In this document: in pieces, positions 1 through 64,000 of the stretch | Layout of the letters: each line of letters starts with the position of its first letter | How positions within the stretch are numbered: the stretch's first letter is position 1 | From: a phage | DNA length: 64,000 nucleotides | Sequence record: PV467749.1 | Reading direction: 5' to 3' (one strand) | Translations under genes and position numbers: made by a program | Notes under the pieces: generated by a model | Databases searched by the model: none | The model's input: only the letters and a program-made list of their open reading frames with translations | What the model was told of the DNA's origin: nothing

Positions 1-176
1 ATGTAATTATACACATTGGCTTCTTGATAGTTAGTTCCCAGTGTAGCTTGAACATAGATTTCATTTAACTTAATAATTTTATCAGTATCTGGTAGTTTTG
101 ATGTGTTAATGGCAAATAACTTCAAAAACAGTCCATTTAAGATTGTTAGGTATTCTTCGTCGGTAATGATTCGCAT
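1..176 (-). CDS. family-1 small protein (LGTNYQ motif), C-terminus cut by window edge
   Basis: Minus frame reads MRIITDEEYLTILNG..ATLGTNYQEANVYNY and runs off the left edge; same layout as the copies to its right. Confidence 0.6.
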   Translation of the reverse strand, partial: MRIITDEEYLTILNGLFLKLFAINTSKLPDTDKIIKLNEIYVQATLGTNYQEANVYNY

Positions 177-382
177 TTGCATTGGATAAACCTTTTTAGT
201 TCTTTGATGTAATCATTAATATTGCATTCTTGATAGTTAGTCCCTAGGGTAGCTTGAACATAGATTTCACTCATTAGAATATTTTTTTCTTCATCAGGTA
301 AATCTGTGGTCTTTGCTATATACAATTTTAGAATTAAACTACTTAATAGTTCGTGGTATTCACTTGGTGAAAGGATTTTCAT
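146..382 (-). CDS. family-1 small protein (LGTNYQ motif)
   Basis: Motif ATLGTNYQE. Start set at MKIL, giving an ATGA overlap with the upstream stop (track start 388 adds MQ). Confidence 0.75.
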   Translation of the reverse strand: MKILSPSEYHELLSSLILKLYIAKTTDLPDEEKNILMSEIYVQATLGTNYQECNINDYIKELKRFIQCKCESLPTKNT

Positions 383-594
383 TTGCATGTTCTCAGTACA
401 GATTCTTTAAGTTCATCGATGTAGTCCTCAACGAATTGCTCTTGGAAGTTAGTTCCAACATATAAAAGAACTCTTAAATCTGCTCTAAGTAACTCTTTTT
501 CATCATCATCTATATCAGACAATGTTATGTTTAAGAATTTACTTGTATTAAAGATTAACAATTCTGTTTGTTCACTGTGGCTTAAAATTTTCAT
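379..594 (-). CDS. family-1 small protein (LGTNYQ motif)
   Basis: Tandem paralog, motif YVGTNFQEQ, N-terminus MKILSHSEQ. Confidence 0.75.
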   Translation of the reverse strand: MKILSHSEQTELLIFNTSKFLNITLSDIDDDEKELLRADLRVLLYVGTNFQEQFVEDYIDELKESVLRTCK

Positions 595-802
595 AATCTC
601 TTTTTGCTTTCCTCGCCAAAAGGTACATATACGATTCTTCGTATTGTGCTTGGTAGTTTGTGTTTAAGAGTCGAAACAACTTCTGTTCTGCTAGAACGAG
701 TTGCTTATCTTCATAACAACGATAGCGTATCAACTTTTTGTATTCGATGTTGATTACATCCATTACTATAAGCCCATGTTCATCATCTGTCAAGTGTTTC
801 AT
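572..802 (-). CDS. family-1 small protein (LGTNYQ motif)
   Basis: Tandem paralog, motif LLNTNYQAQ; ATGA overlap with upstream gene. Confidence 0.75.
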   Translation of the reverse strand: MKHLTDDEHGLIVMDVINIEYKKLIRYRCYEDKQLVLAEQKLFRLLNTNYQAQYEESYMYLLARKAKRDYENFKPQ

Positions 803-1041
803 GCATTTTTTCTTTTTCTTATATGTTTAGTTAAAAGGTATATTAGTTTTCTGATGTATTCTTCTTGGTAGTTTGTTCCTAGGAGTGCAAGAAGCTTTGC
901 TTCAACTAGAGCTAATTGACGTTCTTCAAATGTGTGTTCCAGTATGTACTTTGGGTTTGATTTTTTAGAAATTGCACTATTAGTTTTCATTACAATCTTA
1001 TGATATTCATTAACTGTTAGGATTTTTAAATTCTTGAGCAT
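799..1041 (-). CDS. family-1 small protein (LGTNYQ motif)
   Basis: Tandem paralog, motif LLGTNYQEE. Confidence 0.75.
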   Translation of the reverse strand: MLKNLKILTVNEYHKIVMKTNSAISKKSNPKYILEHTFEERQLALVEAKLLALLGTNYQEEYIRKLIYLLTKHIRKRKNA

Positions 1042-1255
1042 GTACCTTTTCCTTTATAGAGAATTTAAGATATCGAAGCATACTTTCAATGTAATACTCT
1101 TGTCTGTCAGTTCCAAGAAAGTACATGAGTTGAATGTATAAAACTTCTGCACTCCTTTCGGCAGGTGACTTGTTTGTGTCGTTTGGAAGTTGATTTGTAA
1201 GTTTTCTGGATTTAATTAATCGTTCTTTTAACTCATCGTCTGTTAAGTATTTCAT
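1010..1255 (-). CDS. family-1 small protein (LGTDRQ variant)
   Basis: Motif FLGTDRQEY. Start set at MKYLTDDE, 1 nt after the upstream stop (track start 1267 adds MQNE). Close to copies at 1257 and 1477. Confidence 0.75.
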   Translation of the reverse strand: MKYLTDDELKERLIKSRKLTNQLPNDTNKSPAERSAEVLYIQLMYFLGTDRQEYYIESMLRYLKFSIKEKVHAQEFKNPNS

Positions 1256-1256
1256 T

Positions 1257-1475
1257 TCATTTTGCATTTACTTTTTCCATAATACTCATTACAAGATGTT
1301 CAATCATATTTTGAACCATAAATTCTTGTTTATCAGTTCCAAGAACGTATTGTAGCTTCTGAAACAATACATTCGCAGACATTTCATATATTGATTGATT
1401 TGGAACGAACTTAAGAGTAATGTTATTGGCTTTTAACATCTTCTCTTGAAATTCTTCATTCGTTAAGTATATCAT
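1257..1475 (-). CDS. family-1 small protein (LGTDKQ variant)
   Basis: Motif VLGTDKQEF; start set at MIYLTNEE (track 1487 adds MQSE). Confidence 0.75.
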   Translation of the reverse strand: MIYLTNEEFQEKMLKANNITLKFVPNQSIYEMSANVLFQKLQYVLGTDKQEFMVQNMIEHLVMSIMEKVNAK

Positions 1476-1476
1476 T

Positions 1477-1701
1477 TCACTTTGCATTTATTTTTTCCAT
1501 AATAGTGATTTTAAGATATTTAATTATACGTTCAACGTGATACTCTTGCCTATCAGTTCCAAGAAGGTATGGTAATGACTGGAATAAAACTTCTGCACTC
1601 CTTTCCGCTGGGGTTTGGTTTGGGTTGTGTGGAAGATATTTTGTAAGTTTTTTGGATTTATCTAGTCTTTCTGTTAACTCATCATGTGTTAAGTATATCA
1701 T
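1477..1701 (-). CDS. family-1 small protein (LGTDRQ variant)
   Basis: Motif LLGTDRQEY; start set at MIYLTHDE, giving an ATGA overlap (track 1713 adds MQNE). Confidence 0.75.
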   Translation of the reverse strand: MIYLTHDELTERLDKSKKLTKYLPHNPNQTPAERSAEVLFQSLPYLLGTDRQEYHVERIIKYLKITIMEKINAK

Positions 1702-1940
1702 TTCATTTTGCATTTAATGTTCCTTACGTAAATTGTCTGGATTAAAAGTGAAATCCATTTTTCTACATATTGGTTTTGATACTGTGTACCTAAGAGGAAC
1801 TGCATTTTAAACTCTGCTTCAAGTTCATATCTCTTTTCTATAGAAAAGCTTAAATGACCATATTCCTTATCGTATCGTCTCATAGCTTCCCCAATTCTAT
1901 CAAATCTTTCTGCTAATCTGATGTTATTCACAATATTCAT
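1698..1940 (-). CDS. family-1 small protein (LGTQYQ variant)
   Basis: Motif LLGTQYQNQ; ATGA overlap upstream. Confidence 0.7.
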   Translation of the reverse strand: MNIVNNIRLAERFDRIGEAMRRYDKEYGHLSFSIEKRYELEAEFKMQFLLGTQYQNQYVEKWISLLIQTIYVRNIKCKMK

Positions 1941-2194
1941 CGATCAGTACACCTCAGTGGTTGGGTCATTTGATAAAAGTACAGCTTACCTTTGATTTCC
2001 AATAGTAACTCCGCGATTAAGCGATTTACTTCTGGCTCTTGATAGTTTGTTCCTAAGAATACACCCATCTTTAACTCACGCATCATAATCATTTTCTTAC
2101 TGTGTTGAATTTCTGGGTTGTGATAGATTGTATTACGTTTGTGTGTAATTTTTGTCATACGCTCGGTATATTCATCTTTACTTAAATTGATCAT
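1937..2194 (-). CDS. family-1 small protein (LGTNYQ motif)
   Basis: Motif FLGTNYQEP; ATGA overlaps on both sides. Confidence 0.75.
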   Translation of the reverse strand: MINLSKDEYTERMTKITHKRNTIYHNPEIQHSKKMIMMRELKMGVFLGTNYQEPEVNRLIAELLLEIKGKLYFYQMTQPLRCTDR

Positions 2195-2427
2195 TTTTTA
2201 TTCTCCAAAGCATCGCATTTATTTTCGATACAATTCATTAGTTCTCTAAGATAGTTTTTTACCTTACCTGCCTGATAGTTCGTCCCCAGGAAGTTGCATA
2301 ACTCTGCTTCTATTATTTTGATTCTTCTGTTATCAGGTTTCAATTTTTTGTTATTGAAGATTTGAATCCTTATATCCCTTGATGCATTTAAACGTTTTTG
2401 ATAATCATGGTAAGATAAATGAATCAT
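2191..2427 (-). CDS. family-1 small protein (LGTNYQ motif)
   Basis: Motif FLGTNYQAG; ATGA overlaps. Confidence 0.75.
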   Translation of the reverse strand: MIHLSYHDYQKRLNASRDIRIQIFNNKKLKPDNRRIKIIEAELCNFLGTNYQAGKVKNYLRELMNCIENKCDALENKK

Positions 2428-2636
2428 TTACTTTGTATCTCTCTCTTGAGGGCATCAATTAACAACAGTACAGCATTCTCTTGATAGTTTGTTCCTAAGA
2501 CTGAAAGCATCTTAATCTCATTTACTACAATCAACTTCTTTGAGCGTTCAATAATGTTACTATTATAAACGGCGTTACGTGCTGGATAAGTTTTTGCAAG
2601 ACGATCATAATATTCATCTTTACTTAAATTAATCAT
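2424..2636 (-). CDS. family-1 small protein (LGTNYQ motif)
   Basis: Motif VLGTNYQEN; start set at MINLSKDEY, giving an ATGA overlap (track 2642 adds MQ). Confidence 0.75.
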   Translation of the reverse strand: MINLSKDEYYDRLAKTYPARNAVYNSNIIERSKKLIVVNEIKMLSVLGTNYQENAVLLLIDALKREIQSK

Positions 2637-2851
2637 TTGCATTTACTTTTGACCTCTTTCAGTAGAGCATCAACCCATATGTCTACATACATTTGTTGAT
2701 AGTTTGTGTCTAATAGTGCACCTACATATAGTTCAGCTACCATTGCGTGCTTTAGGTCAACAGGGATGCTCTTATCAGATTGAATCTTTACCCTTCTGCT
2801 TCCACATGTTTTCAGAAGCTTAACATATTCGTAACCTATTAATTTTCTCAT
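2633..2851 (-). CDS. family-1 small protein (LDTNYQ variant)
   Basis: Motif LLDTNYQQM; ATGA overlap. Confidence 0.75.
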   Translation of the reverse strand: MRKLIGYEYVKLLKTCGSRRVKIQSDKSIPVDLKHAMVAELYVGALLDTNYQQMYVDIWVDALLKEVKSKCK

Positions 2852-3063
2852 TCTCTGGATAACACCTTGTTGCGTAAGGCACTTAACAATACGTCAGTGT
2901 AGATGTTTTGATAGTTTGTTCCTACGAAAGCACCCAACTTCATTTCAGCTATTATAACACATTTGTCCTCTTGTGCAATAGACTTGTCTAAAGAAATACT
3001 AACAACTTTCCTTCTTATAGCTTGTAACCTCCAATGATACTGAAACTCATTTAGTGTTATCAT
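2848..3063 (-). CDS. family-1 small protein (LGTNYQ motif)
   Basis: Motif FVGTNYQNI. Confidence 0.75.
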   Translation of the reverse strand: MITLNEFQYHWRLQAIRRKVVSISLDKSIAQEDKCVIIAEMKLGAFVGTNYQNIYTDVLLSALRNKVLSRE

Positions 3064-3298
3064 TATCTCGTCTCCATATCTCGGTTCTAATGTGTTGACA
3101 TTGTGCTTCGATGAACATATCTATTGATTTGGCAATTGCGTTTTTATCTGTGCCAGTCATCAGTACAAGCATCTCGGCCTCACAGTGAAGTAAACGCATG
3201 ATATCATAGGGTAATATTCCAGATACCGTGTCATAGTGTTTCTGTGCCAGTGTCTGTAATAGTTTACAATACATTTTGTGATTTAGTCTGTGTCGCAT
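3047..3298 (-). CDS. family-1 small protein, divergent member
   Basis: Same size and position in the array, but the motif is degraded to MTGTDKNAI. Confidence 0.6.
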   Translation of the reverse strand: MRHRLNHKMYCKLLQTLAQKHYDTVSGILPYDIMRLLHCEAEMLVLMTGTDKNAIAKSIDMFIEAQCQHIRTEIWRRDNDNTK

Positions 3299-3537
3299 TG
3301 TTTATTCCATTCTTTTTTTTTGGCCTTGATGGTTTTATATTGGATTTGGTTTCTTAATGCTGATAAGTATCGTTGAATGAACAGATCTTGATAGTTTGTT
3401 CCAATGAATTTCATAAGATAAAGTTCACCGTTGATAACATCCACTTCAGGTGCACCATATAAGGCATTGTTTTTTCTAAGGGCATGGATTAAAGAGAATA
3501 GGGCAGTTTGATACTCAACTCCTGATAAAATCTTCAT
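3283..3537 (-). CDS. family-1 small protein (LGTNYQ motif)
   Basis: Motif FIGTNYQDL; start set at MKILSGVEY (track 3558 adds MIICSQN). Confidence 0.7.
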   Translation of the reverse strand: MKILSGVEYQTALFSLIHALRKNNALYGAPEVDVINGELYLMKFIGTNYQDLFIQRYLSALRNQIQYKTIKAKKKEWNKQCDTD

Positions 3538-3772
3538 GTTTTGTGAGCAAATAATCATCTAGTTTATCCTGTATAACATTCGTTAATTGTTCGATATATT
3601 CTGTGCAAAACTTATCTTGATATTGAGTCCCCATAAAGTACAGCAACCATAGCTCATTAACTTTAGCTCGCATTTGGTTCCATGTAAGGCTGGGGTCATC
3701 GTAGACTATCCTTGCTATAGGGGTTAGTTTACGGACTATAGTTTCATATTCATCTAGTGTTAAGTGTTTCAT
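3515..3772 (-). CDS. family-1 small protein (GTQYQ variant)
   Basis: Motif FMGTQYQDK; ATGA overlap upstream. Confidence 0.75.
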   Translation of the reverse strand: MKHLTLDEYETIVRKLTPIARIVYDDPSLTWNQMRAKVNELWLLYFMGTQYQDKFCTEYIEQLTNVIQDKLDDYLLTKHEDFIRS

Positions 3773-3987
3773 TTACATTTGTCCCTTATTAGATCAGTGA
3801 GGGCAACTATGTGTGCAACAACATACTCTTCCTGAAAGTTCGTCCCCAGTACAGCCATCATGCGTATATCGGTGGTGTTTATCCTGTGTTCCCTTACACA
3901 TAAACCTTCTGTGTGAGGAAGTGTAAAATATTTGTTTATTGCAGCAACGATAATTTTATTCTTCTCGGAGTTACTTAAATGTTTCAT
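3769..3987 (-). CDS. family-1 small protein (LGTNFQ variant)
   Basis: Motif VLGTNFQEE; ATGA overlaps. Confidence 0.75.
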   Translation of the reverse strand: MKHLSNSEKNKIIVAAINKYFTLPHTEGLCVREHRINTTDIRMMAVLGTNFQEEYVVAHIVALTDLIRDKCK

Positions 3988-4196
3988 AGTTTACTCCTGA
4001 TATAATTCTGAAGTGCAATTAAGTATTCCCCTACATAATACACCTGAAAGTCTGTATCAAGGAATGCACCCATAAGTAAATCTTTTTCTAATACCCTTGA
4101 TAAGTTAAGGTCTGCATTTGAAAGGTATATAAGTAAGATTTCACCCTGTGCGGAATTGAAACGTTTCTTATATTCTTCTGGTGTTAAAAAAATCAT
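3984..4196 (-). CDS. family-1 small protein (LDTDFQ variant)
   Basis: Motif FLDTDFQVY; close duplicate of 4193..4408 (shared DLNL..VLE..LLGAFL and YIRSKL). Confidence 0.75.
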   Translation of the reverse strand: MIFLTPEEYKKRFNSAQGEILLIYLSNADLNLSRVLEKDLLMGAFLDTDFQVYYVGEYLIALQNYIRSKL

Positions 4197-4408
4197 AATT
4201 TGCTCCTGATATATTTCTCAAGAGATGACAAATACTTTTCCTCATAATACTTCTGATAGTCTGTTCCTAAGAATGCACCCAAAAGTATTTCATTTTCCAA
4301 TACCTCGGCTAAGTTTAAATCAGAAGTCTCTTCGTATATTATGAGGATTTCAAGTTGTCTGGCAGCGATGCGTTCAGTATATTGATATGAGTTTTCTATA
4401 ATAATCAT
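4193..4408 (-). CDS. family-1 small protein (LGTDYQ variant)
   Basis: Motif FLGTDYQKY; ATGA overlaps. Confidence 0.75.
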   Translation of the reverse strand: MIIIENSYQYTERIAARQLEILIIYEETSDLNLAEVLENEILLGAFLGTDYQKYYEEKYLSSLEKYIRSKL

Positions 4409-4614
4409 AATTTACTCTTTATATCTTGAATTAAAAATCGAATCCATTCTTCAACATAATCTTCCTGATGGTTTGTGTTCAGTACAGCCAACATGCGGAT
4501 CTCTGCTCTTGCAACTTCAATTTCAGTTTTAGGAAGGTCTTTGCTGATATCCACCATTAAGTCCATGTATTTCAAGATAAGACCGTATGATTGGGTTCGT
4601 GTTATAGTTTTCAT
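4405..4614 (-). CDS. family-1 small protein (LNTNHQ variant)
   Basis: Motif VLNTNHQED; ATGA overlaps. Confidence 0.75.
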   Translation of the reverse strand: MKTITRTQSYGLILKYMDLMVDISKDLPKTEIEVARAEIRMLAVLNTNHQEDYVEEWIRFLIQDIKSKL

Positions 4615-4811
4615 TGTTTCCTCGTGGACAATATTTTATTTTTCAATGTATCCATATATTGAATCACCCATCTTTCCTGATAGTTAGTTCCCAAAGTAAT
4701 CAAAAGGTATAACTCCATTCGTTCTACGTGTGTGTCTGTATTATAAATCTTTGTGAAGTTTTTACGTAACAGTTCTTGATAATCTTCTTTATTTAAAATA
4801 CGCATTTTCAT
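4611..4811 (-). CDS. family-1 small protein (LGTNYQ motif)
   Basis: Motif TLGTNYQER; ATGA overlap. Confidence 0.75.
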   Translation of the reverse strand: MKMRILNKEDYQELLRKNFTKIYNTDTHVERMELYLLITLGTNYQERWVIQYMDTLKNKILSTRKQ

Positions 4812-5005
4812 AGTCTACCTTTTATGTCCCTTCGTAATTCTTGTAAGTATAGTTCGATATACTTTTCTTGATAGTTAGTTCCTATGAAAAGTTTCATAAC
4901 CAATTCACGCTTATATGCAATACCACGGATATGTGACATATGTAGGATATATGCCATGTTGGATATGAGTGTGTGGTTGTGCTCTTCTTGAGTTAAAATA
5001 CGCAT
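4808..5005 (-). CDS. family-1 small protein (LGTNYQ motif), first gene of the array
   Basis: Motif FIGTNYQEK; SD GGAG upstream; a promoter lies just upstream. Confidence 0.75.
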   Translation of the reverse strand: MRILTQEEHNHTLISNMAYILHMSHIRGIAYKRELVMKLFIGTNYQEKYIELYLQELRRDIKGRL

Positions 5006-5035
5006 AGGGACTCCATTAAAAATAATATCAATCCA

Positions 5036-5063
5036 ATAATATACGATTCATATAAAAAGTCAA
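5036..5063 (-). promoter_or_regulatory. sigma70-type promoter for the family-1 array
   Basis: TTGACT-N16-TATTAT on the minus strand, about 30 nt upstream of the ATG at 5005. Confidence 0.55.
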
Positions 5064-5254
5064 TAACATTTTATAAGTAATACCCCTTTATCGAAGTCGC
5101 TAAGGTTACCCGCCCTTTAGCCCCCTACGCATTTTGCCATAGTCCAATCCCTTTTTATTCATAAAAGTCAAGGGATTACCTATGCATTTTTTTAACGCTG
5201 AAGTTTAAAAATGCCTTGACTTTTTTATGATTCAGTACTAAATCCTTTTACGCA

Positions 5255-5464
5255 TTAATCCTTCGTTACGCTTACGATTATCTGTGTATCCCCATAGTCC
5301 TGCCATACTTCCACGCCAGCCGTCGCCCTGGTTAGTCGTGCTGTCATCTGCTTAATGGTCTTAGGCTTTAGTGGAACCTGTTGCAGTACTGTACGCATAG
5401 CACTATCGACGTTATCATGTACGCCTGCAATAGTGCCTAGGACGCTGTATACTGTATAGAACAT
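5255..5464 (-). CDS. hypothetical protein
   Basis: 69-aa ORF, SD AGGAGGG upstream; GGCCGC..GCGGCC stem-loop in the leader. Confidence 0.65.
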   Translation of the reverse strand: MFYTVYSVLGTIAGVHDNVDSAMRTVLQQVPLKPKTIKQMTARLTRATAGVEVWQDYGDTQIIVSVTKD

Positions 5465-5532
5465 ATGTATGCCCTCCTGATATAGTTAAGGCCGCTACAA
5501 GGCGGCCTATGATGTTTGGTGATGTGTAACGC

Positions 5533-5934
5533 TTACAGTCCTAAGATAGTGCGTGCTTCGTTACGTTCCGTACACAGCTGCATGATGTGAGCAAGTAAGT
5601 CCTTGCTAATGTATCCGGTGTTCATAGCTTCACGAATAGATACATCATAAGCACCGAACCCAGTGCGAACGATACGCACATCATTCAGGTTAGTATTATA
5701 GATACCGCCGAGATCAACGGCTTCGAATACTACATCAACAGAATATTCATTGTTGCCATCGTGGAAGTTTTCCAGTGCAATAGTATTGGAAACCGCCCAA
5801 CGTTTGCAGTTTCCAATGATGCGGCACTGTTCCGGTTGGATAGTGCCATTACTTACAGCGTACTCCAGTGCATCTTTACCAAAAGTCCGAGCCAGTACTA
5901 AAACGTCAGCGAAGGAAGTGATTGAGAAGGTCAT
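5533..5934 (-). CDS. hypothetical protein
   Basis: Start moved to MTFSITSF (SD AAGGAG). The 21 extra residues in the track are read-through of the promoter/hairpin cassette. Confidence 0.75.
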   Translation of the reverse strand: MTFSITSFADVLVLARTFGKDALEYAVSNGTIQPEQCRIIGNCKRWAVSNTIALENFHDGNNEYSVDVVFEAVDLGGIYNTNLNDVRIVRTGFGAYDVSIREAMNTGYISKDLLAHIMQLCTERNEARTILGL

Positions 5935-5988
5935 GATAAAACTCCTTAATTTAGGAGGGAGAACCATTTCCCCCTCTCTATGTAAAAC

Positions 5989-6016
5989 ATTATACATGAA
6001 TCTAAGTACTATGCAA
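5989..6016 (-). promoter_or_regulatory. promoter + 5' stem-loop cassette (PeSL-like)
   Basis: TTGCAT-N16-TATAAT, then GAGGGGGAAATGGTTCTCCC hairpin (about 5954-5978); drives 5533..5934. Confidence 0.7.
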
Positions 6017-6023
6017 GTACTTT

Positions 6024-6356
6024 TTACATTTTGATACCTGGATTCAGGTAGCGGTGAGATCCATACTCTGGATCGGTTTCGGTCCAGTACTGTAAATCGA
6101 TAGTACCTTTCGCGTTAATCTTGTCTACCAGCTTATTCATCTTAGCGTATACTACATCAGCATCGATGCGTTTAAAGCCAGTGGCTTTAGTGAAGTAGTA
6201 GTGATTTGCTTCACTATCATTCAGGATGTACCGAGAACCGTTTGCCGTTTGTGCGATAATGATTGAGTATTCTACGTTACGGTCGAGGCCGTCGATGAAT
6301 ACAGAGGAAACATTAGTACGGATGAATGCTTTAACGATAGCGATTGAAGTAGTCAT
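6024..6356 (-). CDS. hypothetical protein
   Basis: 110-aa ORF, SD GGAGAT, own promoter. Confidence 0.75.
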   Translation of the reverse strand: MTTSIAIVKAFIRTNVSSVFIDGLDRNVEYSIIIAQTANGSRYILNDSEANHYYFTKATGFKRIDADVVYAKMNKLVDKINAKGTIDLQYWTETDPEYGSHRYLNPGIKM

Positions 6357-6409
6357 TTTGAATCTCCTAACTTTGTGGGCCGTCGCACCATTGCCGCCCT
6401 ACGAGATAC

Positions 6410-6438
6410 ATTATCGCAGTACTGATATACTTTGTCAA
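6410..6438 (-). promoter_or_regulatory. sigma70-type promoter
   Basis: TTGACA-N17-GATAAT, followed by a GC-rich hairpin; drives 6024..6356. Confidence 0.65.
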
Positions 6439-6550
6439 TACTTTTTTATTAATAGTTTTCACCCCACCAGCAGATAGTTACTCACCGTTATTAACTATAT
6501 ATTTTGGATACACCTATGCACCCTGTGGGCTAGTTTTTGTCTATGCGTAT

Positions 6551-6590
6551 ATAATAGCAAAGGGACTGACCGGAGTCAATCCCTTTTTTT
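6551..6590 (-). promoter_or_regulatory. terminator-promoter fusion cassette
   Basis: Hairpin GGGATTGAC-TCCG-GTCAGTCCC (6562-6583) contains the -35 TTGACT; N17; TATTAT (6551-6556). Sits directly after the stop of 6602..6802. Confidence 0.6.
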
Positions 6591-6601
6591 ATTCTTTTTT
6601 G

Positions 6602-6802
6602 TTAGATGATTCTCCAATCATCAACGATCATGGTAAGATACCGAACCAGTGATTCGAGTGATTCGTGTTCTCGATAGTCTGCCGCTCCACCAGCGGTACA
6701 AGTACAGCCGATTAAGCCGTTTTGTAGTTCCTGGATCTTTACGTCGATCTGGTTGGCTTTAGCTTCTTTCAGTACTGCAACCAGGGCGATAGCGATAGAC
6801 AT
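6602..6802 (-). CDS. hypothetical protein
   Basis: 66-aa ORF, SD GGAG, own PeSL-like cassette. Confidence 0.65.
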   Translation of the reverse strand: MSIAIALVAVLKEAKANQIDVKIQELQNGLIGCTCTAGGAADYREHESLESLVRYLTMIVDDWRII

Positions 6803-6857
6803 AATGTTTTACTCCAAACTATTGGCGGGAGAACTATTCCCCCGCTCTATGTAAAAC

Positions 6858-6885
6858 ATTATACATTACTGGTTAGTACTGTCAA
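6858..6885 (-). promoter_or_regulatory. promoter + 5' stem-loop cassette (PeSL-like)
   Basis: TTGACA-N16-TATAAT, then GAGCGGGGGAATAGTTCTCCCGCC hairpin. Confidence 0.7.
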
Positions 6886-6892
6886 ATAGTTT

Positions 6893-7150
6893 TTATGAAA
6901 TATCTTCGATGTAGTCGGCCCATTTCATTTTTTCAGTACTGTCAATGGCGACCGGATTATTTGGATCAAACCATTCACCATCACCGCAATACATACCCAC
7001 GGCTACGGTTTTATAGCCATCCTGGGCAGTACACCACGACATTGCACGATAGATATGGCCTTTAACTGGTTGCAGTACTGGTAACGTTTTATGGTCTTCT
7101 ACGTAGGCCATAGCTTGTGGATTTACCCGATATTGTGTGAACTGATCCAT
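6893..7150 (-). CDS. hypothetical protein
   Basis: 85-aa ORF with own promoter. Confidence 0.7.
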   Translation of the reverse strand: MDQFTQYRVNPQAMAYVEDHKTLPVLQPVKGHIYRAMSWCTAQDGYKTVAVGMYCGDGEWFDPNNPVAIDSTEKMKWADYIEDIS

Positions 7151-7178
7151 TATGTTTCCCCTTGTAGTTAGTAAAGTT

Positions 7179-7207
7179 ATTACATCAGTACTATCAAGCT
7201 ATGTCAA
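7179..7207 (-). promoter_or_regulatory. sigma70-type promoter
   Basis: TTGACA-N17-TGTAAT; no hairpin. Confidence 0.55.
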
Positions 7208-7226
7208 TAGTACTGAAATAAAACTT

Positions 7227-7451
7227 TTAGATTAGATTATTGAGGCCGTCAATGGTAGACTCACCTTCTTCTTTCTCCCATTGTCGGTAGTACTTCCATG
7301 CTTCATGATAGGTGGCGATTAGTTCATCTTTTTGATCCTGGTTACATGCCAGTACTGAATCACGGTGAGCGGTGTTATAGATAGAATCGAATGATTTCTT
7401 CTCTTCTGCCAGGTTAGCTACTTCCCGCATCAGTTCATCAAAGTTAGCCAT
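7227..7451 (-). CDS. hypothetical protein
   Basis: 74-aa acidic ORF, SD AAGGAG. Confidence 0.7.
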   Translation of the reverse strand: MANFDELMREVANLAEEKKSFDSIYNTAHRDSVLACNQDQKDELIATYHEAWKYYRQWEKEEGESTIDGLNNLI

Positions 7452-7498
7452 TTTATTACTCCTTTTAGTGGGGGAGGATATCTCCCCCTATGCAAAAC

Positions 7499-7526
7499 AT
7501 TATACTTTGTTTTAGTTATTATGCAA
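7499..7526 (-). promoter_or_regulatory. promoter + 5' stem-loop cassette (PeSL-like)
   Basis: TTGCAT-N16-TATAAT, then GGGGGAGATATCCTCCCCC hairpin (7470-7488). Overlaps the stop of the upstream gene. Confidence 0.7.
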
Positions 7527-7782
7527 GTACTTTTTTCATATAAACATTAAATTCTACACCGCCGTAACCTTCCACGATGATATGTTTTGCGTTATCACGT
7601 TTGCACATAGTGAAACCGTTGTTGATGTGTTCTGAATTTTCCAGGGCGACATCACCGATAGCGGCACATACAGCACTAATAACAGTATTCCGCAAAGTAC
7701 TGGTATCATTGGCGGTCATAGTAGTTTGCAGTACTACGTTGTCGTATACGTGTGCATTGATAGTGATTTCGATAGTGTTCAT
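7519..7782 (-). CDS. hypothetical protein
   Basis: Start moved to MNTIEITI (SD AGGAG). The track N-terminus MFYIERGKWF.. is translated cassette sequence. Confidence 0.7.
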   Translation of the reverse strand: MNTIEITINAHVYDNVVLQTTMTANDTSTLRNTVISAVCAAIGDVALENSEHINNGFTMCKRDNAKHIIVEGYGGVEFNVYMKKVLA

Positions 7783-7834
7783 GTTGTATCTCCTGGACTT
7801 GAGGGGAAACCATTTCCCCCTCTCGATATAAAAC

Positions 7835-7862
7835 ATTATACGTTAATCTAACTACAATGCAA
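7835..7862 (-). promoter_or_regulatory. promoter + 5' stem-loop cassette (PeSL-like)
   Basis: TTGCAT-N16-TATAAT + GGGGGAAATGGTTTCCCC hairpin. Confidence 0.7.
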
Positions 7863-7869
7863 GTACTTT

Positions 7870-8061
7870 TTAAATTTTATTTCCGATATAGTCCGGCATG
7901 TTCTTTTCAGTCATACGCTTTGCTAATGTCTGCATATGGCTTATAGCGTTCAAGGTGTCTTCCTCCAGGGATGAATCGAGATAATCAGGATCATTCTTCA
8001 CCTTGCAATGATTATGATAGCGTAGTACTGCCAGTACTTTTTTAACTTCTTCAACTGTCAT
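7870..8061 (-). CDS. hypothetical protein
   Basis: 63-aa ORF, ATGA-coupled to 8058..8330. Confidence 0.65.
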   Translation of the reverse strand: MTVEEVKKVLAVLRYHNHCKVKNDPDYLDSSLEEDTLNAISHMQTLAKRMTEKNMPDYIGNKI

Positions 8062-8330
8062 AATAAGTACTCCACTTCGTTAGCTTTCAGGTTAGTATCA
8101 ATCATCAATGGTTTTTTGTAGTTCACAAAACGATTAGTTTTTTCGATAGCAAATCCCATATAATCCAGCTTACTAACAGTACATTCATTCTTAAAAACTT
8201 CTTTCGCTGCATCGATGGCTGATTGCATGGATAACCGACCATCTAAATTAATGTTTCCAAATGATCCACCAGCAGAAGTAGGATTACCGTTCATATCTTT
8301 AATGATCATAGTAGCGGAGTAGCTGGACAT
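8058..8330 (-). CDS. hypothetical protein
   Basis: 90-aa ORF, SD AAGGAA. Confidence 0.7.
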   Translation of the reverse strand: MSSYSATMIIKDMNGNPTSAGGSFGNINLDGRLSMQSAIDAAKEVFKNECTVSKLDYMGFAIEKTNRFVNYKKPLMIDTNLKANEVEYLL

Positions 8331-8383
8331 AATTTTGTTTCCTTTTATTGGTGGGGAGAACTATTCTCCCCTTGATGTAAACT

Positions 8384-8411
8384 ATTATACAGTACTGATA
8401 TACTTTGTCAA
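8384..8411 (-). promoter_or_regulatory. promoter + 5' stem-loop cassette (PeSL-like)
   Basis: TTGACA-N16-TATAAT (TG-extended) + GGGGAGAATAGTTCTCCCC hairpin. Confidence 0.75.
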
Positions 8412-8417
8412 ATACTT

Positions 8418-8825
8418 TTATTCGCCCATATAGATTAGATTATCATCGCCTACATAGGGATCGCAAACGTTGATTTCTTCGCAGTACTTAGTGAATATAT
8501 CATCATAGTGACCGATATCACGATCCCAAAAACCAGTGCCGTGACCTTCGCGAGTAAGAAAGAGATCATGACCTGCATGACTATAAGTATAATCAGGATT
8601 ATGGTGTTTTTGTACTGTTTCCATATCTTCACCATGTACAGCAAGGAAACGTGAACATGCAATCACTGCCGCTTGATGGGCTTGCTCTGATAATTCATAA
8701 TCTTCCAGGTATTCGCCGTTCTCATTGTGTACTGTACTGAATTGCATAGCTTCAATGTAACCAGCGACCATTGCAGCATGATTTTTATCGTTGGCGATGG
8801 ACCGAGCTTGATTAGTAGTAGTCAT
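8418..8825 (-). CDS. conserved hypothetical protein (GHDLFLTREGHGTGFWDR motif)
   Basis: 135-aa ORF. The H-D-x-F-L-T-R-x-G-H-G-x-G-F-W-D motif resembles a widespread phage/plasmid domain that I cannot name. Confidence 0.8.
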   Translation of the reverse strand: MTTTNQARSIANDKNHAAMVAGYIEAMQFSTVHNENGEYLEDYELSEQAHQAAVIACSRFLAVHGEDMETVQKHHNPDYTYSHAGHDLFLTREGHGTGFWDRDIGHYDDIFTKYCEEINVCDPYVGDDNLIYMGE

Positions 8826-8877
8826 GATTTTATTCCTTTTAGTATCGGGGAGAACTATTCTCCCCTTGATGTAAACT

Positions 8878-8905
8878 ATTATACAGTACTGGTATACTTT
8901 GTCAA
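8878..8905 (-). promoter_or_regulatory. promoter + 5' stem-loop cassette (PeSL-like)
   Basis: TTGACA-N16-TATAAT + GGGGAGAATAGTTCTCCCC; near-identical to the cassette at 8384. Confidence 0.75.
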
Positions 8906-8908
8906 TAC

Positions 8909-9130
8909 TTAATTACGTTTAAAATGATATGTACCTTTATCATCCTGTACGCCCCATACTGATTTACCATTTAAACCAGTGAAGCCGGATTGTAATTCAA
9001 TATGGAAACCATTATTATCAACTACAAAAACTTTTTTATTTTCATCCCGATAGCATTGATATTCTTCACCTGCTTTAAATGCTGCATCATTCAGAAGATT
9101 TGAAGCGTGAACGCAGGTCATAGTAGTCAT
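8909..9130 (-). CDS. hypothetical protein
   Basis: Start moved to MTTMTCVH (SD AAGGAA); 45 track residues upstream are cassette read-through. Confidence 0.65.
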   Translation of the reverse strand: MTTMTCVHASNLLNDAAFKAGEEYQCYRDENKKVFVVDNNGFHIELQSGFTGLNGKSVWGVQDDKGTYHFKRN

Positions 9131-9185
9131 CGTCTTGATTCCTTTTAGTACTAGGGAGAACCATTTCCCCCTCTCGATATAAAAC

Positions 9186-9213
9186 ATTATACGCTCATTG
9201 AGATAGTTTGCAA
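9186..9213 (-). promoter_or_regulatory. promoter + 5' stem-loop cassette (PeSL-like)
   Basis: TTGCAA-N16-TATAAT + GGGGGAAATGGTTCTCCC hairpin. Confidence 0.7.
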
Positions 9214-9307
9214 GTACTTTTTTAAAAATAGTTTTCAGTACTGAATACTTATATAATAGATACACTTCCGCACCCTATGGGTCAGTGAGTTATCTCTCAA
9301 TGGATAT

Positions 9308-9347
9308 ATAATAGCAAAGGGACTGACCGGAGTCAATCCCTTTTTTA
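9308..9347 (-). promoter_or_regulatory. terminator-promoter fusion cassette
   Basis: Hairpin 9319-9340 (GGGATTGAC-TCCG-GTCAGTCCC) carries TTGACT; N17; TATTAT. Follows the stop of 9355..9939. Confidence 0.6.
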
Positions 9348-9354
9348 ATCTTTT

Positions 9355-9939
9355 TTATCGTGTTACCTTACTTGCTGCCACATCACGCTTTTTATAGTAC
9401 TGATTCCAGATATTGCAGGTTAAACCGTAATCAAGTACTTTAATAAGGCCATTACGATCCTGGCCGATATTCTGTTTTCTGATATCTCTTATCGTTAGTG
9501 TTGATAATGTATCATCGACGTGTTGTAGTGCATCAGCAAAGCGGTGCTGGCGTTCGATTGCATTACGTTTAATATTGTACTTTAATTCATTGCACGCGTT
9601 TACGTGCTTCACACTACCTTTGCTTGCAGTACTCAACCGATCCATAACGATAAACATATTATCAGGATCGCATAAATGCATATGCACCTTTGCAAAGTAC
9701 TGTTTCAACTGAGGGCGGTCATAGTCTAAAAAATTCCATACCTTACATTCAGTTTCATTTTGTTCTACACCCGCATCACAATTCGCGACCTTAATCACTA
9801 ACCGATCATTTAAAGCGAAAACTATACGGGAAGAACCAGCACCGATGATCTCCAGGCCAGCTAACCGACAAGCTGAAAGGATCTCTTTGTTGGTTTCCAT
9901 TTCTGACAGTGTACGGATGAATTTAGTATAATTACGCAT
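9355..9939 (-). CDS. minimal protein-kinase-like protein
   Basis: Start at MRNYTKF (SD AAGGAG). IGAGSSRIVF (Gly loop), VIKV (Lys), DIRKQN (catalytic loop), LDYG (DFG-like); ends about 20 aa after DYG. Confidence 0.6.
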   Translation of the reverse strand: MRNYTKFIRTLSEMETNKEILSACRLAGLEIIGAGSSRIVFALNDRLVIKVANCDAGVEQNETECKVWNFLDYDRPQLKQYFAKVHMHLCDPDNMFIVMDRLSTASKGSVKHVNACNELKYNIKRNAIERQHRFADALQHVDDTLSTLTIRDIRKQNIGQDRNGLIKVLDYGLTCNIWNQYYKKRDVAASKVTR

Positions 9940-9967
9940 TGCATGTTCTCCTTGAGTTAATGAAACT

Positions 9968-9996
9968 ATATTACAGTACTTTACTATCAATGGCAA
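9968..9996 (-). promoter_or_regulatory. sigma70-type promoter
   Basis: TTGCCA-N17-TAATAT; overlaps the stop of 9971..10213. Confidence 0.5.
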
Positions 9997-10213
9997 CTAC
10001 TTTTTTAACATTAACGGCGTGGATCACTTCCTTCGTGTTTTTAGTACTGAATACTTTCGCCGCTCCTTGTTCGACCGTGATACGATAGCGACCATTAACA
10101 TCAACCATATTAATAAAGTCCGGCGTGCTGAATGGTGTTGTTTTACATTTGAGTACTGTTAACAGTTCCACCAGCGATGTAGTTTCTTTGATACGTTTTT
10201 CTAAAGTAATCAT
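9971..10213 (-). CDS. hypothetical protein
   Basis: Start moved to MITLEKRIK; the 19 upstream track residues (MTVLKCFST..) are promoter read-through. Confidence 0.65.
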   Translation of the reverse strand: MITLEKRIKETTSLVELLTVLKCKTTPFSTPDFINMVDVNGRYRITVEQGAAKVFSTKNTKEVIHAVNVKKVVAIDSKVL

Positions 10214-10241
10214 TTTGTTTCCCCCGTGTTGGTATGTACAT

Positions 10242-10270
10242 ATAGTACTAAAACATTTGAGTACTGTCAA
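10242..10270 (-). promoter_or_regulatory. sigma70-type promoter (duplicated unit)
   Basis: TTGACA-N17-TACTAT; the same 57-bp unit recurs at 10490-10546. Confidence 0.65.
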
Positions 10271-10489
10271 TTAGATAATATTATATTTCTTAAAATAAAA
10301 TGCGTCCTGTGTTGGTTGATACTCAATTCCATTGCCGTTATTGACTTCAACTAATAAACCTTTGTCAATAAGTTTTTTAATAGTACGATACCCTTGTTGA
10401 AAATTGGTAAAATGTGAATCATTACGAAAGGTATAACCGTGCTTAACTGCTTCATCAATAGTTTTCTTTTCGATTTTAGATAATTTCAT
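10271..10489 (-). CDS. hypothetical protein (possible winged-helix)
   Basis: Start moved to MKLSKIEKK; 72 aa; the KKLIDKGLLVEV segment is helix-turn-helix-like (weak). Confidence 0.6.
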   Translation of the reverse strand: MKLSKIEKKTIDEAVKHGYTFRNDSHFTNFQQGYRTIKKLIDKGLLVEVNNGNGIEYQPTQDAFYFKKYNII

Positions 10490-10517
10490 TTTGTTTCTCC
10501 CGTGTTGGTATGTGTAC

Positions 10518-10546
10518 ATAGTACTAAAACATTTGAGTACTGTCAA
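10518..10546 (-). promoter_or_regulatory. sigma70-type promoter (duplicated unit)
   Basis: TTGACA-N17-TACTAT; copy of 10242..10270. Confidence 0.65.
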
Positions 10547-10797
10547 CGTGATATTAGTTTTATTTTCTTATTGTATTGTTGATGCTCATAAAGGTTTATC
10601 TTTCCTGTGTTCTCGATTACTATCCTGTTGTTAGTGTCCACGTCGATTACACGCAGTTTCCCGTTGCTTAACTTCCTAGGTAATAGGTTACCATTAATAA
10701 ACTCATTAGCAAGCTGTACGGCCTTTGTGATGATTCTCTGAGGTGCTTTATAGTGTACCCGTAAGATGTTATCTTTATATAGTTGAACCTTAATCAT
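10543..10797 (-). CDS. hypothetical protein
   Basis: 84-aa ORF downstream of a terminator hairpin. Confidence 0.65.
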   Translation of the reverse strand: MIKVQLYKDNILRVHYKAPQRIITKAVQLANEFINGNLLPRKLSNGKLRVIDVDTNNRIVIENTGKINLYEHQQYNKKIKLISR

Positions 10798-10810
10798 TTT
10801 GTTTGTCCGA

Positions 10811-10837
10811 TAAAAAAGGCGGGAACTGATCCCGCCG
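10811..10837 (-). terminator. rho-independent terminator
   Basis: GGCGGGatcagttCCCGCC followed by TTTTTT on the minus strand, after the stop of 10859..11254. Confidence 0.7.
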
Positions 10838-10858
10838 TGTTGTTAGTACTGCAAGTTA

Positions 10859-11254
10859 TTAGATAACCTGGCGGCGTTTACTGTATACTGTTACACGATT
10901 ACCCTTACGATCATGTCGGATCTCTTTCTGGTTGCGAATCAGTTCACTTGGACGCTTAAGGTTTGCCAGGTGATCCGCGTGAGTCCATGCGGTGTGGTTT
11001 ACCTGTACTTTGATATCAGAATCAGCGATAAACTCATCTTGTGCGTCAAGTATTGCCGCCAGCATATCCGCTCGTTTTAGTTCTGCTGCTGTCAGTACTG
11101 GCTCAGGTGAATTCACAATATCAGAGATTTCTTTGAACTGTACGGCCCAGCGTTGACCTTTCGGTGCATCTTTGCCCATGTCTTTAAATGCTGCTCCTTC
11201 CTCGCGTGCAACAATACGGGCAGCTTCACGGGTAGCGTAGAATTTAGTAATCAT
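10859..11254 (-). CDS. hypothetical protein, paralog of 22841..23107
   Basis: Shared FATREAAR..FKDMG..KRWA..DRKGNRVTVY; start set at MITKFYATRE (track 11263 adds MYT). Confidence 0.75.
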   Translation of the reverse strand: MITKFYATREAARIVAREEGAAFKDMGKDAPKGQRWAVQFKEISDIVNSPEPVLTAAELKRADMLAAILDAQDEFIADSDIKVQVNHTAWTHADHLANLKRPSELIRNQKEIRHDRKGNRVTVYSKRRQVI

Positions 11255-11298
11255 GGTATACATCCTATTAGTTAAGTTAGTACTACAAGTTAGAGTCT

Positions 11299-11327
11299 AT
11301 TATAAAGTACTATCTGGACAGTGTCAA
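11299..11327 (-). promoter_or_regulatory. sigma70-type promoter
   Basis: TTGACA-N17-TATAAT. Confidence 0.65.
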
Positions 11328-11349
11328 ATAGTACTTTAAATGGATTCTA

Positions 11350-11673
11350 TTACATGTCTTTCTTACGTTTTACATCGTGGTAGCGAACTGTAATTTCTTT
11401 GTTGATCTCTTCCTCGATGCGGTGAATAACTTTTTCTTTCGGGTTGAAACCTATAACGGTTTCTTTAATGATCTCCAAGCCCGTGTATTCGCCTTGTGTA
11501 CCGTAACCGTATGTAAAGGTTTCGTGTCCCAGGTCTTCCCAGCGATCACCAATCAATGCGGACACGTAGCAGGAGTGGTAAGTATTGCCGTGGCTATCAG
11601 TCCACCGATTAACTTTAATGTCAAAGGAGGTTACAATTTTCAGTTCTACTTTCTGGGTAAGGATCATAGCCAT
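11350..11673 (-). CDS. hypothetical protein, paralog of 17861..18184
   Basis: Shared RWTDSxGNTYHSCxVS..FTYGY..V(K/Q)RKKD. Confidence 0.8.
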   Translation of the reverse strand: MAMILTQKVELKIVTSFDIKVNRWTDSHGNTYHSCYVSALIGDRWEDLGHETFTYGYGTQGEYTGLEIIKETVIGFNPKEKVIHRIEEEINKEITVRYHDVKRKKDM

Positions 11674-11729
11674 TTTTATTTCTCTCTCTTTGTTAGGAGG
11701 GGAACCATTCCCCTCGCTTGATGTAAACT

Positions 11730-11757
11730 ATTATACAGTACTAAGATACTTTGTCAA
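11730..11757 (-). promoter_or_regulatory. promoter + 5' stem-loop cassette (PeSL-like)
   Basis: TTGACA-N16-TATAAT + GAGGGGAATGGTTCCCCTCC hairpin; about 85 bp near-identical to the cassette at 11999. Confidence 0.75.
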
Positions 11758-11760
11758 TAC

Positions 11761-11943
11761 TTATTTTTTGGAAAGTTTACGCATTAATTCTACGCTTTCT
11801 TGTGAACGTTTTGCTACCTGGCAAGCTGTATGGGCAGTAAACATTTTTGTATAGTCTGACGCTTTGCCACCGAACCGAGCGGCACGTTCACGGGCACTTG
11901 GAACTAATACTATTTCTTTCTTGCAGATAGTGCACTTAGCCAT
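11761..11943 (-). CDS. hypothetical small basic protein
   Basis: 60-aa ORF MAKCTICKK..; own cassette. Confidence 0.65.
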   Translation of the reverse strand: MAKCTICKKEIVLVPSARERAARFGGKASDYTKMFTAHTACQVAKRSQESVELMRKLSKK

Positions 11944-11998
11944 TTTTATTTCTCTCTTTTAGTTAGGAGGGGAACCATTCCCCCTCTCGATGTAAACT

Positions 11999-12026
11999 AT
12001 TATACAGTACTAAGATACTTTGTCAA
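11999..12026 (-). promoter_or_regulatory. promoter + 5' stem-loop cassette (PeSL-like)
   Basis: TTGACA-N16-TATAAT + GGGGGAATGGTTCCCC hairpin. Confidence 0.75.
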
Positions 12027-12029
12027 TAC

Positions 12030-12305
12030 TTAAGTATTGTAAATGTCGTGAATAGTGATAAAGTTTTTACGACCGTAAACATGTAAATCAGTATCAATGT
12101 AGTGCTTATCAAGTACATCATCGACGCTTAAAGACGTGTCGTGAATATCTTCATAAAATTGTGGATCAACAATCGTGCTTAAGTCATCTGGCGTTAACTT
12201 ATCGTTAAGGCATTGAACCGCCTGGATATCTGCTTCACGTTTCCATTGTTCCAGATTAGTAGTCAGTACTTGCTCGATTTCGTTAGCTGTAAGTAAAGTC
12301 CGCAT
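12030..12305 (-). CDS. hypothetical acidic protein
   Basis: 91-aa ORF downstream of tandem promoters. Confidence 0.7.
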   Translation of the reverse strand: MRTLLTANEIEQVLTTNLEQWKREADIQAVQCLNDKLTPDDLSTIVDPQFYEDIHDTSLSVDDVLDKHYIDTDLHVYGRKNFITIHDIYNT

Positions 12306-12320
12306 TTTAATGTTTCCTTA

Positions 12321-12510
12321 TCAGTGGTTGATGTAAGTATTATACTCGTTTACTTTCTATTGTCAAACTATTTTATCAGGGGAGTTTTTCGTATGTCTTA
12401 CTCCTGGACTACTTAACGGGGTTACTTATTTCGTTCCCCGTCCTGATGTAAAACATTATACTTGATTCTAAGTACAATGCAAGTACTTTTTAAAAATAGT
12501 TTTCAGTACT
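12321..12510 (-). repeat. ~190-bp dual-promoter unit with structured ~75-nt spacer (copy A)
   Basis: Near-identical to 22107..22298. P1 12455-12482 (TTGCAT-N16-TATAAT), two-hairpin spacer, P2 12339-12366 (TTGACA-N16-TATAAT). Confidence 0.75.
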
Positions 12511-12572
12511 AGCCACCAGTAAACAATAGATACATTTATGCACCCGGTGGGCTGATTTGTTTCTATGCGTAT

Positions 12573-12611
12573 ATAATAGCAAAGGGACTGACCGGAGTCA
12601 ATCCCTTTTTC
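12573..12611 (-). promoter_or_regulatory. terminator-promoter fusion cassette
   Basis: Hairpin 12584-12605 with embedded TTGACT; N17; TATTAT; follows the stop at 12620. Confidence 0.6.
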
Positions 12612-12619
12612 AATTATTT

Positions 12620-12769
12620 TTAAACTTCTTTCGGGTTGCGATATGTGATAGCGTTCGGGTACATTTGTTTAATGTTATTCCATGCCTGGTTAACATTATA
12701 ACCACTTGATCGAATCAGTTGGTTATTACCGACACCTTGAAACACTACTTCAAATAAGAATTCTTTCAT
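12620..12769 (-). CDS. hypothetical small protein (49 aa, below ORF-track cutoff)
   Basis: My translation: MKEFLFEVVFQGVGNNQLIRSSGYNVNQAWNNIKQMYPNAITYRNPKEV; ATGA overlap with 12766..12939. Confidence 0.5.
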   Translation of the reverse strand: MKEFLFEVVFQGVGNNQLIRSSGYNVNQAWNNIKQMYPNAITYRNPKEV

Positions 12770-12939
12770 GCTTTCACCTCGCTATCTGCTTTGCCTTTAC
12801 GCCAGGCCGTTGCTAATTGTTCGCGTTGCCATAAGTCGAGTGATACGTAAAGTTTTGCATTATCACCCTTCGGATATTCGCCAGTAGTACCAATCCGATA
12901 AAACAGATCTTTCAGTACTGTTAATTCTACCTGGACCAT
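12766..12939 (-). CDS. hypothetical protein
   Basis: Start moved to MVQVELTVLK; 20 upstream track residues are cassette read-through. Confidence 0.6.
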   Translation of the reverse strand: MVQVELTVLKDLFYRIGTTGEYPKGDNAKLYVSLDLWQREQLATAWRKGKADSEVKA

Positions 12940-12990
12940 TATACTTTCCTCTTTGTTCGGAGGGGAACTATTCCCCTTCCGATATAAAAC

Positions 12991-13018
12991 ATTATACACT
13001 TTATTCAGTACTGTGCAA
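12991..13018 (-). promoter_or_regulatory. promoter + 5' stem-loop cassette (PeSL-like)
   Basis: TTGCAC-N16-TATAAT + GGGGAATAGTTCCCC hairpin. Confidence 0.65.
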
Positions 13019-13026
13019 GTACTTTT

Positions 13027-13239
13027 TTAATCTTTCAGCCAATGATCCTGAATGAATTTTTCACCGGAACCTTGCTGCATTGATTGTAACAGACGTTCGC
13101 GATGAGCGGCGGCGAATTGCTCAGTACTATGCGTTACACCTGGTTGATATCTGGATTCACCATTGGGGGCGATGTATTGTACATCCCACGGTTTTTCGTT
13201 AGTATCAGACCATTTACGAACGATTAGTTGACCTTGCAT
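13027..13239 (-). CDS. hypothetical protein
   Basis: 70-aa ORF, own cassette. Confidence 0.7.
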   Translation of the reverse strand: MQGQLIVRKWSDTNEKPWDVQYIAPNGESRYQPGVTHSTEQFAAAHRERLLQSMQQGSGEKFIQDHWLKD

Positions 13240-13288
13240 TTTTCTTTCCTCTTAGTGGGGAGAATCATTTCTCCCCTTCATGTAAACT

Positions 13289-13316
13289 ATTATACAGTAC
13301 TATAATCTATTGTCCA
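13289..13316 (-). promoter_or_regulatory. promoter + 5' stem-loop cassette (PeSL-like)
   Basis: TGGACA-N16-TATAAT + GGGGAGAAATGATTCTCCCC hairpin. Confidence 0.65.
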
Positions 13317-13324
13317 GTACTTTT

Positions 13325-13513
13325 TTACAGTTTATGAATCAATTCTTTATCTAAGCGATAGCGTACATTATTAATGGTAACAGCATTATTTTTAATGCTA
13401 CGCTGTACGGGTCCACCAGCAATAACAAACGTTGCTTTATTGCCCCGAACAATGATAGCACTTCCAGGATTACCGAAATCATCTTGTACTAAAATACTTG
13501 ATAAGTTTTCCAT
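13325..13513 (-). CDS. hypothetical protein
   Basis: 62-aa ORF, SD GAGGAA. Confidence 0.65.
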   Translation of the reverse strand: MENLSSILVQDDFGNPGSAIIVRGNKATFVIAGGPVQRSIKNNAVTINNVRYRLDKELIHKL

Positions 13514-13560
13514 TTTTATTTCCTCTTAGTAGGGGAAGATGTTTCCCCTTGATGCAAGTA

Positions 13561-13588
13561 CTATAACAGTACTGAAAACTAAATGCAA
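13561..13588 (-). promoter_or_regulatory. promoter + 5' stem-loop cassette (PeSL-like)
   Basis: TTGCAT-N16-TTATAG + GGGGAAACATCTTCCCC hairpin. Confidence 0.55.
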
Positions 13589-13591
13589 GTA

Positions 13592-13948
13592 CTATGATAA
13601 AATCATGATAGGATATTCACTATCGATCAGTACCTCGAATCCGAATCCTTCGTACCATTCTTTAAGATTAAAGGCGTTATCTTCTCCCGTATCGCATTCT
13701 AAGATGATACAATCTGAATCATCGGCGGCATCGATAAAGGCATTCATTAATTCGTTACCTTCACCATTGCCCCGACTATCAGGATCAACATAAAGAGAAT
13801 CAATAAACGCTACACGGTCATAATCAAGATCCGGTGCAATGATTCCACGTTTAACAAACCAGTACTGCAATTGTGCTACTTTGCCCTGTACTTGATAACC
13901 AGTGATCTCGCCATTGTCAGTAGTACGCGTGATATGTTGTATTCCCAT
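13592..13948 (-). CDS. GNAT-family N-acetyltransferase
   Basis: 118 aa; acetyl-CoA motif A-like LYVDPDSRGNGEGNELMNAF, followed by an acidic beta-strand region. Confidence 0.75.
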   Translation of the reverse strand: MGIQHITRTTDNGEITGYQVQGKVAQLQYWFVKRGIIAPDLDYDRVAFIDSLYVDPDSRGNGEGNELMNAFIDAADDSDCIILECDTGEDNAFNLKEWYEGFGFEVLIDSEYPIMILS

Positions 13949-13977
13949 GATTTCAATCCTCAGTTAAGATATAAAAC

Positions 13978-14005
13978 ATTATACACTACTGGATAGTACT
14001 GTCAA
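13978..14005 (-). promoter_or_regulatory. sigma70-type promoter
   Basis: TTGACA-N16-TATAAT, no hairpin. Confidence 0.65.
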
Positions 14006-14011
14006 TACTTT

Positions 14012-14269
14012 TTATCTCATAGATCTATGCCAACAATTACGCGGATCTCTTTTAAAAGTACTATCATGATCCTCCTGGCAAGTAATACAATACATGCACC
14101 CTATAACGGCCTGGCGTCGATTCTCAGGGATTTTATCGCCGCAGTCGAGGCAATGTACTAGTGATTCTCTTTGTGCGTTAATTTGCTTTCTAGCGTGGTT
14201 AACGGCGGCCTGAATCACTGCGTTAATCTCGTCTTGCTCGGCCCCATCTTTCGCGAATCCTACTGCCAT
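14012..14269 (-). CDS. DksA/TraR-family C4 zinc-finger protein
   Basis: 85 aa; CLDCGDKIPENRRQAVIGCMYCITCQ = C-x2-C-x17-C-x2-C, with IP..RR typical of TraR-like proteins. Confidence 0.8.
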   Translation of the reverse strand: MAVGFAKDGAEQDEINAVIQAAVNHARKQINAQRESLVHCLDCGDKIPENRRQAVIGCMYCITCQEDHDSTFKRDPRNCWHRSMR

Positions 14270-14429
14270 TATTTTAACCTCATTATAAAAATACTATAGT
14301 ACTGTAATGCTACAATAATACTACTAGTGTTTATCTTATTCAAACCATATGATACTACATATCCACCAGCATTACCACGGATAGTAACGCCTTTGTACTG
14401 TCTATATAAATTCAACTGCGTATATTGCC

Positions 14430-14512
14430 TTTGATCAAGAATTGATCAGAATTATACTCCTTATGCTAAATTGATCCAGTACTTTTTTGATCATTTATTG
14501 ATCGATATTATA
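14430..14512. repeat. cluster of five TTGATC(A) motifs (GATC sites) in the long leader of the TraR-like gene
   Basis: TTGATCAAGAATTGATCAG (inverted pair), TTGATCC, TGATCA, TTGATCG within about 80 bp. Confidence 0.6.
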
Positions 14513-14565
14513 TAGTTACATTTGTGCACCCTATGGGTTAGTGACGTTCTCGTCTTGATGTAAGT

Positions 14566-14594
14566 ATTATGCCAGTACTGGCATTGTATGTCAA
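14566..14594 (-). promoter_or_regulatory. sigma70-type promoter with downstream CCCAYNGGGTGC box
   Basis: TTGACA-N17-CATAAT; box at 14526-14537; about 290-nt ORF-free leader to 14269. Confidence 0.6.
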
Positions 14595-14605
14595 CAATTA
14601 TTTTC

Positions 14606-14642
14606 AAAAAAAGAAAAAGCCCACCAGCGTTAACCAGTGGGC
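14606..14642 (-). terminator. rho-independent terminator
   Basis: GCCCACtggttaacgctgGTGGGC + T-rich run on the minus strand, after the stop at 14650. Confidence 0.7.
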
Positions 14643-14649
14643 TATAATC

Positions 14650-14793
14650 TTACATCTTGCGGATAATCTTAACAGTATCTTTCACCGATTTACCGTTTTG
14701 CTGACATTGCTCGATCATTGCGTATTGTTCTGCGGTCAGATCCTCGCCAGTTTTTGCCAGTACTGCATCGATGAATGAATCCAGTGCGATCAT
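14650..14793 (-). CDS. hypothetical small protein (47 aa, below ORF-track cutoff)
   Basis: My translation: MIALDSFIDAVLAKTGEDLTAEQYAMIEQCQQNGKSVKDTVKIIRKM. Promoter upstream, terminator downstream; replaces antisense track ORF 14569..14778. Confidence 0.55.
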   Translation of the reverse strand: MIALDSFIDAVLAKTGEDLTAEQYAMIEQCQQNGKSVKDTVKIIRKM

Positions 14794-14837
14794 TTTGTTT
14801 CTCTCTTATGTTAAGTTAACTACTGTTTATAAAACTT

Positions 14838-14865
14838 ATTATACAGTACTATCAAACTATGTCAA
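14838..14865 (-). promoter_or_regulatory. sigma70-type promoter
   Basis: TTGACA-N16-TATAAT. Confidence 0.65.
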
Positions 14866-14884
14866 TAGTACTGGTAATATATTT

Positions 14885-15097
14885 TTAGTTAATGATAGTC
14901 AGTGTAAAATTGTAATCACCTGCCTGGTATAGTACTTTGTCGCCGAACGTTCCAACACGTTTCATATTGCAATAGATACCCATAACACTTTTTACATCTT
15001 TGATATTCCGAACGCCAGTAATATCCTTGTTTAAATGATCGTGATCAGAAAATAAAACTTGTTTTGCATTTTTCAGTACAGTGCAGATATTAGCCAT
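14885..15097 (-). CDS. hypothetical protein
   Basis: 70-aa ORF, own cassette. Confidence 0.7.
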   Translation of the reverse strand: MANICTVLKNAKQVLFSDHDHLNKDITGVRNIKDVKSVMGIYCNMKRVGTFGDKVLYQAGDYNFTLTIIN

Positions 15098-15151
15098 TTT
15101 GTTTTCTCTCTCTGTTAGTGGGGAGAAGTTTTTCTCCCCTTGATGTAAACT

Positions 15152-15179
15152 ATTATACAGTACTATAATCTATTGTCAA
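15152..15179 (-). promoter_or_regulatory. promoter + 5' stem-loop cassette (PeSL-like)
   Basis: TTGACA-N16-TATAAT + GGGGAGAAAAACTTCTCCCC hairpin. Confidence 0.75.
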
Positions 15180-15193
15180 ACTATTTTTTTATA

Positions 15194-15535
15194 TTATTCG
15201 AAATCTTCTGGACCGGACTGATAATCATCTTCACCGCATGCACTTTCTAACGTTTCACCAGTGTAGTCATCAGTTAGTGAGTCATCCTCATAGTTCACGT
15301 CTACGCCAGTGATGTAAAACTGGCTATCGTCTGGATCATTGAAATTAATTTTTTGGATGTTTACAATAACTGTATTGATACCCAGGACACCGCCATCAGC
15401 CGTTACAAAGTACTGATATTTTTCACAACCGCCTGAATTGAAACCGTAATTAATTTCGGCCCGACCATCATTTAAACGCAGTGCCTGGGCGATGATTTCA
15501 TTTTCAAAGTTAGATTGAGCAATTGAGATAGTCAT
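15194..15535 (-). CDS. hypothetical acidic protein
   Basis: 113-aa ORF, very D/E-rich C-terminus. Confidence 0.75.
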   Translation of the reverse strand: MTISIAQSNFENEIIAQALRLNDGRAEINYGFNSGGCEKYQYFVTADGGVLGINTVIVNIQKINFNDPDDSQFYITGVDVNYEDDSLTDDYTGETLESACGEDDYQSGPEDFE

Positions 15536-15586
15536 GATTTGTTTCCTTATTACCAGGGGAAACCGTTTCCCCTTTCGATGTAAAAC

Positions 15587-15614
15587 ATTATACGCTTATC
15601 AGGAAGTAATGCAA
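15587..15614 (-). promoter_or_regulatory. promoter + 5' stem-loop cassette (PeSL-like)
   Basis: TTGCAT-N16-TATAAT + GGGGAAACGGTTTCCCC hairpin. Confidence 0.7.
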
Positions 15615-15617
15615 GTA

Positions 15618-16085
15618 CTATTTCACGTTAATTTCAAAGTACTGCTCTTTGATGTTTTCCTGTTGGTAAATCTCGTTTAATGCTTTAAGATCTAAAACCT
15701 GTTTACCTGCTGCCTGAATATACTTTTTAAGAGTCGCTAACAGCTTCTCAGGCGTGTTTGTAGTCTTACGTGTTGGGATCTTATCGTGCCCCATAGCGTA
15801 ATACTGCTTACGTGCTATAGTACTGATAACACTGCGGTACGGTTCCATGATCAGCTTGTCTGTGTATTCGTCGCTATCCCCAAACTTCATACCGTGGATC
15901 GCAAAGGTCATCATCATGCGGTCGTTATCGCGGATATTGTGGGGGCAGTCGGCAAGCTCGCGAGTCAGTGACATAGTGATCCCCACGTCGCCACCCAGCG
16001 GTAAAGGTCGGGCGATAAAGAAACCGTTAGGGAATACTTTCAGGAAGTTTTCTTGAACTGCTGCGACGAATTCGATGCTATTCAT
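15618..16085 (-). CDS. hypothetical protein
   Basis: 155-aa ORF, SD AAGGAA. Confidence 0.8.
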   Translation of the reverse strand: MNSIEFVAAVQENFLKVFPNGFFIARPLPLGGDVGITMSLTRELADCPHNIRDNDRMMMTFAIHGMKFGDSDEYTDKLIMEPYRSVISTIARKQYYAMGHDKIPTRKTTNTPEKLLATLKKYIQAAGKQVLDLKALNEIYQQENIKEQYFEINVK

Positions 16086-16137
16086 AATTCATTTCCTTAA
16101 TTAGTGGGGGAAACCGTTTCCCCTTTCGATGTAAAAC

Positions 16138-16165
16138 ATTATACGCCTATTGAGATAGTTTGCAA
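16138..16165 (-). promoter_or_regulatory. promoter + 5' stem-loop cassette (PeSL-like)
   Basis: TTGCAA-N16-TATAAT + GGGGAAACGGTTTCCCC hairpin (same stem as the cassette at 15587). Confidence 0.7.
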
Positions 16166-16259
16166 GTACTTTTTAAAAATAGTTTTCAGTACTCAATACT
16201 TATATAATAGATACACTTCCGCACCCTGTGGGCTAGTGAGCTATCTCTCAATGAATATA

Positions 16260-16298
16260 TAATAGCAAAATGGCTGACCGAAGTCAACCACTTTTTTC
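16260..16298 (-). promoter_or_regulatory. terminator-promoter fusion cassette
   Basis: Hairpin TGGTTGAC-TTCG-GTCAGCCA (16272-16291) carries TTGACT; N17; TATTAT. Confidence 0.6.
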
Positions 16299-16300
16299 AT

Positions 16301-16435
16301 TTATTTTTTAGCTTTAAGTACTGCGGCCTTTCGCGTCATGCCTTGCTTGATGTACTCCTTTACTTTCGCTTTTTTAGCGTTTACCTTGTCTGCTTTCGTT
16401 TTAGGAGTACTGTAAATTATACCGTTAGGATTCAT
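16301..16435 (-). CDS. hypothetical small basic protein (44 aa, below cutoff)
   Basis: My translation: MNPNGIIYSTPKTKADKVNAKKAKVKEYIKQGMTRKAAVLKAKK; its start abuts the stop of the 29-aa ORF. Confidence 0.45.
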   Translation of the reverse strand: MNPNGIIYSTPKTKADKVNAKKAKVKEYIKQGMTRKAAVLKAKK

Positions 16436-16525
16436 TTAAATCACCATAAAGAATAGATAGGTTACTAACAATGCCGCGATCAATGCACCGACCAGGGCCG
16501 AACTATAGTAAGCTAATGATTTCAT
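16436..16525 (-). CDS. hypothetical 29-aa hydrophobic peptide
   Basis: My translation: MKSLAYYSSALVGALIAALLVTYLFFMVI (single TM-like helix); ATGA-coupled to 16522..16674. Confidence 0.4.
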   Translation of the reverse strand: MKSLAYYSSALVGALIAALLVTYLFFMVI

Positions 16526-16674
16526 TTTTTAGCCTGAAAATAATGTTTAATTTGAGCGGCGGTCAGTGCACAATTACGCAGGAAGTTTTCTGTATAACTT
16601 TTGCGAGTACTGAAAGAGAATTGACCTTTGCCGTTACCGATAGTAACATCAAACCGAGCGTTGTATTGTTTCAT
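16522..16674 (-). CDS. hypothetical small protein
   Basis: Start moved to MKQYNARFDV (50 aa); upstream track residues are cassette read-through. Confidence 0.55.
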   Translation of the reverse strand: MKQYNARFDVTIGNGKGQFSFSTRKSYTENFLRNCALTAAQIKHYFQAKK

Positions 16675-16724
16675 TTTGATTCTCCTGTTATTGGGGAGAA
16701 TCATTTCTCCCCTCTATGTAAAAC

Positions 16725-16752
16725 ATTATACGCGTTTAAAAACTAATTACAA
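16725..16752 (-). promoter_or_regulatory. promoter + 5' stem-loop cassette (PeSL-like)
   Basis: TTGTAA-N16-TATAAT + GGGGAGAAATGATTCTCCCC hairpin. Confidence 0.65.
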
Positions 16753-16755
16753 GTA

Positions 16756-16902
16756 CTATTTTTTAGATTTACGCAAACTTTCTACCATCTCAGGAGTAAG
16801 GCCCGGCGGGTAGGAAACTACTTCATCAACGAAACGTAATGGGAATACCCCATCTAAGGTTGAACGTGCTTTCTTGTTAGTACTCTTTTTTGATGCTTTC
16901 AT
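16756..16902 (-). CDS. hypothetical small basic protein (48 aa, below cutoff)
   Basis: My translation: MKASKKSTNKKARSTLDGVFPLRFVDEVVSYPPGLTPEMVESLRKSKK; SD AAGGAA 7 nt upstream. Confidence 0.5.
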   Translation of the reverse strand: MKASKKSTNKKARSTLDGVFPLRFVDEVVSYPPGLTPEMVESLRKSKK

Positions 16903-16953
16903 TTCATATTCCTTAATTAGTGGGGAGAATCATTTCTCCCCTTCATGTAAAAC

Positions 16954-16981
16954 ATTATACGCGTTTAAAAACTAATTACAA
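16954..16981 (-). promoter_or_regulatory. promoter + 5' stem-loop cassette (PeSL-like)
   Basis: TTGTAA-N16-TATAAT + GGGGAGAAATGATTCTCCCC; duplicate of the cassette at 16725. Confidence 0.65.
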
Positions 16982-17181
16982 GTACTATTTGAAAGTAAAT
17001 GCTCATACGCTGCATTAACTACGTTTTCAATAACCGACTGTACAGAAAGATCCCCCACGTCCTGGCTATAGTAGAAATTGCTTACAGTGGTGTCATCGTA
17101 TGCAAATACTTTACCAGGTACGGCATCAATCACATACATATTAACCTTTAAGATGTCGATCTTATCCTGTACAGTAAGCAT
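16972..17181 (-). CDS. hypothetical protein
   Basis: 69-aa ORF following 17187..17459. Confidence 0.65.
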   Translation of the reverse strand: MLTVQDKIDILKVNMYVIDAVPGKVFAYDDTTVSNFYYSQDVGDLSVQSVIENVVNAAYEHLLSNSTCN

Positions 17182-17186
17182 ATTAA

Positions 17187-17459
17187 TTACCCTTTTAAGT
17201 ACTGGATTAAGTAGTCTTGTTGATCTTCGGTGATTGCCGCCATCTTCCCTAGTACTGGATTAATGATATAATCCCCGGTAACGTCCTGTAACGCATTCTC
17301 AGGCGGTGAAACGGCTGGGGTAGCCATAGCCATCGCCTGGACTTGTTCGACGCTGTATCGCTCATATAGGCGGCATTCTTCCGGTGTTAACATAGCATCA
17401 GTACGCTTCATCGGTTTAATGATGCTTTCGATCTCATTCAGTACTTGATTAACGTTCAT
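17187..17459 (-). CDS. hypothetical protein
   Basis: 90-aa ORF. Confidence 0.7.
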   Translation of the reverse strand: MNVNQVLNEIESIIKPMKRTDAMLTPEECRLYERYSVEQVQAMAMATPAVSPPENALQDVTGDYIINPVLGKMAAITEDQQDYLIQYLKG

Positions 17460-17510
17460 GGTATAATCCCCAATATAAGCGGCCTGAATCGACCGCTAAC
17501 GATGTTTTGA

Positions 17511-17780
17511 TTAATAGGTGTATGGTTGACGCTCAAACAATGATTGCACGTTGTACGCCCCGCTTATGGGCTTCGCTGGTAAATCAATTTTATATTGTTC
17601 ACGCTTAAAGATAATAAAACGGCAATTGTTTTTAACATCAAAATTGATTGAACGTTCCAGGAGTTTTCCATCGTGCACAAATACAAGATAACCGCTTGCT
17701 ACTTGTTTTGTAGTACTGGTTGCAACCATAGACCGCCGAACATGTGTACCTGCGTCGATTAAAGTACTGATATTTTTCAT
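17511..17780 (-). CDS. hypothetical protein
   Basis: 89-aa ORF, SD AAGAGGA. Confidence 0.7.
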   Translation of the reverse strand: MKNISTLIDAGTHVRRSMVATSTTKQVASGYLVFVHDGKLLERSINFDVKNNCRFIIFKREQYKIDLPAKPISGAYNVQSLFERQPYTY

Positions 17781-17860
17781 TATACGATCCTCTTAAGTTA
17801 ATTTAATTTCTTTCCCCTATGCAGACACTATATCAAAGTATCTGCATAAAGTAAAGCTAA

Positions 17861-18184
17861 TTAAAGATCTTTTTTGCGTTTAACATTCTGTACAGTACAA
17901 TGCAACGGGATATTAAGATCATTGCACAAACGAGTAAGGGAGGTTTCATCAGTATTAAGCCCGTCTACTGATTCCTTTAAGAGAGATAACGCCGTTTGTT
18001 GATATGCATCTTCATAGCCATAAGTAAATGATTCAACCGCCAGATCATTCAAACCGTTATCCAGTTCAACGCTTACATGACAAGAATGATAAGTATTGCC
18101 ATATGAATCAGTCCAACGTTTACCGTCAACATTGATTGCACGGATTGCAGCCAGGGAAACGGTGTTAATGATAGTTTTAGCCAT
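17861..18184 (-). CDS. hypothetical protein, paralog of 11350..11673
   Basis: Shared RWTDSYGNTYHSCHVS..FTYGY..VKRKKDL. Confidence 0.8.
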   Translation of the reverse strand: MAKTIINTVSLAAIRAINVDGKRWTDSYGNTYHSCHVSVELDNGLNDLAVESFTYGYEDAYQQTALSLLKESVDGLNTDETSLTRLCNDLNIPLHCTVQNVKRKKDL

Positions 18185-18225
18185 TTTTGTATTCCTTAAA
18201 TTAATATGTTGTCTTGATAAAATCT

Positions 18226-18254
18226 ATTATGCCAGTACTATCAAACTATGTCAA
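18226..18254 (-). promoter_or_regulatory. sigma70-type promoter
   Basis: TTGACA-N17-CATAAT. Confidence 0.65.
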
Positions 18255-18273
18255 TAGTACTGTGATAATATTT

Positions 18274-18417
18274 TTACTTACTTTTTGCTTTCTTTGCTGC
18301 TTCCACCTGGTCGGCCCATTCTTTACCCCATACTTGTAAATTATAATGGTACTGGCAAAGAGCAACGCCCCGCTTTAAACCAGTAATAGATTTCTGACCA
18401 CATTGACAAGTTTTCAT
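18274..18417 (-). CDS. hypothetical small Cys-containing protein (47 aa, below cutoff)
   Basis: My translation: MKTCQCGQKSITGLKRGVALCQYHYNLQVWGKEWADQVEAAKKAKSK; own cassette. Confidence 0.5.
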   Translation of the reverse strand: MKTCQCGQKSITGLKRGVALCQYHYNLQVWGKEWADQVEAAKKAKSK

Positions 18418-18466
18418 TTTAGTTTCCTTGTAGTGGGGAGAACCATTTCTCCCCTTGATGTAATGT

Positions 18467-18494
18467 ATTATACTTTATTCGATTTACTTTGCAA
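18467..18494 (-). promoter_or_regulatory. promoter + 5' stem-loop cassette (PeSL-like)
   Basis: TTGCAA-N16-TATAAT + GGGGAGAAATGGTTCTCCCC hairpin. Confidence 0.7.
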
Positions 18495-18502
18495 GTACTT
18501 TT

Positions 18503-18730
18503 TTAATTTAATTCATCAAGGCAAAGGATACGCTCAACGCCCAAATCAGTTAAACTAATCGACGGCACTTGATAGGTTTCAATGTATGCTACACTTGCCC
18601 ACTGACCGAACTCATTAACGGCCCAGGTATTCATTGCATTTTGCAATTCCGCACCTTCCTTGTTGGTAATGACTGCAACTACTTGTTCGTTGCCAGTAGT
18701 ACCAGATACGCGAGTAATGATAATAGCCAT
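18503..18730 (-). CDS. hypothetical protein
   Basis: Start moved to MAIIITRV (75 aa); upstream track residues are cassette read-through. Confidence 0.65.
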   Translation of the reverse strand: MAIIITRVSGTTGNEQVVAVITNKEGAELQNAMNTWAVNEFGQWASVAYIETYQVPSISLTDLGVERILCLDELN

Positions 18731-18785
18731 TGTTTTGATTCCTTTGATTTTGAAGGAGAACCGTTTCCCCCTCTCGATGTAAAAC

Positions 18786-18813
18786 ATTATACGCTAATCT
18801 CTTAATCGTGCAA
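18786..18813 (-). promoter_or_regulatory. promoter + 5' stem-loop cassette (PeSL-like)
   Basis: TTGCAC-N16-TATAAT + GGGGGAAACGGTTCTCC hairpin. Confidence 0.65.
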
Positions 18814-18965
18814 GTACTTTTTATTACTTTTTGCAAAATACTTTAAACGCTCTCAATCGCGTTCTTACAGCCTTAACGCCACCAGCTAGGGCAATGCATC
18901 AGATAATCAGTTTAATGCGTTAGAATCGTTTCTAGGCGGTGCTGGTGGCCTGGTAAACGATAAAC

Positions 18966-18994
18966 ACAAAAAAGCCCACCGTTTAAGGTGGGCT
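18966..18994 (-). terminator. rho-independent terminator
   Basis: GCCCACCttaaacGGTGGGC + TTTTTT on the minus strand, after 19016..19498. Confidence 0.75.
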
Positions 18995-19015
18995 AGTGAT
19001 TCAGTACTTTAATTG

Positions 19016-19498
19016 TTATGCTTCAACTTTGCGATGAGCTTCGATCCATTCCTCGCGAGTCATACCACTGGAGTTAATCGCGTCCAGTACTACCGCAATA
19101 CAGTTACCACGCACCGGAATCAGATATTCTTCCCCGTTGTCCAGTACTACCGCTACGCGTTCCTGAATCCATTTTTTGGCTTTTACTTCTGGCTTGTCTT
19201 CCCCATACTTAACCGCCAGGGCTTTTTGTGCCATCTCTGTAACTACTTCCAGATCCAATCCAACTACTGCCGCCTGAATACTTTCGATTGTTGCTTGTAG
19301 TTCTGCTTCACGGGCCGCCTTTGCCGCTTCAATTTCTGCCGCTTTATTTGCTTGTAGTTCTTTCGCAGTACTGTACGCGATGTTAAAATTATTGCGTACC
19401 GCTTTCATGGTATCGTTATCCAGTTCAGCCAGGATCTCAGCCGCTACGTTAGTTTCATTTGCTACCAGTGCTTTGATGAATGATTTTACATTAGCCAT
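19016..19498 (-). CDS. hypothetical protein (Ala/Glu-rich helical N-terminal half)
   Basis: Start set at MANVKSF (SD GAGGAT); 160 aa. Confidence 0.8.
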   Translation of the reverse strand: MANVKSFIKALVANETNVAAEILAELDNDTMKAVRNNFNIAYSTAKELQANKAAEIEAAKAAREAELQATIESIQAAVVGLDLEVVTEMAQKALAVKYGEDKPEVKAKKWIQERVAVVLDNGEEYLIPVRGNCIAVVLDAINSSGMTREEWIEAHRKVEA

Positions 19499-19621
19499 TT
19501 TATAAATCCTCAATTAAAGTTTAGTTTACGTTTATTAGTGTATCAAAGTTTTCTCGACGTGTCCAGTTTTTCGTTCGACTTACTGGCGGTCTACTTAGTG
19601 CTCCCCGTCTTGATGTAATAC

Positions 19622-19649
19622 ATTCTACGCTTTTCTGCGGTAATGTCAA
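19622..19649 (-). promoter_or_regulatory. sigma70-type promoter with diverged copy of the structured leader
   Basis: TTGACA-N16-TAGAAT. The leader at about 19540-19620 resembles the spacer of the 12321/22107 repeats. Confidence 0.55.
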
Positions 19650-19700
19650 CTACTTTCTTAAAACTATTTTCAAAGTATCTCAGTACTACGATACTACAAA

Positions 19701-19725
19701 AACAAAAAAGCCCACCAGGTGGGCT
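19701..19725 (-). terminator. rho-independent terminator
   Basis: GCCCACctgGTGGGC + TTTTTTGTTTTT on the minus strand, after 19732..19962. Confidence 0.65.
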
Positions 19726-19731
19726 ATGTAC

Positions 19732-19962
19732 TTAATCAGTGAGTAAAATATTAAACACTTTACCATTTAACGTTATTGGTGCACTGCTACCAGGCTCAAG
19801 ATCCGTTAATATACCTGCAATCGCTTTATCATTGGCGACCTTTCCAGTGTCCAACAGTACTACAGTACTGATAAGATTAACGCTCGTTTCAATATCATAA
19901 TGCACGGCGTTAAGTAGTTGTGTAGTACTGCTTTCGTTAAGTAAAACAATTCGCTTAGTCAT
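19732..19962 (-). CDS. hypothetical protein
   Basis: 76-aa ORF. Confidence 0.7.
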   Translation of the reverse strand: MTKRIVLLNESSTTQLLNAVHYDIETSVNLISTVVLLDTGKVANDKAIAGILTDLEPGSSAPITLNGKVFNILLTD

Positions 19963-19983
19963 GATGTTACCCCGTAGTATCTA

Positions 19984-20283
19984 TCAACGGCAATTAATAA
20001 CGCCGGTATGCGTTACTTTCTCAGTATCCATTACAGTGACCGAACCGCGTTTAGTACTGGCATCATAATAAATTGTTGTGCTACCGTTTTCGTCTTCTTC
20101 ATGGAACGGGCCGTTTTTAAATGCTTCCGGCTGGATCTCTAAATCCTTTAATACAATCTCGCCAGTACTTTCATCGGTCATTGCAACAGTGCACTGAATG
20201 AATTTTTCACTACTTACATCTAATGACGCATTAACAGCGAAAGAGGAAACAGATAAAGCCAGGGCGATGATTGTAATTTTCAT
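19984..20283 (-). CDS. small secreted protein (signal peptide, two-Cys family)
   Basis: Start moved to MKITIIALALSVSSFAVNA|S; Cys near the mature N-terminus (FIQC) and 1 residue from the C-terminus (VINCR). Confidence 0.75.
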   Translation of the reverse strand: MKITIIALALSVSSFAVNASLDVSSEKFIQCTVAMTDESTGEIVLKDLEIQPEAFKNGPFHEEDENGSTTIYYDASTKRGSVTVMDTEKVTHTGVINCR

Positions 20284-20328
20284 TTGATTATCCTTAGTTA
20301 CCAGGGGAACCGCTCCCCTATGCAAAAC

Positions 20329-20356
20329 ATTATACGCGTTTAAAAACTAATTGCAA
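20329..20356 (-). promoter_or_regulatory. promoter + 5' stem-loop cassette (PeSL-like)
   Basis: TTGCAA-N16-TATAAT + GGGGAGCGGTTCCCC hairpin. Confidence 0.7.
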
Positions 20357-20389
20357 GTATTTTAATAAAAAGTATTTGAAAAATAATTG

Positions 20390-20418
20390 TTGACAACTGC
20401 ATCCAGTACTGGCATAAT
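20390..20418 (+). promoter_or_regulatory. plus-strand sigma70-type promoter with no ORF downstream
   Basis: TTGACA-N17-CATAAT; CCCACCGGGTGC box at 20447-20458. Confidence 0.6.
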
Positions 20419-20424
20419 TACTAC

Positions 20425-20519
20425 ATCAAGACGAAACAGTCACTAACCCACCGGGTGCCGAGATCCGTCTATTAAATGATTCAGTACTGAAAAAGTAACG
20501 GGGAGTTATTATCTCCCCG
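20425..20519 (+). ncRNA. candidate ~95-nt small RNA
   Basis: Runs from the promoter at 20390-20418 to the GGGGAGttattatCTCCCC hairpin (20500-20518). No ORF or SD; contains the conserved box. Confidence 0.3.
20488..20519 (-). terminator. terminator hairpin (possibly bidirectional)
   Basis: GGGGAGataataaCTCCCC, followed on the minus strand by gttaCTTTTT; lies after the stop of 20525..20746. Confidence 0.6.
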
Positions 20520-20524
20520 CGTTG

Positions 20525-20746
20525 TTATTTTGTAAGGTATAAACAGAAGTCGCCTTTATTTGCTACGCCGCCAGTGTAACGCGATGAATAGTTAGAAACG
20601 TCCTGGACTTCTGCTATTACCAGGGTATCATCATTCAATTCGTCGCAGAAGCAAACGGCTGGATCTTGTACGCCGATTTTGTCGGCATGTTCCCGCATAG
20701 ATTTAACCAGTGCTTCCAGTTGGGAAAGAGTAGTGATATTAGCCAT
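20525..20746 (-). CDS. hypothetical protein
   Basis: Start moved to MANITTLSQ (73 aa). Confidence 0.7.
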   Translation of the reverse strand: MANITTLSQLEALVKSMREHADKIGVQDPAVCFCDELNDDTLVIAEVQDVSNYSSRYTGGVANKGDFCLYLTK

Positions 20747-20796
20747 TTTATTTTCCTCATTACCAGGGAGAACCATTTCTCCCTTTGATGTAAACC

Positions 20797-20824
20797 ATTA
20801 TACAGTACTGAAAACTAATTGCAA
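20797..20824 (-). promoter_or_regulatory. promoter + 5' stem-loop cassette (PeSL-like)
   Basis: TTGCAA-N16-TATAAT + GGGAGAAATGGTTCTCCC hairpin. Confidence 0.7.
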
Positions 20825-20832
20825 GTACTTTT

Positions 20833-21093
20833 TCAATATTGTTTGTCGTCGTCTTCCTCGATGAATTGACCGACGAAATGATCTACTTTCGCTTTGAGGC
20901 TTTTATAATCTTCTTCTACTTCCTTTAAACGTTCCTGGTAGTATTCCAATGCTTCAAGATACGCCGCCTCAGCAGTTTTTGCACGCATGGCTAAATTCAT
21001 GCCACGCGTTTCATCAAATAGCCAATAACCATCGGTGCACTGGCTAATAGATAATGTCTTGCTTAGTGCTGTATAGCTAATTACTTTACTCAT
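20833..21093 (-). CDS. hypothetical protein (coiled-coil C-terminus)
   Basis: 86-aa ORF. Confidence 0.7.
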   Translation of the reverse strand: MSKVISYTALSKTLSISQCTDGYWLFDETRGMNLAMRAKTAEAAYLEALEYYQERLKEVEEDYKSLKAKVDHFVGQFIEEDDDKQY

Positions 21094-21131
21094 TAGATAA
21101 CCCTCAGTAAAGGCGGGAACTATTACCCGCC

Positions 21132-21161
21132 ATTATCTCAGTACTGAATATTACATTCCAA
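21132..21161 (-). promoter_or_regulatory. probable promoter + stem-loop
   Basis: TTGGAA-N18-GATAAT + GGCGGGtaatagttCCCGCC; overlaps the 3' end of 21151..21390. Confidence 0.45.
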
Positions 21162-21390
21162 CCATTGCAGCACGGATCGCAGTAGTGCTATATTTGAATC
21201 CGTCCGGCGTTGTAGTAGTACCGTTGGCTTTTAATCTGCGGTACATACATTCCGCAGCAATATCTTTAGTTCTACTTTGTGCGATGCAACTTTGTGCAAG
21301 CCGATACAATGACTCACCGTTATTAATCCAAAGGCTTACATTCCAATGAGTTTTGTTTTTGTGTCCGTTGTAAGTTTTAGTACTAGCCAT
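21151..21390 (-). CDS. hypothetical protein, paralog of 23196..23435
   Basis: Start moved to MASTKTYNGHK. Shared GHKNKTHWNVSLWINN.ESLYRLAQ and TPDGFKYSTTAIRAAMVGM. Confidence 0.8.
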   Translation of the reverse strand: MASTKTYNGHKNKTHWNVSLWINNGESLYRLAQSCIAQSRTKDIAAECMYRRLKANGTTTTPDGFKYSTTAIRAAMVGM

Positions 21391-21440
21391 TTTTAAATCC
21401 TCGTTTGAGCGGGGAACCACTCCCCGCCTTGATGTAAAGT

Positions 21441-21468
21441 ATTATACGCTTTTAAACTTAGTTTACAA
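21441..21468 (-). promoter_or_regulatory. promoter + 5' stem-loop cassette (PeSL-like)
   Basis: TTGTAA-N16-TATAAT + GGCGGGGAGTGGTTCCCCGC hairpin. Confidence 0.65.
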
Positions 21469-21480
21469 GTACTTTTTAAA

Positions 21481-22092
21481 TTAATATTCGATTGATTCCA
21501 CTACGCCATCAATAACATTGAATTGATATTCGTTACCCTCAATCAGTGCAGTAATGTTTTCAGTAGTGAATTGATCCTCATATGCATTCTCTAAATCACG
21601 GTACAACTTACGAGATAATTCACGGATCGCATCAGTCAGTAAGTTTTCCAGGTCATCAGCAAGTGCCGCTTGTTTTACAGTTAAATCAGTGTAGCGAGTA
21701 TCAACGCAACCGCTTACCGTGTTTTCGTGTGCGTAGCGAGAGTGTGAACGTTCTACACTCATTGCCAAATCATCTTCATTCAACAAGTGACGGATTGAAC
21801 GATATTTCGTTAACGCCTTAACCTTGCGTAAAAACTTCTCAGCGTCAACGTGGTTAGTACTGATTGATGCACCGTCACCTTGCGACCAAAAACCACTGTA
21901 TTGCAATTCAGCTTCATCTATGCCGTATTCTGGTAGTACTGTTTCTTTATAGTACTCGATAACGCCCTCAGCAAAGAAATTATCCTCACATGAACGCTCA
22001 CGATCCCGAACCAGTTCGATAGCCGCCGTTTTTTGTTCTGCGTTCAGTTCAGAAAAAGCCATAACAAAAGTAGTAGTAGTGATAGTTTTCAT
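21481..22092 (-). CDS. conserved hypothetical protein (YSGFWSQGDGAS motif)
   Basis: 203-aa acidic ORF. The motif is reminiscent of plasmid/phage-borne families, but I cannot assign one. Confidence 0.8.
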   Translation of the reverse strand: MKTITTTTFVMAFSELNAEQKTAAIELVRDRERSCEDNFFAEGVIEYYKETVLPEYGIDEAELQYSGFWSQGDGASISTNHVDAEKFLRKVKALTKYRSIRHLLNEDDLAMSVERSHSRYAHENTVSGCVDTRYTDLTVKQAALADDLENLLTDAIRELSRKLYRDLENAYEDQFTTENITALIEGNEYQFNVIDGVVESIEY

Positions 22093-22106
22093 TTTGTAAC
22101 CCTCAT

Positions 22107-22298
22107 TCAGTAGTTGATGTAAGTATTATACGCTTTTAAAAACATTTGTCAAACTATTTTATCAGGGGAGTTTTTCGTGTGCCTTACTCCTGGGCTACTT
22201 AACGGGAAGTTACTTATTTCGTTCCCCGTCCTGATGTAAAACATTATACGCTTATTGAGATAGTTTGCAAGTACTTTTTAAAAATAGTTTTCAGTACT
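22107..22298 (-). repeat. ~190-bp dual-promoter unit with structured ~75-nt spacer (copy B)
   Basis: Near-identical to 12321..12510. P1 22243-22270 (TTGCAA-N16-TATAAT), P2 22125-22152 (TTGACA-N16-TATAAT). Confidence 0.75.
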
Positions 22299-22316
22299 GA
22301 ATAGTAAAAAAAAGTA

Positions 22317-22345
22317 TTGACAGCATTATCAAGTACTGGCATAAT
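22317..22345 (+). promoter_or_regulatory. plus-strand promoter, convergent with 22461..22489
   Basis: TTGACA-N17-CATAAT; box CCCACCGGGTGC at 22367-22378; no ORF. Confidence 0.6.
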
Positions 22346-22460
22346 ATACCCCATGACAACAGCTAACCCACCGGGTGCACAATTGTAACTATACTAAACT
22401 AATTTTTCTATAGATACACTCCCGCACCCTATGGGCTACGGCTTATCTGCCAATGAATAC

Positions 22461-22489
22461 ATTATGCCAGTACTGACAAAATAAGTCAA
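22461..22489 (-). promoter_or_regulatory. minus-strand promoter, convergent with 22317..22345
   Basis: TTGACT-N17-CATAAT; box (minus sense CCCATAGGGTGC) at 22424-22435. Confidence 0.6.
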
Positions 22490-22522
22490 TACCGGCAATT
22501 GTAAATTTTTCAAAAAATATGA

Positions 22523-22753
22523 TTATACTGCAATCGCGTCCAGGCTGTAATAATAATAAGTGCCGTATTGGTGTACTTTATTACCTTTTATTTCAGTACT
22601 GAATGAATCCGAACGATTTGCATATGATGTTAATTTAAAGTACTTTGATTTGCTGATACGTTGCCATACACCACAGATCCGCTGTAAGTAAGTAGTTTTA
22701 TTCGTGGTCGTATCTTTTACGGTTTTAACTTCAGTCATATACATATTAGTCAT
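22523..22753 (-). CDS. hypothetical protein
   Basis: 76-aa ORF, SD GGAG. Confidence 0.7.
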   Translation of the reverse strand: MTNMYMTEVKTVKDTTTNKTTYLQRICGVWQRISKSKYFKLTSYANRSDSFSTEIKGNKVHQYGTYYYYSLDAIAV

Positions 22754-22805
22754 TTTTATTACTCCAGGTTATAGGCGGGAAGAGTTCCCGCTCTCGATGT
22801 AAAAC

Positions 22806-22833
22806 ATTATACGCCTTTAAACATAGTTTGCAA
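22806..22833 (-). promoter_or_regulatory. promoter + 5' stem-loop cassette (PeSL-like)
   Basis: TTGCAA-N16-TATAAT + GAGCGGGAACTCTTCCCGCC hairpin. Confidence 0.7.
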
Positions 22834-22840
22834 GTACTTT

Positions 22841-23107
22841 TTATTCAAGTACTGCAATCTTTTTAGTACGGTACACGGTCACGCGGTTGCCCTTTCGGTC
22901 GAGCTTTATTTCTACCACTCGACGCGATACACTATCGGGACTTTTTAAGGCCGCTAACCAGTACTGTAATGATCTGGCGGTACTACGCTTTACAATGGCC
23001 CAACGTTTACCACGTTCCGATTGTACGCCCATATCTTTAAACGTTGCCCCGTCCTGGCGTGCGGCGATCCGAGCTTGTTCACGCGTCGCAAAATACTTAA
23101 TATTCAT
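22841..23107 (-). CDS. hypothetical protein, paralog of 10859..11254
   Basis: Start moved to MNIKYFATREQAR; shared FKDMG, KRWA, DRKGNRVTVY. Confidence 0.75.
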   Translation of the reverse strand: MNIKYFATREQARIAARQDGATFKDMGVQSERGKRWAIVKRSTARSLQYWLAALKSPDSVSRRVVEIKLDRKGNRVTVYRTKKIAVLE

Positions 23108-23195
23108 GCTGTTGCCCTTATCGTTGGTGTATGAATAAAACACTATTATAAAGTACTATCCCCGTGCAATAGTACTTTAAATAAATTCTATTCTA

Positions 23196-23435
23196 TTACA
23201 TTCCAACCATTGCCGCACGGATCGCAGTAGTGCTATATTTGAATCCGTCCGGTGTTTTATCTTGTCCAGTCTGTTCTAAAAATAACATCATATGACGGGC
23301 CGCATCATTGCGATTAGTGCTATCGTTAATAAAGTCCTGGGCCAACCGGTATAATGATTCATCGTTATTAATCCAAAGGCTTACATTCCAATGAGTTTTG
23401 TTTTTGTGACCTAAGAACATTTTTGATTTAGCCAT
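23196..23435 (-). CDS. hypothetical protein, paralog of 21151..21390
   Basis: Start moved to MAKSKMFLGHK (SD AGAGGA). Confidence 0.8.
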   Translation of the reverse strand: MAKSKMFLGHKNKTHWNVSLWINNDESLYRLAQDFINDSTNRNDAARHMMLFLEQTGQDKTPDGFKYSTTAIRAAMVGM

Positions 23436-23486
23436 TTTTTTAATCCTCTTATATAGTGGGGAACTATTCCCCACCTGATGTAAAAC

Positions 23487-23514
23487 ATTATACGCTTTTA
23501 AACTTAGTTTGCAA
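23487..23514 (-). promoter_or_regulatory. promoter + 5' stem-loop cassette (PeSL-like)
   Basis: TTGCAA-N16-TATAAT + GGTGGGGAATAGTTCCCCAC hairpin. Confidence 0.7.
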
Positions 23515-23528
23515 GTACTTTATTAAAC

Positions 23529-23891
23529 TTATTTGTAAATTTTGCCACTTTCTACCCATACCAGGAAACGAGGCATATTATCCCATGCATCTTGCTTTAA
23601 GTTTAAGCCGTGCAATTCCTCAGTTGTTGCCATGCCTGGGACTGGTTTACTATACACCGAGAATTTTTCGCCCATGTACTGATAAACCATCGTCAAATCA
23701 CTGGCGATCATCTTATGGATCATCGCATCAAGCATCACGGTCGCGGCGTATTGTTCACGCTTAAGCGGCAGCATTTTAATCAGTTCGCGGTATGCGTCAA
23801 TGTGAGTTTTAACCGTTGCCGCCGGAAGATCTTTCATCTCGTCGCGGAAGTTAACCAGGTTAGCAATAATTTTGGTGATTTGAGTCGCCAT
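23529..23891 (-). CDS. hypothetical protein
   Basis: Start moved to MATQITKII (120 aa); 47 upstream track residues are cassette read-through. Confidence 0.7.
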   Translation of the reverse strand: MATQITKIIANLVNFRDEMKDLPAATVKTHIDAYRELIKMLPLKREQYAATVMLDAMIHKMIASDLTMVYQYMGEKFSVYSKPVPGMATTEELHGLNLKQDAWDNMPRFLVWVESGKIYK

Positions 23892-23948
23892 CGTTTTAAT
23901 CTCTCTTAAAAGTGAGTTAGGAGCGTTTCCCCCGTCTCGATGTAAAAC

Positions 23949-23976
23949 ATTATACGCCTTTAAACATAGTTTACAA
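23949..23976 (-). promoter_or_regulatory. promoter + 5' stem-loop cassette (PeSL-like)
   Basis: TTGTAA-N16-TATAAT + GACGGGGGAAACGCTCC hairpin; leftmost-pointing promoter at the edge of the ORF-free region. Confidence 0.65.
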
Positions 23977-24199
23977 GTACTTTCTACAAATACTTTTAAA
24001 ATAGTTTTCTTTCTATATAGGGAAACTATCATTCAGTACTGAATCAACCAAATCACTACTACACCCCGTAAAACGGCCTCAATCGCATTCTAACGCATTA
24101 TTACACCTAAGCTATACATTTGCACCATTCTAATCATTCCAGTGCGTTACGGGCCGTTTAAACGCGTTAAATTATTTTCAATTATTTTGTTTTTAGGTA

Positions 24200-24227
24200 T
24201 TGACTCAGTACTAAAAAAGCGTATAAT
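24200..24227 (+). promoter_or_regulatory. plus-strand promoter, no ORF
   Basis: TTGACT-N16-TATAAT; box CCCCAGGGGGTGC at 24255-24267; an opposite-sense box at 24313-24325. Confidence 0.6.
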
Positions 24228-24415
24228 TACTACATAGACGCGAGAAAGCGGATACCCCAGGGGGTGCGGAATTGTGCCCAAAATTCAAGATATAAAAAAA
24301 GGATACACTCCCGCACCCTAGCAGGTAAACGCACTTTCTCAGTACTGAAATATAGTACCATAGTCCGGCCCAGGATAGCAAGCAAATTAATTAAAACTTT
24401 TTTGCTTCCAGGGTA

Positions 24416-24443
24416 TTGCTTTATTTTTTCAGTACTGTATAAT
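24416..24443 (+). promoter_or_regulatory. plus-strand promoter, no ORF
   Basis: TTGCTT-N16-TATAAT (TG-extended); box CCCACCGGGTGC at 24472-24483. Confidence 0.55.
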
Positions 24444-24540
24444 AGTTCCATCAAGTCGAGAAAGACTCAAGCCCACCGGGTGCATAGTTACGCCCAAAAT
24501 TCAGTACTGAAAAAATTTTTAAAAATATCCGTCCAGGTCG

Positions 24541-24569
24541 TTGACATTGCCCCCAGTTTATAAGATAAT
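24541..24569 (+). promoter_or_regulatory. plus-strand promoter reading into the TAGCCRTC iterons
   Basis: TTGACA-N17-GATAAT; GCGGGGAaactaTCCCCaCGC hairpin about 40 nt downstream. Confidence 0.6.
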
Positions 24570-24666
24570 GATTCCAGATTCAGAAAAATCTAACACCAGA
24601 TACTGCGGGGAAACTATCCCCACGCGGTAGGGGAACTATTGGAAAAAACAAAATAAAATTTTGATT

Positions 24667-24778
24667 TAGCCGTCTATACTTCCAGACGTGTAACCATCTA
24701 GCCGTTTAGCCGTCCAAACGTCTAGCCATCCAGCCATCCAGAAATCTAGCCGTTTAGCCGTCTAGATGGATAGCCATC
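24667..24778 (+). repeat. iteron cluster, 8 copies of TAGCCGTY / YAGCCATC
   Basis: Copies at 24667, 24699, 24707, 24723, 24731, 24747, 24755, 24771. Flanked by a CTTCCAGAC pair and RCCCAAAATYC repeats. Confidence 0.8.
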
Positions 24779-25180
24779 TTTACTTCCAGACTTCTGGAGG
24801 GCTAGACATATCTACGCCCAAAATCCATCCAGGGTAACTACACCCAAAATCCGTCAGTACTATACCATAGATCTATCTTTTGAAAGGGAGTATTCAGTAC
24901 TGCCATCATAGCCCTCACTATGTTACCCTAGGAGGATGAAGACTATCATGTAGTACTGAATACTGTTAGAGGGAATCCACCAGCTTGTGCTGGTGGCATA
25001 ATGCTTTAGATTAAAATCAGTACTGACACCATTCTGTTAATATCAGTACTGTTATTACGATTTTCATATGAGGTTCAAAAAGATGTACCACCACAGGAGG
25101 AACTATCTTTTCTGTACTGTCTCACGACAGGAGGTAGAGTAAATGAATTGTTCGCAGCAACTCATCTCTCTATGTAGAAC

Positions 25181-25208
25181 ATTATACAGTACTGAATCAT
25201 AATGTCAA
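25181..25208 (-). promoter_or_regulatory. orphan PeSL-type promoter (no gene downstream)
   Basis: TTGACA-N16-TATAAT with a GTTCTACATAGAGAG leader like the early-gene cassettes, but followed only by ORF-free DNA. Confidence 0.55.
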
Positions 25209-25486
25209 TAGCTTTCTTTCATTATTCAGTACTGATATTCTTGAGAACTACCCGACTACAAACATCATTATATCCCACAAATCATAAACGTCCCAACGTA
25301 AATTTCAACTTTCGAAGAACCAACTTTTATTTCATAGGTACTCCAAAATTTTTAGGATCGAGATTTAGGATGGAGTACTAACCAACTTTTTGCTGGAGCC
25401 TCAAGGGGTAATTGAATTTTACCCCGAAGGGTAAAAGGGTAATTGAAATTAAGGTGAAAGTAATAATTCAGTACTAATCATTGCGT

Positions 25487-25514
25487 GATTACTTTTGATT
25501 ACATTTGATGTAAT
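25487..25514 (+). repeat. three GATTAC-type hexamers phased at 10 bp
   Basis: GATTACttttGATTACatttGATGTAAT. Confidence 0.7.
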
Positions 25515-25726
25515 TTGCAAAATGGAAAAGGAGCTTGGAAACTACAAAGTACGGCAGACTTCCTCTGCCTACTTAGTGACATATCGACACCTTCAGTACT
25601 GAATACTTTTAGGGCAGTACTGAATCCTTCCCTAGCATTCTTGAGTAATCTTGTCTATAATAATCAGTACTGAATCATATATAATCATTCTGTGATTCTA
25701 CGGTGCTCATATAAATGTTTATATAT

Positions 25727-25752
25727 GATTACTTATGACTACATATGATTAC
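25727..25752 (+). repeat. three GATTAC-type hexamers phased at 10 bp (second cluster)
   Basis: GATTACttatGACTACatatGATTAC. Confidence 0.7.
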
Positions 25753-25875
25753 GGGGTTTAGCCTGGGGAGAATCCTAGTGATCGCATTTGTCCAGGCTGA
25801 ATTTTAACAATTCTTCTAATTGTTAAAGCCTGTCCAATGCTTTCCCTGCGGAGCTTCCCCTGTCTATATGTTGAA

Positions 25876-26082
25876 TTACTTCCTATATATAAGCATTAAC
25901 ATATAGTAGTACTGATTATGCTGTACATTCTCTTTAATATTATAAGGGTCTATAGCAATCTCGGTACATCTGTTAAATGCATATCTATTAAATGCCAGTA
26001 CTATTATAGATCTAATCCATGCTTGGTCAGTCGGTGGTAGTTTACTTATATAGTACTCTTTATAGTTTTTTATGTTCTGCAT
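25876..26082 (-). CDS. family-2 small protein
   Basis: MQNIKNYKEYYISKL..YYYMLMLIYRK; last gene of the array. Confidence 0.7.
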   Translation of the reverse strand: MQNIKNYKEYYISKLPPTDQAWIRSIIVLAFNRYAFNRCTEIAIDPYNIKENVQHNQYYYMLMLIYRK

Positions 26083-26093
26083 AGTATACCTTA

Positions 26094-26285
26094 TTATTTC
26101 AAAGTACCATATAGTACTCTTAATAGGAAGTAGTACGTATTAGAGATATCATTAGTAGTTAAAACAATCTTAGTACACATATTAAATTCGTATTGAGTCA
26201 TTGCCAGGGGGATTAAATTGTTAACCCATGCTTGTTCGTTTTCTTTGAGTTTACTTATATAGAAATCTTTATGTTCTTTATTCAT
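26094..26285 (-). CDS. family-2 small protein
   Basis: MNKEHKDFYISKL..YYFLLRVLYGTLK. Confidence 0.7.
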   Translation of the reverse strand: MNKEHKDFYISKLKENEQAWVNNLIPLAMTQYEFNMCTKIVLTTNDISNTYYFLLRVLYGTLK

Positions 26286-26487
26286 ATAGGAATAGTATAC
26301 CTATGATGCCGGAGTACATATTAGTACTGTTATTATTGTCGTTTGCGTTTAAGGTCATTTGAATACAATTATTGTAGCATAATCTGCCGAAATATGTATC
26401 AGTACTTAAAGGTGCTGTAGTCCTTAGAAACATTTGTTCTGTGGGGCTGAGGTGTTTGGAGTAGAATTCTTTATGTTCTTTATTCAT
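26278..26487 (-). CDS. family-2 small protein
   Basis: MNKEHKEFYSKHLSPTEQMFLR..; close to 26861..27067. Confidence 0.7.
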   Translation of the reverse strand: MNKEHKEFYSKHLSPTEQMFLRTTAPLSTDTYFGRLCYNNCIQMTLNANDNNNSTNMYSGIIGILFLYE

Positions 26488-26492
26488 ATTAG

Positions 26493-26678
26493 TTAGTGTC
26501 TGTATATAAGTAATAGTAAGAATACGTACTGCACCTGTTCATCTTTAGTATTGAGTACTGTACGTATTGCGTCATGGAACAAGAATATAGTACTTGGGTC
26601 ATTAGAATTTAAGGGGTTTACGGGGACGGCGTGTTTGTAGTTCCCTTTAACAAATTGTATATAGTATTCTCTATGCAT
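26493..26678 (-). CDS. family-2 small protein
   Basis: MHREYYIQFV..YVFLLLLIYRH. Confidence 0.7.
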   Translation of the reverse strand: MHREYYIQFVKGNYKHAVPVNPLNSNDPSTIFLFHDAIRTVLNTKDEQVQYVFLLLLIYRH

Positions 26679-26679
26679 A

Positions 26680-26868
26680 TCAGTACCTATATATTAGGGC
26701 GAGAATGTAGTACAGTTTATATGTATTATAATCTGGGTTGATAGCACATAGTGTGTGGTAGTGGAATTGTTTGGTATTTTTCTTATCCTTGATATCTATT
26801 GGGATTTGTGGTATAAGCATTTGGGAGTTTAGATCGAGATGGCTTAAGTAGAATTCTTTGTTATTCAT
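26680..26868 (-). CDS. family-2 small protein
   Basis: MNNKEFYLSHL..LYYILALIYRY. Confidence 0.7.
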   Translation of the reverse strand: MNNKEFYLSHLDLNSQMLIPQIPIDIKDKKNTKQFHYHTLCAINPDYNTYKLYYILALIYRY

Positions 26869-27067
26869 AGAAGAATATTAGTCCCATTACGCCTGAGTAT
26901 TGAATATTTTTGTTATTGTTTTCTAAAGCTTCTAGAGTAATACGTATACAATTATTAAAGCAATCTCTGGCGTGTGGTGTATCTAAACGTAAAGGTGATA
27001 CACTCCTTAGAAACATTTGTTCTGATGCACTGAGGTGTTTGGTGTAAAATTCTTTCTGTTCGTTCAT
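26861..27067 (-). CDS. family-2 small protein
   Basis: MNEQKEFYTKHLSASEQMFLR.. Confidence 0.7.
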   Translation of the reverse strand: MNEQKEFYTKHLSASEQMFLRSVSPLRLDTPHARDCFNNCIRITLEALENNNKNIQYSGVMGLIFFYE

Positions 27068-27077
27068 ATTGGCCTCT

Positions 27078-27266
27078 TTAGTACACGAAAGCTAGGTACA
27101 GTACATGATACAGTACTCGATGATAGCTATCAAAATCTAGTATACATGCTTTAGTGCACATAGTAAAGTACACTTTATCGTTTTGAGCATTGATACCGCG
27201 AGGTTTATCTAATAGATTAGTACTGAGGTACATTGGGAAATATTTTGTGTAGTATTCTTTATGCAT
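27078..27266 (-). CDS. family-2 small protein
   Basis: Start set at MHKEYYTKYF (the track adds 15 residues that overlap the upstream gene). Confidence 0.7.
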   Translation of the reverse strand: MHKEYYTKYFPMYLSTNLLDKPRGINAQNDKVYFTMCTKACILDFDSYHRVLYHVLYLAFVY

Positions 27267-27267
27267 A

Positions 27268-27450
27268 TTAGTACCTGAATATAAGTAGGATAGTGTTATA
27301 TAATTGGTCATAGCTACTACTATTTTCTATACTGCGTTCTATGCAATTATTGAATCCCAGTACTGCCAAATCGTTATCCAGGGGGACTTTATATCTGGCG
27401 TAGTGTTCAAATATACTGGGGAGAAATTGTGTGTAGTATTCTTTGTGCAT
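27268..27450 (-). CDS. family-2 small protein
   Basis: MHKEYYTQFL..LYNTILLIFRY. Confidence 0.7.
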   Translation of the reverse strand: MHKEYYTQFLPSIFEHYARYKVPLDNDLAVLGFNNCIERSIENSSSYDQLYNTILLIFRY

Positions 27451-27451
27451 A

Positions 27452-27643
27452 TTAGTACTTATATATTAGTAAAAGGATGTGATACAGTACTCTATTATAG
27501 TCCTCAATATATATCGAGGATTTAGTGCACTGAATGAAGTAGTCTTTTTCGTAGTCTTTTTCTATACTCAATTGTTTTGTTGGTACAAGGTGTTGGAGAT
27601 ACATTGGGAGTTTCTCTATGTAGTATTCTTTGTGGTTATTCAT
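27452..27643 (-). CDS. family-2 small protein
   Basis: MNNHKEYYIEKL..LYHILLLIYKY. Confidence 0.7.
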   Translation of the reverse strand: MNNHKEYYIEKLPMYLQHLVPTKQLSIEKDYEKDYFIQCTKSSIYIEDYNRVLYHILLLIYKY

Positions 27644-27651
27644 ATTATGTG

Positions 27652-27825
27652 TTATTTCGTGAAAACAAGGGTTAGTACTGCATAGTACAAGTCATACGTA
27701 TCTTTAGGGTTAATAGCACCTTTAATACATTCTTTCATTACTTCATTATAGATAATTTTAGTACTGAATGTATTGGATGTTACTATATCGGAATTAAGGT
27801 ACGAGAGGTAGAATTCTTTATACAT
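27652..27825 (-). CDS. family-2 small protein
   Basis: Start set at MYKEFYLSYL (57 aa); 8-nt overlap with the stop of 27818..28477. Confidence 0.65.
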   Translation of the reverse strand: MYKEFYLSYLNSDIVTSNTFSTKIIYNEVMKECIKGAINPKDTYDLYYAVLTLVFTK

Positions 27826-28477
27826 AGTTTGAAATATACGTAATGAGGTGATGAAATTTCTTATCAGTACTGATAAGTTCCTGTACATGTTTTGTTAGTT
27901 TGTACGCGTTTTTATAGAGTCCTGGATTATCGATTACAGTACTGTACATGAATTCTTCTTCCTCGGATAATTCTTTGTGTTCTAGTTCTTTGAGGAATTG
28001 CAGTACTGTATCAGTTTCGTTAGTACGTTGCTTTTGGAAGAAGTGCATGTTATCGTGTATTTTTTCTGAACCCATGCAGTACATATCGCCGATTTGGAAT
28101 TGTGCAGTACTGATATCATGGGTGCTATTACAATTCCCGAAGAAGTATACATTCCCGAAAGATAGAATTATAGTGCACGGGATATTATCCATGTGTATAT
28201 AGATAGATGCATTCTTTAGTGCTTTTGTGCTGGTATTAGTACTCAATACTTTTAAATCAGTATTATAGATATTAATAAAAGCAAGAGCTATATTATTTTT
28301 CTTCAAGTACGATTTGAGGTTCTTAGATACGAGAACATTTCTGGATTTTTTCTTTTTATTTCGTTTCTTTAGTACACACGGGTCGTAAGTATATGCTGGT
28401 GTAAAAGATTCTGCTTGAATACTGTTGAGGTATTTAAAGTGCTTAAGGTATTGTTTGCTGTGTGCATTAAGTTTCAT
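27818..28477 (-). CDS. hypothetical 219-aa protein, distant paralog of 48973..49623 and 62828..63400
   Basis: Basic N-terminus with a family-2-like KQYLKHFKYL. Shared late motif ELSEEEEFMYSTVI vs KLPEEQLFQYSLI vs KLNEEEYFQESIV. Confidence 0.75.
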   Translation of the reverse strand: MKLNAHSKQYLKHFKYLNSIQAESFTPAYTYDPCVLKKRNKKKKSRNVLVSKNLKSYLKKNNIALAFINIYNTDLKVLSTNTSTKALKNASIYIHMDNIPCTIILSFGNVYFFGNCNSTHDISTAQFQIGDMYCMGSEKIHDNMHFFQKQRTNETDTVLQFLKELEHKELSEEEEFMYSTVIDNPGLYKNAYKLTKHVQELISTDKKFHHLITYISNYV

Positions 28478-28487
28478 TTGGTTTCCT

Positions 28488-28667
28488 TTATACAGATGCG
28501 AGAGCGAGGATTTCCCTGAAGGGATTATCTTTTGTTAGTGCGTGATGAATGCAGCTATTGAGATTAATATTTTTAGTACTATTAGTTGCCAGGTTGTAGT
28601 ACTTCACGAAGGTGTCGTACATGAAACGGTCTTTAATGCTTATGTGTTCTATATAGTATTCTTGCAT
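28488..28667 (-). CDS. family-2 small protein (59 aa, below ORF-track cutoff)
   Basis: My translation: MQEYYIEHISIKDRFMYDTFVKYYNLATNSTKNINLNSCIHHALTKDNPFREILALASV. Confidence 0.6.
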   Translation of the reverse strand: MQEYYIEHISIKDRFMYDTFVKYYNLATNSTKNINLNSCIHHALTKDNPFREILALASV

Positions 28668-28675
28668 ATTATTCC

Positions 28676-28864
28676 TTACATAGAGATGAGTTTCAGTACA
28701 TCAATATACATATAACGTTCAGATGACAGTACACGGGTAGTGATAATCTCAATCGATATATTTTTAATTCCATGTGCAGATGATTGATGGTGCTGAATAA
28801 ATGAGTTGTGCATACTTTGTTCTATGTGGTTTAGTTTATTGAAGTAGTACTCAAAAGTGTTCAT
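28676..28864 (-). CDS. family-2 small protein
   Basis: MNTFEYYFNKL..YMYIDVLKLISM. Confidence 0.7.
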   Translation of the reverse strand: MNTFEYYFNKLNHIEQSMHNSFIQHHQSSAHGIKNISIEIITTRVLSSERYMYIDVLKLISM

Positions 28865-28871
28865 GTCTACC

Positions 28872-29051
28872 TTAGATTAAGATTAGTTTAAGTACTTCTC
28901 TGTACGTGTACTTTTCGTTTTGTGCTTCTACTGTACACGAGAGTAGATAACGTTTTTTATCTCTTTTGTTCCCGACTGTGTAGTACCTTTGGAATTTATT
29001 ATAGTTGTATCTATCTTTGTGCTGGAGGTTATAGATATAGAATTCTTGCAT
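28872..29051 (-). CDS. family-2 small protein (59 aa, below ORF-track cutoff)
   Basis: My translation: MQEFYIYNLQHKDRYNYNKFQRYYTVGNKRDKKRYLLSCTVEAQNEKYTYREVLKLILI. Confidence 0.65.
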   Translation of the reverse strand: MQEFYIYNLQHKDRYNYNKFQRYYTVGNKRDKKRYLLSCTVEAQNEKYTYREVLKLILI

Positions 29052-29059
29052 AGAGTACC

Positions 29060-29245
29060 TTAGATTGCTATCAGTTTGAGTACTTCAATATATGTGCGGT
29101 ACTCTGCTTTAATTAAATTTGTACACACTGTAAGGGAATTTCTTTGTATAAGTTTATTGCCGCTTTTATACGCATTTCTCCACACATAGAGATGAGATCT
29201 TTCAGGCATAGATAGTTTATTTGTATAGTACTCAAATGTGTTCAT
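29060..29245 (-). CDS. family-2 small protein
   Basis: MNTFEYYTNKL..YRTYIEVLKLIAI. Confidence 0.7.
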   Translation of the reverse strand: MNTFEYYTNKLSMPERSHLYVWRNAYKSGNKLIQRNSLTVCTNLIKAEYRTYIEVLKLIAI

Positions 29246-29253
29246 ATATTACC

Positions 29254-29436
29254 TCAAATAGAGATTAGTTTAAGTACTTCTCTGTATGTGTACTTTTCGT
29301 TTTGTGCATCTCTTGTGCTTGTATATAGGTATCCTCGACGATATTTGTTGCTCCCGTTCTTGTAGTTGAATTCGAACTTATTGTAGATGAATCTATCGCC
29401 AGGCTGTAATTTACTTAAGTACAATTCAATGTTCAT
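29254..29436 (-). CDS. family-2 small protein
   Basis: Start set at MNIELYLSKL (track 29457 adds MICKENT); ends YTYREVLKLISI. Confidence 0.65.
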   Translation of the reverse strand: MNIELYLSKLQPGDRFIYNKFEFNYKNGSNKYRRGYLYTSTRDAQNEKYTYREVLKLISI

Positions 29437-29446
29437 AGTATTCTCT

Positions 29447-29632
29447 TTACATATCAATAAGTTTCAGTACTGCTCTGTACGTGTACTTAGTTGTTAGTGC
29501 TTCTTTTATAGCAATACAGAAGTAATGTTGTTTGTCTCTTATACTACCGCGTTTGTAGTACCATACATTGGAGTTGTGGGTGTACTTGTCCCTGTCGGAT
29601 AGATTTTGGTAATAGTATAATATATGATTCAT
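29447..29632 (-). CDS. family-2 small protein
   Basis: MNHILYYYQNL..YTYRAVLKLIDM; ATGA overlap upstream. Confidence 0.7.
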   Translation of the reverse strand: MNHILYYYQNLSDRDKYTHNSNVWYYKRGSIRDKQHYFCIAIKEALTTKYTYRAVLKLIDM

Positions 29633-29841
29633 GGTAATGTAATTAGCCTTATTATGTTAAAGTACTCGGTCCCTGGTACACCTTGTAGAATATTATCAAC
29701 TACATTTTCTTGGTGCAGGATTAATACATTCGGTGCGGTTCTTTTAAGGTTTTTTAAAGTACTGTATTCTTGTTTAAGGATGAACTGTACATCTTTAGGG
29801 AGAATATCTAAGTAGTACTGGTGTATGTTCATAGTTTTCAT
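29629..29841 (-). CDS. family-2 small protein
   Basis: MKTMNIHQYYLDIL..YFNIIRLITLP. Confidence 0.7.
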   Translation of the reverse strand: MKTMNIHQYYLDILPKDVQFILKQEYSTLKNLKRTAPNVLILHQENVVDNILQGVPGTEYFNIIRLITLP

Positions 29842-29852
29842 ATAGTACTCTT

Positions 29853-30038
29853 TTAGAACTTAAAGATGAGGTTCATGATAGATAAGTACTTAGTTTCAGG
29901 AAATTGATGTTCTATTGCATAACGTGTCTCCAGTCTGAAGTCAAATTTATAAAAGGGACTATTCATATCCATAGGTTCATTGGGAAATGAATCTCTGTAT
30001 TGTTTGTGCAGCTTACTACAGTAGAATTCTTTATACAT
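29853..30038 (-). CDS. family-2 small protein
   Basis: MYKEFYCSKL..YLSIMNLIFKF. Confidence 0.7.
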   Translation of the reverse strand: MYKEFYCSKLHKQYRDSFPNEPMDMNSPFYKFDFRLETRYAIEHQFPETKYLSIMNLIFKF

Positions 30039-30039
30039 A

Positions 30040-30252
30040 TTAGTGCTCGATTAAAAGGGTTAGGATGTAATAGTATTGCATACTTTCTACCCCTTGTACA
30101 GCATTTCTTATTTTATTATTCCTGTACGAGTTCAAGAGTTTAGGACAATGTTTGAAGTTTATATAATTATTTTGTGTATACAGTAGGCTTTCTCGTAGAC
30201 CTTTTGTTGGTAGTGCATCAATGTAGTACTGTTCAATGTTCATAGTGTTCAT
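30040..30252 (-). CDS. family-2 small protein
   Basis: MNTMNIEQYYIDAL..YYYILTLLIEH; ATGA overlap. Confidence 0.7.
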   Translation of the reverse strand: MNTMNIEQYYIDALPTKGLRESLLYTQNNYINFKHCPKLLNSYRNNKIRNAVQGVESMQYYYILTLLIEH

Positions 30253-30476
30253 AGAGCTACCAGTACTAAGATTTTTGATAATTGTTTATTGCTATCCCCG
30301 CAGATGTTGCTGTGTAAAATACTCACTACAAGGGTATCAAGTGCATTGTTCAGCATAAGGTTACATCCAGTACTGTTATGTGTTTTTAGCTCAATTAGCC
30401 ACGAACTATCCGCGAGAAACTTCGCGTACTCTAGTTCATTTAGAGTATTAATGTAGTACTTAAGTGTAGTTGTCAT
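30249..30476 (-). CDS. family-2 small protein, first gene of the array
   Basis: MTTTLKYYINTLNELE..LSKILVLVAL; SD AAGGAG. Confidence 0.65.
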   Translation of the reverse strand: MTTTLKYYINTLNELEYAKFLADSSWLIELKTHNSTGCNLMLNNALDTLVVSILHSNICGDSNKQLSKILVLVAL

Positions 30477-30485
30477 GTACAGTTC

Positions 30486-30512
30486 TCCTTATATTCCTTA
30501 TATTCCTTCTAT
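30486..30512 (-). repeat. 3 x 9-bp tandem repeat in the leader of the family-2 array
   Basis: Plus strand: TCCTTATAT TCCTTATAT TCCTTCTAT. Minus strand: ATAGAAGGA ATATAAGGA ATATAAGGA (SD-like AAGGA x3). Confidence 0.8.
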
Positions 30513-30539
30513 AGTACATCAGTACTGAAAGGTTGTCAA
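30511..30539 (-). promoter_or_regulatory. sigma70-type promoter for the family-2 array
   Basis: TTGACA-N17-TACTAT on the minus strand, in the divergent gap shared with the RCC1 array. Confidence 0.65.
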
Positions 30540-30565
30540 GGGTTTTCTTTTTGGGGTAAATATGA

Positions 30566-30587
30566 TATAATGAATAAAGGAGGAAAT
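30566..30587 (+). promoter_or_regulatory. RCC1-array leader (-10 TATAAT + SD), copy 1
   Basis: TATAATGAATAAAGGAGGAAAT then ATG; no recognisable -35. Confidence 0.45.
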
Positions 30588-31724
30588 ATGTTACCTTTTG
30601 CAAGAATGGTTAAGTACGGGAACGTAGCACCAGATAAACTAAAAATACGTGATATTGTTGCAGGTGCTAATTCATTATTACTAATAACCGAGGATAATGA
30701 ATTATGGGTGCGTGGTAATAATGCGTATGGCAAATTAGGTATAGGAACTGATACTATAGTGAATGTAACCGAGTGGACTAAAGTTAGAGATGATGTTAAG
30801 TTTGCTTGTGCTAGTAATTTAGTATGCGTTGTATTAACTGTAGATAATAAAATTTTCTACTGTGGTGATCAATGGTTTGAATCTGGTGGTTCGACAAGTT
30901 CTAAAGTTGTTACATGGAAAGATGTTACGACACAATTTAGTGCAGTGAATCTAAGCACAGTTCGTGAAATGAAAATAACTTATTATTGTGTAGGATTACT
31001 TACAAATGATAATAGATTATATGCTAAAGGATATGATAATAACCAATCATTTGGTGGTTCAACAAGCAAAGTTAATGCTGTATTAGTTGCGTCAAATGTT
31101 TCAAAATTCTACACTTCTCTATCTGGTACTATATATTCTAGTACTACTGGTGGTTACTACCGCTGTGGTATAAGCAATACTGGAGCATTGGGTACTAGCA
31201 CAAATTTAACTTCTTATAATTTGTACTCTGCTCCCGAATTTGCATCCGAATGTGCAGTTGGTATGTCAACATTAAACTCTGGTATATTATATTATGATAC
31301 TAATGGTATCACTAGATATGTTATAGCAGGTCAAAATAGAAATTATCAACTAGGTAATTCTTCTTCAAATACCACAAACGTATATTCGTATACAGAATTA
31401 ACCGGATATAGAGGCAGGTTTAGGGATTTGTGGAGTGATATGAATAACTCTGTTCTTTCTTTTGCTATAAGCACAGATGGCAATACTTTATATTATGCTG
31501 GTACTAACAATACACTATCTTCTGGTGATCCTGGTGTTGAATATTCATCTGCATTTAAAGAAGTACCACACGGGTTTAATGATATAACAAAGGTGGTATC
31601 GTTAGCCTATCTATCTATAGTGCAAGATTCAACTGGATGGTATTATTCTGGAAATGCAACTACGTTATATGGTTTGCCATCGAGTGATGAATTTATACCA
31701 TTACCATTACCAACAATAATTTAA
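30588..31724 (+). CDS. RCC1-like seven-bladed beta-propeller protein, array copy 1
   Basis: Start at MLPFARMVKYGN (the track adds MNKGGN = translated SD). Blades e.g. LWVRGNNAYGKLGIG; close to copy 5. Confidence 0.85.
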   Translation: MLPFARMVKYGNVAPDKLKIRDIVAGANSLLLITEDNELWVRGNNAYGKLGIGTDTIVNVTEWTKVRDDVKFACASNLVCVVLTVDNKIFYCGDQWFESGGSTSSKVVTWKDVTTQFSAVNLSTVREMKITYYCVGLLTNDNRLYAKGYDNNQSFGGSTSKVNAVLVASNVSKFYTSLSGTIYSSTTGGYYRCGISNTGALGTSTNLTSYNLYSAPEFASECAVGMSTLNSGILYYDTNGITRYVIAGQNRNYQLGNSSSNTTNVYSYTELTGYRGRFRDLWSDMNNSVLSFAISTDGNTLYYAGTNNTLSSGDPGVEYSSAFKEVPHGFNDITKVVSLAYLSIVQDSTGWYYSGNATTLYGLPSSDEFIPLPLPTII

Positions 31725-31730
31725 ATACAG

Positions 31731-31757
31731 GCCAGTACTTGATACTGGCTTTTTTTG
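31731..31757 (+). terminator. rho-independent terminator
   Basis: GCCAGTActtgaTACTGGC + TTTTTTT. Confidence 0.8.
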
Positions 31758-31768
31758 ATTAAATATAG

Positions 31769-31790
31769 TATAATGAATAAGGGAGGGAAT
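31769..31790 (+). promoter_or_regulatory. RCC1-array leader cassette (-10 + SD), copy 2
   Basis: TTGATTAAATATAGTATAATGAATAAGGGAGGGAAT then ATG. Confidence 0.45.
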
Positions 31791-32939
31791 ATGTTACCTT
31801 TTGTAAGAATGTTTGATTATGGAAATGAAGCTCCTACCAACTCTGGTCGTTATAAAATATATTCCAGTGATTCTATGTATCTTCATGATACTTATACTGA
31901 CAAGTTGTATGCATCTTCTGCGACGAATTGGGGTACTGGTACAGGTGTAGCATCGAGTAAATTTATTCTTTGTGCGGAGAATGTTAAACGAGTTCTATTG
32001 GAAGATAACAGTAGTGATTGTCAATTGTATGAAGAGAAAGGTACTGGAAAAGTTTTTATCACTGGTAACACGAAGGCATTCACTGGTGTAACTGATAGAA
32101 AAACTTTGTGGACGGACTGTACTACGTGGATAACATCAAGTGGTATTAATGTTTCTGATATAAAATACATGAGTAGTTTTTATGATATGAAGGTGAATTT
32201 GATAACAAACGATGGTACATTGTATTGTTGTGGAGCTAACAATATATCGAACATATCATCATTTGGTGATGGCACAAACATTAATTCTTTTAACACATTC
32301 AAAAGAGTAGATACTATAACTTCGGTTAAAAAGGCTGTTGGTAACATTTATTTGCGAGAAGATAATACTTTATGGGGTTGTGGTTTTAACTATTACTACC
32401 AGTTGGGCACGGGTAATCAAACTTCTATTACTGGGGTGACGATGATTTCTTCGGATGTTATAGATTTTAATGTAAGTTATCAGAGTACATTTTTTATCAA
32501 ATCGGATAATAATTTGTACGCTTGTGGTAAACAGTTCGGTGCACAATATGGGAACGAATTTGGTACAGGTGGTACTTCCTCTTCTACTGATATACAATAT
32601 AAAACTCCGACATTATTGAGTTCAGGAGTTTATACTCTATATACTTGTGTTGGTAACATGGCATCACATATTGTCAAAGCAGATGAAGTTCTATATGCTT
32701 CTGGATCGAATAGGTTTGGGCAATTAGGTGTTGGTAATAATAATAATCAGTACTCCTATACTCCTTCATATACTTCGTTTAATACTTCGTGTAATTTGGT
32801 ACGCACTCCATCTGGTTCACTTATACTTACTGACACTTCGAAGTTATATTATTCGGGTGCTTCATTTGTAGTAATGGGTGGTGGTGCTGGACAGAACGTT
32901 CTTAATTATACCGAAGTCGATATGTCATTTGTGCAGTAA
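31791..32939 (+). CDS. RCC1-like beta-propeller protein, copy 2
   Basis: MLPFVRMFDYGN; LWGCGFNYYYQLGTG, LYASGSNRFGQLGVG. Confidence 0.85.
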   Translation: MLPFVRMFDYGNEAPTNSGRYKIYSSDSMYLHDTYTDKLYASSATNWGTGTGVASSKFILCAENVKRVLLEDNSSDCQLYEEKGTGKVFITGNTKAFTGVTDRKTLWTDCTTWITSSGINVSDIKYMSSFYDMKVNLITNDGTLYCCGANNISNISSFGDGTNINSFNTFKRVDTITSVKKAVGNIYLREDNTLWGCGFNYYYQLGTGNQTSITGVTMISSDVIDFNVSYQSTFFIKSDNNLYACGKQFGAQYGNEFGTGGTSSSTDIQYKTPTLLSSGVYTLYTCVGNMASHIVKADEVLYASGSNRFGQLGVGNNNNQYSYTPSYTSFNTSCNLVRTPSGSLILTDTSKLYYSGASFVVMGGGAGQNVLNYTEVDMSFVQ

Positions 32940-32947
32940 ATTAATAT

Positions 32948-32977
32948 GCCAGTACTTGAGTACTGGCTTTTCTTTTT
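32948..32977 (+). terminator. rho-independent terminator
   Basis: GCCAGTACTtgAGTACTGGC + TTTTCTTTTT. Confidence 0.8.
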
Positions 32978-32990
32978 GTATTAAATATAG

Positions 32991-33012
32991 TATAATGAAT
33001 AAGGGAGGAAAT
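32991..33012 (+). promoter_or_regulatory. RCC1-array leader cassette, copy 3
   Basis: TATAATGAATAAGGGAGGAAAT then ATG. Confidence 0.45.
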
Positions 33013-34122
33013 ATGTTACCTTTTGTAAGAATGGTTAAGTACGGGAATATTGCACCAGTACCGAAAAAAATAAAGAAAGTTATAGCAGGATATGATAATT
33101 TATATGTACTATATGGTGATGGTTCGCTATATGGTTGTGGAATCAATAACTATCAACAGTTAAATATTGATGGAACTGCTACACAAAATAATTGGGTACT
33201 AATTACCAATGGTGTTAGTAATGCATGGGCTGGTGGATACAATATTTTATATTTGAAAGAAGATAAATTTATAATGCACGGAACTAATGTCTCATTAGGT
33301 TTAGGAAATACTACAATTCCATTAGGTGGAGTAGATGTAACTTCTTCATTCCCAGATATCTCTAATATTAAAATGATATCCATTGGTTTTGATTCAATGC
33401 ACTATGTTAGTGCTGATGGTACAACTGTATATGGAAGAGGTATGAACACAAATGGTTCTGTTGGTTCAGGTAGTACTTACTCACAGAGTACTTTCACTTC
33501 AGTACTGAATAATGGAACTAATCAGGTTATTGATATATTTGGTAACGTTAATAATACAGTGCTTCTAACATCGAATGGTGAGCTTCGAGCATGTGGGACA
33601 AGTGCTTATGGTTCTATAGGAAATGAAACTGGTAAGTGGACATCGTTTGGTTTAAAATTATCTGGCACTAAAATAATGGGTGGTAATGGGTATAGTACGC
33701 TTGCATATACAAATTCGGGAATGTACCACTCAGGGTGGCAGTTAAATGGGGAACTAGGAAATGGTTTAAATACTAACGTACAGGTATATCCATTTCAATT
33801 TAACTCTAAAACGATAGATAGCAAGATAGATAAAATTGCCAAATCATCATCTGGGTCATATGTTAACATGTACTCAACAACAGAAGGAAAGATATATACG
33901 ACAGGTTCGTTTGGTAAAAACGGGTCAACTACTGCATTGAATTTGTTCACCAATACATTAACACTTATAAATTACAATCCAGATACCGCCTCGTTGTATA
34001 CGTGCACAAACTTCAGTGTTGTGTATGATGGTAATGAAACTATTGCTGTAAGTGGTAGTCCTACATATGTACCAGGGGGCGTTGCCGCTAATAGATGGAC
34101 TACAATTCCATTACCCAAGTAA
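33013..34122 (+). CDS. RCC1-like beta-propeller protein, copy 3
   Basis: MLPFVRMVKYGNIAP; LYGCGINNYQQL, VYGRGMNTNGSVGSG, MYHSGWQLNGELGNG. Confidence 0.85.
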   Translation: MLPFVRMVKYGNIAPVPKKIKKVIAGYDNLYVLYGDGSLYGCGINNYQQLNIDGTATQNNWVLITNGVSNAWAGGYNILYLKEDKFIMHGTNVSLGLGNTTIPLGGVDVTSSFPDISNIKMISIGFDSMHYVSADGTTVYGRGMNTNGSVGSGSTYSQSTFTSVLNNGTNQVIDIFGNVNNTVLLTSNGELRACGTSAYGSIGNETGKWTSFGLKLSGTKIMGGNGYSTLAYTNSGMYHSGWQLNGELGNGLNTNVQVYPFQFNSKTIDSKIDKIAKSSSGSYVNMYSTTEGKIYTTGSFGKNGSTTALNLFTNTLTLINYNPDTASLYTCTNFSVVYDGNETIAVSGSPTYVPGGVAANRWTTIPLPK

Positions 34123-34128
34123 TACTAT

Positions 34129-34155
34129 GCCAGTACTTGATACTGGCTTTTTTTT
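34129..34155 (+). terminator. rho-independent terminator
   Basis: GCCAGTActtgaTACTGGC + T8. Confidence 0.8.
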
Positions 34156-34167
34156 GATTAAATATAG

Positions 34168-34190
34168 TATAATGAATAAAGGAGGGAATT
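34168..34190 (+). promoter_or_regulatory. RCC1-array leader cassette, copy 4
   Basis: TATAATGAATAAAGGAGGGAATT then ATG. Confidence 0.45.
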
Positions 34191-35318
34191 ATGTTACCTT
34201 TTGTTAGAATGTTTGATTATGGGAATATAATCGAAGTTAATAATATAAAGAAAAGTGTTGTTAGTTACACTCTTGAAATGTTTCTAATGCAAGATGGCAC
34301 TGTATATGCACACGGTGAAGATTCAAACTATAATGCGGGTTTAAGTACACAGTTTGTATCGTTAGGAGCAGTTCAACAAATCACAACTGAAGTTGATGAC
34401 TTATGGTTAGGATCGTTTTCCGTTGTTATTAAAGGTGATAAAATATATGGTTCAGGTTCAACATATGCATTCACGAATTCTAATACTTTCCAACAAGGAT
34501 ATACTGACTGGGCTGTGTATTTCACTGGTATAGATGTTACCCAAATTAAAAAAATGTTATGTGGTTATACAGCATTTATATTAATGAAAGACGGAACACT
34601 TTATGGAAGAGGATGGAATCGAAGTGGTGCATTAGGTTTAGGACATAAAAATTATGTTTCAGCGTGGACTGTACTTGACACTAATGTGGATAATATATTT
34701 GGCGGTTACCTTGGCGATACATTGTTTAAGATTAAAAACGATGGAACTGTATATGGTTCAGGTTCAAATAACAGCTTTCAAGTTAAAGCAACATCGGGTG
34801 ATGCAACCACATTTGTTCCATTGTTTGATGATATATCTTATGATATAAAATGCAGTTTTGTTTCTGGTGTTGGTTTTGTAATGATAACATCTGATAATAA
34901 AATATATACAACTGGAACTACTTTTGCTGGTAGTGGTGCACATAGTAAAGTTTTTGATGTTGGTTTTACTATAGGTGATATGAGTAATATATATCATCCT
35001 GATTCGTTGGACTATTCGACTAGTGTTGTATTTTTAATTAATGCAGATACAAACAAACTAATAGCAACTGGGCATACCCCATTTACGGGAAGTAGTTCAA
35101 GTTCCCTTCCATATTTTACAGCATTTCAAGAATTCAATTTTACATCGTTCAATTCGAATACACGATATAGTGGGTCTTTATACTGGAATACATTTTACGA
35201 AGGTAATAATGTATGGATGAATGGATATAATCCTGAAAATACGGGTGGAAAGAATTTCTCATTGTGTTCAATACCGTTAGATACTATTATTACTAAGCAA
35301 ATTGATTTACCTTTTTGA
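34191..35318 (+). CDS. RCC1-like beta-propeller protein, copy 4
   Basis: MLPFVRMFDYGN; LYGRGWNRSGALGLG, VYGSGSNNSFQV. Confidence 0.85.
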   Translation: MLPFVRMFDYGNIIEVNNIKKSVVSYTLEMFLMQDGTVYAHGEDSNYNAGLSTQFVSLGAVQQITTEVDDLWLGSFSVVIKGDKIYGSGSTYAFTNSNTFQQGYTDWAVYFTGIDVTQIKKMLCGYTAFILMKDGTLYGRGWNRSGALGLGHKNYVSAWTVLDTNVDNIFGGYLGDTLFKIKNDGTVYGSGSNNSFQVKATSGDATTFVPLFDDISYDIKCSFVSGVGFVMITSDNKIYTTGTTFAGSGAHSKVFDVGFTIGDMSNIYHPDSLDYSTSVVFLINADTNKLIATGHTPFTGSSSSSLPYFTAFQEFNFTSFNSNTRYSGSLYWNTFYEGNNVWMNGYNPENTGGKNFSLCSIPLDTIITKQIDLPF

Positions 35319-35325
35319 ATACTAT

Positions 35326-35353
35326 GCCAGTACTTGATACTGGCTTTTTTTTT
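35326..35353 (+). terminator. rho-independent terminator
   Basis: GCCAGTActtgaTACTGGC + T9. Confidence 0.8.
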
Positions 35354-35365
35354 GATTAAATATAG

Positions 35366-35388
35366 TATAATGAATAAAGGAGGGAATT
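35366..35388 (+). promoter_or_regulatory. RCC1-array leader cassette, copy 5
   Basis: Identical cassette sequence. Confidence 0.45.
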
Positions 35389-36510
35389 ATGTTACCTTTT
35401 GTTAGAATGTTTGATTATGGAAATGAAGTACCTGATCCTAGTTCGGGATTTCGAATAATAAGTACAGGAGACGCATTACTATTAATTACTAAGAGTGGTG
35501 ATTTGTGGGTGCGTGGTTATAACCGTTATGGTAAGTTAGGTATAGGTAATAACACCACTACCTATGTACTTGATTGGACGAAGGTTAGAAGTGATGTAAA
35601 GTTTGCGTGTGGTAGTGGATTGGTAACAGTTATCTTTACTAAGGATAATCGCATATTGTACTGTGGTGACAAATGGTTTGAAACGGGTGGTGTTGGTAGT
35701 GCACAGATTTTCACATGGACAGATGTTACGCATCAATTTGGGGTAGTAGATTTGAGTACTGTAAGGGATATGAAAATATCTTATTACGCGATTGGGTTAG
35801 TTACTACTAATAATCAATTATACGCTAAGGGATTTGATAATAACCTATCATTTGGTGGGGTTACTAATAAGGCGACTGCTGTGTTTATTGCGAATAATGT
35901 ACAAGAGTTGTATACGAGTTTAGTTAGTACTATCTACGTTGATACAAGTGGTATATTACATCGTTGTGGCATGAGTGATAACGGTTCGTTGGGTAATAAT
36001 GGTAGTTTAACTTCGTATCTAAGTTATTCACAGACTGGTATGACGATTAAGGACATTGGAATGATGACTACGAACACTGGGTTATTATATACTGATTCTA
36101 GTGCACGCACGAGATATTTTATTGCTGGACAGAACTTGAATAAACAGATGGGTAATGCGGCGGGTGCGAGTGCCATTACGAGTACTTACACAGAGCTTTC
36201 TGGTAGTGTTGATAAGTTTTCTTCTTTATGGGAGAATGATGGGATATTGATGACATTTGCTGTGGGTAAGAACACTAATCAGTTATTTTATGCTGGGATG
36301 AATACTTTTCATGCGAGTGGTGGTGAATCTTCATATGCGGATACATATGAGTTAGTCCCGATGGTGTTTAATGACATACAGGAAGTGTTATGTGCACAGC
36401 GTTTATCGGTGGTACATGATTCTACGAAGTGGTATTACTGTGGTGATGCTAATTCAATGTATGGTTTACCGGACGTAAGTACTTTTACTGAGTTACCGTT
36501 GCCCTTTTAA
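35389..36510 (+). CDS. RCC1-like beta-propeller protein, copy 5
   Basis: MLPFVRMFDYGN; LWVRGYNRYGKLGIG; close paralog of copy 1. Confidence 0.85.
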   Translation: MLPFVRMFDYGNEVPDPSSGFRIISTGDALLLITKSGDLWVRGYNRYGKLGIGNNTTTYVLDWTKVRSDVKFACGSGLVTVIFTKDNRILYCGDKWFETGGVGSAQIFTWTDVTHQFGVVDLSTVRDMKISYYAIGLVTTNNQLYAKGFDNNLSFGGVTNKATAVFIANNVQELYTSLVSTIYVDTSGILHRCGMSDNGSLGNNGSLTSYLSYSQTGMTIKDIGMMTTNTGLLYTDSSARTRYFIAGQNLNKQMGNAAGASAITSTYTELSGSVDKFSSLWENDGILMTFAVGKNTNQLFYAGMNTFHASGGESSYADTYELVPMVFNDIQEVLCAQRLSVVHDSTKWYYCGDANSMYGLPDVSTFTELPLPF

Positions 36511-36516
36511 TAATAG

Positions 36517-36546
36517 GTCAGTACTCAAGTACTGGCTTTTCTTTTT
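36517..36546 (+). terminator. rho-independent terminator
   Basis: GTCAGTACTcaAGTACTGGC + TTTTCTTTTT. Confidence 0.75.
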
Positions 36547-36558
36547 GATTAAATATAG

Positions 36559-36581
36559 TATAATGAATAAAGGAGGGAATT
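36559..36581 (+). promoter_or_regulatory. RCC1-array leader cassette, copy 6
   Basis: Identical cassette sequence. Confidence 0.45.
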
Positions 36582-37763
36582 ATGTTACCTTTTGTTAGAA
36601 TGTTTGATTATGGGAACGTCGTTGAGCCACCTGTGGGTACACGTTATACCTGTAGTGACTATAGTGCGACTTATAGTTTAATAAAGGATGGTGTGTTATA
36701 TGTATCTGGGATGAATAACTATTATCAGTTAGGTAATAACACTAACGTAACACGTTACAACGAGTGGTTAAAAGTTCCAGAGACTGATAGTGTTAAGTTT
36801 TGTAGTACTGGTTATAGTCAGACAATGTATCTGACTAACAATGGTAGGATAATGATAGCAGGTGAAGATCCTACTTCCAGTGCGACTTCGGTAAGTGTAA
36901 AGGTTTGGACGGATATAACTTCTAGATTTCGTGCAGTTGATACTAAAAAGATTGTTTATATTTCAATAGAACGCTTTGGTGTAATGATGATCATGGAAGA
37001 TGGTTCAGTATGGGCGTGTGGTGTTGATAATACTGGTTGGAGTGGACAAGGGAGTAAGACTGTTGGTTTCTTTACTTTCAGACAAATATACACCGGAAGT
37101 GCAGGAAGTGCAGTTGCTTGTACTGCTGGTACTGGTACTGCGAGAATTCTGTTAGCTAATGGAACAATCTTGTCCTCTGGTACTAATACATATCATCAAT
37201 GTAATGCTAGTACTAATCCGGCTGTTCTAACATTCACTGAATCATTCCCTGGGGTTGATCCTTCATTGATATATCAAATCAAGATGTGTAATAACAACTG
37301 TATTATATTTTTGAGTGATAAGAGATATTACGGTACTGGCTGGGGAAGTTTTGGTGCATTGGGTGATGGTGATATTACGGGTTCGAATAATAAATTCTAT
37401 GCAGGTACATTGTCAGTTGCTCCTAAAAACATGCGTGCTTATATGTCGTATCTATGTAGTTCTTCTGGGGATTCTAGTATGTACATAGGCGATGATAATT
37501 TCATATACACCTGCGGTTATCGTGGGAGGAACTTAATAAATGCCACTACAGATATTGGTACGTTCACGAAATGCATTCAAAGTGCACAAGGATACAAGAA
37601 TGGACTTATATATAGTGGGAATTATTGTGCTGTAGTTTTTGATCCAGATTTGGGTTCAGGAATGTCATATGCGGTTTCATCACCAAAATTGAATTCTCCA
37701 GCACCACAGGCTAGTGTTCCAGCATTGGGTATGAGTTCGTTACAATCTATCATTTTACCATAA
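36582..37763 (+). CDS. RCC1-like beta-propeller protein, copy 6
   Basis: MLPFVRMFDYGN; LYVSGMNNYYQLGNN, YYGTGWGSFGALGDG. Confidence 0.85.
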   Translation: MLPFVRMFDYGNVVEPPVGTRYTCSDYSATYSLIKDGVLYVSGMNNYYQLGNNTNVTRYNEWLKVPETDSVKFCSTGYSQTMYLTNNGRIMIAGEDPTSSATSVSVKVWTDITSRFRAVDTKKIVYISIERFGVMMIMEDGSVWACGVDNTGWSGQGSKTVGFFTFRQIYTGSAGSAVACTAGTGTARILLANGTILSSGTNTYHQCNASTNPAVLTFTESFPGVDPSLIYQIKMCNNNCIIFLSDKRYYGTGWGSFGALGDGDITGSNNKFYAGTLSVAPKNMRAYMSYLCSSSGDSSMYIGDDNFIYTCGYRGRNLINATTDIGTFTKCIQSAQGYKNGLIYSGNYCAVVFDPDLGSGMSYAVSSPKLNSPAPQASVPALGMSSLQSIILP

Positions 37764-37766
37764 ATG

Positions 37767-37802
37767 ATACCAGTACTGAAATACGTACTGGTATTTTTTT
37801 GT
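37767..37802 (+). terminator. rho-independent terminator
   Basis: ATACCAGTACtgaaatacGTACTGGTAT + T8. Confidence 0.8.
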
Positions 37803-37810
37803 AAATACAT

Positions 37811-37837
37811 TATAATTATTATATGGAGATTTTAGTT
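37811..37837 (+). promoter_or_regulatory. variant leader (-10 + SD), copy 7
   Basis: TATAATTATTATATGGAGATTTTAGTT then ATG. Confidence 0.4.
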
Positions 37838-38968
37838 ATGTTACCTTTTGTTAGAATGTTTGATTATGGGAATACAGTGGCTGCTCCCACTGGTATAAAG
37901 GATTTCCAAGCAAATGGAAGCCACTGTATGGCACTAACATATAGTGGTGAGATGTGGGCTTATGGTACAAGTACAAGTGGATCAATGGGAACCGGATTCA
38001 CGGTGGGTGCTGCTGATAAGGGTTGGTACAAGTCTAACATTAGTAATGTTAAATCATTCAGTTCTAATATGCAGACTAGCACAGTGGCTTTGACAAATGA
38101 TGATAGAGTGCTAGTTTGTGGCTCAACTAGATTTGACAAATTCAGTACTCCAGATATTGCATCATCTAACCTTGATTGGTTGGATGTTACTGATCATATT
38201 CCACAGGAAGTTATTGATGCTGGGATGAAGCAAGTTATTAACCACGCATATTATGTTGCCATTTTTACTGAAAACAATCTATTATATAGTGTGGCATTAT
38301 CTTTGGGTAATACTAGTACTATAATAGATAGAACATGGCGAAGAAATACATTTGGTGATATACAAGTTGAACGTGTTGTTTCGTTGACACAAACCCCAAG
38401 TGGTCCTTTGTGTATAGTTCAAGATGCTGCCGGATACCAGTATGGTATTGGATATAATGGTAATAAGATTATTGATAATACTTCCACTAATTCATATTCT
38501 GTATATACCAAAATGGGTACACTTCCTTACAATGAATTTGCCATATCGAATAGCGGGAAATTCAGTTCAGCGGTATTATCAGATGGGAGAAGTGTTTATA
38601 GTGGTACATTTCCAAAGTCATTCAATGATAGTTTTGGTTCATTTTTGAAAGTTGGTGCGGTATCAAATACTGTGTTTGGTTTAGATGCAAAAAATATGCG
38701 TGGTCAATATGGTCAAAATCAATTACCAATTGCGTCGGCTGATAACAATGCAAGTAATGGCGTTGTGAGCCTTCGTAATGTTCCAGCGGGAACACAAACG
38801 AAAGACATTCGATTTATATGCGGAAATGATGTAAAGAACGTTTATATCATATACACAAATGAAGACGGCATTAGTTCATTTTATGGATTGGGACCAAACT
38901 TTGATCAAAATTCCTCAGCATATGCACAATTCGTCAAAGTGGATTTGCCAGGGGCATTACTAAATTAA
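37838..38968 (+). CDS. RCC1-like beta-propeller protein, copy 7
   Basis: Start at MLPFVRMFDYGN (the track adds MEILV); more diverged blades (MWAYGTSTSGSMGTG). Confidence 0.8.
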   Translation: MLPFVRMFDYGNTVAAPTGIKDFQANGSHCMALTYSGEMWAYGTSTSGSMGTGFTVGAADKGWYKSNISNVKSFSSNMQTSTVALTNDDRVLVCGSTRFDKFSTPDIASSNLDWLDVTDHIPQEVIDAGMKQVINHAYYVAIFTENNLLYSVALSLGNTSTIIDRTWRRNTFGDIQVERVVSLTQTPSGPLCIVQDAAGYQYGIGYNGNKIIDNTSTNSYSVYTKMGTLPYNEFAISNSGKFSSAVLSDGRSVYSGTFPKSFNDSFGSFLKVGAVSNTVFGLDAKNMRGQYGQNQLPIASADNNASNGVVSLRNVPAGTQTKDIRFICGNDVKNVYIIYTNEDGISSFYGLGPNFDQNSSAYAQFVKVDLPGALLN

Positions 38969-38978
38969 GGAGAGAAAT

Positions 38979-47787: not shown

Positions 47788-48939
47788 ATGTTACCTTTTG
47801 CAAGAATGGTTAAGTACGGGAATATTTCACCTGTTCCTGCAACACCAACTATAAAAGATTTTAAGATTGGTTTTACCCATGAAGTGTTATTGGACAGTGC
47901 AGGTGATGTGTGGGGTATTGGATATAATACCGCTGGACAGTTGGGATTTCTGGATGCTAACACAAATTCAATAGGAATGTGGTCTAAGATACATGAGAAT
48001 GTTAGATTAATTGGCGTTACTGCCAAATATACTGTAGTTGTTACAAATGATAATAGAATACTTTACGCCGGAAATAACTTAATTTCTAGTACTACAACGC
48101 TTGGGTGGAACGATATAACGTCCAGTATGGGAGAGGTTGCAGTGGATAGTATAGATACATTATATTGCACAGATGGAATGATGCATATTAAAACTGCTGA
48201 TGGCTCTTTATATGCATATGGACGTAATATGAACGCGAACGCTGGAGTTACAGGCGTTTCTGGCGTTATTAGTGTTGCAACTAAAGTTAATGGTTTACCA
48301 TCGGCAGTGAAGGATATACGATATACGTTTAGTTATGGTTCAGTACTATGCCAATTTGATACCACTTCGGTATATGGATGGGGAAGAAATGTCAATGGTG
48401 AATTAGGTCAGGGGAATGCAGCCGCAGTTCCTGCCCCATACCTATTGGCGGGAGCTTCTATTGTTATAGGTACTTCTTATAATGCTACTGCCATTGTTTC
48501 TGGTACTGGAACGTTAGTTACATGTGGTGGACAAAATAATGGTCAGTTAGGTAATGGTATTACTACTGCTGGTAATGTATACATATATGGTGCTAGGTCA
48601 TACCCTGGCGATCTTAATAATATAAGAAGTCCAGTAGATTGTAGTACAACTTATACTTCCGCATTTATGAGTACAGATGGTATATATTACACGGGTTCGA
48701 ACCGAAGTGTTTTTGGTGGTGCGAGTGGTTCTGCTACTGTTGCATTATATACTAAATGTAGTGATTTGCCAATATTATATTCCAATATAACTCAGTGGGG
48801 TAGTGGTACTATTGGTGGGGCGATATGTAGCAGAACTGAATTATATCAGTGTGGTACAGGTAGATACATTGCCGGAGATGGACAGAACGCAACTAGGTAT
48901 GGGTTTAGAAAGACACCATTACCTTGGGATGTTTATTGA
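47788..48939 (+). CDS. RCC1-like beta-propeller protein, copy 15
   Basis: MLPFARMVKYGNISP. Seven clear blades: VWGIGYNTAGQLG, VYGWGRNVNGELGQG, LVTCGGQNNGQLGNG ... Confidence 0.9.
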   Translation: MLPFARMVKYGNISPVPATPTIKDFKIGFTHEVLLDSAGDVWGIGYNTAGQLGFLDANTNSIGMWSKIHENVRLIGVTAKYTVVVTNDNRILYAGNNLISSTTTLGWNDITSSMGEVAVDSIDTLYCTDGMMHIKTADGSLYAYGRNMNANAGVTGVSGVISVATKVNGLPSAVKDIRYTFSYGSVLCQFDTTSVYGWGRNVNGELGQGNAAAVPAPYLLAGASIVIGTSYNATAIVSGTGTLVTCGGQNNGQLGNGITTAGNVYIYGARSYPGDLNNIRSPVDCSTTYTSAFMSTDGIYYTGSNRSVFGGASGSATVALYTKCSDLPILYSNITQWGSGTIGGAICSRTELYQCGTGRYIAGDGQNATRYGFRKTPLPWDVY

Positions 48940-48944
48940 AATAA

Positions 48945-48975
48945 TGCCAGTACTCAAGTACTGGCATTTCTTTTA
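48945..48975 (+). terminator. terminator between convergent genes
   Basis: TGCCAGTACTcaAGTACTGGCA + TTTCTTTT. Confidence 0.75.
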
Positions 48976-49623
48976 CATATTATATAATGTGAATGCAGTC
49001 ACTTTACCAGTTGTTGTTAGTTCATTATAAAGATACTCCAAGATTCTCGCACACTCTAAGTATATCTCGATATCATCATGAATAAGTGAGTACTGAAATA
49101 GCTGTTCTTCAGGTAATTTGTATTGACTTCCTTTTAATGAATTGAGAATATCTTTCACATCATCAAGTACTGGGTAAAGTACGAAATCTTCATCATATTT
49201 TGAAGCAATAAATTCAAATCCACCACCATCAGTACTAGATATACCAATCAGTACTTTATCAATCAAGTTAATGTTTATATAACGGTTGTGATTTGGGTGA
49301 ATTGAAATCTCAAACATACGAGTACTGTTACAATCAACATCAATATACAAATATACATCATTGAATTTATAAGTTAAACAACCGTACTCAAGAAAATCAG
49401 AACAAATAATTGATGAGTTTTTTCTTGTCTCTGCGTAATGCATCTTGATATTCTTTTCACGCATAAGTAATTCGAACTTTGCACTAAACTTGCCACCAGC
49501 AAGATAGTTAGTATTAGGACGTTTGTAACTTGCAACTGGTCGGTGGGATGATGTAAAGTATTTTTTTGTGAATCGTTTCTGTTTAGTGAAATATTCTTGA
49601 TAGAACTTACTTCTTTTATTCAT
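48973..49623 (-). CDS. hypothetical 216-aa protein inverted inside the RCC1 array; distant paralog of 27818..28477 and 62828..63400
   Basis: Basic N-terminus MNKRSKFYQEYFTKQ (family-2-like); KLPEEQLFQYSLI motif. Confidence 0.75.
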   Translation of the reverse strand: MNKRSKFYQEYFTKQKRFTKKYFTSSHRPVASYKRPNTNYLAGGKFSAKFELLMREKNIKMHYAETRKNSSIICSDFLEYGCLTYKFNDVYLYIDVDCNSTRMFEISIHPNHNRYININLIDKVLIGISSTDGGGFEFIASKYDEDFVLYPVLDDVKDILNSLKGSQYKLPEEQLFQYSLIHDDIEIYLECARILEYLYNELTTTGKVTAFTLYNM

Positions 49624-49700
49624 GAGTACCTCAATTAAATCGCTGTAAAATTGTACATTATAAAATGATTAAATAAAGTATAACACAAGGAGATTTTATC

Positions 49701-50825
49701 ATGTTACCTTTCGTATTGTTATTTGATTATGGGAACGAAAAACAAGAAAGTTCTTATGATGTTAGTGTATATGGAAACAATAACTACATTTTAAATAAAC
49801 AAACTGGAAACCTTTTTGCATCCGGTGCTGCGGCATTCATGGGTGATAACACAGTTAAGTATTATATTACCCAAATAGAATCAAATGTTCATAGCTGTGA
49901 GATAGGTTTCCTATCATCATGGATAATTAAGAAGGACAAAACTGTTTTCATTTTAGGAAACAAAAGCAGTATAGGATTAACTGGTTCGACAACATCATGG
50001 TTCGAAATTACAAATTTATTTTCTGCTGTTCCTGAAATATGGGACAACCTATTTGAATGTAAAGTTCAATTGGGATATAACTGTATACGTGTTATGACAC
50101 CACTAGGATCAATCTATGCGATTGGTACAAACACTTATGGTGCATTGGGTACTGGTACTACATCCTCATCAACTTCGTTCGTTAAAAGTGGTGCTGTGGA
50201 TGCTGTACGCATGGAATCAACAGAACGTTCAGTGTTCTATCAAAACAGTTCTGGACAATGGTTTGGATGTGGTGATAACACATATGGTATACTAGGTCTA
50301 GGAACTACCGCGAGTCGTGTAAACTCATACACCGCACCAGTATGGACTAATGCAGAAGCTGTTAGCTTCTCTAACCGTGGGATCATATACAGCCTCAATG
50401 GTACTCTATACTCATGTGGTGACAAAGTTAATGGTCAGCTAGGGGATGGATATACACAAAGCATAGACGCTGCCAGGAGCACACCATACACCATAGGAAC
50501 CGCATTCCAAATTGGTAAGGCAATAACATCAGCTACACAAGCATCAGCCAACGTATTCATTGGTAAAGATAATAAGTTCTATGGTACTGGTAGTATTGCT
50601 GCTGGTATAAATGGTAGTACTAGTGCTGCATTAAGTAAAGTTACTGCGTTATCAGCAGCACTACCACCTGACATTACATACAATGATATTATAACATTTA
50701 ATACAGGGACCGTAACTTTTATTCAAGCAAAAGGACAACTATATTATGTTGGTAGAAGAACTTACATAGATAATAGTTCAGACGTTACCACACAGTTCAG
50801 TGTAATTGGTGGCTTAGATAATTAA
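49701..50825 (+). CDS. RCC1-like beta-propeller protein, copy 16
   Basis: MLPFVLLFDYGN; IYAIGTNTYGALGTG, WFGCGDNTYGILGLG, LYSCGDKVNGQLGDG; unique upstream region. Confidence 0.85.
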   Translation: MLPFVLLFDYGNEKQESSYDVSVYGNNNYILNKQTGNLFASGAAAFMGDNTVKYYITQIESNVHSCEIGFLSSWIIKKDKTVFILGNKSSIGLTGSTTSWFEITNLFSAVPEIWDNLFECKVQLGYNCIRVMTPLGSIYAIGTNTYGALGTGTTSSSTSFVKSGAVDAVRMESTERSVFYQNSSGQWFGCGDNTYGILGLGTTASRVNSYTAPVWTNAEAVSFSNRGIIYSLNGTLYSCGDKVNGQLGDGYTQSIDAARSTPYTIGTAFQIGKAITSATQASANVFIGKDNKFYGTGSIAAGINGSTSAALSKVTALSAALPPDITYNDIITFNTGTVTFIQAKGQLYYVGRRTYIDNSSDVTTQFSVIGGLDN

Positions 50826-50831
50826 AATTAA

Positions 50832-50860
50832 TCCAGTACTATTATAGTACTGGATTTTTT
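50832..50860. terminator. bidirectional terminator between convergent arrays
   Basis: TCCAGTACTattatAGTACTGGA flanked by T-runs on both strands. Confidence 0.75.
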
Positions 50861-50861
50861 A

Positions 50862-51233
50862 TTATAACATACGTTTTTTACGAATAGTATTGTGGATATT
50901 TTTTAAGTAGTTCACACCTTTACACAACCCATAAAATACACCAGCACATACACCAAATGCAGGTATCATACATGCAAACATCGTTATCAATTCCCACATC
51001 TCCATGCCATCTTGATTCGGTCCAAGGTCAAAGATAACAACCGAAACCAAACCTGTGATACTTAGCATATAATATGCCATGAAGATAATAAAAGAAACAA
51101 TACCAACATCAGAGCGAACTGAATTTAGCATATTATATACTGGGGTTACACAGAAGTAATACAATAACCAAATCAAAGAACCTAAACTAAACACAATAAT
51201 AGTAATGATCGAAAATATTTCACGATAACTCAT
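50862..51233 (-). CDS. small multi-pass membrane protein, TM family member
   Basis: 123 aa, 3-4 hydrophobic helices, basic tail IHNTIRKKRML. Confidence 0.75.
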   Translation of the reverse strand: MSYREIFSIITIIVFSLGSLIWLLYYFCVTPVYNMLNSVRSDVGIVSFIIFMAYYMLSITGLVSVVIFDLGPNQDGMEMWELITMFACMIPAFGVCAGVFYGLCKGVNYLKNIHNTIRKKRML

Positions 51234-51234
51234 T

Positions 51235-51597
51235 TTAGTTCCTCTTACCTAAACGCTCATGGATTTCGGAAATCTTATTATACATCCATGCCAGCAACTC
51301 AACGGATGCACAGAGAATAACCACACACAGTGTTAGTGAACATACCATAATACCAAATGTTATAAAATTCGAACTCGATGTTAATAATGCAACCAGCATT
51401 AGAATAAAACCAAAATTGAATGCTGTACTCAACACAGTATATGCTGGACTATATCTCCTTTGTATTACATCATATATATTTGATAATGGTCGCTTATGGA
51501 AGTACTTCCCAATGCACACGAATGCATTCAGTGAGAAGATAAATGTATACGCCATTACCATTAATTGACCAATAAAAGATAATTCAATATTATTCAT
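51235..51597 (-). CDS. small multi-pass membrane protein, TM family member
   Basis: 120 aa; tail IHERLGKRN. Confidence 0.75.
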   Translation of the reverse strand: MNNIELSFIGQLMVMAYTFIFSLNAFVCIGKYFHKRPLSNIYDVIQRRYSPAYTVLSTAFNFGFILMLVALLTSSSNFITFGIMVCSLTLCVVILCASVELLAWMYNKISEIHERLGKRN

Positions 51598-51598
51598 G

Positions 51599-51970
51599 TT
51601 ATCCTCGTTTGCGGTATTTGATGCTTTGGTGCATTCTCTGAAAATGTGGAACTAATACATATTGTACGGTTTGCCAAATTACCATCAGATTATGGACAGC
51701 ACCACCGAGTAGACCAAACACTACACAGATAATTGCCAGTACTGGATCACCATCTACCATACCCCATTTGAATATATGTAAAATCCATACAGTGATAAGT
51801 AGTAATAAACTAATCCAATACGTAGTAAAAAATCCTGCATGTAATTCATAGTCATCAGCAATTTCATCGTATACGGTTTCCAAGAAGGATACACAGAAGA
51901 ACTTGCCAATAATAATAATTGTACTAATAAACAACATAGCAGTTAATATAATAAGTGCAATTTCCATCAC
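51599..51970 (-). CDS. small multi-pass membrane protein, TM family member
   Basis: 123 aa; tail MHQSIKYRKRG; ATGA overlap upstream. Confidence 0.75.
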   Translation of the reverse strand: MMEIALIILTAMLFISTIIIIGKFFCVSFLETVYDEIADDYELHAGFFTTYWISLLLLITVWILHIFKWGMVDGDPVLAIICVVFGLLGGAVHNLMVIWQTVQYVLVPHFQRMHQSIKYRKRG

Positions 51971-52281
51971 ATCCCTCGTTTACGCTTTTGATTGCGTCTA
52001 AATTCGGTTAGCCCACGACTAATCGGTGGCATCAGACTACATAAAAAAATAACAGTTGTTGGTAATAACATGAAGTCAATCATTGCTGTATTAACAGGTG
52101 GATCACATACCAAATAATACAAACAAGTAATACTAATTATGGTTGACCCAATAAAAGGAATACAAAATTCTTTTATCTGTTTTTCAACATAATCAAACAT
52201 CTTCAATACAAATAAAAATCCAACCCAACACATAATAAAATAGAATGAATAAAGCGTGTAAATCAATGTTACGATATCCAT
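51967..52281 (-). CDS. small multi-pass membrane protein, TM family member
   Basis: 104 aa; tail EFRRNQKRKRGM. Confidence 0.75.
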   Translation of the reverse strand: MDIVTLIYTLYSFYFIMCWVGFLFVLKMFDYVEKQIKEFCIPFIGSTIISITCLYYLVCDPPVNTAMIDFMLLPTTVIFLCSLMPPISRGLTEFRRNQKRKRGM

Positions 52282-52619
52282 TAGTACCTCGCATCAGGAA
52301 CTTTAGCACGTAATTTATGAACGACTGGGAACAACAACAAACTTACATATGCAATAGTTGAACCCCAATAGAATACTAATATAATTGGTTCACCATTGGA
52401 ACGGAACCCTCTACTAATCATTGAGTAGTGAATAATAGGCATGAACATCGCCATACCAAACCATGCGTGTAATTTTAATTGCAGCATGTTATCAGAGATG
52501 AATACTGAAATTGGTCGTTTGAAGAACCACATCAGAAAGTAGAATCCAGCACTAAGGATATAGTACATAGTACTAACTTTCATATACCACGGCAGTAAGT
52601 GTAAAAAATATTCCATCAT
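52281..52619 (-). CDS. small multi-pass membrane protein, TM family member
   Basis: 112 aa; tail KLRAKVPDARY. Confidence 0.75.
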   Translation of the reverse strand: MMEYFLHLLPWYMKVSTMYYILSAGFYFLMWFFKRPISVFISDNMLQLKLHAWFGMAMFMPIIHYSMISRGFRSNGEPIILVFYWGSTIAYVSLLLFPVVHKLRAKVPDARY

Positions 52620-52963
52620 TCCTCCGGTATCTTGTTTCGAAGTTCAATCATAACACAACAAAGTTTAATGGTCAAGTAAAAAACTACACATATCATACCC
52701 AATGTACCGTAAACTGCGGAGAATGCTGGCAGTACCTTTCCTGTGAGTGTTGCTACAATACATGCTATCAATGTTGATGCAAACAACGATTGATTAATGA
52801 AAGAATTCATAAAATCTTCACCATTACGCTTATAGAATTGTCGTTTAAAATACCATCCTAGAAACATAACTACCCAAAATGTTACATAACCTGTTAGAAT
52901 AATCCCTGCAATTGAATGTGCAACAGAACTACTCTTTAAAAACTCAAGATAAGATTCAAACAT
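52616..52963 (-). CDS. small multi-pass membrane protein, TM family member
   Basis: 115 aa; tail ELRNKIPEE. Confidence 0.75.
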   Translation of the reverse strand: MFESYLEFLKSSSVAHSIAGIILTGYVTFWVVMFLGWYFKRQFYKRNGEDFMNSFINQSLFASTLIACIVATLTGKVLPAFSAVYGTLGMICVVFYLTIKLCCVMIELRNKIPEE

Positions 52964-53301
52964 TAGAAGTCCCCACGAATTTTTGCTCTACCATTAATGA
53001 TGAGATTAAACAAGTATATCAGCACCCAAATTAGTAATCCAAGGAATACAATATATTGTGATATTGAGTTCAACTGTGGATTAGCACAATAAATTAAGTG
53101 TGCGATAAGACCAACAATTGCAAACATACCTTGGATAATAGTGAAAAGAAGTAGTGAAATGTTTCCATCTGGATACAGTTTGAAAACGATTTTCTTTTTA
53201 AAATACCATAGTACTACAACTAGTGCATGATAAAAGAAAAAACCAAACAGATAAATCAAAGTAATACTAAGCATTGTATCTGAATTAAAAAACTCAAGCA
53301 T
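52963..53301 (-). CDS. small multi-pass membrane protein, TM family member (first of the operon)
   Basis: 112 aa; tail INGRAKIRGDF. Confidence 0.75.
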   Translation of the reverse strand: MLEFFNSDTMLSITLIYLFGFFFYHALVVVLWYFKKKIVFKLYPDGNISLLLFTIIQGMFAIVGLIAHLIYCANPQLNSISQYIVFLGLLIWVLIYLFNLIINGRAKIRGDF

Positions 53302-53330
53302 ATCGTATCTCCGGTGGTGAATATTAAGTT

Positions 53331-53359
53331 ATAGTACTACACTATGGTAGTACTGTCAA
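53331..53359 (-). promoter_or_regulatory. sigma70-type promoter for the membrane-protein operon
   Basis: TTGACA-N17-TACTAT. Confidence 0.65.
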
Positions 53360-53368
53360 TACATGTAA

Positions 53369-54142
53369 TTAAATTTTCTCAAGGAACATGTTTTCTGCCA
53401 TTGACTCCCAATCATATGGAAATTTATTATACAGACCAGCGATCAGTACTGGCATACGCAGAGAAGGTGAACGCAGCTTTTCTTCGTTGTTCAGCATCCA
53501 GTTTAAGATAGCTTTACAACCATTTTTATTAACCCCATTGTTCTCAAGAATATTAGTCTTGTTCATGATGTTCTCAATGTGAATCATAACTTCTTCGTTA
53601 GTGAACAGTTGAAGATCAACAAAGATACTACGAGTAATCAGTGCATCAATGTGTGGTGCTAAACTGCTTTTACCTTTAGCAATCTGTGACAGGTTTTTGT
53701 TCGTCAGGAAGATTACCTTCCCACGGAATTCAAACTGCTTAGGAATACCCTGCTGTTCCAGGTACTTCCCAGAAGTTGCATAAGATACAACCCGCTTCTC
53801 TGAAGTATCCAGTACTGCTTTGAGCAAGTCAATGTTGGTTTCATCGCTGAAGATATCAACGTCATCAAGTAACAGTACTGAAGCGGCATGACGTGAACGA
53901 TACAGTGCTTCGTACAAACCCATAGTGGTTACTTTACCGCTGATCTTTTTGTAGTCGATTTCAAAGTTATCATCAGCTTTCTGTAAACGCTGGTCAACGT
54001 TGTAAGTTTTACCAACACCACCTTTACCAGATACAATCAGGGAATTGATTGAATTAGCTTGGGTATCAAGTAAACATTCCAAAGCTGCCATCATGCTGTT
54101 GAAGTTCTTTTCGATTTGGATTGCTTTCTCTGTACGGGTCAT
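53369..54142 (-). CDS. P-loop NTPase (AAA-like ATPase)
   Basis: 257 aa; Walker A SGKGGVGKT, Walker B VLLLDDVD, sensor-like FLTN. Confidence 0.85.
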   Translation of the reverse strand: MTRTEKAIQIEKNFNSMMAALECLLDTQANSINSLIVSGKGGVGKTYNVDQRLQKADDNFEIDYKKISGKVTTMGLYEALYRSRHAASVLLLDDVDIFSDETNIDLLKAVLDTSEKRVVSYATSGKYLEQQGIPKQFEFRGKVIFLTNKNLSQIAKGKSSLAPHIDALITRSIFVDLQLFTNEEVMIHIENIMNKTNILENNGVNKNGCKAILNWMLNNEEKLRSPSLRMPVLIAGLYNKFPYDWESMAENMFLEKI

Positions 54143-54170
54143 GTATTCATCCTCTCGTCTTGATGAAATA

Positions 54171-54210
54171 ATTATAGCAAAAAGGGCTGACCGAAGTCAA
54201 CCCTTTTTTC
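54171..54210 (-). promoter_or_regulatory. terminator-promoter fusion cassette
   Basis: GGGTTGAC-TTCG-GTCAGCCC hairpin + T5, with TTGACT as the -35; N18; TATAAT. The HNH gene's TGA stop lies inside GGGTTGACT. Confidence 0.7.
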
Positions 54211-54610
54211 TTTCAATCAAACATAGTCTACCAGAATGTACCATGCGATGGTGATTAGAACAAAGAATCATACACTTTCGAATTTCATCTTTGATAGCAT
54301 CTCGACTTTTACTGAACATAGAACTTGGTGTATGTTCTTTGGTATTAGGGTCAAGATGGTGAAAGTCTAAACATTCTGGATACTTCATCATACAAACACT
54401 ACAACCATAAAATGATTTAACTCTGGTCATGAAATCTTTATTTTTTCTTTTGATTTCTTCAAGTTTTTTGACATCAGTTTTTTTATTTCTGGTTTTCTTA
54501 CTGGTAATATTACTACAACCTTTGCATGTATTTCTATGTTTCCCAGTATCACTTCTTATACCAAATTCACTAATGTCTTTTTCAATATTACACGTGATAC
54601 ACTTCTTCAT
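54197..54610 (-). CDS. HNH endonuclease (free-standing, homing-endonuclease-like)
   Basis: 137 aa; Cys pairs CITC, CKGC, CSVC; LDFHHLDP..K..; ILCSNHHRMVH. Confidence 0.85.
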   Translation of the reverse strand: MKKCITCNIEKDISEFGIRSDTGKHRNTCKGCSNITSKKTRNKKTDVKKLEEIKRKNKDFMTRVKSFYGCSVCMMKYPECLDFHHLDPNTKEHTPSSMFSKSRDAIKDEIRKCMILCSNHHRMVHSGRLCLIERKKG

Positions 54611-54912
54611 TGTTTAATCCATTTATTCAACAATGCACCCAACTTCACAATCTCATACCCATCCAGATAGCCATAGGAACACTCAGGTGTTTCATAAGTT
54701 GAACCATCATGGATACCTTGGCATTGGCTTTTGGAACGTTCAAGCAATCGTTGCAGTACTGATACGTCATCAAGAACGTAATACAAGTTAGCATATGGGT
54801 CCGTCACAATACAGTACTTAAACATACCAAATGTATCAATCGATTTTTCAACCTTAGCAAATTGTTTCTTTTCTTTATTATACAGTGCGTACATATTAAT
54901 CTCCACAATCAA
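54607..54912 (-). CDS. hypothetical protein
   Basis: 101-aa ORF; ATGA overlap with the HNH gene. Confidence 0.7.
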   Translation of the reverse strand: MIVEINMYALYNKEKKQFAKVEKSIDTFGMFKYCIVTDPYANLYYVLDDVSVLQRLLERSKSQCQGIHDGSTYETPECSYGYLDGYEIVKLGALLNKWIKQ

Positions 54913-55267
54913 GTTTAACTAACTTACCACCCAGATACCCAAAGTTTTCTGGCTTCGCATCTGAATAGAAGAAGTCAGTACTCAACTCTGAATCCAATGC
55001 TAAAGCACACAACTCCACCCAAAATAAACCCCTATGTTGTACTGGCTTACAACGTTTCTGTACAGTTACTAGTCCAGTACATGATGACCACAACGTAGGG
55101 CAGATACCACTATCACTACGCTTGGAGTACTGCATCCAAGAACGTTCATTGAGGTTAGCTATCATCCCTGTTAAGAATAGCTTCCAACTTTTAAAGGTTG
55201 GAATCTTGATAGCATATTCCCCAATGAGTATGACAGTTCGGGTTGCACCTTTCAAATCTATATTCAT
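54896..55267 (-). CDS. minimal protein-kinase-like protein (second copy of the architecture)
   Basis: 123 aa; YAIKIP (Lys), DAKPENFG (catalytic loop D-x-K-P-x-N), KLDCGD (DFG-like) at the very C-terminus. Confidence 0.6.
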   Translation of the reverse strand: MNIDLKGATRTVILIGEYAIKIPTFKSWKLFLTGMIANLNERSWMQYSKRSDSGICPTLWSSCTGLVTVQKRCKPVQHRGLFWVELCALALDSELSTDFFYSDAKPENFGYLGGKLVKLDCGD

Positions 55268-55276
55268 ATTTTTTAA

Positions 55277-55528
55277 TTAGAAGAACACAAACCAAGTCCA
55301 GAATAAATTCCACACTACAAATAAAGACATAGTGGTTTTATGTACAATATCAGCAGTACTGGTCCATCCTCCACCGTGTCCTATTCCATTTATGAATAGA
55401 ACTAAGAACAAGATACCATTTACTACAATAGTACATAGTAAGTACACAAACACATTCCATGCAAGTTCAGGGGATACTAACGTAAATGGTAAAACAATTA
55501 GTAGTATTAGAACTAATAAAATTTTCAT
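55277..55528 (-). CDS. small membrane protein
   Basis: 83 aa, three hydrophobic segments. Confidence 0.7.
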   Translation of the reverse strand: MKILLVLILLIVLPFTLVSPELAWNVFVYLLCTIVVNGILFLVLFINGIGHGGGWTSTADIVHKTTMSLFVVWNLFWTWFVFF

Positions 55529-55556
55529 TTATCGCCTCACTTAATTAACGTGACAA

Positions 55557-55733
55557 TTAGTACGAATCAGATTCCCAGTACTCGATTGCTTCTTTCAGCA
55601 ATTCTTTAGCACGTTGTTTTGCAATGCGAGCGGGTAACAGATATGTGTACATTAACTGACGCTTCACTTCATTCAGTGAAAGCTGTTCATGGTACAGTGC
55701 ATCCATCAGTCGATTACGAGTACGTAGTTTCAT
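55557..55733 (-). CDS. hypothetical small protein (58 aa, below cutoff)
   Basis: My translation: MKLRTRNRLMDALYHEQLSLNEVKRQLMYTYLLPARIAKQRAKELLKEAIEYWESDSY. SD AAGGATAA; replaces antisense track ORF 55619..55822. Confidence 0.55.
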   Translation of the reverse strand: MKLRTRNRLMDALYHEQLSLNEVKRQLMYTYLLPARIAKQRAKELLKEAIEYWESDSY

Positions 55734-55744
55734 ATAAGTTATCC

Positions 55745-56299
55745 TTATTTCAAAGAATCATAGTAAGCAGTGTCAAAGATTGGAGTCATAATAACATAGT
55801 CAATACGGTCAATGTAAGTTGAACTCCACATTTCTGGTTTGTCATAAAATTGACGCTCGCGTTCATTCATACGAGTCAGTACTTCTTCCAATTTACTACG
55901 TGAAGCCATCAATGTATTACGCGATCCATAAGTGAAGTACTCAGTCCATTGATATTCATATTCAGTACTGATAGATTGAATAGTACCATCTTTGAAATGA
56001 GCTAAGGCATATCCTTTCTCTACAAAGTTATCAGGTGGAAGAACACTATCTGGATTAGTTTTCAATGCTTTGGTTAACTTTTCTTTAATTTCAGTTAACG
56101 TGCATACTGAACGAATGTTCTTCAGGTTTGATACTTGAAAATCACTGTACTTTCCAAAGAAAAATACACGCCAATCTTTAGGTTCATTATCAGATACGGT
56201 AATATTCGGATGATGGGCGAGTAAACGAAGAAGGCCAGCTTTGTGACCGTTAATGTAGATCTCATGGATGTGGTTAGCAGTTTTCTTAAAAGTAATCAT
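55745..56299 (-). CDS. hypothetical protein
   Basis: Start moved to MITFKKTANH (SD GAGGAA); 184 aa. Confidence 0.8.
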   Translation of the reverse strand: MITFKKTANHIHEIYINGHKAGLLRLLAHHPNITVSDNEPKDWRVFFFGKYSDFQVSNLKNIRSVCTLTEIKEKLTKALKTNPDSVLPPDNFVEKGYALAHFKDGTIQSISTEYEYQWTEYFTYGSRNTLMASRSKLEEVLTRMNERERQFYDKPEMWSSTYIDRIDYVIMTPIFDTAYYDSLK

Positions 56300-56355
56300 G
56301 ACAATTCCTCGATTGTGGGATGAGAAGTTCATCCCCTTGATAAACATTATACAGT

Positions 56356-56383
56356 ACTGAATGAGTTTGTCAACTCAAAATAA
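56356..56383 (-). promoter_or_regulatory. promoter + 5' stem-loop cassette (PeSL-like)
   Basis: TTGACA-N16-TATAAT + GGGATGAacttcTCATCCC hairpin; overlaps the 3' end of 56375..56755. Confidence 0.7.
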
Positions 56384-56755
56384 ATTCATTTCATGTGCGT
56401 ATTGTGGTTCAAGATGCGATAAGTTTTTGAAGCTTTCTTTCAACTCAGCATCATCTACATACACCGTGCCTGGTACATTCCCCATAGTGAAACCTACCCA
56501 CACAGTCATGTCACCAGTCCCTAAGCGTGGCATTGATAGCGAACCATCAGGTGAAACATCAAACGCTACACTGAAGTCATCAGTAACAACGTCAGAACCA
56601 TTTTCGAGAATAATACATCCACTATCTTTAAGCTTCTGAATGTGGATAGCAGCCTCTACAGCACGTTTGAAGTTATAGTAAGACTCTTTATCCTCAAACA
56701 TTGATTGTTTAATCAGACGCTTGTTTAGCTCGGTTACTTTGTGCATTTGACGCAT
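56375..56755 (-). CDS. hypothetical protein
   Basis: 126-aa ORF. Confidence 0.75.
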   Translation of the reverse strand: MRQMHKVTELNKRLIKQSMFEDKESYYNFKRAVEAAIHIQKLKDSGCIILENGSDVVTDDFSVAFDVSPDGSLSMPRLGTGDMTVWVGFTMGNVPGTVYVDDAELKESFKNLSHLEPQYAHEMNLF

Positions 56756-57012
56756 TACTTATCCATCTCCCACAGTTGTAGAATTTCATAAGAGCCTGGT
56801 GGTGCTGGATTCCTGATCTCAGGGAATTGAGTACTTTTAGGATTTCCACCAGCATTAAATTCGTCAAGTAATGATTCCAGTTCGCGACGATCCTGAACAA
56901 CATAAACACAATCACCTGAACCTTCTTCGAGAATCATTTCACTTCCTGCACAATCCCATACTGTTGAGATACATAGAATCTCTTTTGTATTTTTATTACG
57001 CAATGCAAACAT
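56755..57012 (-). CDS. hypothetical protein
   Basis: 85-aa ORF; 1-nt overlap with the downstream start. Confidence 0.7.
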   Translation of the reverse strand: MFALRNKNTKEILCISTVWDCAGSEMILEEGSGDCVYVVQDRRELESLLDEFNAGGNPKSTQFPEIRNPAPPGSYEILQLWEMDK

Positions 57013-57020
57013 AGCACCCC

Positions 57021-57365
57021 CTATCGATTTGGCATTTTATCTCGTAATCTAATGAGATAATCAACCACAGACCATGTTGAAATGAAAGTGATATAAGTAC
57101 CGAAGAATCCTACCAGAATAAAGGCAACAAGTGTACTCCCATTTGGATCTTCAGCTTTAATACCGATGATACCATCAAATACAGTGAAAAATGTAGACAT
57201 ACACGTTAAACAGATGTACATCACCAATAAGAATTCATGTTTCAATGATGGATATAAACGGTCAAAGAGTTTATAAAATTTAAAGTACAGTAGGAGTATA
57301 CCAACAAAGACATAGAAAGTAAACAGTGTTGTTATGATATATGATATTAAATTTAAATTATACAT
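57021..57365 (-). CDS. small multi-pass membrane protein, TM family member
   Basis: Start set at MYNLNLISY (2 nt after the upstream stop); tail LIRLRDKMPNR. Confidence 0.7.
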   Translation of the reverse strand: MYNLNLISYIITTLFTFYVFVGILLLYFKFYKLFDRLYPSLKHEFLLVMYICLTCMSTFFTVFDGIIGIKAEDPNGSTLVAFILVGFFGTYITFISTWSVVDYLIRLRDKMPNR

Positions 57366-57366
57366 C

Positions 57367-57714
57367 TCAACGCTCCGGTAGATTATCACGTAATGTTTTG
57401 ATTCGATTATACAATTTCATTGCTACATTTCCAAATAAACCAAAACCCATTACTAAAATGTATGCGATGATCATAGTAATAATTACAATAGTACCTAGAC
57501 TGTAATGTACTGCACTGATACCCATTATTGTTTCTACAATGATGTGAGCAACAGAAATAATCAAAAGTACTACTACAATTGGATGATTTGGATACATTCG
57601 GTTAAACAATGTTTTGTACTTAAAGAAGTACAGTACTCCACCAAATAAGAAGTACACAATGTAGATTGATGCAACTGCATAAGCAAACGCATTAGTGTAA
57701 AAAATCATTATCAA
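57367..57714 (-). CDS. small multi-pass membrane protein, TM family member
   Basis: 115 aa; tail IKTLRDNLPER. Confidence 0.75.
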   Translation of the reverse strand: MIMIFYTNAFAYAVASIYIVYFLFGGVLYFFKYKTLFNRMYPNHPIVVVLLIISVAHIIVETIMGISAVHYSLGTIVIITMIIAYILVMGFGLFGNVAMKLYNRIKTLRDNLPER

Positions 57715-57717
57715 TCC

Positions 57718-58056
57718 TTACTTTTCAGGGATTTTATTACGCCACTCATCGATGCGATGAAGCAGTTTAAAGAGCAAAAATATCGGAACAGTAGCTATCA
57801 TAGTAGCAATTGTTAGTAATGTCAACACCGATACGAGATTTAATTCGTCAGTACTATATCCACATACCAGTGCTTCAATTATCCCCCACGTACATACACT
57901 GAACATCAAAAATGAAATTGGTGCATCGTAGTATATGCGTTGATACAAGGTCGTGTATCGGAAGAATGCAATAATGTAACAAAACATGTAATACACCCAA
58001 ATTAACGATACTACATAAAATGATACCTTATTAATTAATTCAAAATGATGTTCCAT
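57718..58056 (-). CDS. small multi-pass membrane protein, TM family member
   Basis: 112 aa; tail IDEWRNKIPEK (compare ELRNKIPEE at 52616). Confidence 0.75.
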   Translation of the reverse strand: MEHHFELINKVSFYVVSLIWVYYMFCYIIAFFRYTTLYQRIYYDAPISFLMFSVCTWGIIEALVCGYSTDELNLVSVLTLLTIATMIATVPIFLLFKLLHRIDEWRNKIPEK

Positions 58057-58065
58057 TTTTACCCC

Positions 58066-58341
58066 CTACATATATTCTAAGAATAATGTATTAGCTTCGT
58101 CTATGTTCTTAAGATAATACATGTAATACAGATTTGGTTGTCCGTCTTTTGAACTCAAATCAAAGTACTTTAAACTATGCACCTTCATGACAAAAACAAA
58201 TAATGACTTAAAACCAATCTCACCGTACTTAATAAACAGTTCATCTAAATGAATGTAACTCTTAGTTTCAGATAATTCCTTCACATCATCTTCAATTTCT
58301 TGTAAGCGAAGTTTACCGATTAAGTTTTCAAATGAACGCAT
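58066..58341 (-). CDS. hypothetical protein
   Basis: Start set at MRSFENL (SD AAGGAA); the track start 58368 overlaps the upstream gene. Confidence 0.65.
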   Translation of the reverse strand: MRSFENLIGKLRLQEIEDDVKELSETKSYIHLDELFIKYGEIGFKSLFVFVMKVHSLKYFDLSSKDGQPNLYYMYYLKNIDEANTLFLEYM

Positions 58342-58352
58342 GATGTTGTTCC

Positions 58353-58766
58353 TTATGCTGGTACACAATTTTTTATAATGAATACACGTTTCATGAATGA
58401 ACTTTCATATACGTACTTCAGTTTACCATTTTCACGCATACGATGAAACACATCTTTACCGCTAGTACTCCATGTTGAACCAGTCTCTGCATCAACATTG
58501 TTCATTACACCAGATGTTACATTCACCCCGTACTTGAAGCTAAAGGTACTACCTTCTTCTACTAGAGGGATTGGTGTACTACGTTCATGTTCCAGTACAA
58601 GTTTACTGCCGATGATGTTGTACGAAGTTAGCTTGCATTTTAAAACACCCATCTCTTGTGCAGTTGGGTAATTCTTCTCAAATAAATCAGATACTTCATT
58701 TGCATAACAAACTGAACTAATCATAAGAAGTAATGAACTGATAGAACGGAAAATAACTTTTAACAT
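58353..58766 (-). CDS. secreted protein (signal peptide, two-Cys family)
   Basis: MLKVIFRSISSLLLMISSVCYA|NEV; Cys at VLKC and 3 residues from the C-terminus (IKNCVPA). Confidence 0.75.
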   Translation of the reverse strand: MLKVIFRSISSLLLMISSVCYANEVSDLFEKNYPTAQEMGVLKCKLTSYNIIGSKLVLEHERSTPIPLVEEGSTFSFKYGVNVTSGVMNNVDAETGSTWSTSGKDVFHRMRENGKLKYVYESSFMKRVFIIKNCVPA

Positions 58767-58792
58767 GTTTGCCTCCAGTAGTTGATGAAATG

Positions 58793-58832
58793 ATTATAGC
58801 AAAAAGGGCCGACCGAAGTCAACCCTTTTCTT
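58793..58832 (-). promoter_or_regulatory. terminator-promoter fusion cassette
   Basis: GGGTTGAC-TTCG-GTCGGCCC hairpin + T-run; TTGACT-N18-TATAAT. Confidence 0.7.
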
Positions 58833-59207
58833 TTATATTTTACATGTCATGTCTGGTTTTGGCTTTTCATTCTTTGGCTTTTCAAATGGATTTGGCTTAG
58901 GGGACTTTTTATCTTTGTCATCTTTAGCTTTCTTTTTGTTTTCTTTTTTATCCGATTTGTCAGCTTTGTCTTTCTTATCTTTTGAATCTTTGTCAGCTTT
59001 AGATTGTGGTTCCTCACATACAGCAGTTTTTGGCTCCGGCATATCACATGAGTTATCCACTGGTTTAATGAACTCTTTACAGTTGTAGAAGTATAAACTT
59101 TCATTGGTAGTAAGATTGTGGAATCTAAAGGTATTTTCACCATTAGTATATACTTTCTTAGTACTCTCAATATCATTACACATTGCAACTGTGTCACCGG
59201 AATTCAT
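58833..59207 (-). CDS. hypothetical protein with Lys/Asp-rich low-complexity tail
   Basis: 124 aa; C-terminal KADKDSKDKKDKADKSDKKENKKKAKDDKDKK; preferred over alternative frame 58847..59197. Confidence 0.6.
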   Translation of the reverse strand: MNSGDTVAMCNDIESTKKVYTNGENTFRFHNLTTNESLYFYNCKEFIKPVDNSCDMPEPKTAVCEEPQSKADKDSKDKKDKADKSDKKENKKKAKDDKDKKSPKPNPFEKPKNEKPKPDMTCKI

Positions 59208-59445
59208 GCTCGATACCTATTACATCCGACTTACGTTCAGATAGTATTCCAGACGTATATCGATCTTTGTTATCAAATGCATTGAACCCTATAGTTTTAT
59301 TATTGTCATGTACCAATCCTCTAGTGTAAGACTTGGTATAGAACTCACCGTTTCTAAACTCCTGTCTAGCAATGGAGCACTGGTATTCAGTACTATAAAC
59401 TATATCAGTAAACAATACAAGTGAAAATAAAACATATTTAAACAT
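59194..59445 (-). CDS. small secreted protein (signal peptide)
   Basis: MFKYVLFSLVLFTDIVYS|TEYQC..; 83 aa. Confidence 0.65.
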   Translation of the reverse strand: MFKYVLFSLVLFTDIVYSTEYQCSIARQEFRNGEFYTKSYTRGLVHDNNKTIGFNAFDNKDRYTSGILSERKSDVIGIEHEFR

Positions 59446-59480
59446 TGCATTACCTCTTATAAAACCCTCTACAATATTTA

Positions 59481-59507
59481 CAAAAAAAGGTTGACCGAAG
59501 TCAACCT
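59481..59507 (-). terminator. rho-independent terminator (UUCG tetraloop)
   Basis: GGTTGAC-TTCG-GTCAACC + T7 on the minus strand, after the stop of 59517..61028. Confidence 0.8.
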
Positions 59508-59516
59508 TTTAAATGT

Positions 59517-61028
59517 TTATTTTTTATCCTTTCCAACACCACGGTCGTACTCTTTGAATGAGTTATCAAGTGTAGTTAGTGCATACTCATATGCTTCTGG
59601 TGATTCAATGTCAACATCATCTGCACCATTTACTAAATCAGCCCAAGCCTTTTGAAGTTTACGAGCATTGTTACCAACATTATCTTTAATCCAACTAATA
59701 TTTTTGTTGATACTTTTACTATCAGCACCTGCTTTTTTACCAATCTCGGATATCCACATCATTAACTTTTGAAGTTCATGAATTGATTTATCAGTCATTT
59801 CAAGATGTTCTTCTTCCATACCGTCAGAATCAGATGAACCAACGTCAATTCCATGTTTAGCTAATAGTTTACCAAGTTCAAAGAATGCAGCTTCAGCAGG
59901 GAAGTCATAACCTTTGTCTTTGTAGTTATTCCATGCACTATCAAACTCGTCAACAAAACGGTTAGCATAATCTGGATTTTTAACTAATGCTTTATATACT
60001 GCCATTGCATGTTCAAAACCTTCTTTATCTGACCCAAACTCTTCCATCTCAGGACGATGAATATATCCATCCATATCAACGGTATCAGGTAGATCTTCTT
60101 GTTCAGGTTCTACATCTTTCTGTTCAACTGCACCTTCTTCATCTGCACGCTTTAGATAACCATCTGGTGTTACCTTCTCACCATGTTCTGCTTCATACTT
60201 TTTCATAGTGTTGAATGCAGCATCCATAGCTGTTACGAAGCGACTTTTCTCACCTTGTACATAAGATTTAAGTGCACTGTTAACTGCATCTGATACGAGC
60301 TTAACCTTATCGTCTTTACCTTCTAAACGGTTTTCAAGTTTAGCCAGTACATTCTTGATTTGCTGGGCATTAGCACGGTCTGCTTTACCAATACTATCAA
60401 AAGTTTTAAGAATACCATCAAGACTTGCTTCACCCTGTTCAGGTTCTTTCGAATCTTCTTTGTGTGTACCTTCAAGTGCACGCATGATAGTACTGAATAC
60501 TTCAGTGGGTTCAGTACTCTTATTACCTTTCATTGCATCAAGTACAGCTTGTGCTTTACCTTTGAGTTCTTCTTTAGGAACTGCCTGTAGTGCTTTGACA
60601 ATACCCTGAATCAACTGTGGTTTGTTAGCAAAGATCTTACCTAAGTTATCAGATAACTCTTTAACAGGGTTAGCTGCTTTAGGAGCTTCTGGTTTTGGTT
60701 CTTCTTTAGGAACTGCTTGTTCTTTCTCAGCACGTTCCATATCAGCAAGGCGTTGTTTCTGTGTTGCGTTAAGAAGACCTAATGAGTTAACATAACGTAG
60801 CTTTTCTAGCTCAGTCATGTTCTCAGTACTCTTAACTTCACCTGCTTCTGCGTTTGCCTTACCAGCTAAACCTGTCCCTTGATTACGTGAACCACGTGAC
60901 CCCTGTCCTGCTTGGTAGCTATTTTGACGACGATTGCGTTCACTCCATTTATCAGAGTGACCTGCCATGTTCCCGCCATTTTTATCAGTAAATTGACCTG
61001 GCATTTGATTTCTCTCCATAGATTTCAT
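59517..61028 (-). CDS. large acidic hypothetical protein; N-terminal region paralogous to 61861..62259
   Basis: 503 aa. Shared DKWS/DKWN, Y(V/L)(N/D)SLGLL, PKEE(L/H).(G/A)K. Alternative start at MPGQF (61004) has the better SD, GGAGAG. Confidence 0.8.
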   Translation of the reverse strand: MKSMERNQMPGQFTDKNGGNMAGHSDKWSERNRRQNSYQAGQGSRGSRNQGTGLAGKANAEAGEVKSTENMTELEKLRYVNSLGLLNATQKQRLADMERAEKEQAVPKEEPKPEAPKAANPVKELSDNLGKIFANKPQLIQGIVKALQAVPKEELKGKAQAVLDAMKGNKSTEPTEVFSTIMRALEGTHKEDSKEPEQGEASLDGILKTFDSIGKADRANAQQIKNVLAKLENRLEGKDDKVKLVSDAVNSALKSYVQGEKSRFVTAMDAAFNTMKKYEAEHGEKVTPDGYLKRADEEGAVEQKDVEPEQEDLPDTVDMDGYIHRPEMEEFGSDKEGFEHAMAVYKALVKNPDYANRFVDEFDSAWNNYKDKGYDFPAEAAFFELGKLLAKHGIDVGSSDSDGMEEEHLEMTDKSIHELQKLMMWISEIGKKAGADSKSINKNISWIKDNVGNNARKLQKAWADLVNGADDVDIESPEAYEYALTTLDNSFKEYDRGVGKDKK

Positions 61029-61059
61029 ATTGTTTATTCTCTATGACTATATTTATAGT

Positions 61060-61088
61060 ATAAAGAAAAGGTTGACCGAAGTCAACCC
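61060..61088 (-). terminator. rho-independent terminator (UUCG tetraloop) overlapping a -35 TTGACT
   Basis: GGTTGAC-TTCG-GTCAACC + TTTTCTTT; TATACT/TACTAT -10 candidates follow. Confidence 0.75.
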
Positions 61089-61109
61089 TATTTTCACTGT
61101 ACTATACCA

Positions 61110-61406
61110 TTAGTAGTTACAGTCAGCTTTCGCTGTGAATGTTTTACTTTCACCTCGTTGTGTGGTGATTCGTCCGAGTAAAGTAGTTTTGTCAATAGTC
61201 ATTGTAGTTAGTACTGGAACATTACCTTCAAAGTCAATAGCTTTGAAATTGTAGGTGGTTTCATTCTCCACTACACTTGGACCAAAGAGTTCATATGTGT
61301 TGATTTCAAGTGTGTCACCATCTGAACGCAACAGTGTGCAGTCCAGATTAGGAGTAGCCAGTACTGGGAAAGCCAAACACATCATCATTACAATAATTAA
61401 TTTCAT
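61110..61406 (-). CDS. small secreted protein (signal peptide, two-Cys family)
   Basis: Start moved to MKLIIVMMMCLAFPVLA|TPNLDC; C-terminal KADCNY. Confidence 0.75.
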   Translation of the reverse strand: MKLIIVMMMCLAFPVLATPNLDCTLLRSDGDTLEINTYELFGPSVVENETTYNFKAIDFEGNVPVLTTMTIDKTTLLGRITTQRGESKTFTAKADCNY

Positions 61407-61407
61407 T

Positions 61408-61665
61408 TCACTTCTCCTGTTTTTTCTTAGGATCAACCAATGACCAAATGAAGAATCCGAGAATTACAAGTACCCACAGAATCATGATAAAGAAAGCAAA
61501 CAGTACAATAGTATTTGTCAAAAAGAAATACAATAGAATGTTCGACCCAATACTACATACAATCAATGCAGCTTCATGTTTAACAACACGAATGGCTGTA
61601 ATGAGTGCGGGAAGAAATCCGACAAATAACAGTACTAATGCATATAGTGATAATGTTTCAGCCAT
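61408..61665 (-). CDS. small membrane protein
   Basis: 85 aa, three hydrophobic helices, basic tail. Confidence 0.7.
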   Translation of the reverse strand: MAETLSLYALVLLFVGFLPALITAIRVVKHEAALIVCSIGSNILLYFFLTNTIVLFAFFIMILWVLVILGFFIWSLVDPKKKQEK

Positions 61666-61673
61666 GATATCCC

Positions 61674-61787
61674 TTATTTGGTTTGTTCAACACTAGGTGT
61701 ATTGATATAGGTGTCAATTGAATAACATACTGTACCCACTACAACAGCAGCGATTAGGGCAGTGATGATGAATTTAGTACCTTGCAT
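61674..61787 (-). CDS. hypothetical 37-aa single-TM peptide (below cutoff)
   Basis: My translation: MQGTKFIITALIAAVVVGTVCYSIDTYINTPSVEQTK; SD GAGGT 8 nt upstream. Confidence 0.45.
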   Translation of the reverse strand: MQGTKFIITALIAAVVVGTVCYSIDTYINTPSVEQTK

Positions 61788-61834
61788 AATTTAATACCTC
61801 ACGTTGTTTGTATTTTGTATCACTTGATGAAAAT

Positions 61835-61868
61835 ATTATACGACAAAGGGCTGACTGAAGTCAACCCC
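61835..61868 (-). promoter_or_regulatory. terminator-promoter fusion cassette
   Basis: GGGGTTGAC-TTCA-GTCAGCCC hairpin; TTGACT-N18-TATAAT. The TGA stop of 61861..62259 lies inside GGGGTTGACT. Confidence 0.7.
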
Positions 61869-62259
61869 TTTTAATTATTTTTTTAAACTTATGTTTTTCG
61901 CCTTCAATAGAGTTCACGATGTCATCATGAATCTTGCGAAGGTTATGAGTTTTCTTTAGTGCTTCATGTAGTGCACGGAATGCTGCGTGTACTGTTGCCT
62001 TGAAGTGCTCTTTAGGAGTCACTTTAAGTTTCTCAATGATATCACGTACATAAATTGGATGATCTTCAAATACACGATTCAATTCATGGCCTAGTGATTC
62101 TAGACTGAAAGCTTTTTCACGTGAAGGACGATCATGTGCAAGACTTTGGTCAGGCTTTAGTAGACCTAGTGAATCAAGATACTTATGCTTATGTGCATTA
62201 TCAATTCCAGAAATATCCACATCATGCGATGGATCTTTCTTATTCCATTTATCAACCAT
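61861..62259 (-). CDS. hypothetical protein, short paralog of the N-terminal region of 59517..61028
   Basis: 132 aa; see shared motifs above. Confidence 0.75.
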   Translation of the reverse strand: MVDKWNKKDPSHDVDISGIDNAHKHKYLDSLGLLKPDQSLAHDRPSREKAFSLESLGHELNRVFEDHPIYVRDIIEKLKVTPKEHFKATVHAAFRALHEALKKTHNLRKIHDDIVNSIEGEKHKFKKIIKRG

Positions 62260-62370
62260 TTCATACTCCTTAAAGAGATAAATTACTTTAATATTTATAC
62301 TTCATGTGCTGTTTATTTCAACAGACACTTAAGATTATATCACATATGAAATGGTTGTTCCAACGTCAAA

Positions 62371-62814
62371 TCAGTACTGTTTAAGTTCTGAACTGAAGAT
62401 AAAGGAATCCATATCTTCTAGTGTTAACTTCAAGTTCGGTGTGTACTTTAATATCACACATTCAGGTTTCTTAATGGCAGCTTGATAGGCAGCAATTGCC
62501 AACTGTTGAAGCTGCTCTGGTGTGTAGTTCATGCGTTCTGCATTGAATACGATGTTCTTAATATCACCACCTGGCAGCTTCTCAAACTCACGCATAACAG
62601 CAGCCATCACATCATCAGATGTATTCTTATAAGCCCAATGAGGTAGTTGCATAACGTCATAAATCTCGCCATTGTCGTTCATAAGAGAGATCCATTTTTT
62701 ACCGTCCGATGAACTAAACAGACGACCTTTAATAGCAATGTTCTCTACCAAATTAACAAAGGCAAATATGTCTTGCTCATTTAGCTCAATGCTATTAACG
62801 TTAATCCAACCCAT
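62371..62814 (-). CDS. hypothetical protein
   Basis: 147-aa ORF, SD GGAGAT. Confidence 0.8.
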   Translation of the reverse strand: MGWINVNSIELNEQDIFAFVNLVENIAIKGRLFSSSDGKKWISLMNDNGEIYDVMQLPHWAYKNTSDDVMAAVMREFEKLPGGDIKNIVFNAERMNYTPEQLQQLAIAAYQAAIKKPECVILKYTPNLKLTLEDMDSFIFSSELKQY

Positions 62815-62827
62815 ACTTCATCTCCAG

Positions 62828-63400
62828 TTATAAATCACGAACGACATTCATTAAACACAATTTGGGCTTTATCGCATTCAAAACCCATATGCATTCTTTG
62901 TAAGTTGCTATTATAGCATCTAAATGCTCAGTTACAATGCTTTCTTGAAAATATTCTTCTTCATTGAGCTTTGCTAAATTAGTTACATCACATGTAGGTA
63001 CTATAGGTCTGGATTGTACACCCATTCCATTATTGATATTGGTAAAATGTAAAAAATTGTACTTCACCACACCTTTATCTACATTTATGATACATGACAA
63101 ATGTTCCAACTCAGTTAGTTCTGTATTACAAGTGACATTAATGAATCCAGCATTATAGGCTCTATAATCATCTACTGATATCTCAAAATCATTACGTTCA
63201 AATATAAGTGAAATGAGTTTGTCTTGTGGTTTAACCTTCTGAAATTTTACCGAATTTACGTATGATACGTTAATCTTAGATGAAATTATCTTTTTACTAA
63301 GTGCAGTTAATTCTTCTTTAGCCTTAAAAGTTAAAGTTATAGGTCTAAATCTAGAACTTTTGTTCTTCTTTGATACTTTGAACTTACCTTTTCTATTCAT
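62828..63400 (-). CDS. hypothetical 190-aa protein, distant paralog of 27818..28477 and 48973..49623
   Basis: Basic N-terminus; KLNEEEYFQESIV motif. Confidence 0.7.
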   Translation of the reverse strand: MNRKGKFKVSKKNKSSRFRPITLTFKAKEELTALSKKIISSKINVSYVNSVKFQKVKPQDKLISLIFERNDFEISVDDYRAYNAGFINVTCNTELTELEHLSCIINVDKGVVKYNFLHFTNINNGMGVQSRPIVPTCDVTNLAKLNEEEYFQESIVTEHLDAIIATYKECIWVLNAIKPKLCLMNVVRDL

Positions 63401-63454
63401 TAATTAAACCCCACATAAAGTAAAAGGGATGGCATATTACCAACCCTATATCTT

Positions 63455-63691
63455 TTATTTTTTAATAGATTCATAAAGCAGAAACAACCAAATAAACATT
63501 GATGAACAAACTACTACTGGGATTAATGTAAATTCAGTAAAGAATAAAAGTATTCCATAAGTTAGTATGCAACATAAGTTTACGTACATAATTGCTTCTG
63601 CATTTTTATTTTTCATTTTATATGCAATGAATGTTGGTGACCACATTACCAAAAATGCAAACAACGCACATATGATGATTATAGTTTCCAT
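63455..63691 (-). CDS. small membrane protein
   Basis: 78 aa, 2-3 hydrophobic helices; SD GGAGGTG. Confidence 0.75.
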   Translation of the reverse strand: METIIIICALFAFLVMWSPTFIAYKMKNKNAEAIMYVNLCCILTYGILLFFTEFTLIPVVVCSSMFIWLFLLYESIKK

Positions 63692-63761
63692 ATTACACCT
63701 CCGTAAAATAATGTTCTGTACTGCTATTATTTACAGAGAATATCTGAAAAATTGATCTAGA

Positions 63762-63986
63762 TCAATTTTTAGTCACTTTACAATTTGAATCTTTTTTGTA
63801 CTGAACAATCACATTGTTCTTAAGGAAGATGATGGTCCCATAGGAACCTTGGGCTGCAACTTCAACAATATGGTTCTTATATGTTTCAGTATACCCTTCC
63901 ATCTCGTTGATACACACTACATGATACTTTGGTTTAGCACATACAACAGTACTCAAGAATAGCAGTACTAGTACTAGATATTTCAT
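63762..63986 (-). CDS. small secreted protein (signal peptide, two-Cys family)
   Basis: MKYLVLVLLFLSTVVCA|KPKYHVVC..; C-terminal DSNCKVTKN. Confidence 0.75.
   Translation of the reverse strand: MKYLVLVLLFLSTVVCAKPKYHVVCINEMEGYTETYKNHIVEVAAQGSYGTIIFLKNNVIVQYKKDSNCKVTKN

Positions 63987-64000: not shown

Follow-up and report, generated by a model that had tools for sequence, protein, structure and literature searches.

In the present study, a 64-kb stretch of DNA (the window) was analyzed and its source is an Asteriusvirus (PBECO4/121Q-like) jumbo phage of E. coli. The window represents the genome-end neighbourhood, in which an array of one small-protein family (F1), a collapsed direct terminal repeat (DTR), an array of a second small-protein family (F2), a propeller array and a membrane-protein array follow one another. 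The features are as follows.

146-5005, minus strand: F1 array, 22 genes for helical proteins of 65-91 aa with an LGTNYQE motif
5103-25573, no strand: DTR equivalent, a 20.5-kb direct terminal repeat of which one copy is present
25876-30252 (to 30476 with a doubtful 20th gene), minus strand: F2 array, four-helix proteins of 59-78 aa
27818-28477: gene for 219 aa (phrog_29152), unrelated to F2 and interrupting its array
30513-50825, plus strand: RCC1-like beta-propeller array, 16 genes, one of them frameshifted
30588, 31791, 33013, 34191, 35389, 36582, 37838, 38979, plus strand: starts of propellers 1-8
40190, 41370, 42613, 43864, 45113, 46368, 47788, 49701, plus strand: starts of propellers 9-16
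34125-34232, plus strand: example of the boundary element that precedes 12 of the 16 propeller genes
34191-34226, plus strand: example of the N-terminal tag, MLPF(V/A)RM(F/V)(D/K)YGN
42613-43792, plus strand: frameshifted propeller, a tagged 59-aa N-terminal piece followed by 358 aa in the +1 frame
48973-49623, minus strand: gene for 216 aa (phrog_34359), unrelated to the propellers, between propellers 15 and 16
50862-53301, minus strand: membrane set, block a, seven abutting genes for 104-123 aa
57021-58056, minus strand: membrane set, block b, three genes for 112-122 aa

The DTR edges were placed by alignment to the experimentally determined DTR of fEgEco12 (1-20993; PMC13070987) and to the DTR annotated at 1-21525 in the vB_Ec-M-J record. 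The repeat contains small minus-strand genes in a block with numerous consensus sigma-70 promoters, and 18 promoters matching the consensus at 11 or more of 12 positions were observed on its minus strand, compared with 0-1 in F1 (one), F2 (none) and the propeller array. Using all-versus-all BLASTP, iterative HMMs and leave-one-out HMMs, four families were recovered at these coordinates. They jointly cover approximately 33.2 kb, or 52% of the 64 kb; all are arranged in tandem and three are adjacent, as an earlier note on this DNA had proposed.

The F1 array is truncated by the window edge and represents the promoter-distal portion of a longer operon-like array (26-31 genes in relatives), which begins 98 nt outside the DTR. 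Neighbouring F1 genes overlap by 4-44 nt at every junction. The family corresponds to phrog_4148, and its AF2 model (pLDDT 94.9) gave no structural matches beyond members of the same family. The F2 array contains 19 solid genes with leave-one-out HMM E-values of 1e-3 to 2e-18, and the 20th candidate at 30249-30476 is doubtful (0.94). These genes are packed with intergenic gaps of -8 to +20 nt, the AF2 model (pLDDT 89.3) had no match to its fold in the PDB, and 19, 19, 18, 16 and 14 copies were observed in relatives. The F1, F2 and DTR genes probably encode early host-takeover or anti-defence proteins, with the early or late assignment derived solely from promoter motifs and strand.

The proteins of membrane block a are predicted to contain three TM helices and end in a basic C-terminal tail, and block b shares this architecture with a tail motif of R-x-K/N-x-P-E/N. 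Similar size and the basic tail were observed in all ten members, and the three-TM profile was predicted in nine. The earlier note had treated these genes as one family, for which the shared architecture and 6/10 significant leave-one-out tests provide support; two further tests were marginal and two were not significant, and thus the sequence support is partial. Block b forms a single BLASTP cluster (leave-one-out E-values of 6e-5 to 4e-10), and an HMM from its three genes recruits the block a gene at 52963-53301; a few PHROG cross-hits also link members of the set. In other words, homology of the whole set is partly demonstrable from sequence and putative for two to four members. Each of the four E. 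coli phages compared has the set as 7+3 copies, the block a orthologues are 62-100% identical with a dN/dS of approximately 0.2, and syntenic weak homologues of block a are present in CBB. A role at the inner membrane is probable for this three-TM family.

The paralogues in all four families are ancient, and recent amplification is not their source. The earlier note had described young internal duplicates alongside diverged members, and none exist: in every family all paralogue pairs stay below 70% identity, the highest global identities being 58% in F1, 58% in F2, 49% among the propellers and 28% in the membrane set, and self-BLASTN of the window yielded zero HSPs of at least 300 bp at 80% or more. 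In F1, F2 and the membrane set, small proteins are encoded in compact, operon-like arrays whose copies each have an orthologue of their own in related phages, under purifying selection (dN/dS 0.14-0.45; 0.27-0.38 for F1). Positional orthologues of these three families in relatives are mostly 90-100% identical; for F1 in WPEC3, fEgEco12 and Ecwhy_1, the values are mostly 86-100%, with a few at 70-82%. Gene order is kept in close relatives and copy numbers are near-constant (F1 30-31, F2 18-19, membrane 10). Since their positional orthologues are conserved under purifying selection, these three arrays are stable and not accordion-like.

The propeller array alone turns over. The propellers match Pfam RCC1, RCC1_2 and RLD as well as phrog_4219 (5.9e-59), and a profile of the 16 copies matches solved RLD structures, including HERC1 (7.9e-33), UVR8, RPGR and RCC1. 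Pairwise identity within the window is 18-49%. The frameshifted propeller is split identically in WPEC3, Ecwhy_1 and PBECO4, and the position of the phrog_34359 gene is conserved in relatives. When six genomes were compared gene by gene, 71 propellers fell into 27 types, of which three were common to all six genomes and ten were singletons, and no type was duplicated within any of the six. Phages that are otherwise 95-99% identical differ in what this array contains. The differences between phages consist of whole cassettes of approximately 1.1 kb that have been gained, lost, replaced or reordered.

Most propeller genes stand as autonomous units, with a repeated block of approximately 115 bp at their boundaries. 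This boundary element comprises a terminator hairpin (GCCAGTAC-loop-GTACTGGC) with a T-run, a promoter-like box (TTAAATATAGTATAATGAATAA), an AGGAGG Shine-Dalgarno sequence and the first 12 codons. The box was matched 12 times against 0.01 expected, and nowhere else in the window; with TATAAT present and a -35 element absent, it is a candidate promoter. Comparison with four relatives showed that the ends of the homology blocks all lie at -74 to +49 of a gene start, except that two junctions (48941/48974) lie in the 3'-terminal spacer of the array. Judging from these breakpoint positions, boundary blocks in one genome or in two co-infecting genomes would recombine homologously and thereby exchange cassettes.

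The earlier note had likened the region to the gene accordions of large DNA viruses. On this view, in its poxvirus-style form, the arrays would be recent tandem amplifications that expand and contract under host-range or immune pressure. Numbers do vary, with the element at 2-15 places in each of the 37 records to which it is confined, all Asteriusvirus, and with 7-16 tagged genes in the six genomes, and the authors of two reports have read the arrays as tandem duplication (PMC5646251, PMC7247149). Despite this, no near-identical paralogues and no internal DNA repeats of 300 bp at 80% were observed, no genome carries a propeller type twice, F1, F2 and the membrane set keep their order and near-constant number, and phages differ through replacement by unrelated, old and diverged cassettes with dosage unchanged. 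The accordion model is thus largely refuted for the present state of these genomes, and we consider it very improbable. What stands of the proposed adaptive or accessory arm is a lineage-specific, accessory-looking region that flanks the genome ends and differs in propeller content, with F1 found in Asteriusvirus-type contigs only. The accordion analogy attached to it does not stand.

A functional link between the families, which had also been suggested, is not favoured by copy numbers that fail to co-vary (among close relatives the propellers range from 11 to 15, with almost no change in F1, F2 and the membrane set), nor by the propeller array lying on the opposite strand with its own promoter class. 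A weak hint of such a link comes from the distant phage CBB, where genes of the membrane family again lie next to a tagged-protein array.

All 16 propellers begin with a 12-residue tag of the general form MLPFxRMxxYGN, in which the amino acids are preserved despite synonymous codon changes. A tblastn search with a 20-aa tag matched 61 of 50,697 records, all of them Rak2-like jumbo phages of 310-386 kb, and RCC1, Kelch, Laminin_G_3 and other proteins carry the tag in Kaldavass, GAP32 and CBB. Published or deposited data on several phages support virion association. Eight RCC1-like proteins were detected by MS in phAPEC6 virions and GAP32 gp1 was reported as structural (PMC7247149 Table 1; PMC5259590). 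JP4_581 and JP4_577 were found by MS in JP4 virions, and MS of CBB detected CBB_551/552, members of the 10-kb cluster CBB_534-553, which we equate with the tagged array on the basis of its domains and its position; the CBB RefSeq record labels as structural five of the seven genes with the tag. The MS support per propeller is thin, at 1-5 peptides, and bears on presence in the virion and not on position there. We therefore infer that MLPFxRMxxYGN is a virion-loading or docking tag. Such a tag would let diverse binding modules enter the particle at low copy number, namely RCC1 propellers in this phage and Kelch propellers and ConA-like lectin domains in other genera. Through a shared tag that loads many different modules, every phage would carry a "one of each" set of ligand-binding heads, which would act at the particle surface in adsorption and host range or as ejected internal proteins, as in T4.

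Two other explanations for the tagged proteins need to be weighed. First, the name RCC1, which derives from a eukaryotic phenotype, has led to the published view that the propellers are a DNA-condensation or inner-body scaffold organizing the phage genome of 350 kb inside the head. RCC1-like domains serve as platforms for binding proteins or ligands, and to our knowledge they have no intrinsic DNA-condensing activity. The presence of propellers in virions, the inner body shown by 121Q and phAPEC6 (PMC5646251, PMC7247149) and the resemblance of a short N-terminal tag on diverse proteins to the capsid-targeting sequence of T4 agree with a scaffold. However, a repertoire with so few universal types among phages otherwise 95-99% identical is unexpected for core packaging, in the related phage CBB the tag instead heads cargo of the Kelch and lectin-like kinds, and MS yielded only 1-5 peptides per propeller, and thus we consider a scaffold unlikely. 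Second, the conserved N-terminus might be a by-product, without targeting, of DNA-level homogenization of the recombination block or translation-initiation region, or might be a propeller-closing "velcro" strand. In many beta-propellers the ring is closed by the N-terminal strand, and the first 36-45 nt of each Asteriusvirus propeller gene belong to the repeated block. Against this, Kaldavass and CBB keep the peptide in other codons and without the block, with genes 8-13 nt apart; the copies at 38979, 40190 and 49701, which lack the block in the window, are still tagged; and so are Laminin_G_3 and other non-propeller proteins. A by-product is slightly less likely again than a scaffold, and the tag in propellers could partly serve blade closure. 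Taken together, we favour as fairly probable the account of ancient families, stable arrays, exchange of propeller cassettes and a loading tag.

These multigene arrays of Asteriusvirus and Rak2-like phages have been described previously (Hua et al. 2017, PMC5646251; Buttimer et al. 2017, PMC5259590; Wagemans et al. 2020, PMC7247149), with RCC1 copy numbers of 13 for 121Q, 6 for PBECO4 and 11 for phAPEC6, and with tandem duplication put forward as a way in which jumbo genomes grow. The available portions of these papers do not mention that the copies are highly divergent with no young ones among them, nor do they report the correspondence of the RCC1 array to the Kelch/lectin cluster of CBB, the position of the arrays at both DTR edges, the boundary element and breakpoints, or an N-terminal tag common to the proteins. 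Both the tag and the mechanism of cassette exchange appear to be new. The proposed exchange would be analogous to the shuffling mediated by PeSLs (promoter-early stem-loops) in T4-type phages (Arbiol et al. 2010, PMC2839356; Comeau et al. 2014, PMC4122927). In both cases, short composite elements of terminator hairpin and promoter are repeated between non-essential genes, and whole genes have been inserted, deleted or replaced between close relatives, the junctions lying inside the elements. Unlike PeSLs, the Asteriusvirus repeat extends through the Shine-Dalgarno sequence and 12 codons and therefore also carries a protein tag, its promoter-like box lacks a sigma-70 -35 element, it flanks genes for virion proteins instead of early ORFans, and its cassettes all belong to one protein family. 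The T4 internal proteins IPI, IPII, IPIII and their relatives are likewise diverse and share a conserved capsid-targeting sequence (PMC3012670). Both sets are packaged in the virion, as published MS supports for the tagged proteins, and turn over fast with only a short N-terminal peptide in common. However, the tag is unrelated in sequence to that of T4, no conserved (L/I)xE cleavage motif follows it, and the cargo consists of 25-45-kDa propellers and lectin-like domains, compared with small basic proteins in T4. Among eukaryotic large DNA viruses, multigene cases include poxvirus K3L amplification, the MGFs of ASFV and the repeat-protein expansions of giant viruses. The present arrays resemble these in being lineage-specific tandem families near the termini of a large dsDNA virus, and differ from accordions in that near-identical copies and single-gene dosage variation are absent. 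Thus, the likeness is to old, diversified terminal multigene families and not to accordions in the strict sense.

Megablast assigned the window to the jumbo E. coli myophages of the PBECO4/121Q group (genus Asteriusvirus, 348-386 kb). Over 86-100% of its length, the right flank (53-64 kb) matches WPEC3, fEgEco12, vB_Ec-M-J and other phages at 98-99% identity, and the best coverage by a single record is at most 58% for the propeller region and at most 61% for the first 25 kb. Neither tRNA genes nor Rfam families were found in the whole 64-kb window. An earlier note on this DNA had described about half of it as four tandem gene families, three of them adjacent, and both the extent (approximately 33.2 kb, 52%) and the arrangement were confirmed when the families were recovered from a mechanical ORF set using all-versus-all BLASTP, iterative HMMs and leave-one-out HMMs.

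The four gene families
146-5005, minus strand: F1, 22 genes for small helical proteins, cut by the window edge (complete arrays in relatives hold 26-31)
25876-30252, minus strand: F2, 19 well-supported genes for small helical proteins, interrupted by an unrelated 219-aa gene
30249-30476: doubtful extra member of F2
30588-50825, plus strand: propeller array, 16 RCC1-like genes
50862-53301 and 57021-58056: membrane set, 7 and 3 genes, respectively

All ten membrane-set proteins have 104-123 aa and a basic C-terminal tail, and nine have three predicted transmembrane helices. In leave-one-out HMM tests, six members of this set showed significant homology, two were marginal and two showed none; members are linked by a few cross-matches to PHROGs without known function, and searches against Pfam returned only sub-threshold noise. 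The F1 genes overlap by 4-44 nt at every junction, and the F2 and membrane genes abut; in form, all three arrays resemble long operons with translational coupling.

The young duplicates previously suggested for each family were not observed. In global pairwise comparisons, the highest identity within a family was 58% for F1, 58% for F2, 49% for the propellers and 28% for the membrane set, with medians of 21-25% and no pair reaching 70%. At the DNA level, the window contains no internal match of at least 300 bp at 80% identity or more, the longest being 683 bp at 68%, and near-identical tandem copies of one gene, the hallmark of a gene accordion, were not found in it. The corresponding regions of fEgEco12, Ecwhy_1, WPEC3, PBECO4 and Salmonella phage SD-2_S15 were compared using HMMs built from the window families.

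Copies per family in the window and in relatives
F1 (five genomes covered): window at least 22, WPEC3 31, fEgEco12 30, Ecwhy_1 30, SD-2_S15 26
F2: window 19, WPEC3 18, fEgEco12 19, Ecwhy_1 19, PBECO4 16, SD-2_S15 14
Membrane set: 10 in every E. coli phage compared

Among close relatives, the membrane set thus stays at 10, and the numbers of F1 and F2 genes hardly vary. Nearly every F1, F2 and membrane copy of the window has a positional orthologue, with the order kept; identity is mostly 86-100% in three close relatives (70-82% for a few F1 copies) and typically 60-99% in the PBECO4/SD-2 lineage. Pairwise dN/dS ranged from 0.14 to 0.45 across all categories, the values for F1 and F2 (0.27-0.45) being somewhat higher than those for the terminal-repeat genes (0.15-0.24). 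Gene-wide positive selection was rejected, as dN/dS was below 1 in all categories; values above 1 occurred only in isolated pairs, namely one F2 pair with PBECO4, one with SD-2_S15 and one F1 pair with fEgEco12. These comparisons indicate that F1, F2 and the membrane set are old genes, each individually maintained, and the three arrays come near to the uniformity of size and sequence across relatives that the earlier note had itself named as evidence against accordions.

The propeller content is mosaic among phages that are 95-99% identical in their flanks. Clustering of 71 full-length propellers from six genomes at 70% identity gave 27 types, of which three were common to all six genomes and ten were confined to a single one; four types (genes starting at 30588, 34191, 43864 and 45113) were observed only in the window. 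No type occurs twice within any of the six genomes, and no change in the copy number of a single gene was seen between close relatives. What varies in the propeller array is which of the old and widely diverged cassettes a phage carries, not gene dosage. With copies that are old, orthologues that are one-to-one and propeller types that are never doubled in a genome, the accordion interpretation is not upheld; the observation behind it (the families, their arithmetic and their adjacency) largely stands.

A nearly identical block precedes 12 of the 16 propeller genes. In order, this block comprises a hairpin (GCCAGTAC-loop-GTACTGGC) with a T-run, a promoter-like box (TTAAATATAGTATAATGAATAA), AGGAGG and the ATG, and its conservation extends through the first 12 codons. 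The hairpin with its T-run lies upstream of every copy of the box. The box was matched 12 times where 0.01 matches were expected, and nowhere else in the window; it includes TATAAT, with no TTGACA-like -35 at 16-18 nt. In a collection of 50,697 phage records, this boundary element (roughly 110-115 bp) was confined to the 37 Asteriusvirus records, each with 2-15 occurrences. When the array was compared with WPEC3, Ecwhy_1, fEgEco12 and PBECO4, every high-identity block ended within -74 to +49 relative to a gene start, inside the element, apart from two junctions (48941/48974) that lie in the array's 3'-terminal spacer. Because the block ends fall inside the element, the breakpoint pattern bears the apparent signature of homologous recombination between boundary repeats. 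Repeats that join a terminator, a promoter, an SD sequence and the start of the protein could shuffle a library of propeller cassettes, and the Asteriusvirus locus beside the terminal repeat might be a recombination-driven library whose propeller types number at least 27 across six genomes, with one of each per phage. One propeller gene (42613-43792) is split by a +1 frame change directly past '...LYMRG', at CGTGGACGGAAACC, where there is no homopolymer run. The same split is found in WPEC3, Ecwhy_1 and PBECO4, with the downstream part 97-100% conserved, and might represent either an old retained pseudogene or a recoding site.

The start of the protein is also shared. All 16 propellers of the window begin with MLPF(V/A)RM(F/V)(D/K)YGN, the remainder being 18-49% identical in the alignment; the codons of this N-terminal tag differ synonymously, and the three copies without the upstream block still carry the peptide. 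The tag is present on the 71 propellers of the six genomes and extends to three further genera. Erwinia phage Kaldavass has a close-packed run of eight genes, five for RCC1 proteins and three for others, that all start with MLPFP..., and in Cronobacter phage GAP32, the tag is found on gp1 (RCC1) and on gp2, an annotated virion structural protein whose sole domain match is a weak Laminin_G_3. In Pectobacterium phage CBB, seven tandem tagged genes adjoin the terminal repeat and encode three Kelch propellers, two Laminin_G_3 (ConA-like lectin) proteins and two GAP32_002-like proteins, five of the seven being labelled structural in the RefSeq record. A tblastn search with the 20-residue tag (E up to 10) matched 61 records, all Rak2-like jumbo phages of 310-386 kb, and no other phages. 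The tag is thus conserved as a protein sequence across genera and cargo folds.

The tag also tracks with published virion association. For phAPEC6, the virion MS table includes eight RCC1-like proteins at 1-5 unique peptides apiece (PMC7247149); the JP4 virion dataset (PMC12648861 supplement) includes two or more, also at 1-5 peptides; and the single homologue in GAP32 has been reported as structural (PMC5259590). In CBB, CBB_551 and CBB_552 were detected by MS within the 10-kb cluster CBB_534-553 (PMC5259590), which we equate with the tagged array from its domain content and position. We infer that the tag is a loading or docking signal, functionally comparable to the T4 capsid-targeting sequence (CTS). 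Herein, we tentatively propose, at slightly less than even odds in our own judgement, that the tag is a virion-loading peptide used throughout the Rak2-like clade and that the Asteriusvirus array is a shuffled cassette library whose heads differ per isolate. The particle would take up any binding module behind the tag, whether an RCC1 propeller, a Kelch propeller or a ConA-like lectin, and each isolate would thereby carry its own set of host-binding or host-neutralising heads. Propellers and lectin-like domains are modules of a kind that suggests binding to ligands, and their place might be on the 'hairy' fibres. The propellers are unlikely to be the tail or capsid 'hairs' themselves, as hairs but no RCC1 homologue were reported for CBB (PMC5259590); they could sit on hair fibres, and a location inside the head, with ejection into the host, is as plausible as one on the surface. 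Two mutually similar genes on the minus strand of the right flank are annotated as virion structural in relatives, and they probably correspond to phAPEC6 gp035c and gp037c, both detected by MS.

Putative virion structural proteins in the right flank
59517-61028, minus strand: 503 aa
61861-62259, minus strand: 132 aa

Pfam RCC1 signatures above threshold were obtained for two of the three propeller copies tested. The product of 49701-50825 matched PF00415 at 50.2 bits (cut-off 21.7), that of 30570-31724 matched PF00415 at 22.5 bits and PF13540 at 27.1 bits, and the most divergent copy (46368-47717) had no Pfam match and reached phrog_4219 at 3e-16; this PHROG was also matched at 5.9e-59. Along its full length, the profile of all 16 copies matched the solved structures of HERC1 (7.9e-33), UVR8 (1.7e-29), RPGR (7e-29, spanning profile positions 24-330) and RCC1 (2e-21), and these matches point to a putative seven-bladed beta-propeller fold of the RCC1-like domain (RLD). 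The product name "chromosome condensation", which goes back to chromatin binding or guanine-nucleotide exchange, is a transfer from eukaryotic RCC1 and is uninformative on function here.

The location of the arrays relative to the direct terminal repeat (DTR) is a further feature. In fEgEco12, a 20,993-bp DTR has been described and confirmed by PhageTerm and restriction digests (PMC13070987), and the vB_Ec-M-J record carries an annotated terminal repeat of 21,525 bp. Window 5103-25573 aligned to fEgEco12 1-20993, with 100% and 98.7% identity over 300 nt across the two edges, and the DTR edge of vB_Ec-M-J falls on the same base as the mapped window edge; by alignment, this segment matches the experimentally defined Asteriusvirus DTR, boundaries included. 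The first F1 gene begins 98 nt beyond one edge and the last F2 gene ends approximately 300 nt beyond the other, a layout also present in fEgEco12, vB_Ec-M-J and WPEC3. Since the DTR maps between F1 and F2, F1 would adjoin one repeat copy in packaged linear DNA, and F2, the propellers and the membrane set would adjoin the other. On its minus strand, the DTR contains 18 sigma-70 promoters with at most one mismatch to the 12 consensus positions and in many cases a perfect match, compared with none in F2 and one each in F1 and the propeller array, and this density suggests a strong early region for the host RNA polymerase. Perfect TTGACA-N16/17-TATAAT promoters crowd the DTR, one ahead of most small genes. 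Three identical 28-nt hairpins have a -35-like TTGACT within the stem and TATTAT after each, resembling the terminator/promoter composites (promoter-early stem-loops, PeSLs) of T4-type phages.

Promoters, hairpins and related ORFs in the DTR
6885, 8411, 8905, 11327, 11757, 12026, 12366, 14005, 14865 and 15179, minus strand: promoter examples
6559-6586, 9316-9343 and 12581-12608, minus strand: hairpin AAAGGGATTGACTCCGGTCAGTCCCTTT
7519-7836, 8909-9265 and 18503-18787: paralogue trio (BLASTP)
9971-10270 and 10271-10546: paralogue pair (BLASTP)
10859-11263 and 22841-23143: paralogue pair (BLASTP)
11350-11673 and 17861-18184: paralogue pair (BLASTP)
21151-21420 and 23196-23474: paralogue pair (BLASTP)
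8727-8912, 11585-11854, 16104-16262, 16628-16813, 18403-18558, 20679-20864 and 23456-23764, plus strand: seven ORFs clustering by BLASTP

In self-comparison, the longest DNA-level paralogue pair in the DTR was 338 bp at 77%. The seven plus-strand ORFs lie antisense to or between minus-strand genes and were rejected as a gene family; the cluster most likely arises from translating repeated DNA that is intergenic or regulatory. Several short DTR stretches (approximately 7870-8065, 11685, 14890, 21150-21450 and 23430-23500) share 80-90% nucleotide identity with about 190 unrelated phages, comprising 135-155-kb rV5-like E. coli myophages (Phapecoctavirus, Justusliebigvirus) and some records labelled Campylobacter phage; these matches suggest recent horizontal exchange of small early genes. 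Superinfection-related annotations occur in relatives near window ORFs 55277-55528 and 59194-59445 and at fEgEco12 g10 (5284-5583), namely 'immunity to superinfection', 'lytic conversion lipoprotein' and, in the repeat region, 'protein spackle'. For the two window ORFs, Pfam gave no support.

AlphaFold models of F1 (pLDDT 94.9) and F2 (89.3) were confident, both being small helical proteins, and neither model had informative structural relatives. In a collection of 5.8 billion proteins, F1 homologues were found only on Asteriusvirus-size contigs or short metagenomic pieces. From the promoter-rich repeat edges and the operon form, we infer that F1 and F2 might be early host-takeover or anti-defence proteins. 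The membrane set has weak syntenic homologues in CBB directly past the tagged array (HMM E 7e-5 to 1.5e-3), indicating that this family is older than the genus Asteriusvirus, and F2 is absent at the same CBB locus and therefore looks like a later insertion in Asteriusvirus. The order of terminal repeat, tagged virion-protein array and three-TM genes is common to Asteriusvirus and Mimasvirus (CBB 346486-356530, GAP32 1-6000). The earlier note had also raised a functional link among the families; the conserved neighbourhood of tagged array and membrane genes in CBB is the sole hint of it, whereas co-variation was not observed, as propeller number shifts among close relatives with F1, F2 and the membrane set unchanged.

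Other variation was observed in the right flank. The stretch 53369-54912, between a 257-aa P-loop-like gene (53369-54142) and the downstream genes, is variable among relatives: the window has an HNH endonuclease gene (54197-54610, 137 aa), WPEC3 has an extra 1.5-kb endonuclease gene, Ecwhy_1 has a 1.3-kb RaK2-like gene, and PBECO4 and SD-2_S15 have other endonucleases. The sign of the GC skew flips at approximately 26 kb (25.9) and 50 kb (50.8); the second flip coincides with the coding-strand switch at the propeller/membrane junction, and the first lies within the minus-strand F2 array, about 4.7 kb ahead of the strand switch at 30.5 kb. The G+C minimum (0.31-0.35) covers F1, F2 and the first propeller genes.

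Thus, at least for Asteriusvirus-type phages, the idea of jumbo-genome growth by recent tandem duplication gives way to one of old and diversified arrays whose genes are maintained one by one; a single array is dynamic, through cassette exchange rather than amplification. The 10-17 unexplained "chromosome condensation" genes per genome of these therapeutic-candidate coliphages thereby acquire a testable handle: a putative common docking or loading tag, a regulatory unit for each gene, and published virion evidence for the products. If the tag works as proposed, it might be a simple tool to load foreign proteins into or onto jumbo-phage particles, and host range or evasion of defence would have a candidate determinant in the cassette set, in which phages that are nearly identical elsewhere differ.

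Earlier papers have already described RCC1 genes in multiple copies, a long array of small genes in 121Q and the general notion of growth by tandem duplication (PMC5646251, PMC5259590, PMC7247149). The accessible text of these accounts does not report how old the copies are or that they are conserved one-to-one, the boundary element or its breakpoints, the tag that the propellers share with Kelch and lectin proteins, or the placement at the two repeat edges. Among known systems, PeSL-mediated shuffling in T4-type phages is a close parallel of the propeller exchange (PMC2839356, PMC4122927): in both, a stem-loop terminator with a promoter-like composite is repeated between genes, and the indel or replacement junctions of close relatives sit in these repeats. 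However, the propeller box is not a strong sigma-70 early promoter, having no -35, the repeat takes in coding sequence, and the cassettes all belong to one family. Similarly, the tag resembles the T4 CTS in that a short conserved N-terminal peptide heads otherwise diverse proteins (T4 internal proteins: PMC3012670), although its sequence is unrelated; in the alignment of the 16 window copies, no conserved Glu or LxE/IxE motif, such as the (L/I)xE cleavage site of the prohead protease, was found in or just past the tag. In the propeller array, two themes known from phages, shuffling of the PeSL type and cargo tagging of the CTS type, come together in a new form.

Follow-up and report, generated by a model that had tools for sequence, protein, structure and literature searches.

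A standard cassette, consisting of a sigma70-type promoter followed by a stem-loop in the predicted 5' leader, is repeated about 25 times within the direct terminal repeat (DTR) of a jumbo coliphage, a PBECO4/121Q-like Asteriusvirus. We think it reasonably likely that these cassettes form an array of self-contained 5'-UTR modules, shuffled by homologous recombination in the manner of the promoter-early stem-loops (PeSLs) of T4-type phages. The DTR, of ~21 kb, occupies ~5.1-25.8 kb of the window, by which we mean the whole 64 kb stretch of DNA that was analysed. The annotated DTR of vB_Ec-M-J (1-21525) has its boundary at window position ~5104, the record of E9.1 starts at the equivalent of ~25573, and the DTR of Sharanji measures 20,668 bp by PhageTerm (PMC11895373). 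Asteriusvirus belongs to the Rak2-like jumbo phages; this giant phage of E. coli is neither T4-type nor a member of the Straboviridae. Its DTR is dense with small, mostly ORFan genes, ~46 of which were called out of an estimated ~55, all on the minus strand, which runs inward from the physical genome end, and separated by uniform gaps of mostly 85-90 nt.

The cassette is ~87 nt long and reads, from 5' to 3', TAA, -35, N16, TATAAT, GTTTTACATC, hairpin, ACTAA, SD and ATG (Table 1). The TAA is the stop codon of the preceding gene, embedded within an A-tract, in line with the earlier remark that cassettes begin at or overlap the previous stop. The -35 is TTGCAA or TTGACA and is overlapped by AGTACT (AGTAC-TTGCAA), a 16-nt spacer separates it from TATAAT, and the conserved initial transcribed sequence (ITS) GTTTTACATC leads to a stem of 7-9 bp with G-rich and C-rich arms (GGGG..CCCC). 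The transcribed leader is conserved to the same degree as the -10. The position of the transcription start site (TSS) and the 'early' timing were deduced from consensus rules. Promoter-like sites were in excess across the region (95 compared to 60.7 ± 6.9 in shuffles), and many on the minus strand agreed with the consensus at 10-12 of 12 positions. A search with TATAATGTTTTACATC, allowing up to 3 mismatches, gave 33 matches where 3.3 ± 1.7 were expected, a number reached in 0 of 100 shuffles; nearly all were on the minus strand, at 5979-25186.

A covariance model trained on 25 cassette copies matched the 64 kb window 27 times, always on the minus strand and never on the plus strand. Twenty-six fell within 5939-23976 and one at 56297-56383, confirming that the promoter layout recurs near 56356. 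The initial annotation had assigned a promoter with 5' stem-loop to nearly every small early gene; the cassettes themselves were recovered, but ~25-27 of the ~46 called genes, about half, carry one, the remainder having other promoter types without the hairpin or translational coupling. The N-terminal extensions that it had called spurious are indeed artefacts of the ORF track, as in ORF 5533..5997, with its SD-supported start at 5934. In the variant with a structured leader, a second promoter follows that leader (-10 at 22130), and a sister copy lies at 12385-12492.

Table 1. Location and distinguishing features of the terminal repeat and the cassettes in the window.
Feature	Position	Strand	Details
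DTR holding cassette array	5104..25800, approximate extent	.	boundary mapping from relatives
c5994	5932..6026	-	AGTAC-TTGCAT, N16, TATAAT, GTTTTACATA, hairpin GAGGGGGAA/TTCTCCCTC, SD, ATG 5934; 61.9 bits
c6863	6800..6895	-	TTGACA; hairpin GCGGGGGAA/TTCTCCCGC; ATG 6802
c7504	7449..7536	-	short-leader subtype GCATA-GGGGGAG/CTCCCCC; ATG 7451
c7840	7780..7872	-	ATG 7782
c8389	8328..8421	-	TTGACA class, AGTACT abutting -10; ATG 8330
c8883	8823..8915	-	near-identical to c8389, ORF behind it unrelated; ATG 8825
c9191	9128..9223	-	ATG 9130
c11735	11671..11767	-	ATG 11673
c12004	11941..12036	-	ATG 11943
c12996	12937..13028	-	stem extended to TCGGA/TCCGA; ATG 12939
c13294	13237..13326	-	-35 TGGACA; ATG 13239
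c13565 (degenerate)	13511..13598	-	weak -10 TATAGT, hairpin AGGGGAA/TTCCCCT kept; ATG 13513; 27.8 bits
c15157	15095..15189	-	ATG 15097
c15592	15533..15624	-	right-hand partner of pair flanking window-specific gene 15618-16085
c16143	16083..16175	-	37-nt -10/ITS/hairpin stretch identical to c15592; relatives have one hybrid of both
c16730	16672..16762	-	ATG 16674
c16959	16900..16991	-	ATG 16902
c18472	18415..18504	-	ATG 18417
c18791	18728..18823	-	ATG 18730
c20334	20281..20366	-	hybrid; relatives have two cassettes and an extra gene between
c20802	20744..20834	-	top model score, 69.2 bits; ATG 20746
c21446	21388..21478	-	hairpin GGCGGGGAG/TTCCCCGCT; ATG 21390
c22811	22751..22843	-	hairpin GCGGGAA/TTCCCGC; cassette and gene 88% nt identity with phi92-like JLBYU50
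c23492	23433..23524	-	hairpin GGTGGGGAA/TTCCCCACT; ATG 23435
c23954	23889..23986	-	weaker hairpin; ATG 23891
c56351 (outlying)	56297..56383	-	outside DTR; same geometry, divergent hairpin GGGATGA/TCATCCC; 38 bits
variant cassette	22184..22280	-	promoter and ITS same; hairpin replaced by ~75-nt structured leader; 30.4 bits

The initial-transcribed motif was used to define promoters, 29 of them in the window, and 25 of these precede a hairpin of -8 kcal/mol or lower. Among 104 distinct promoters defined in the same way the mean MFE was -12.0 kcal/mol compared to -4.7 for shuffled sequences, and the sense strand folded more stably than the antisense strand in 69 versus 31 cases (Wilcoxon 1.6e-5). 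Covariation was assessed in a loop-anchored alignment of 85 distinct hairpins and, by a tool count, over 107 distinct copies aligned to the model. In the former, stem position 4 was GC in 44, GU in 21 and AU in 20 hairpins, position 6 was GC in 76 and CG in 9, and position 7 was GC in 64, AU in 13, CG in 3 and UA in 1; positions 7-9, where pairing was not imposed by the detection rule, were 71% paired compared to 53.9 ± 1.9% with permuted arms. In the latter, 93.4% of stem cells were paired, five of the seven stem pairs had changes on both sides, and 54 double-change cells were counted compared to 15 ± 9 in shuffles (0/500), although such shuffle tests overstate independence because the copies are paralogues and orthologues. 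The covariation score was 0.280 versus 0.195, and every slid register scored lower. G·U pairs were frequent in the sense-strand stem (38 cells, positions 1-7); stem detection accepted G·U pairs and rejected A·C pairs, so that a lack of the latter is not independent evidence. The stem is under structural selection with covariation of the RNA type, in line with the earlier observation that the hairpin varies while keeping complementarity. The arms (GGGG[A/G][A/G]AA ... TT[C/T][C/T]CCCC) are conserved well beyond structural need, a pattern that recent common ancestry, gene conversion or recognition of the sequence itself could explain.

As folded, the predicted leader is ~47 nt long. Its stem begins 5-7 nt from the predicted TSS and occupies a fixed place, about +6 to +30 of the transcript, and 80% of the SD window is free of pairing. 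No T-run follows the cassette stems, and a terminator scan of the region listed no cassette hairpin among its terminator-like sites, yet recovered genuine terminators at 14643, 18994, 19725 and 10836. The scan also brought out elements of a second type in the window, with a hairpin overlapping the -35 and then a T-run (6586, 9343, 12608, 16294), which resemble the PeSL anatomy of RB49 far more than the cassettes do. Both this second type and the coincidence of the array with the DTR had escaped the initial annotation.

Gene-sized indels distinguish the DTR from those of five relatives and have their junctions inside cassettes, as had been anticipated: cassettes account for 13.6% of the region and contained 46% of 84 alignment breakpoints (a 3.4-fold enrichment over chance), and CDS, at 64% of the region, contained 19%, although selection by itself is expected to keep breakpoints away from coding sequence. 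At each of two junctions that could be placed to the exact base, the crossover lay within the shared -10/ITS/hairpin/SD stretch, with one hybrid cassette in one phage and cassette-gene-cassette in the other. Adjacent cassettes were not significantly more similar than distant ones (p = 0.087). Whole promoter and gene units had been described as duplicated (11730/11999, 16725/16954, 8384/8878, 10242/10518), a claim that we could not uphold, as each pair shares only the ~60-90 nt cassette: identity drops to background within the ORFs and the encoded proteins gave no BLASTP match at E ≤ 1e-3. By sequence comparison, what is duplicated in the four pairs is the cassette, and the ORFs behind it are unrelated. 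Five gene modules are common to the window and Justusliebigvirus JLBYU50 (phi92-like), one with 88% identity over 316 nt, promoter spacer included, and this sharing indicates that modules of cassette and gene have been traded with an unrelated coliphage lineage.

According to the explanation that we propose, host sigma70 RNA polymerase would fire all cassette promoters immediately upon DNA entry, and each gene would therefore yield its own short mRNA with the ~47-nt leader. The hairpin, forming 5-7 nt from the mRNA 5' end as a self-contained 5'-UTR module, would shield the mRNA against 5'-end-dependent decay and leave the SD free whichever ORF follows. As some 25 direct repeats of the same ~90 nt, the cassettes offer substrates to homologous recombination, which may delete, insert or swap single genes in a PeSL-like modular shuffling. 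Because the hairpin lies inside the transcript, so close to the predicted start and without a T-run, it is probably a 5'-UTR element, either an mRNA stabiliser or an insulator, rather than a terminator. Full protection by a 5' hairpin in E. coli is usually quoted for ≤2-4 unpaired 5' nucleotides; the predicted 5-7 exceed this, and the stabiliser role is for that reason plausible but not tight.

The PeSL papers give Gn-loop-Cn stem-loops the role of terminator or attenuator, blocking upstream read-through so that each promoter serves its own gene only. One RB49/phi1 stem-loop cut lacZ expression as strongly as rrnB T1 (PMC2839356), and the stems in the window have the same GGGG..CCCC composition. 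Such a role is nevertheless quite unlikely for the cassettes, as the predicted start of the cassette lies ahead of the stem, which would then attenuate its own transcript too, the T-run and the terminator calls are missing as described above, and the RB49 hairpins, which mostly overlap the -35/-10 or lie upstream of the promoter, have a different anatomy. The hairpin, with or without the GTTTTACATC leader, might also be a binding site through which a phage or host protein jointly controls all cassette mRNAs, for example a repressor of translation or a nuclease that brings about early shut-off, or else serve as a loading site of the nut/boxB kind. Arms conserved beyond the need of pairing (GAA/TTC beside the loop, G-run), the fixed position in ~25 co-expressed mRNAs and the conservation of the leader would suit a protein site, but loop sequence and loop length both vary freely (ATGG, TAG, CGG, AAAC, ACATC, CTC), which argues against boxB-type loop recognition, few downstream terminators need antitermination and no candidate protein was found; we regard this reading as unlikely.

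That the stem-loop acts as DNA, forming a cruciform or marking a recombination site for a structure- or site-specific enzyme, so that the cassettes would be genuine ends of mobile elements as in the mini-circle model, seems very unlikely to us. The two resolved crossovers in the hairpin/SD stretch and the modules common to unrelated phages agree with it, as do the mini-circles reported for the PeSLs of RB49/phi1 (PMC2839356). However, the frequent sense-strand G·U pairs would amount to G·T mismatches at the DNA level, the unbiased comparison of sense and antisense folds favours RNA, and the crossovers occupy no more than the longest runs of identity, which ordinary homologous recombination would use. 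It is highly improbable that the hairpin is a functionless passenger in a promoter module spreading by duplication and gene conversion. Some copies are near-identical over the whole cassette, non-functional spacer positions included, but compensatory and G·U-mediated changes preserve pairing across 85-107 distinct copies, a stem of very different sequence occupies the same place in the outlier at 56351 and in a phi92-like phage (GGGCGGCA/TGCCGCCC), and c13565 keeps its stem despite a decayed -10.

The preferred reading, a recombining 5'-UTR module, has partial counterparts in several known systems. The large direct terminal repeat of phage T5 is the first DNA into the cell and carries small pre-early genes for host takeover, which host RNA polymerase transcribes from only a handful of strong sigma70 promoters. 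T5 shares with the window the early genes in a terminal repeat, but is not known to have a ~25-fold standard cassette with a 5' hairpin. Stabilisers with a 5'-terminal stem-loop in E. coli mRNAs, for example the ompA 5' UTR, have a stable hairpin near the 5' end, upstream of an accessible SD, features that the cassette shares; classical protection of this kind requires that almost no 5' nucleotides be unpaired, in contrast to the number predicted for the cassette leader. Integron gene cassettes with attC are comparable by analogy only, in their single promoterless-size ORFs, the repeated, structured and imperfectly conserved boundary element, and exchange by units. There is no integrase or attC-type bottom-strand structure here, the repeated element is itself promoter and leader, and ordinary homologous recombination is the simplest explanation of the exchange. 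The repeated cassettes would double as crossover points for the gain and loss of genes and their trade with unrelated phages.

In the related jumbo clade, RpoD-like promoters with an UP-like element have been predicted for the Rak2-like phage vB_PcaM_CBB (Buttimer 2017, PMC5259590). These sigma70-type promoters, only 18 of which were reported, cluster on the terminal repeat of ~22 kb and in a region where short hypothetical ORFs lie, and were read as early; a conserved leader, 5' stem-loop, cassette regularity or recombination role was not described in that report (PMC5259590). PeSLs are found in the T4-type phages RB49/phi1, T4/PST and KVP40/nt-1, and their hairpins have been described as terminators or attenuators (Arbiol 2010, PMC2839356; Comeau 2014, PMC4122927). 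Like the cassettes, they combine a near-consensus sigma70 promoter, a Gn-loop-Cn stem-loop and an SD a short gap before small ORFan genes, cluster where the genome is most plastic, and contain the junctions of gene-sized indels or replacements between close relatives. The initial annotation had equated the two, which is justified for the sigma70/stem-loop modules before ORFans, the hyperplastic region and the bounded indels, but not for the phage, a Rak2-like jumbo Asteriusvirus, nor for the hairpin, which has one fixed place inside the transcript and no T-run. Unlike PeSLs, moreover, the cassettes form an array inside a direct terminal repeat and carry the lineage-specific AGTACT motif. The cassettes are therefore PeSL-like in evolutionary behaviour and distinct in anatomy and host lineage, a variant of the PeSLs already known.

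At up to three mismatches, the 16-mer TATAATGTTTTACATC has 33 copies in the window where 3.3 would be expected, and nearly all of them are minus-strand copies within 5979-25186. When folded, about 25 of 30 minus-strand copies displayed the same anatomy, a unit of about 87 nt in which an A-tract, a sigma70-like promoter, an initial transcribed sequence (ITS), a GGGG..CCCC hairpin and a Shine-Dalgarno sequence (SD) precede the ATG. In a rule-based scan, a site had to combine a promoter with a perfect stem of 6 bp or more and with an SD and start codon; this gave 25 such cassettes in the window and 126 in the loci of eight relatives, on the gene strand in every case. A covariance model built from 25 copies matched 27 places in the 64 kb, all minus, of which 26 lie in 5939-23954 and one at 56300-56351. 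The promoter and 5' stem-loop cassettes described in the initial annotation are therefore real, and form a coherent, highly non-random array. However, they do not serve nearly every gene, as had been stated, but only about 25-27 of some 46 called genes (about 55 in total by estimate), and other promoter types are present. Rfam gave no match at the gathering score in the whole window and, at E ≤ 1, only two sub-threshold and unrelated matches in 5000-25600. An exact-pattern scan of IMG/VR for TATAATGTTTTACATC returned 72 loci, mostly single chance matches in unrelated contigs.

Gaps between SD-based gene calls are mostly 85-90 nt, and the cassette's A-tract contains the TAA of the upstream gene. 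Between -45 and +22 the consensus reads AAAAAGTACTTGcAAA-N-gcGTATAATGTTTTACATCgAGgGG. The -10 hexamer TATAAT is near-invariant and is matched in degree of conservation by the transcribed GTTTTACATC; the -35 is TTGACA or TTGCAA/TTGTAA/TTGCAT, at a spacer of 16 nt. An AAAAA tract is conserved directly 5' of AGTAC-TTGCA, and further upstream the AT content equals the genome average (0.65 vs 0.64). Among 113 distinct cassettes, 104 have the stem beginning 10-14 nt past the -10, or 5-7 nt past the predicted transcription start, and the loop starts at 20-21 nt in 84 of the 113, or at 16-17 nt in a short-leader subtype. The four promoter-plus-gene units that had been regarded as duplicated share the cassette alone: their cassette cores agree at 16-20 of 20 positions, whereas the ORFs are at background (1-8 of 20) and the proteins have no mutual match. 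True paralogue pairs occur elsewhere, among the called genes g23435/g21390, g23107/g11254 and g18184/g11673. Local duplication of neighbouring cassettes was considered and dropped, as adjacent cassettes were not significantly more alike than others (0.633 vs 0.610, permutation p = 0.087).

A nucleotide database search with region 5000-24500 matched 226 phage records, the best being Asteriusvirus jumbo coliphages (E9.1, fEgEco12, vB_Ec-M-J, G17, PBECO4 and others). As any single match covered at most 65% of the query despite 92-98% identity, the region is riddled with indels. In vB_Ec-M-J, 'Direct Terminal Repeats' are annotated at 1-21525, with a boundary at window position ~5104, the E9.1 record begins at window position ~25573, and for the relative Sharanji a direct terminal repeat (DTR) of 20,668 bp was determined by PhageTerm (PMC11895373). 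The cassette array therefore fills the DTR, which holds 26 of the 27 covariance-model copies and whose genes point inward from the physical genome end. Among the ten largest cassette-served proteins, two passed the Pfam cut-off (a GNAT acetyltransferase and a DksA/TraR zinc finger), two had sub-threshold matches only (a protein-kinase domain and a papain-fold toxin), and six had no Pfam match. This content fits an early host-takeover and accessory set. Just beyond the DTR, at 4193-5005 (minus), paralogous genes of ~65-70 codons follow each other with 4-nt overlaps and no promoters in between, and relatives carry at least 20 such paralogues in tandem; this contrasts sharply with the layout of one promoter per gene within the DTR.

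Whether the stem is selected, and on which nucleic acid, was addressed with 104 distinct promoters chosen solely by the ITS motif and folded over the 34 nt past the leader, a choice that makes the fold test unbiased for the hairpin. The mean minimum free energy (MFE) was -12.0 kcal/mol, compared to -4.7 for shuffled sequences and -10.9 for the reverse complement, and a stem was present at 88% of the promoters; the GGGG..CCCC stems are 7-9 bp long. The sense strand was more stable in 69 cases and the antisense strand in 31 (Wilcoxon p = 1.6e-5). Because the stem search accepted G·U pairs and excluded A·C, the unbiased part of the RNA argument is the sense/antisense comparison. Taken with the G·U pairs, the sense-strand bias favours a fold of the coding-strand RNA over a cruciform in the DNA.

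MAFFT alignments of the cassettes and of loop-centred hairpins suffered from end gaps and arms out of register, and RNAalifold on the cassette alignment found 5 pairs only; they were replaced by a loop-anchored count and a covariance-model alignment. In 85 distinct hairpins, pairs counted from the loop outwards (Python) gave a helix of 7-8 bp with substituted pairs at position 4 (GC 44, GU 21, AU 20), position 6 (GC 76, CG 9), position 7 (GC 64, AU 13, CG 3, UA 1) and position 8 (GC 36, AU 20, CG 7). Pairing was 90.3%, and 78.7 ± 0.8 after permutation of the 3' arms among sequences; at positions 7-9, which are not forced by the detection rule, it was 71% vs 53.9 ± 1.9. In 107 distinct copies aligned by the covariance model and analysed with a pair-counting tool (500 shuffles), 93.4% of main-helix cells were paired and five of seven pairs changed on both sides. 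The double-change cells numbered 54 vs 15 ± 9 in shuffles (0/500) and the covariation score was 0.280 vs 0.195 ± 0.009 (0/500), with every slid register lower, in a set where the copies are related, the model alignment leans to structure and the arms are also conserved in sequence. Within these caveats, the covariation claimed initially for the stem holds.

For the promoter-early stem-loops (PeSLs) of T4-type phages, a terminator role of the stem-loop has been proposed (PMC2839356, PMC4122927). An intrinsic, Rho-independent terminator is argued against here, since no cassette has a T-run after its stem (the tails read ACTAATTAAGG, CCTAACAAAG, GGTAATAAGG and the like) and no cassette stem appeared in a terminator-like scan that did recover ordinary terminators at 14643, 18994, 19725 and 10836 as well as -35-overlapping elements. 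By what is established for RNase III, stems of 7-9 bp would be too short for a site of this enzyme, and this role was rejected. With the stem so close to the predicted 5' end, a leader of ~47 nt (taking a start 6-8 nt past the -10) and an SD window that is 80% unpaired in the modelled leader MFE fold, we infer that the stem may act as a 5'-UTR module, which would protect against 5'-end-dependent decay and insulate the SD from the following ORF. The 5' overhang is long for a stabiliser, which weakens that reading. The 5'-UTR placement gives a prediction on mRNA stability.

To see whether indels between relatives are bounded by cassettes, as the initial annotation had suggested checking, megablast blocks were chained between the window and five relatives, giving 84 block ends. 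Cassettes make up 13.6% of the region and contain 46% of these ends, other intergenic DNA (22% of the region) contains 35%, and CDS (64%) only 19%. An excess of junctions outside genes would be expected in any case from selection against broken genes. The informative part is that many junctions have an overlap of 40-100 nt, that is, a repeat at both indel ends. Two junctions were resolved to the base. Where fEgEco12 has a cassette, an extra gene of ~75 codons and another cassette, the window has one hybrid cassette, c20334, with the crossover, read base by base, within the GAGCGGTTCCCC..TGGTAACTAAGGA stretch. Conversely, an extra 155-codon gene of the window (15618-16085) lies between cassettes c16143 and c15592, which have an identical 37-nt -10/leader/hairpin stretch, and fEgEco12 has a single hybrid there, with the promoter of one cassette and the SD and start of the other. 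As read from sequence, both junctions bear the signature of homologous recombination between direct repeats, as in the PeSL model. Junctions with overlaps of 40-60 nt were also found at the hairpin-less promoter 14843.

The palindrome AGTACT is by far the most over-represented hexamer of the window, with 274 sites against 21.5 expected from base composition (13-fold) and the extended consensus CAGTACTG. It is densest in 4000-28000 and absent from 1-4000. Within the DTR, 69 of 124 sites are outside called CDS, and the reading frames are used 18/14/23 times. In 25 of 26 cassettes AGTACT takes a fixed position: at -27 overlapping the -35, at -7 abutting the -10, or at -16. The enrichment was 12-20-fold in every Asteriusvirus locus examined and 0.1-fold in JLBYU50, a phi92-like Justusliebigvirus. 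Candidate roles of AGTACT are those of a global regulator's operator, a modification site or a nicking site; a literature search on its over-representation in phages found nothing relevant.

With one cassette as query, 7-28 places were found per Asteriusvirus genome (Escherichia and Salmonella phages), and single places in phages of ~141-146 kb and in Klebsiella and Pectobacterium jumbo phages. JLBYU50 has a small-gene island of ~5 kb with a spacing of ~87-100 nt and the architecture of the window, in which the stems are more varied (GCGGGAA/TTCCCGC, GGGCGGCA/TGCCGCCC, GGCGGTGG/CCCACCGCC) and five genes have homologues in the window's DTR. One shared module is 88% identical over 316 nt, promoter spacer included. 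It holds both AGTACT sites found in 46.6 kb of JLBYU50, and because AGTACT is so enriched in Asteriusvirus, this suggests a recent, directional transfer between families from an Asteriusvirus-like donor. A joint reading, which we regard as rather unlikely as a whole, is that the cassette serves as an expression and recombination currency of unrelated virulent coliphages. Any ORF behind the ~87-nt promoter/leader would then move between genomes by homologous recombination during co-infection and would be expressed at once, the terminal repeat would amount to a gene-cassette array that needs no integrase and serves ORFans of host takeover and anti-defence, and AGTACT would be the operator of a putative global regulator.

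Other elements share the region with the cassettes, and their positions are listed in the table together with the modules shared with JLBYU50.

Coordinates of the JLBYU50 modules and of the other promoter, leader and small non-coding elements (window positions unless stated)
Feature	Positions	Strand	Basis
Modules shared with JLBYU50	JLBYU50 L080 2194-2838 / L081 33355-33990 vs window 21149-23870		sequence comparison
Hairpin-less consensus promoters	14838-14865, 11299-11327, 18226-18254, 10242-10270, 10518-10546	minus	
Composite terminator/promoter elements in the DTR	6559-6586, 9316-9343, 12581-12608, 16267-16294	minus	
Composite terminator/promoter elements outside the DTR (54-62 kb)	-10 at 54176, 58798, 61062, 61840	minus	
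CCCAYNGGGTGC non-coding units	22395-22462, 16192-16260, 14497-14564, 12511-12578, 9241-9309, 6489-6556	minus	
CCCAYNGGGTGC non-coding units	20420-20487, 22340-22407, 24445-24512, 24229-24295	plus	
Structured leader of ~75 nt, two sister copies	12385-12460, 22170-22248; possibly 19560-19627 (strand for the first two)	minus	

Several hairpin-less promoters (e.g. 14843, 11304, 18254) have AGTACT sites that flank the -35 and precede the -10, reading AGTACT-A-TTGACA-TAGTTTGAT-AGTACT-G-TATAAT. In the composite elements, the -35 (TTGACT) is part of a 12-bp hairpin, AAAGGGATTGACTCCGGTCAGTCCCTTT, which GCTATTAT follows directly and which has a T-run (AAAGGGATTGACTCCGGTCAGTCCCTTTGCTATTAT) behind it; these elements are probably the ARNold terminators annotated in the corresponding region of phage G17. 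Outside the DTR they precede protein genes, and within it small non-coding units marked by CCCAYNGGGTGC, for which they are predicted to act as promoters. In each of the ten CCCAYNGGGTGC units, a sigma70-like promoter of its own is followed, after ~28 nt, by an invariant CCCA-NN-GGGTGC and by a 7-bp hairpin rich in G·U (GGGUGCR/YGYRYCY), and two of the units are convergent and overlap at 22340-22462. Their covariance model found 55 copies in the ten sources searched, which include the window and seven Asteriusvirus loci, and no copy in JLBYU50 or RB49. Pairing was 92.9%, the changes are mostly one-sided GU/GC and the covariation is weak. There was no Rfam match to these units, which are candidate small RNAs. 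Adjoining one of them, in a non-coding gap at 14433-14503, lies the densest GATC cluster of the window, five sites within ~70 bp and all GATCAA/TTGATC, while GATC is overall rarer than expected (144 vs 212); candidate readings of this cluster are a Dam/SeqA site group and a protein-binding array. The structured leader of ~75 nt follows a standard promoter and ITS, reads ATCAGGACGGGGAAC...CCCGTTAAGTAG.CCAGGAGTAAG...CTCCCCTGAT, and is directly adjoined on its 3' side by a second promoter that lacks a hairpin (-10 at 12344 and 22130), after which comes the gene. It may represent a regulatory leader or a further small RNA.

On the practical side, the cassettes indicate the true start codons, by which over-extended ORF calls are corrected, and define about 25 compact, insulated E. 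coli expression modules that are predicted to be strong. They also flag sites where these genomes can be engineered harmlessly. Standardised promoter/leader modules may be a general route by which large virulent phages acquire and test small accessory genes.

PeSLs by definition combine an early, sigma70-like promoter with an upstream tract rich in AT and with a stem-loop (Gn-loop-Cn in RB49/phi1), located before ORFans in hyperplastic regions, with indel junctions in the elements (PMC2839356, PMC4122927). Their stem-loop is found before or inside the promoter, overlaps it, or stands shortly ahead of the transcription start, in five subclasses (Arbiol 2010; Comeau 2014), and encapsidated mini-circles from recombination between neighbouring elements have been proposed (PMC2839356). 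The identification with PeSLs in the initial annotation was right in spirit and needed correction on anatomy and lineage, as on the duplications. Like PeSLs, the cassettes have a strong predicted sigma70-like promoter (10-12 of 12 consensus positions), an A-rich tract 5' of the -35 and a stable polyG...polyC stem-loop, they are concentrated in a hyperplastic region, the DTR, in front of ORFans, and they bound indels and replacements between close relatives. Unlike in PeSLs, the stem is downstream of the predicted start. In the first 50 kb of RB49, the hairpins at strong promoters overlap the promoter in seven cases, are upstream in three, just after the -10 in two and downstream in three, compared to 19 downstream and 8 overlapping in the window. 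Those 8 are mostly the composite -35-overlapping elements, which have the typical RB49 PeSL anatomy and placement. Two anatomies that were formerly lumped can thus be separated, a promoter-overlapping stem that could terminate and a 5'-UTR stem that would act at the RNA level. The host lineage differs as well: published PeSL hosts are T4-type, with RB49 filed under Straboviridae, whereas all close matches of the window are Asteriusvirus records, and between the Rak2-like group and T4-like phages there is only a distant link (PMC5259590, PMC7318152).

For the Rak2-like clade, the only published statement found was on CBB, for which 18 RpoD-like promoters with an UP-like element were predicted, clustered among short ORFs and in the terminal repeat, with no mention of a hairpin or cassette concept (PMC5259590). 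Searches on promoters with 5' hairpins in Asteriusvirus, PBECO4, 121Q, Sharanji, rV5 and phi92 gave generic promoter predictions only, and the PA5oct, rV5, Sharanji and jumbo-phage review papers contain nothing on such cassettes. Since promoter, tract, stem, location and junctions agree with PeSLs while anatomy and host lineage do not, we consider the cassette PeSL-like in how it evolves, and its stem as different in role, probably acting at the RNA level. The PeSL idea would accordingly widen from T4-type to Rak2-like jumbo and phi92-like phages. The concept itself has been published since 2010, and what is new here is the RNA-level evidence, the setting in the terminal repeat of a jumbo phage, the suggested exchange between families and the tie to AGTACT.

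Follow-up and report, generated by a model that had tools for sequence, protein, structure and literature searches.

A promoter-linked structured element, very probably read as RNA, is repeated in the early region of Rak2-like jumbo phages

The conserved 12-nt box that follows a class of early promoters in the phage DNA studied here (sequence record PV467749.1; the whole analysed stretch of 64,000 nucleotides is called the window) forms part of a multi-copy, promoter-linked structured element that is specific to Rak2-like jumbo phages and conserved in at least five genera. The element matches no Rfam family, and the CBB genome paper, which gives promoters, describes no similar box in the sections searched (PMC5259590). 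Ahead of the box lies a short hairpin, P2, which the covariation between sequences has proven to be a true helix, and since its stem co-varies it is very probably as RNA that the unit is read. The original prediction had offered three roles for the box, namely an operator for a phage regulator, a signal in the nascent RNA, or a part of small sense and antisense RNA genes; our analysis favours the two RNA options and makes the operator less likely. Our preferred explanation, which we advance tentatively, is that the box is the core of a protein-binding RNA module and that this module is itself the product.

A search with CCCAYNGGGTGC at no more than one mismatch gave ten matches in the window (6518-, 9270-, 12540-, 14526-, 16221-, 20447+, 22367+, 22424-, 24256+ and 24472+) against an average of 0.58 and never more than three in shuffled sequences, which bears out the predicted enrichment over shuffled controls. 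The eleventh copy of the original count, 24313- (CTGCTAGGGTGC), has a degenerate CCC half and fails E 0.01 with a covariance model. The longer consensus that continues as R-N4-TGTAWC is present in eight of the eleven copies and not in the other three. The covariance model recovered 103 copies, 98 of them distinct, from the window and 15 related loci, and within the window it placed none outside 6.5-24.5 kb.

From its start, the module consists of P2, a linker Y-U-A-R, CCC, three to four variable nucleotides and GGGUGC, followed by a loosely conserved R-G-A-R-N, U-G, Y-R-Y-C-Y, A-U and an A/U-rich tail. Two pairings can be drawn in its core, P3 (CCC with GGG) and P4 (GGGUG with YRYCY). The units of the window, named after box position and strand, are as follows, with starts as predicted:

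6504..6579, minus strand: unit 6518-, in gene sense, with a hairpin-with-promoter cassette, an A-rich leader without P2 and the box at 6529-6518; second promoter at 6438-6410.
9256..9336, minus strand: unit 9270-, in gene sense, with a hairpin-with-promoter cassette, P2 as UGAG-AGAUAA-CUCA and the box at 9281-9270; second promoter at 9213-9186; more than 25 Asteriusvirus genomes carry the unit at 99-100% identity.
12526..12601, minus strand: unit 12540-, in gene sense, with a hairpin-with-promoter cassette, the A-rich leader AUAGAAACAAAUCAG without P2 and the box at 12551-12540.
14512..14594, minus strand: unit 14526-, in gene sense, with promoter TTGACA-17-(TG)CATAAT, P2 as GACG-AGAA-CGUC and the box at 14537-14526.
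16207..16287, minus strand: unit 16221-, in gene sense, with promoter TTGACT-17-(TG)TATTAT whose -35 lies within a terminator hairpin loop, P2 as UGAG-AGAUAG-CUCA and the box at 16232-16221; second promoter TTGCAA-16-TATAAT at 16165-16138.
20390..20520, plus strand: unit 20447+, solitary and antisense, with promoter TTGACA-17-(TG)CATAAT at 20390-20418, P2 as GAC-GAAACA-GUC, the box at 20447-20458 and then a two-way terminator hairpin at 20498-20520.
22317..22392, plus strand: unit 22367+, antisense to minus-strand genes and without an ORF, with promoter TTGACA-17-(TG)CATAAT at 22317-22345, start at about 22352, an A-rich leader without P2, the box at 22367-22378 and the 3' arm of P4 ending at 22390.
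22410..22489, minus strand: unit 22424-, with promoter TTGACT-17-(TG)CATAAT at 22489-22461, start at about 22454, P2 as GGC-AGAUAA-GCC, the box at 22435-22424 and the 3' arm of P4 ending at 22412.
24200..24281, plus strand: unit 24256+, opposite 24313-, with promoter TTGACT-16-TATAAT at 24200-24227, P2 as CGC-GAGAAA-GCG and a box that reads CCC(C)AGGGGGTGC at 24255/6-24267 with a 4-nt loop, then GGAAUUGUGCCCAAAAUUCA.
24299..24381, minus strand: the degenerate unit 24313-, with the weak promoter TTGCTA-18-(TG)TACTAT, the box at 24324-24313 and, as its P4 hairpin, GGGUGCGGGAGUGUAUCC followed by U7 (24319-24300 in the list of terminators).
24416..24497, plus strand: unit 24472+, directed towards the predicted genome end, with promoter TTGCTT-16-TATAAT, P2 as AGUC-GAGAAA-GACU and the box at 24472-24483.

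By megablast the window belongs with jumbo coliphages of about 350 kb in the Asteriusvirus group (WPEC5, UE-S1, G17, 121Q, PBECO4 and fEgEco12), at 90-98% identity. Phage fEgEco12 has a direct terminal repeat of 20,993 bp that was verified by restriction mapping (PMC13070987), and alignment of window positions 24000-27500 to this phage predicts the left genome end at about 25,570, thus setting the terminal repeat at approximately 4,580-25,570 of the window. All box copies of the window fall within this direct terminal repeat of about 21 kb, which is the early region and contains around 40 strong sigma-70-type promoters, many terminator hairpins, and small minus-strand genes of unknown function. 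The early genes flanking the boxes are annotated as unknown or as DUF7249, with no candidate partner protein among the annotations. About a third of the units are antisense to genes, placed at operon 3' ends, or paired face to face without an ORF, and the RNA of 20447+, which would meet the two-way terminator, is predicted to be about 95 nt long and ORF-less.

Each of the 11 copies is preceded by a -35/-10 pair that points the same way as the box. The original prediction had made an exception of 24313-, for which we found TTGCTA-18-TACTAT, a weak promoter that carries a TG extension, and the TACTAT -10 element recurs at CBB 1008+ and BF 996+. The distance to the box, given previously as a fixed 22-30 nt, was measured as 21-28 nt from the end of the -10 element. 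In eight of the 11 copies the promoter combines a 17-nt spacer with a CATAAT or TATTAT that is TG-extended, and the linkage is restricted to this class: the box is absent at all 12 perfect TTGACA-16-TATAAT promoters of the same 20 kb, and no TTGCAA-16-TATAAT promoter there has one. One promoter of the box type (18254-18226) has no box and leads directly to a ribosome-binding site. Transcription probably starts at the A of CAU, 7 nt past the -10 element, and from the promoter sequences we infer that the box promoters fire and that convergent transcripts overlap.

Two such convergent arrangements had been described, one with promoters about 115 bp apart at 22317-22489 and one at 24200-24330 in which a plus-strand promoter and its box face an opposite-sense box, and both are real. 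The -10 elements of the former are 115 bp apart, the latter extends over 24200-24381, and the box offset is 57 bp in either case. The additional claim that no ORF lies between the paired promoters holds for 22317-22489, which contains no credible ORF and is touched at its edges only by TTG-start ORFs of at most 36 aa or an ATG ORF of 36 aa, but needs qualifying for 24200-24381, where the boxes and promoters are crossed only by mechanical TTG/GTG ORFs of 44-99 aa, none starting with ATG. Pairs with the same 57-bp offset are found in CBB (1008/1065, 3818/3875 and 20840/20897) and BF (3714/3771), and pairs offset by 68-75 bp in BF (996/1071) and Munch (1003/1078 and 7403/7471). The pairs recur at matching places, some 1 kb and 3-4 kb in from the left end. 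Only in Munch, BF and K64-1 are convergent boxes separated by Fur-like palindromes, and no Fur box was detected in the window at up to three mismatches. We rejected the idea that BF and Munch have shared two-way terminators between their convergent boxes, as these palindromes fold weakly, are without U-tracts and are more like Fur boxes.

Evidence for an RNA came from an alignment of 52 copies and a separate covariance-model alignment of the 98 distinct copies. P2 was found in fixed register in 43 of the 52 copies, whereas 500 shuffles averaged 8.6 and never exceeded 17, and it comprises 31 different stems of 3-5 bp, with double changes at all four pairs in 31-46 sequences. Its covariation score, in an alignment fitted to the model, was 0.433 compared to 0.143 +/- 0.009 for shuffles, none of 500 reaching the observed value. 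A check of the helix that does not depend on the fitted alignment is provided by phage 121Q, in which the locus of 22424- is approximately 98% identical while GGC-AGAUAA-GCC is replaced by AUUG-AAACGAA-CAAU. The loops are purine-rich (GCGAAA in 19 copies, AGAUAA in 15, AGAACAA in 10 and GAGAAA in nine). In about one fifth of the copies P2 is absent and an A-rich stretch such as GAAAACA takes its place.

Besides Asteriusvirus, the unit occurs in Mimasvirus (CBB), Eneladusvirus (BF), Alcyoneusvirus (K64-1 and RaK2), the unclassified phage Munch, GAP32, and further uncultivated jumbo-phage contigs, and a 91-nt query matched jumbo phages of Escherichia, Salmonella, Klebsiella, Cronobacter, Pectobacterium, Erwinia, Serratia and Yersinia. 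There are about 8-12 copies per phage in CBB, BF, K64-1/RaK2, Munch and GAP32; exact copies number 11 in CBB, located at 1,008-20,897 of its 22,456-bp repeat, and 8-10 each in BF, K64-1 and Munch, which have variants in addition. In phages whose terminal repeat is annotated (CBB, vB_Ec-M-J, fENko-Kae01 and Muenster) the matches to the 91-nt query lie under it, and both the fetched loci and a scan of whole IMG/VR contigs showed copies clustering within the repeat or the early region that corresponds to it. In the IMG/VR scan, the copies of each genome fell into one or two short stretches and promoter-linked copies occurred only in contigs from this phage group, the few other matches being without a promoter. 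Identical sub-types occupy syntenic positions across genera, and the phages carrying the unit have only about one third of their proteins in common (PMC5259590).

Neither known RNA families nor host sequences account for the element. Rfam release 15 gave no match at the gathering score in the whole window, and the eight weak matches at E up to 10 within 5.5-25.5 kb do not overlap any box unit, while ARAGORN found no tRNA or tmRNA gene in the window. Mimicry of the host was likewise rejected: no blastn match was obtained in 5,426 E. coli genomes, and the 23-nt pattern had 99 scattered single matches in 596 Gb of bacterial genomes, none of them enterobacterial and their number close to chance by a rough estimate. 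The boxes have no base-pairing targets in the window except each other.

As originally described, four copies (6518, 9270, 12540 and 16221) follow a hairpin/promoter cassette and lie upstream of a second promoter; the cassette hairpin, AAAGGGATTGACTCCGGTCAGTCCCTTT, has the -35 element in its loop. Since a second strong promoter follows the sense copies, the genes would not depend on the box promoters. These cassettes resemble the PeSLs of T4-like phages (Arbiol 2010, Comeau 2014) in their A/T-rich stretch, stem-loop and near-consensus sigma-70 early promoter, and in being repeated in a plastic early region; the combination of stem-loop and promoter is found at these four units, after which second cassettes follow, and not at the other seven. 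Published PeSLs, however, end in a Shine-Dalgarno sequence and start codon and have no structured leader or CCC/GGGUGC box, whereas here the box module is followed by a second promoter or by nothing. The earlier description as PeSL-type hence applies to the surrounding cassettes, the box itself lying outside the published definition. Given that four copies sit in near-identical terminator-promoter cassettes and that PeSL cassettes are known to recombine (PMC4122927), the copies could have been homogenised by recombination or gene conversion among PeSL-like cassettes, with the box functionless. We consider this highly improbable, because the box is invariant while P2 stems, loops and tails differ between copies and genera, sub-types keep syntenic positions in otherwise very divergent genera, and the changes in P2 are compensatory instead of homogenised.

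The box core is less easily interpreted than P2. Between CCC and GGG the spacer reads ACA, AUA, ACC, UAUA, UAGA, CAGA, UCAA, GCUA or AAAA, spacers of 3 and 4 nt occurring side by side in BF, and a single compensatory CCU/AGG change was seen. In P4, GGGUG can pair with positions 14-18 downstream, and pairs 1-5 are formed in 92-98 of the 98 copies. By our tally, 99 of 110 minority letters in the P4 tract are transitions, against approximately 41-48% in neighbouring variable columns, meaning that G-U or G-C pairing is kept, and rare changes on the 5' side also fit P4 (GGGCGG with G at position 15, GGGUAC with U at 14). The two arms are not complementary as DNA. Paired cells amounted to 94% for P3 and 89-90% for P4, compared to 14-61% for slid registers. 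As P3 and P4 share GGG they are mutually exclusive, and the RNA would have two alternative folds; the CCC-N3-GGG mini-hairpin of the original prediction is compatible with the data but is rivalled by the second pairing. The invariance of the CCC and GGGUG arms makes covariation tests of P3 and P4 uninformative, and neither was separated from chance by column shuffles; RNAalifold on an unfitted alignment returned P3 alone. Single-sequence folding energies were ordinary (z-scores -1.5 to +1.1), and we discarded thermodynamic stability as evidence.

Two conserved and mutually exclusive pairings would suit an attenuator acting in cis, in which P3 is the antiterminator, P4 with the A/U tail a weak terminator or pause, and a factor bound to the conserved 5' part would set whether polymerase continues, be it into the genes or antisense into the upstream operon. 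The energies from constrained folding are close (means of -9.9 kcal/mol for P3 and -7.4 for P4, P4 being better in 19 of 51 copies), the second promoter after the sense copies would keep the genes expressed, and P4 is followed by U5-U7 at 24313-, CBB 15231+ and GAP32 8972+, so that GGGUGCGGGAGUGUAUCC of 24313-, preceding U7, looks like a terminator. However, a U-tract 3' of P4 is missing in most copies, position 19 is mostly A and the tail contains more A than U (47% A and 39% U at positions 19-26 by our tally), the P4 stems are weak and rich in G-U, and units that have no downstream gene to regulate are not easily accounted for. A terminator-like hairpin was present within 150 nt of 33 of 88 copies, 24 of these being P4 itself under a loose rule. 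We regard the attenuator as quite unlikely. Protein-controlled leaders (BglG/SacY-RAT, TRAP and PyrR) are likewise promoter-proximal with exclusive pairings that share one strand, as P3 and P4 share GGG, but there is no homology, and most box copies have no proper U-tract and many no regulated gene.

Yet another proposal is that the box is a -35/-30 element comparable to a MotA box in an embedded promoter whose TATWNT starts 18 nt after GGG. Position 19 is A in 77 and position 20 T in 75 of 98 copies, and TATTAT, TATAAT, TATAGT or CAAAAT stands at the expected place in several. Even so, only 48 of 98 copies have the key last T of the -10 element (position 23), a different middle-promoter candidate, TGAAACG, has been reported for this phage group (PMC5259590), and both P2 and the transition-only pattern would be left unexplained, which makes an embedded promoter scarcely credible.

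Several smaller candidates were also tried and rejected. By our reading, an NUG triplet stands 5 nt after GGGUG in roughly three quarters of the distinct copies. A mini-ORF with GGGUG as Shine-Dalgarno sequence and this NUG as start (e.g., GUG UAU CUA UAG) was dismissed on account of AUC, UUA and AUA variants and shifting stops, and two further P4 pairs, 6-13 and 7-12, explain U12 and G13 equally well. A closing helix P1, joining the 5' end with CUAU, and a pseudoknot between the P2 loop and the tract (AGAUA/UAUCU) were each found in some sub-types only and in no consistent register, and the third strand of a CCC.GGG.YCY triple helix would be mostly U, which is implausible. A sigma-dependent or consensus pause (G-10, Y-1 and G+1 being G3, U12 and G13) was set aside, as G13 occurs in only 56 of the 98 copies and the spacing of the hairpin is wrong for it.

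The strongest rival to our preferred explanation is a DNA operator, since the invariant letters look like a protein site. A DNA-binding protein of the phage (or the host) would bind CCC-N3-GGGTGC-N5-TGTATCTAT at approximately +20 to +50 and switch the promoter class off or on as a regulon, which we judge unlikely; its acting as roadblock or activator, with P2 as an unrelated 5' hairpin that stabilises the RNA, appears doubtful to us as well. The box letters are invariant without covariation, an appearance that a DNA site would also have and that counts against the RNA reading; moreover, the box is strictly tied to one promoter class whatever the gene direction, and a second candidate site, CAGTACTG, lies in the spacer of the same class. 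Against an operator, the box keeps a fixed distance of 4-5 nt to P2 and a variable one to the promoter, and most copies have no DNA dyad symmetry. The CCC-GGG spacer varies in sequence and length within one genome, and the tract after GGGTGC varies only within G-U or G-C pairing to GGGUG, by transitions that would be meaningless in duplex DNA. These observations, together with the co-varying hairpin itself and with the third of units that are antisense to genes or ORF-less, lead us to prefer RNA over an operator.

In its way of working the element comes closest to a promoter-proximal RNA signal of the nut/put type or to a protein-controlled leader switch, and is a member of neither. HK022 put provides factor-independent antitermination, the RNA acting on the polymerase that transcribes it, and put elements are about 65-70 nt long, occur at two sites and are always upstream of operons. 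Both put and the box unit present two adjacent small stem-loops directly past early promoters, although we know of no resemblance in sequence or size. Like the nut sites of lambda, P22 and phage 21, the unit would place a short hairpin with a purine-rich loop in the nascent RNA just after an early sigma-70 promoter, and a stem free to vary is combined with a conserved loop. Nut sites differ in having boxA (YGCUCUUWA), in lacking any counterpart of the CCC-N3-4-GGGUGC core and in numbering two per genome against about ten box copies per repeat, and P2 has hexa- and heptaloops of several classes and is itself missing in one fifth of copies. To our knowledge there is no N homologue for the box units.

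Processive antitermination, in which the nascent module with or without an N-like phage protein would ride the polymerase through the terminator cassettes, was weighed on this basis. The element adjoins the promoter in a region rich in terminator-promoter cassettes, and many units read CUAACC...GGGUG, which resembles boxB of phage 21. The CUAACC hexaloop of that boxB, and the N-peptide targets whose purine-rich penta- or hexaloops the small P2 hairpin recalls, are described in PMC12550061. The linker is CUAA in only 23 of 77 copies, however, and no boxA lies nearby, the only two window matches (57768 and 62006) being at chance level. Nearly every gene or gene pair has a strong promoter of its own, making read-through superfluous, one third of the units are antisense or ORF-less, and the neighbouring annotations, in which the early ORFs have no annotated function, include no N-like protein. 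We therefore hold antitermination to be very unlikely.

Under the explanation that we prefer, with the RNA module as the product, about 45-50 nt would form the 5' end of all transcripts from one class of early promoters served by host sigma-70, and the invariant UAR-CCC-A...A-GGGUGC would be the putative site of a host or phage protein. Units that are ORF-less, antisense or face to face would be small non-coding RNA genes. With ten strong promoters per repeat and 20 per packaged genome, the first minutes of infection may bring a flood of this RNA, the combination of copy number and promoter strength implying a very high early dose, and the flood could serve either as a tag on those transcripts or as a sink for a factor. 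Since a clear terminator is missing from most units and the tail is A/U-rich, short species, if real, would need processing or weak termination.

An analogy can be found in PA5oct, a distant jumbo relative dependent on the host polymerase. From its long direct terminal repeat, RNA-seq revealed two very abundant ncRNAs at ORF-less loci that make up 2-5% of phage reads (PMC7318152). These lend support to an RNA product by analogy only, as they differ in length (236-451 nt), have no box and have no promoter defined, and by eye no similarity to ncRNA001 was seen in the stretch compared.

In a more specific version, the units would be a multi-copy family of very early small RNAs, a new class of phage RNA, each a two-state aptamer by which a host factor is disarmed or redirected through expression from some 20 consensus-strength promoters on the DNA that enters the cell first, which we think improbable. 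RNA polymerase, an RNA chaperone, a ribonuclease or an immunity sensor might be the factor, each an unlikely candidate on this view, and it is equally doubtful that the face-to-face pairs near the genome end are dedicated RNA factories and not gene promoters. If the RNA acts as a decoy, it is comparable to CsrB/CsrC and CrcZ in that many copies of a short protein-binding motif titrate a factor, but the box copies are separate genes and not repeats in one RNA. GGA is present in the P4 loop of about half of the copies, and ARN-like A-rich stretches occur in P2 or the leader. As CsrA or Hfq sites, GGA and ARN are not universal here, and the invariant CCC/GGGUGC matches no known site.

Rak2-like jumbo phages find use in therapy and are under study for it. 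Almost all of their early programme is annotated as 'hypothetical protein', and the element provides a testable RNA marker of one early promoter class while accounting for the puzzling ORF-less face-to-face promoters near the genome end. With the covariance model, units that are now unannotated or lie under spurious small ORFs can be annotated. If binding of a host factor is true, the element would add to the few known RNA-based devices of take-over or counter-defence, and if instead it is a switch in cis, it would be a new solution to the timing of early transcription in phages that rely on the host polymerase.

The early genes are served by at least three distinct promoter classes. On the minus strand, 12 promoters that match the TTGACA-16-TATAAT consensus perfectly lie within the same 20 kb (window 6858-25208) as about nine of the form TTGCAA-16-TATAAT. 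A member of the class that is otherwise followed by the box, the conserved CCC-N3-4-GGGTGC core, is a natural 'box-less' control, in which the ribosome-binding site and ATG come directly after the promoter without a box:

18226-18254, minus strand, TTGACA-17-TG-CATAAT promoter whose leader begins AUCAAGAC

In the terminator-like hairpins AAAGGGATTGACTCCGGTCAGTCCCTTT, three of which are identical and the fourth a variant, the loop contains the -35 hexamer of the promoter that follows. The leaders of the second promoter class have G-run/C-run hairpins of their own (e.g., GAGAGGGGGAAAUGGUUCUCCCUAG), located after the start site and before the ribosome-binding site. These leaders are a second conserved type, different from the box leader.

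6559-6586, 9316-9343, 12581-12608 and 16267-16294, minus strand, terminator-like hairpins
9140-9190, 16090-16135, 12380-12470 and 22150-22240, minus strand, G-run/C-run leader hairpins

Two of the small early genes are paralogs belonging to DUF7249 / phrog_871, and no known function was found for the remaining early ORFs examined.

23196-23474 and 21151-21420, minus strand, DUF7249 / phrog_871 genes

In several related genera, Fur-box-like palindromes (GATAATGATAATCATTTAC), matching the Fur consensus at 17 of 19 positions, are located exactly between convergent boxes, i.e., face-to-face promoter-box pairs; none was found across the window when up to three mismatches were allowed.

Munch, 7434-7452, Fur-box-like palindrome between convergent boxes
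K64-1, 10467-10485 and 11328-11346, the same
BF, 1034-1052, the same
A further compared locus (L026), 6091-6109, the same

A different palindrome, CAGTACTG, was observed 61 times in the whole window compared to 1.04 expected. It occurs in promoter spacers (as GCCAGTACTGGCATAAT), 15-30 nt downstream of many boxes (as TTCAGTACTGAA) and also in coding regions, and its copies are densely clustered close to the predicted end of the genome. In CBB, BF, Munch and K64-1, palindromes with GTAC are equally pervasive in regulatory regions. CAGTACTG may be bound by a phage protein, or may act as a signal for modification or packaging.

6417, 14573, 20404, 20482, 22292, 22468, 24340-25672 and on to 62372, example sites of CAGTACTG

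The genome terminus is predicted at approximately 25,570 from alignment to fEgEco12, and the adjoining stretch (window ~24,650-25,700) is non-coding. This stretch contains the short direct repeats tagccgt and ccagccatccag, an inverted repeat of 34 nt at 25018-25051 with CAGTACTG as its cap, a switch in the sign of GC skew and, at 24977-24996, two Chi sites that are opposed and separated by 5 bp. In the whole window, the E. coli Chi sequence GCTGGTGG is present 14 times, as compared to 0.71 expected; 11 of these sites, located between 6464 and 24996, fall within the ~21-kb terminal repeat, and all but two of the 11 are on the minus strand:

6464, 6687, 8266, 10168, 13413, 14363, 14621, 18879 and 24977, minus strand, Chi

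This minus-strand orientation is presumably the one that would stop RecBCD if it entered at the right end of the genome.
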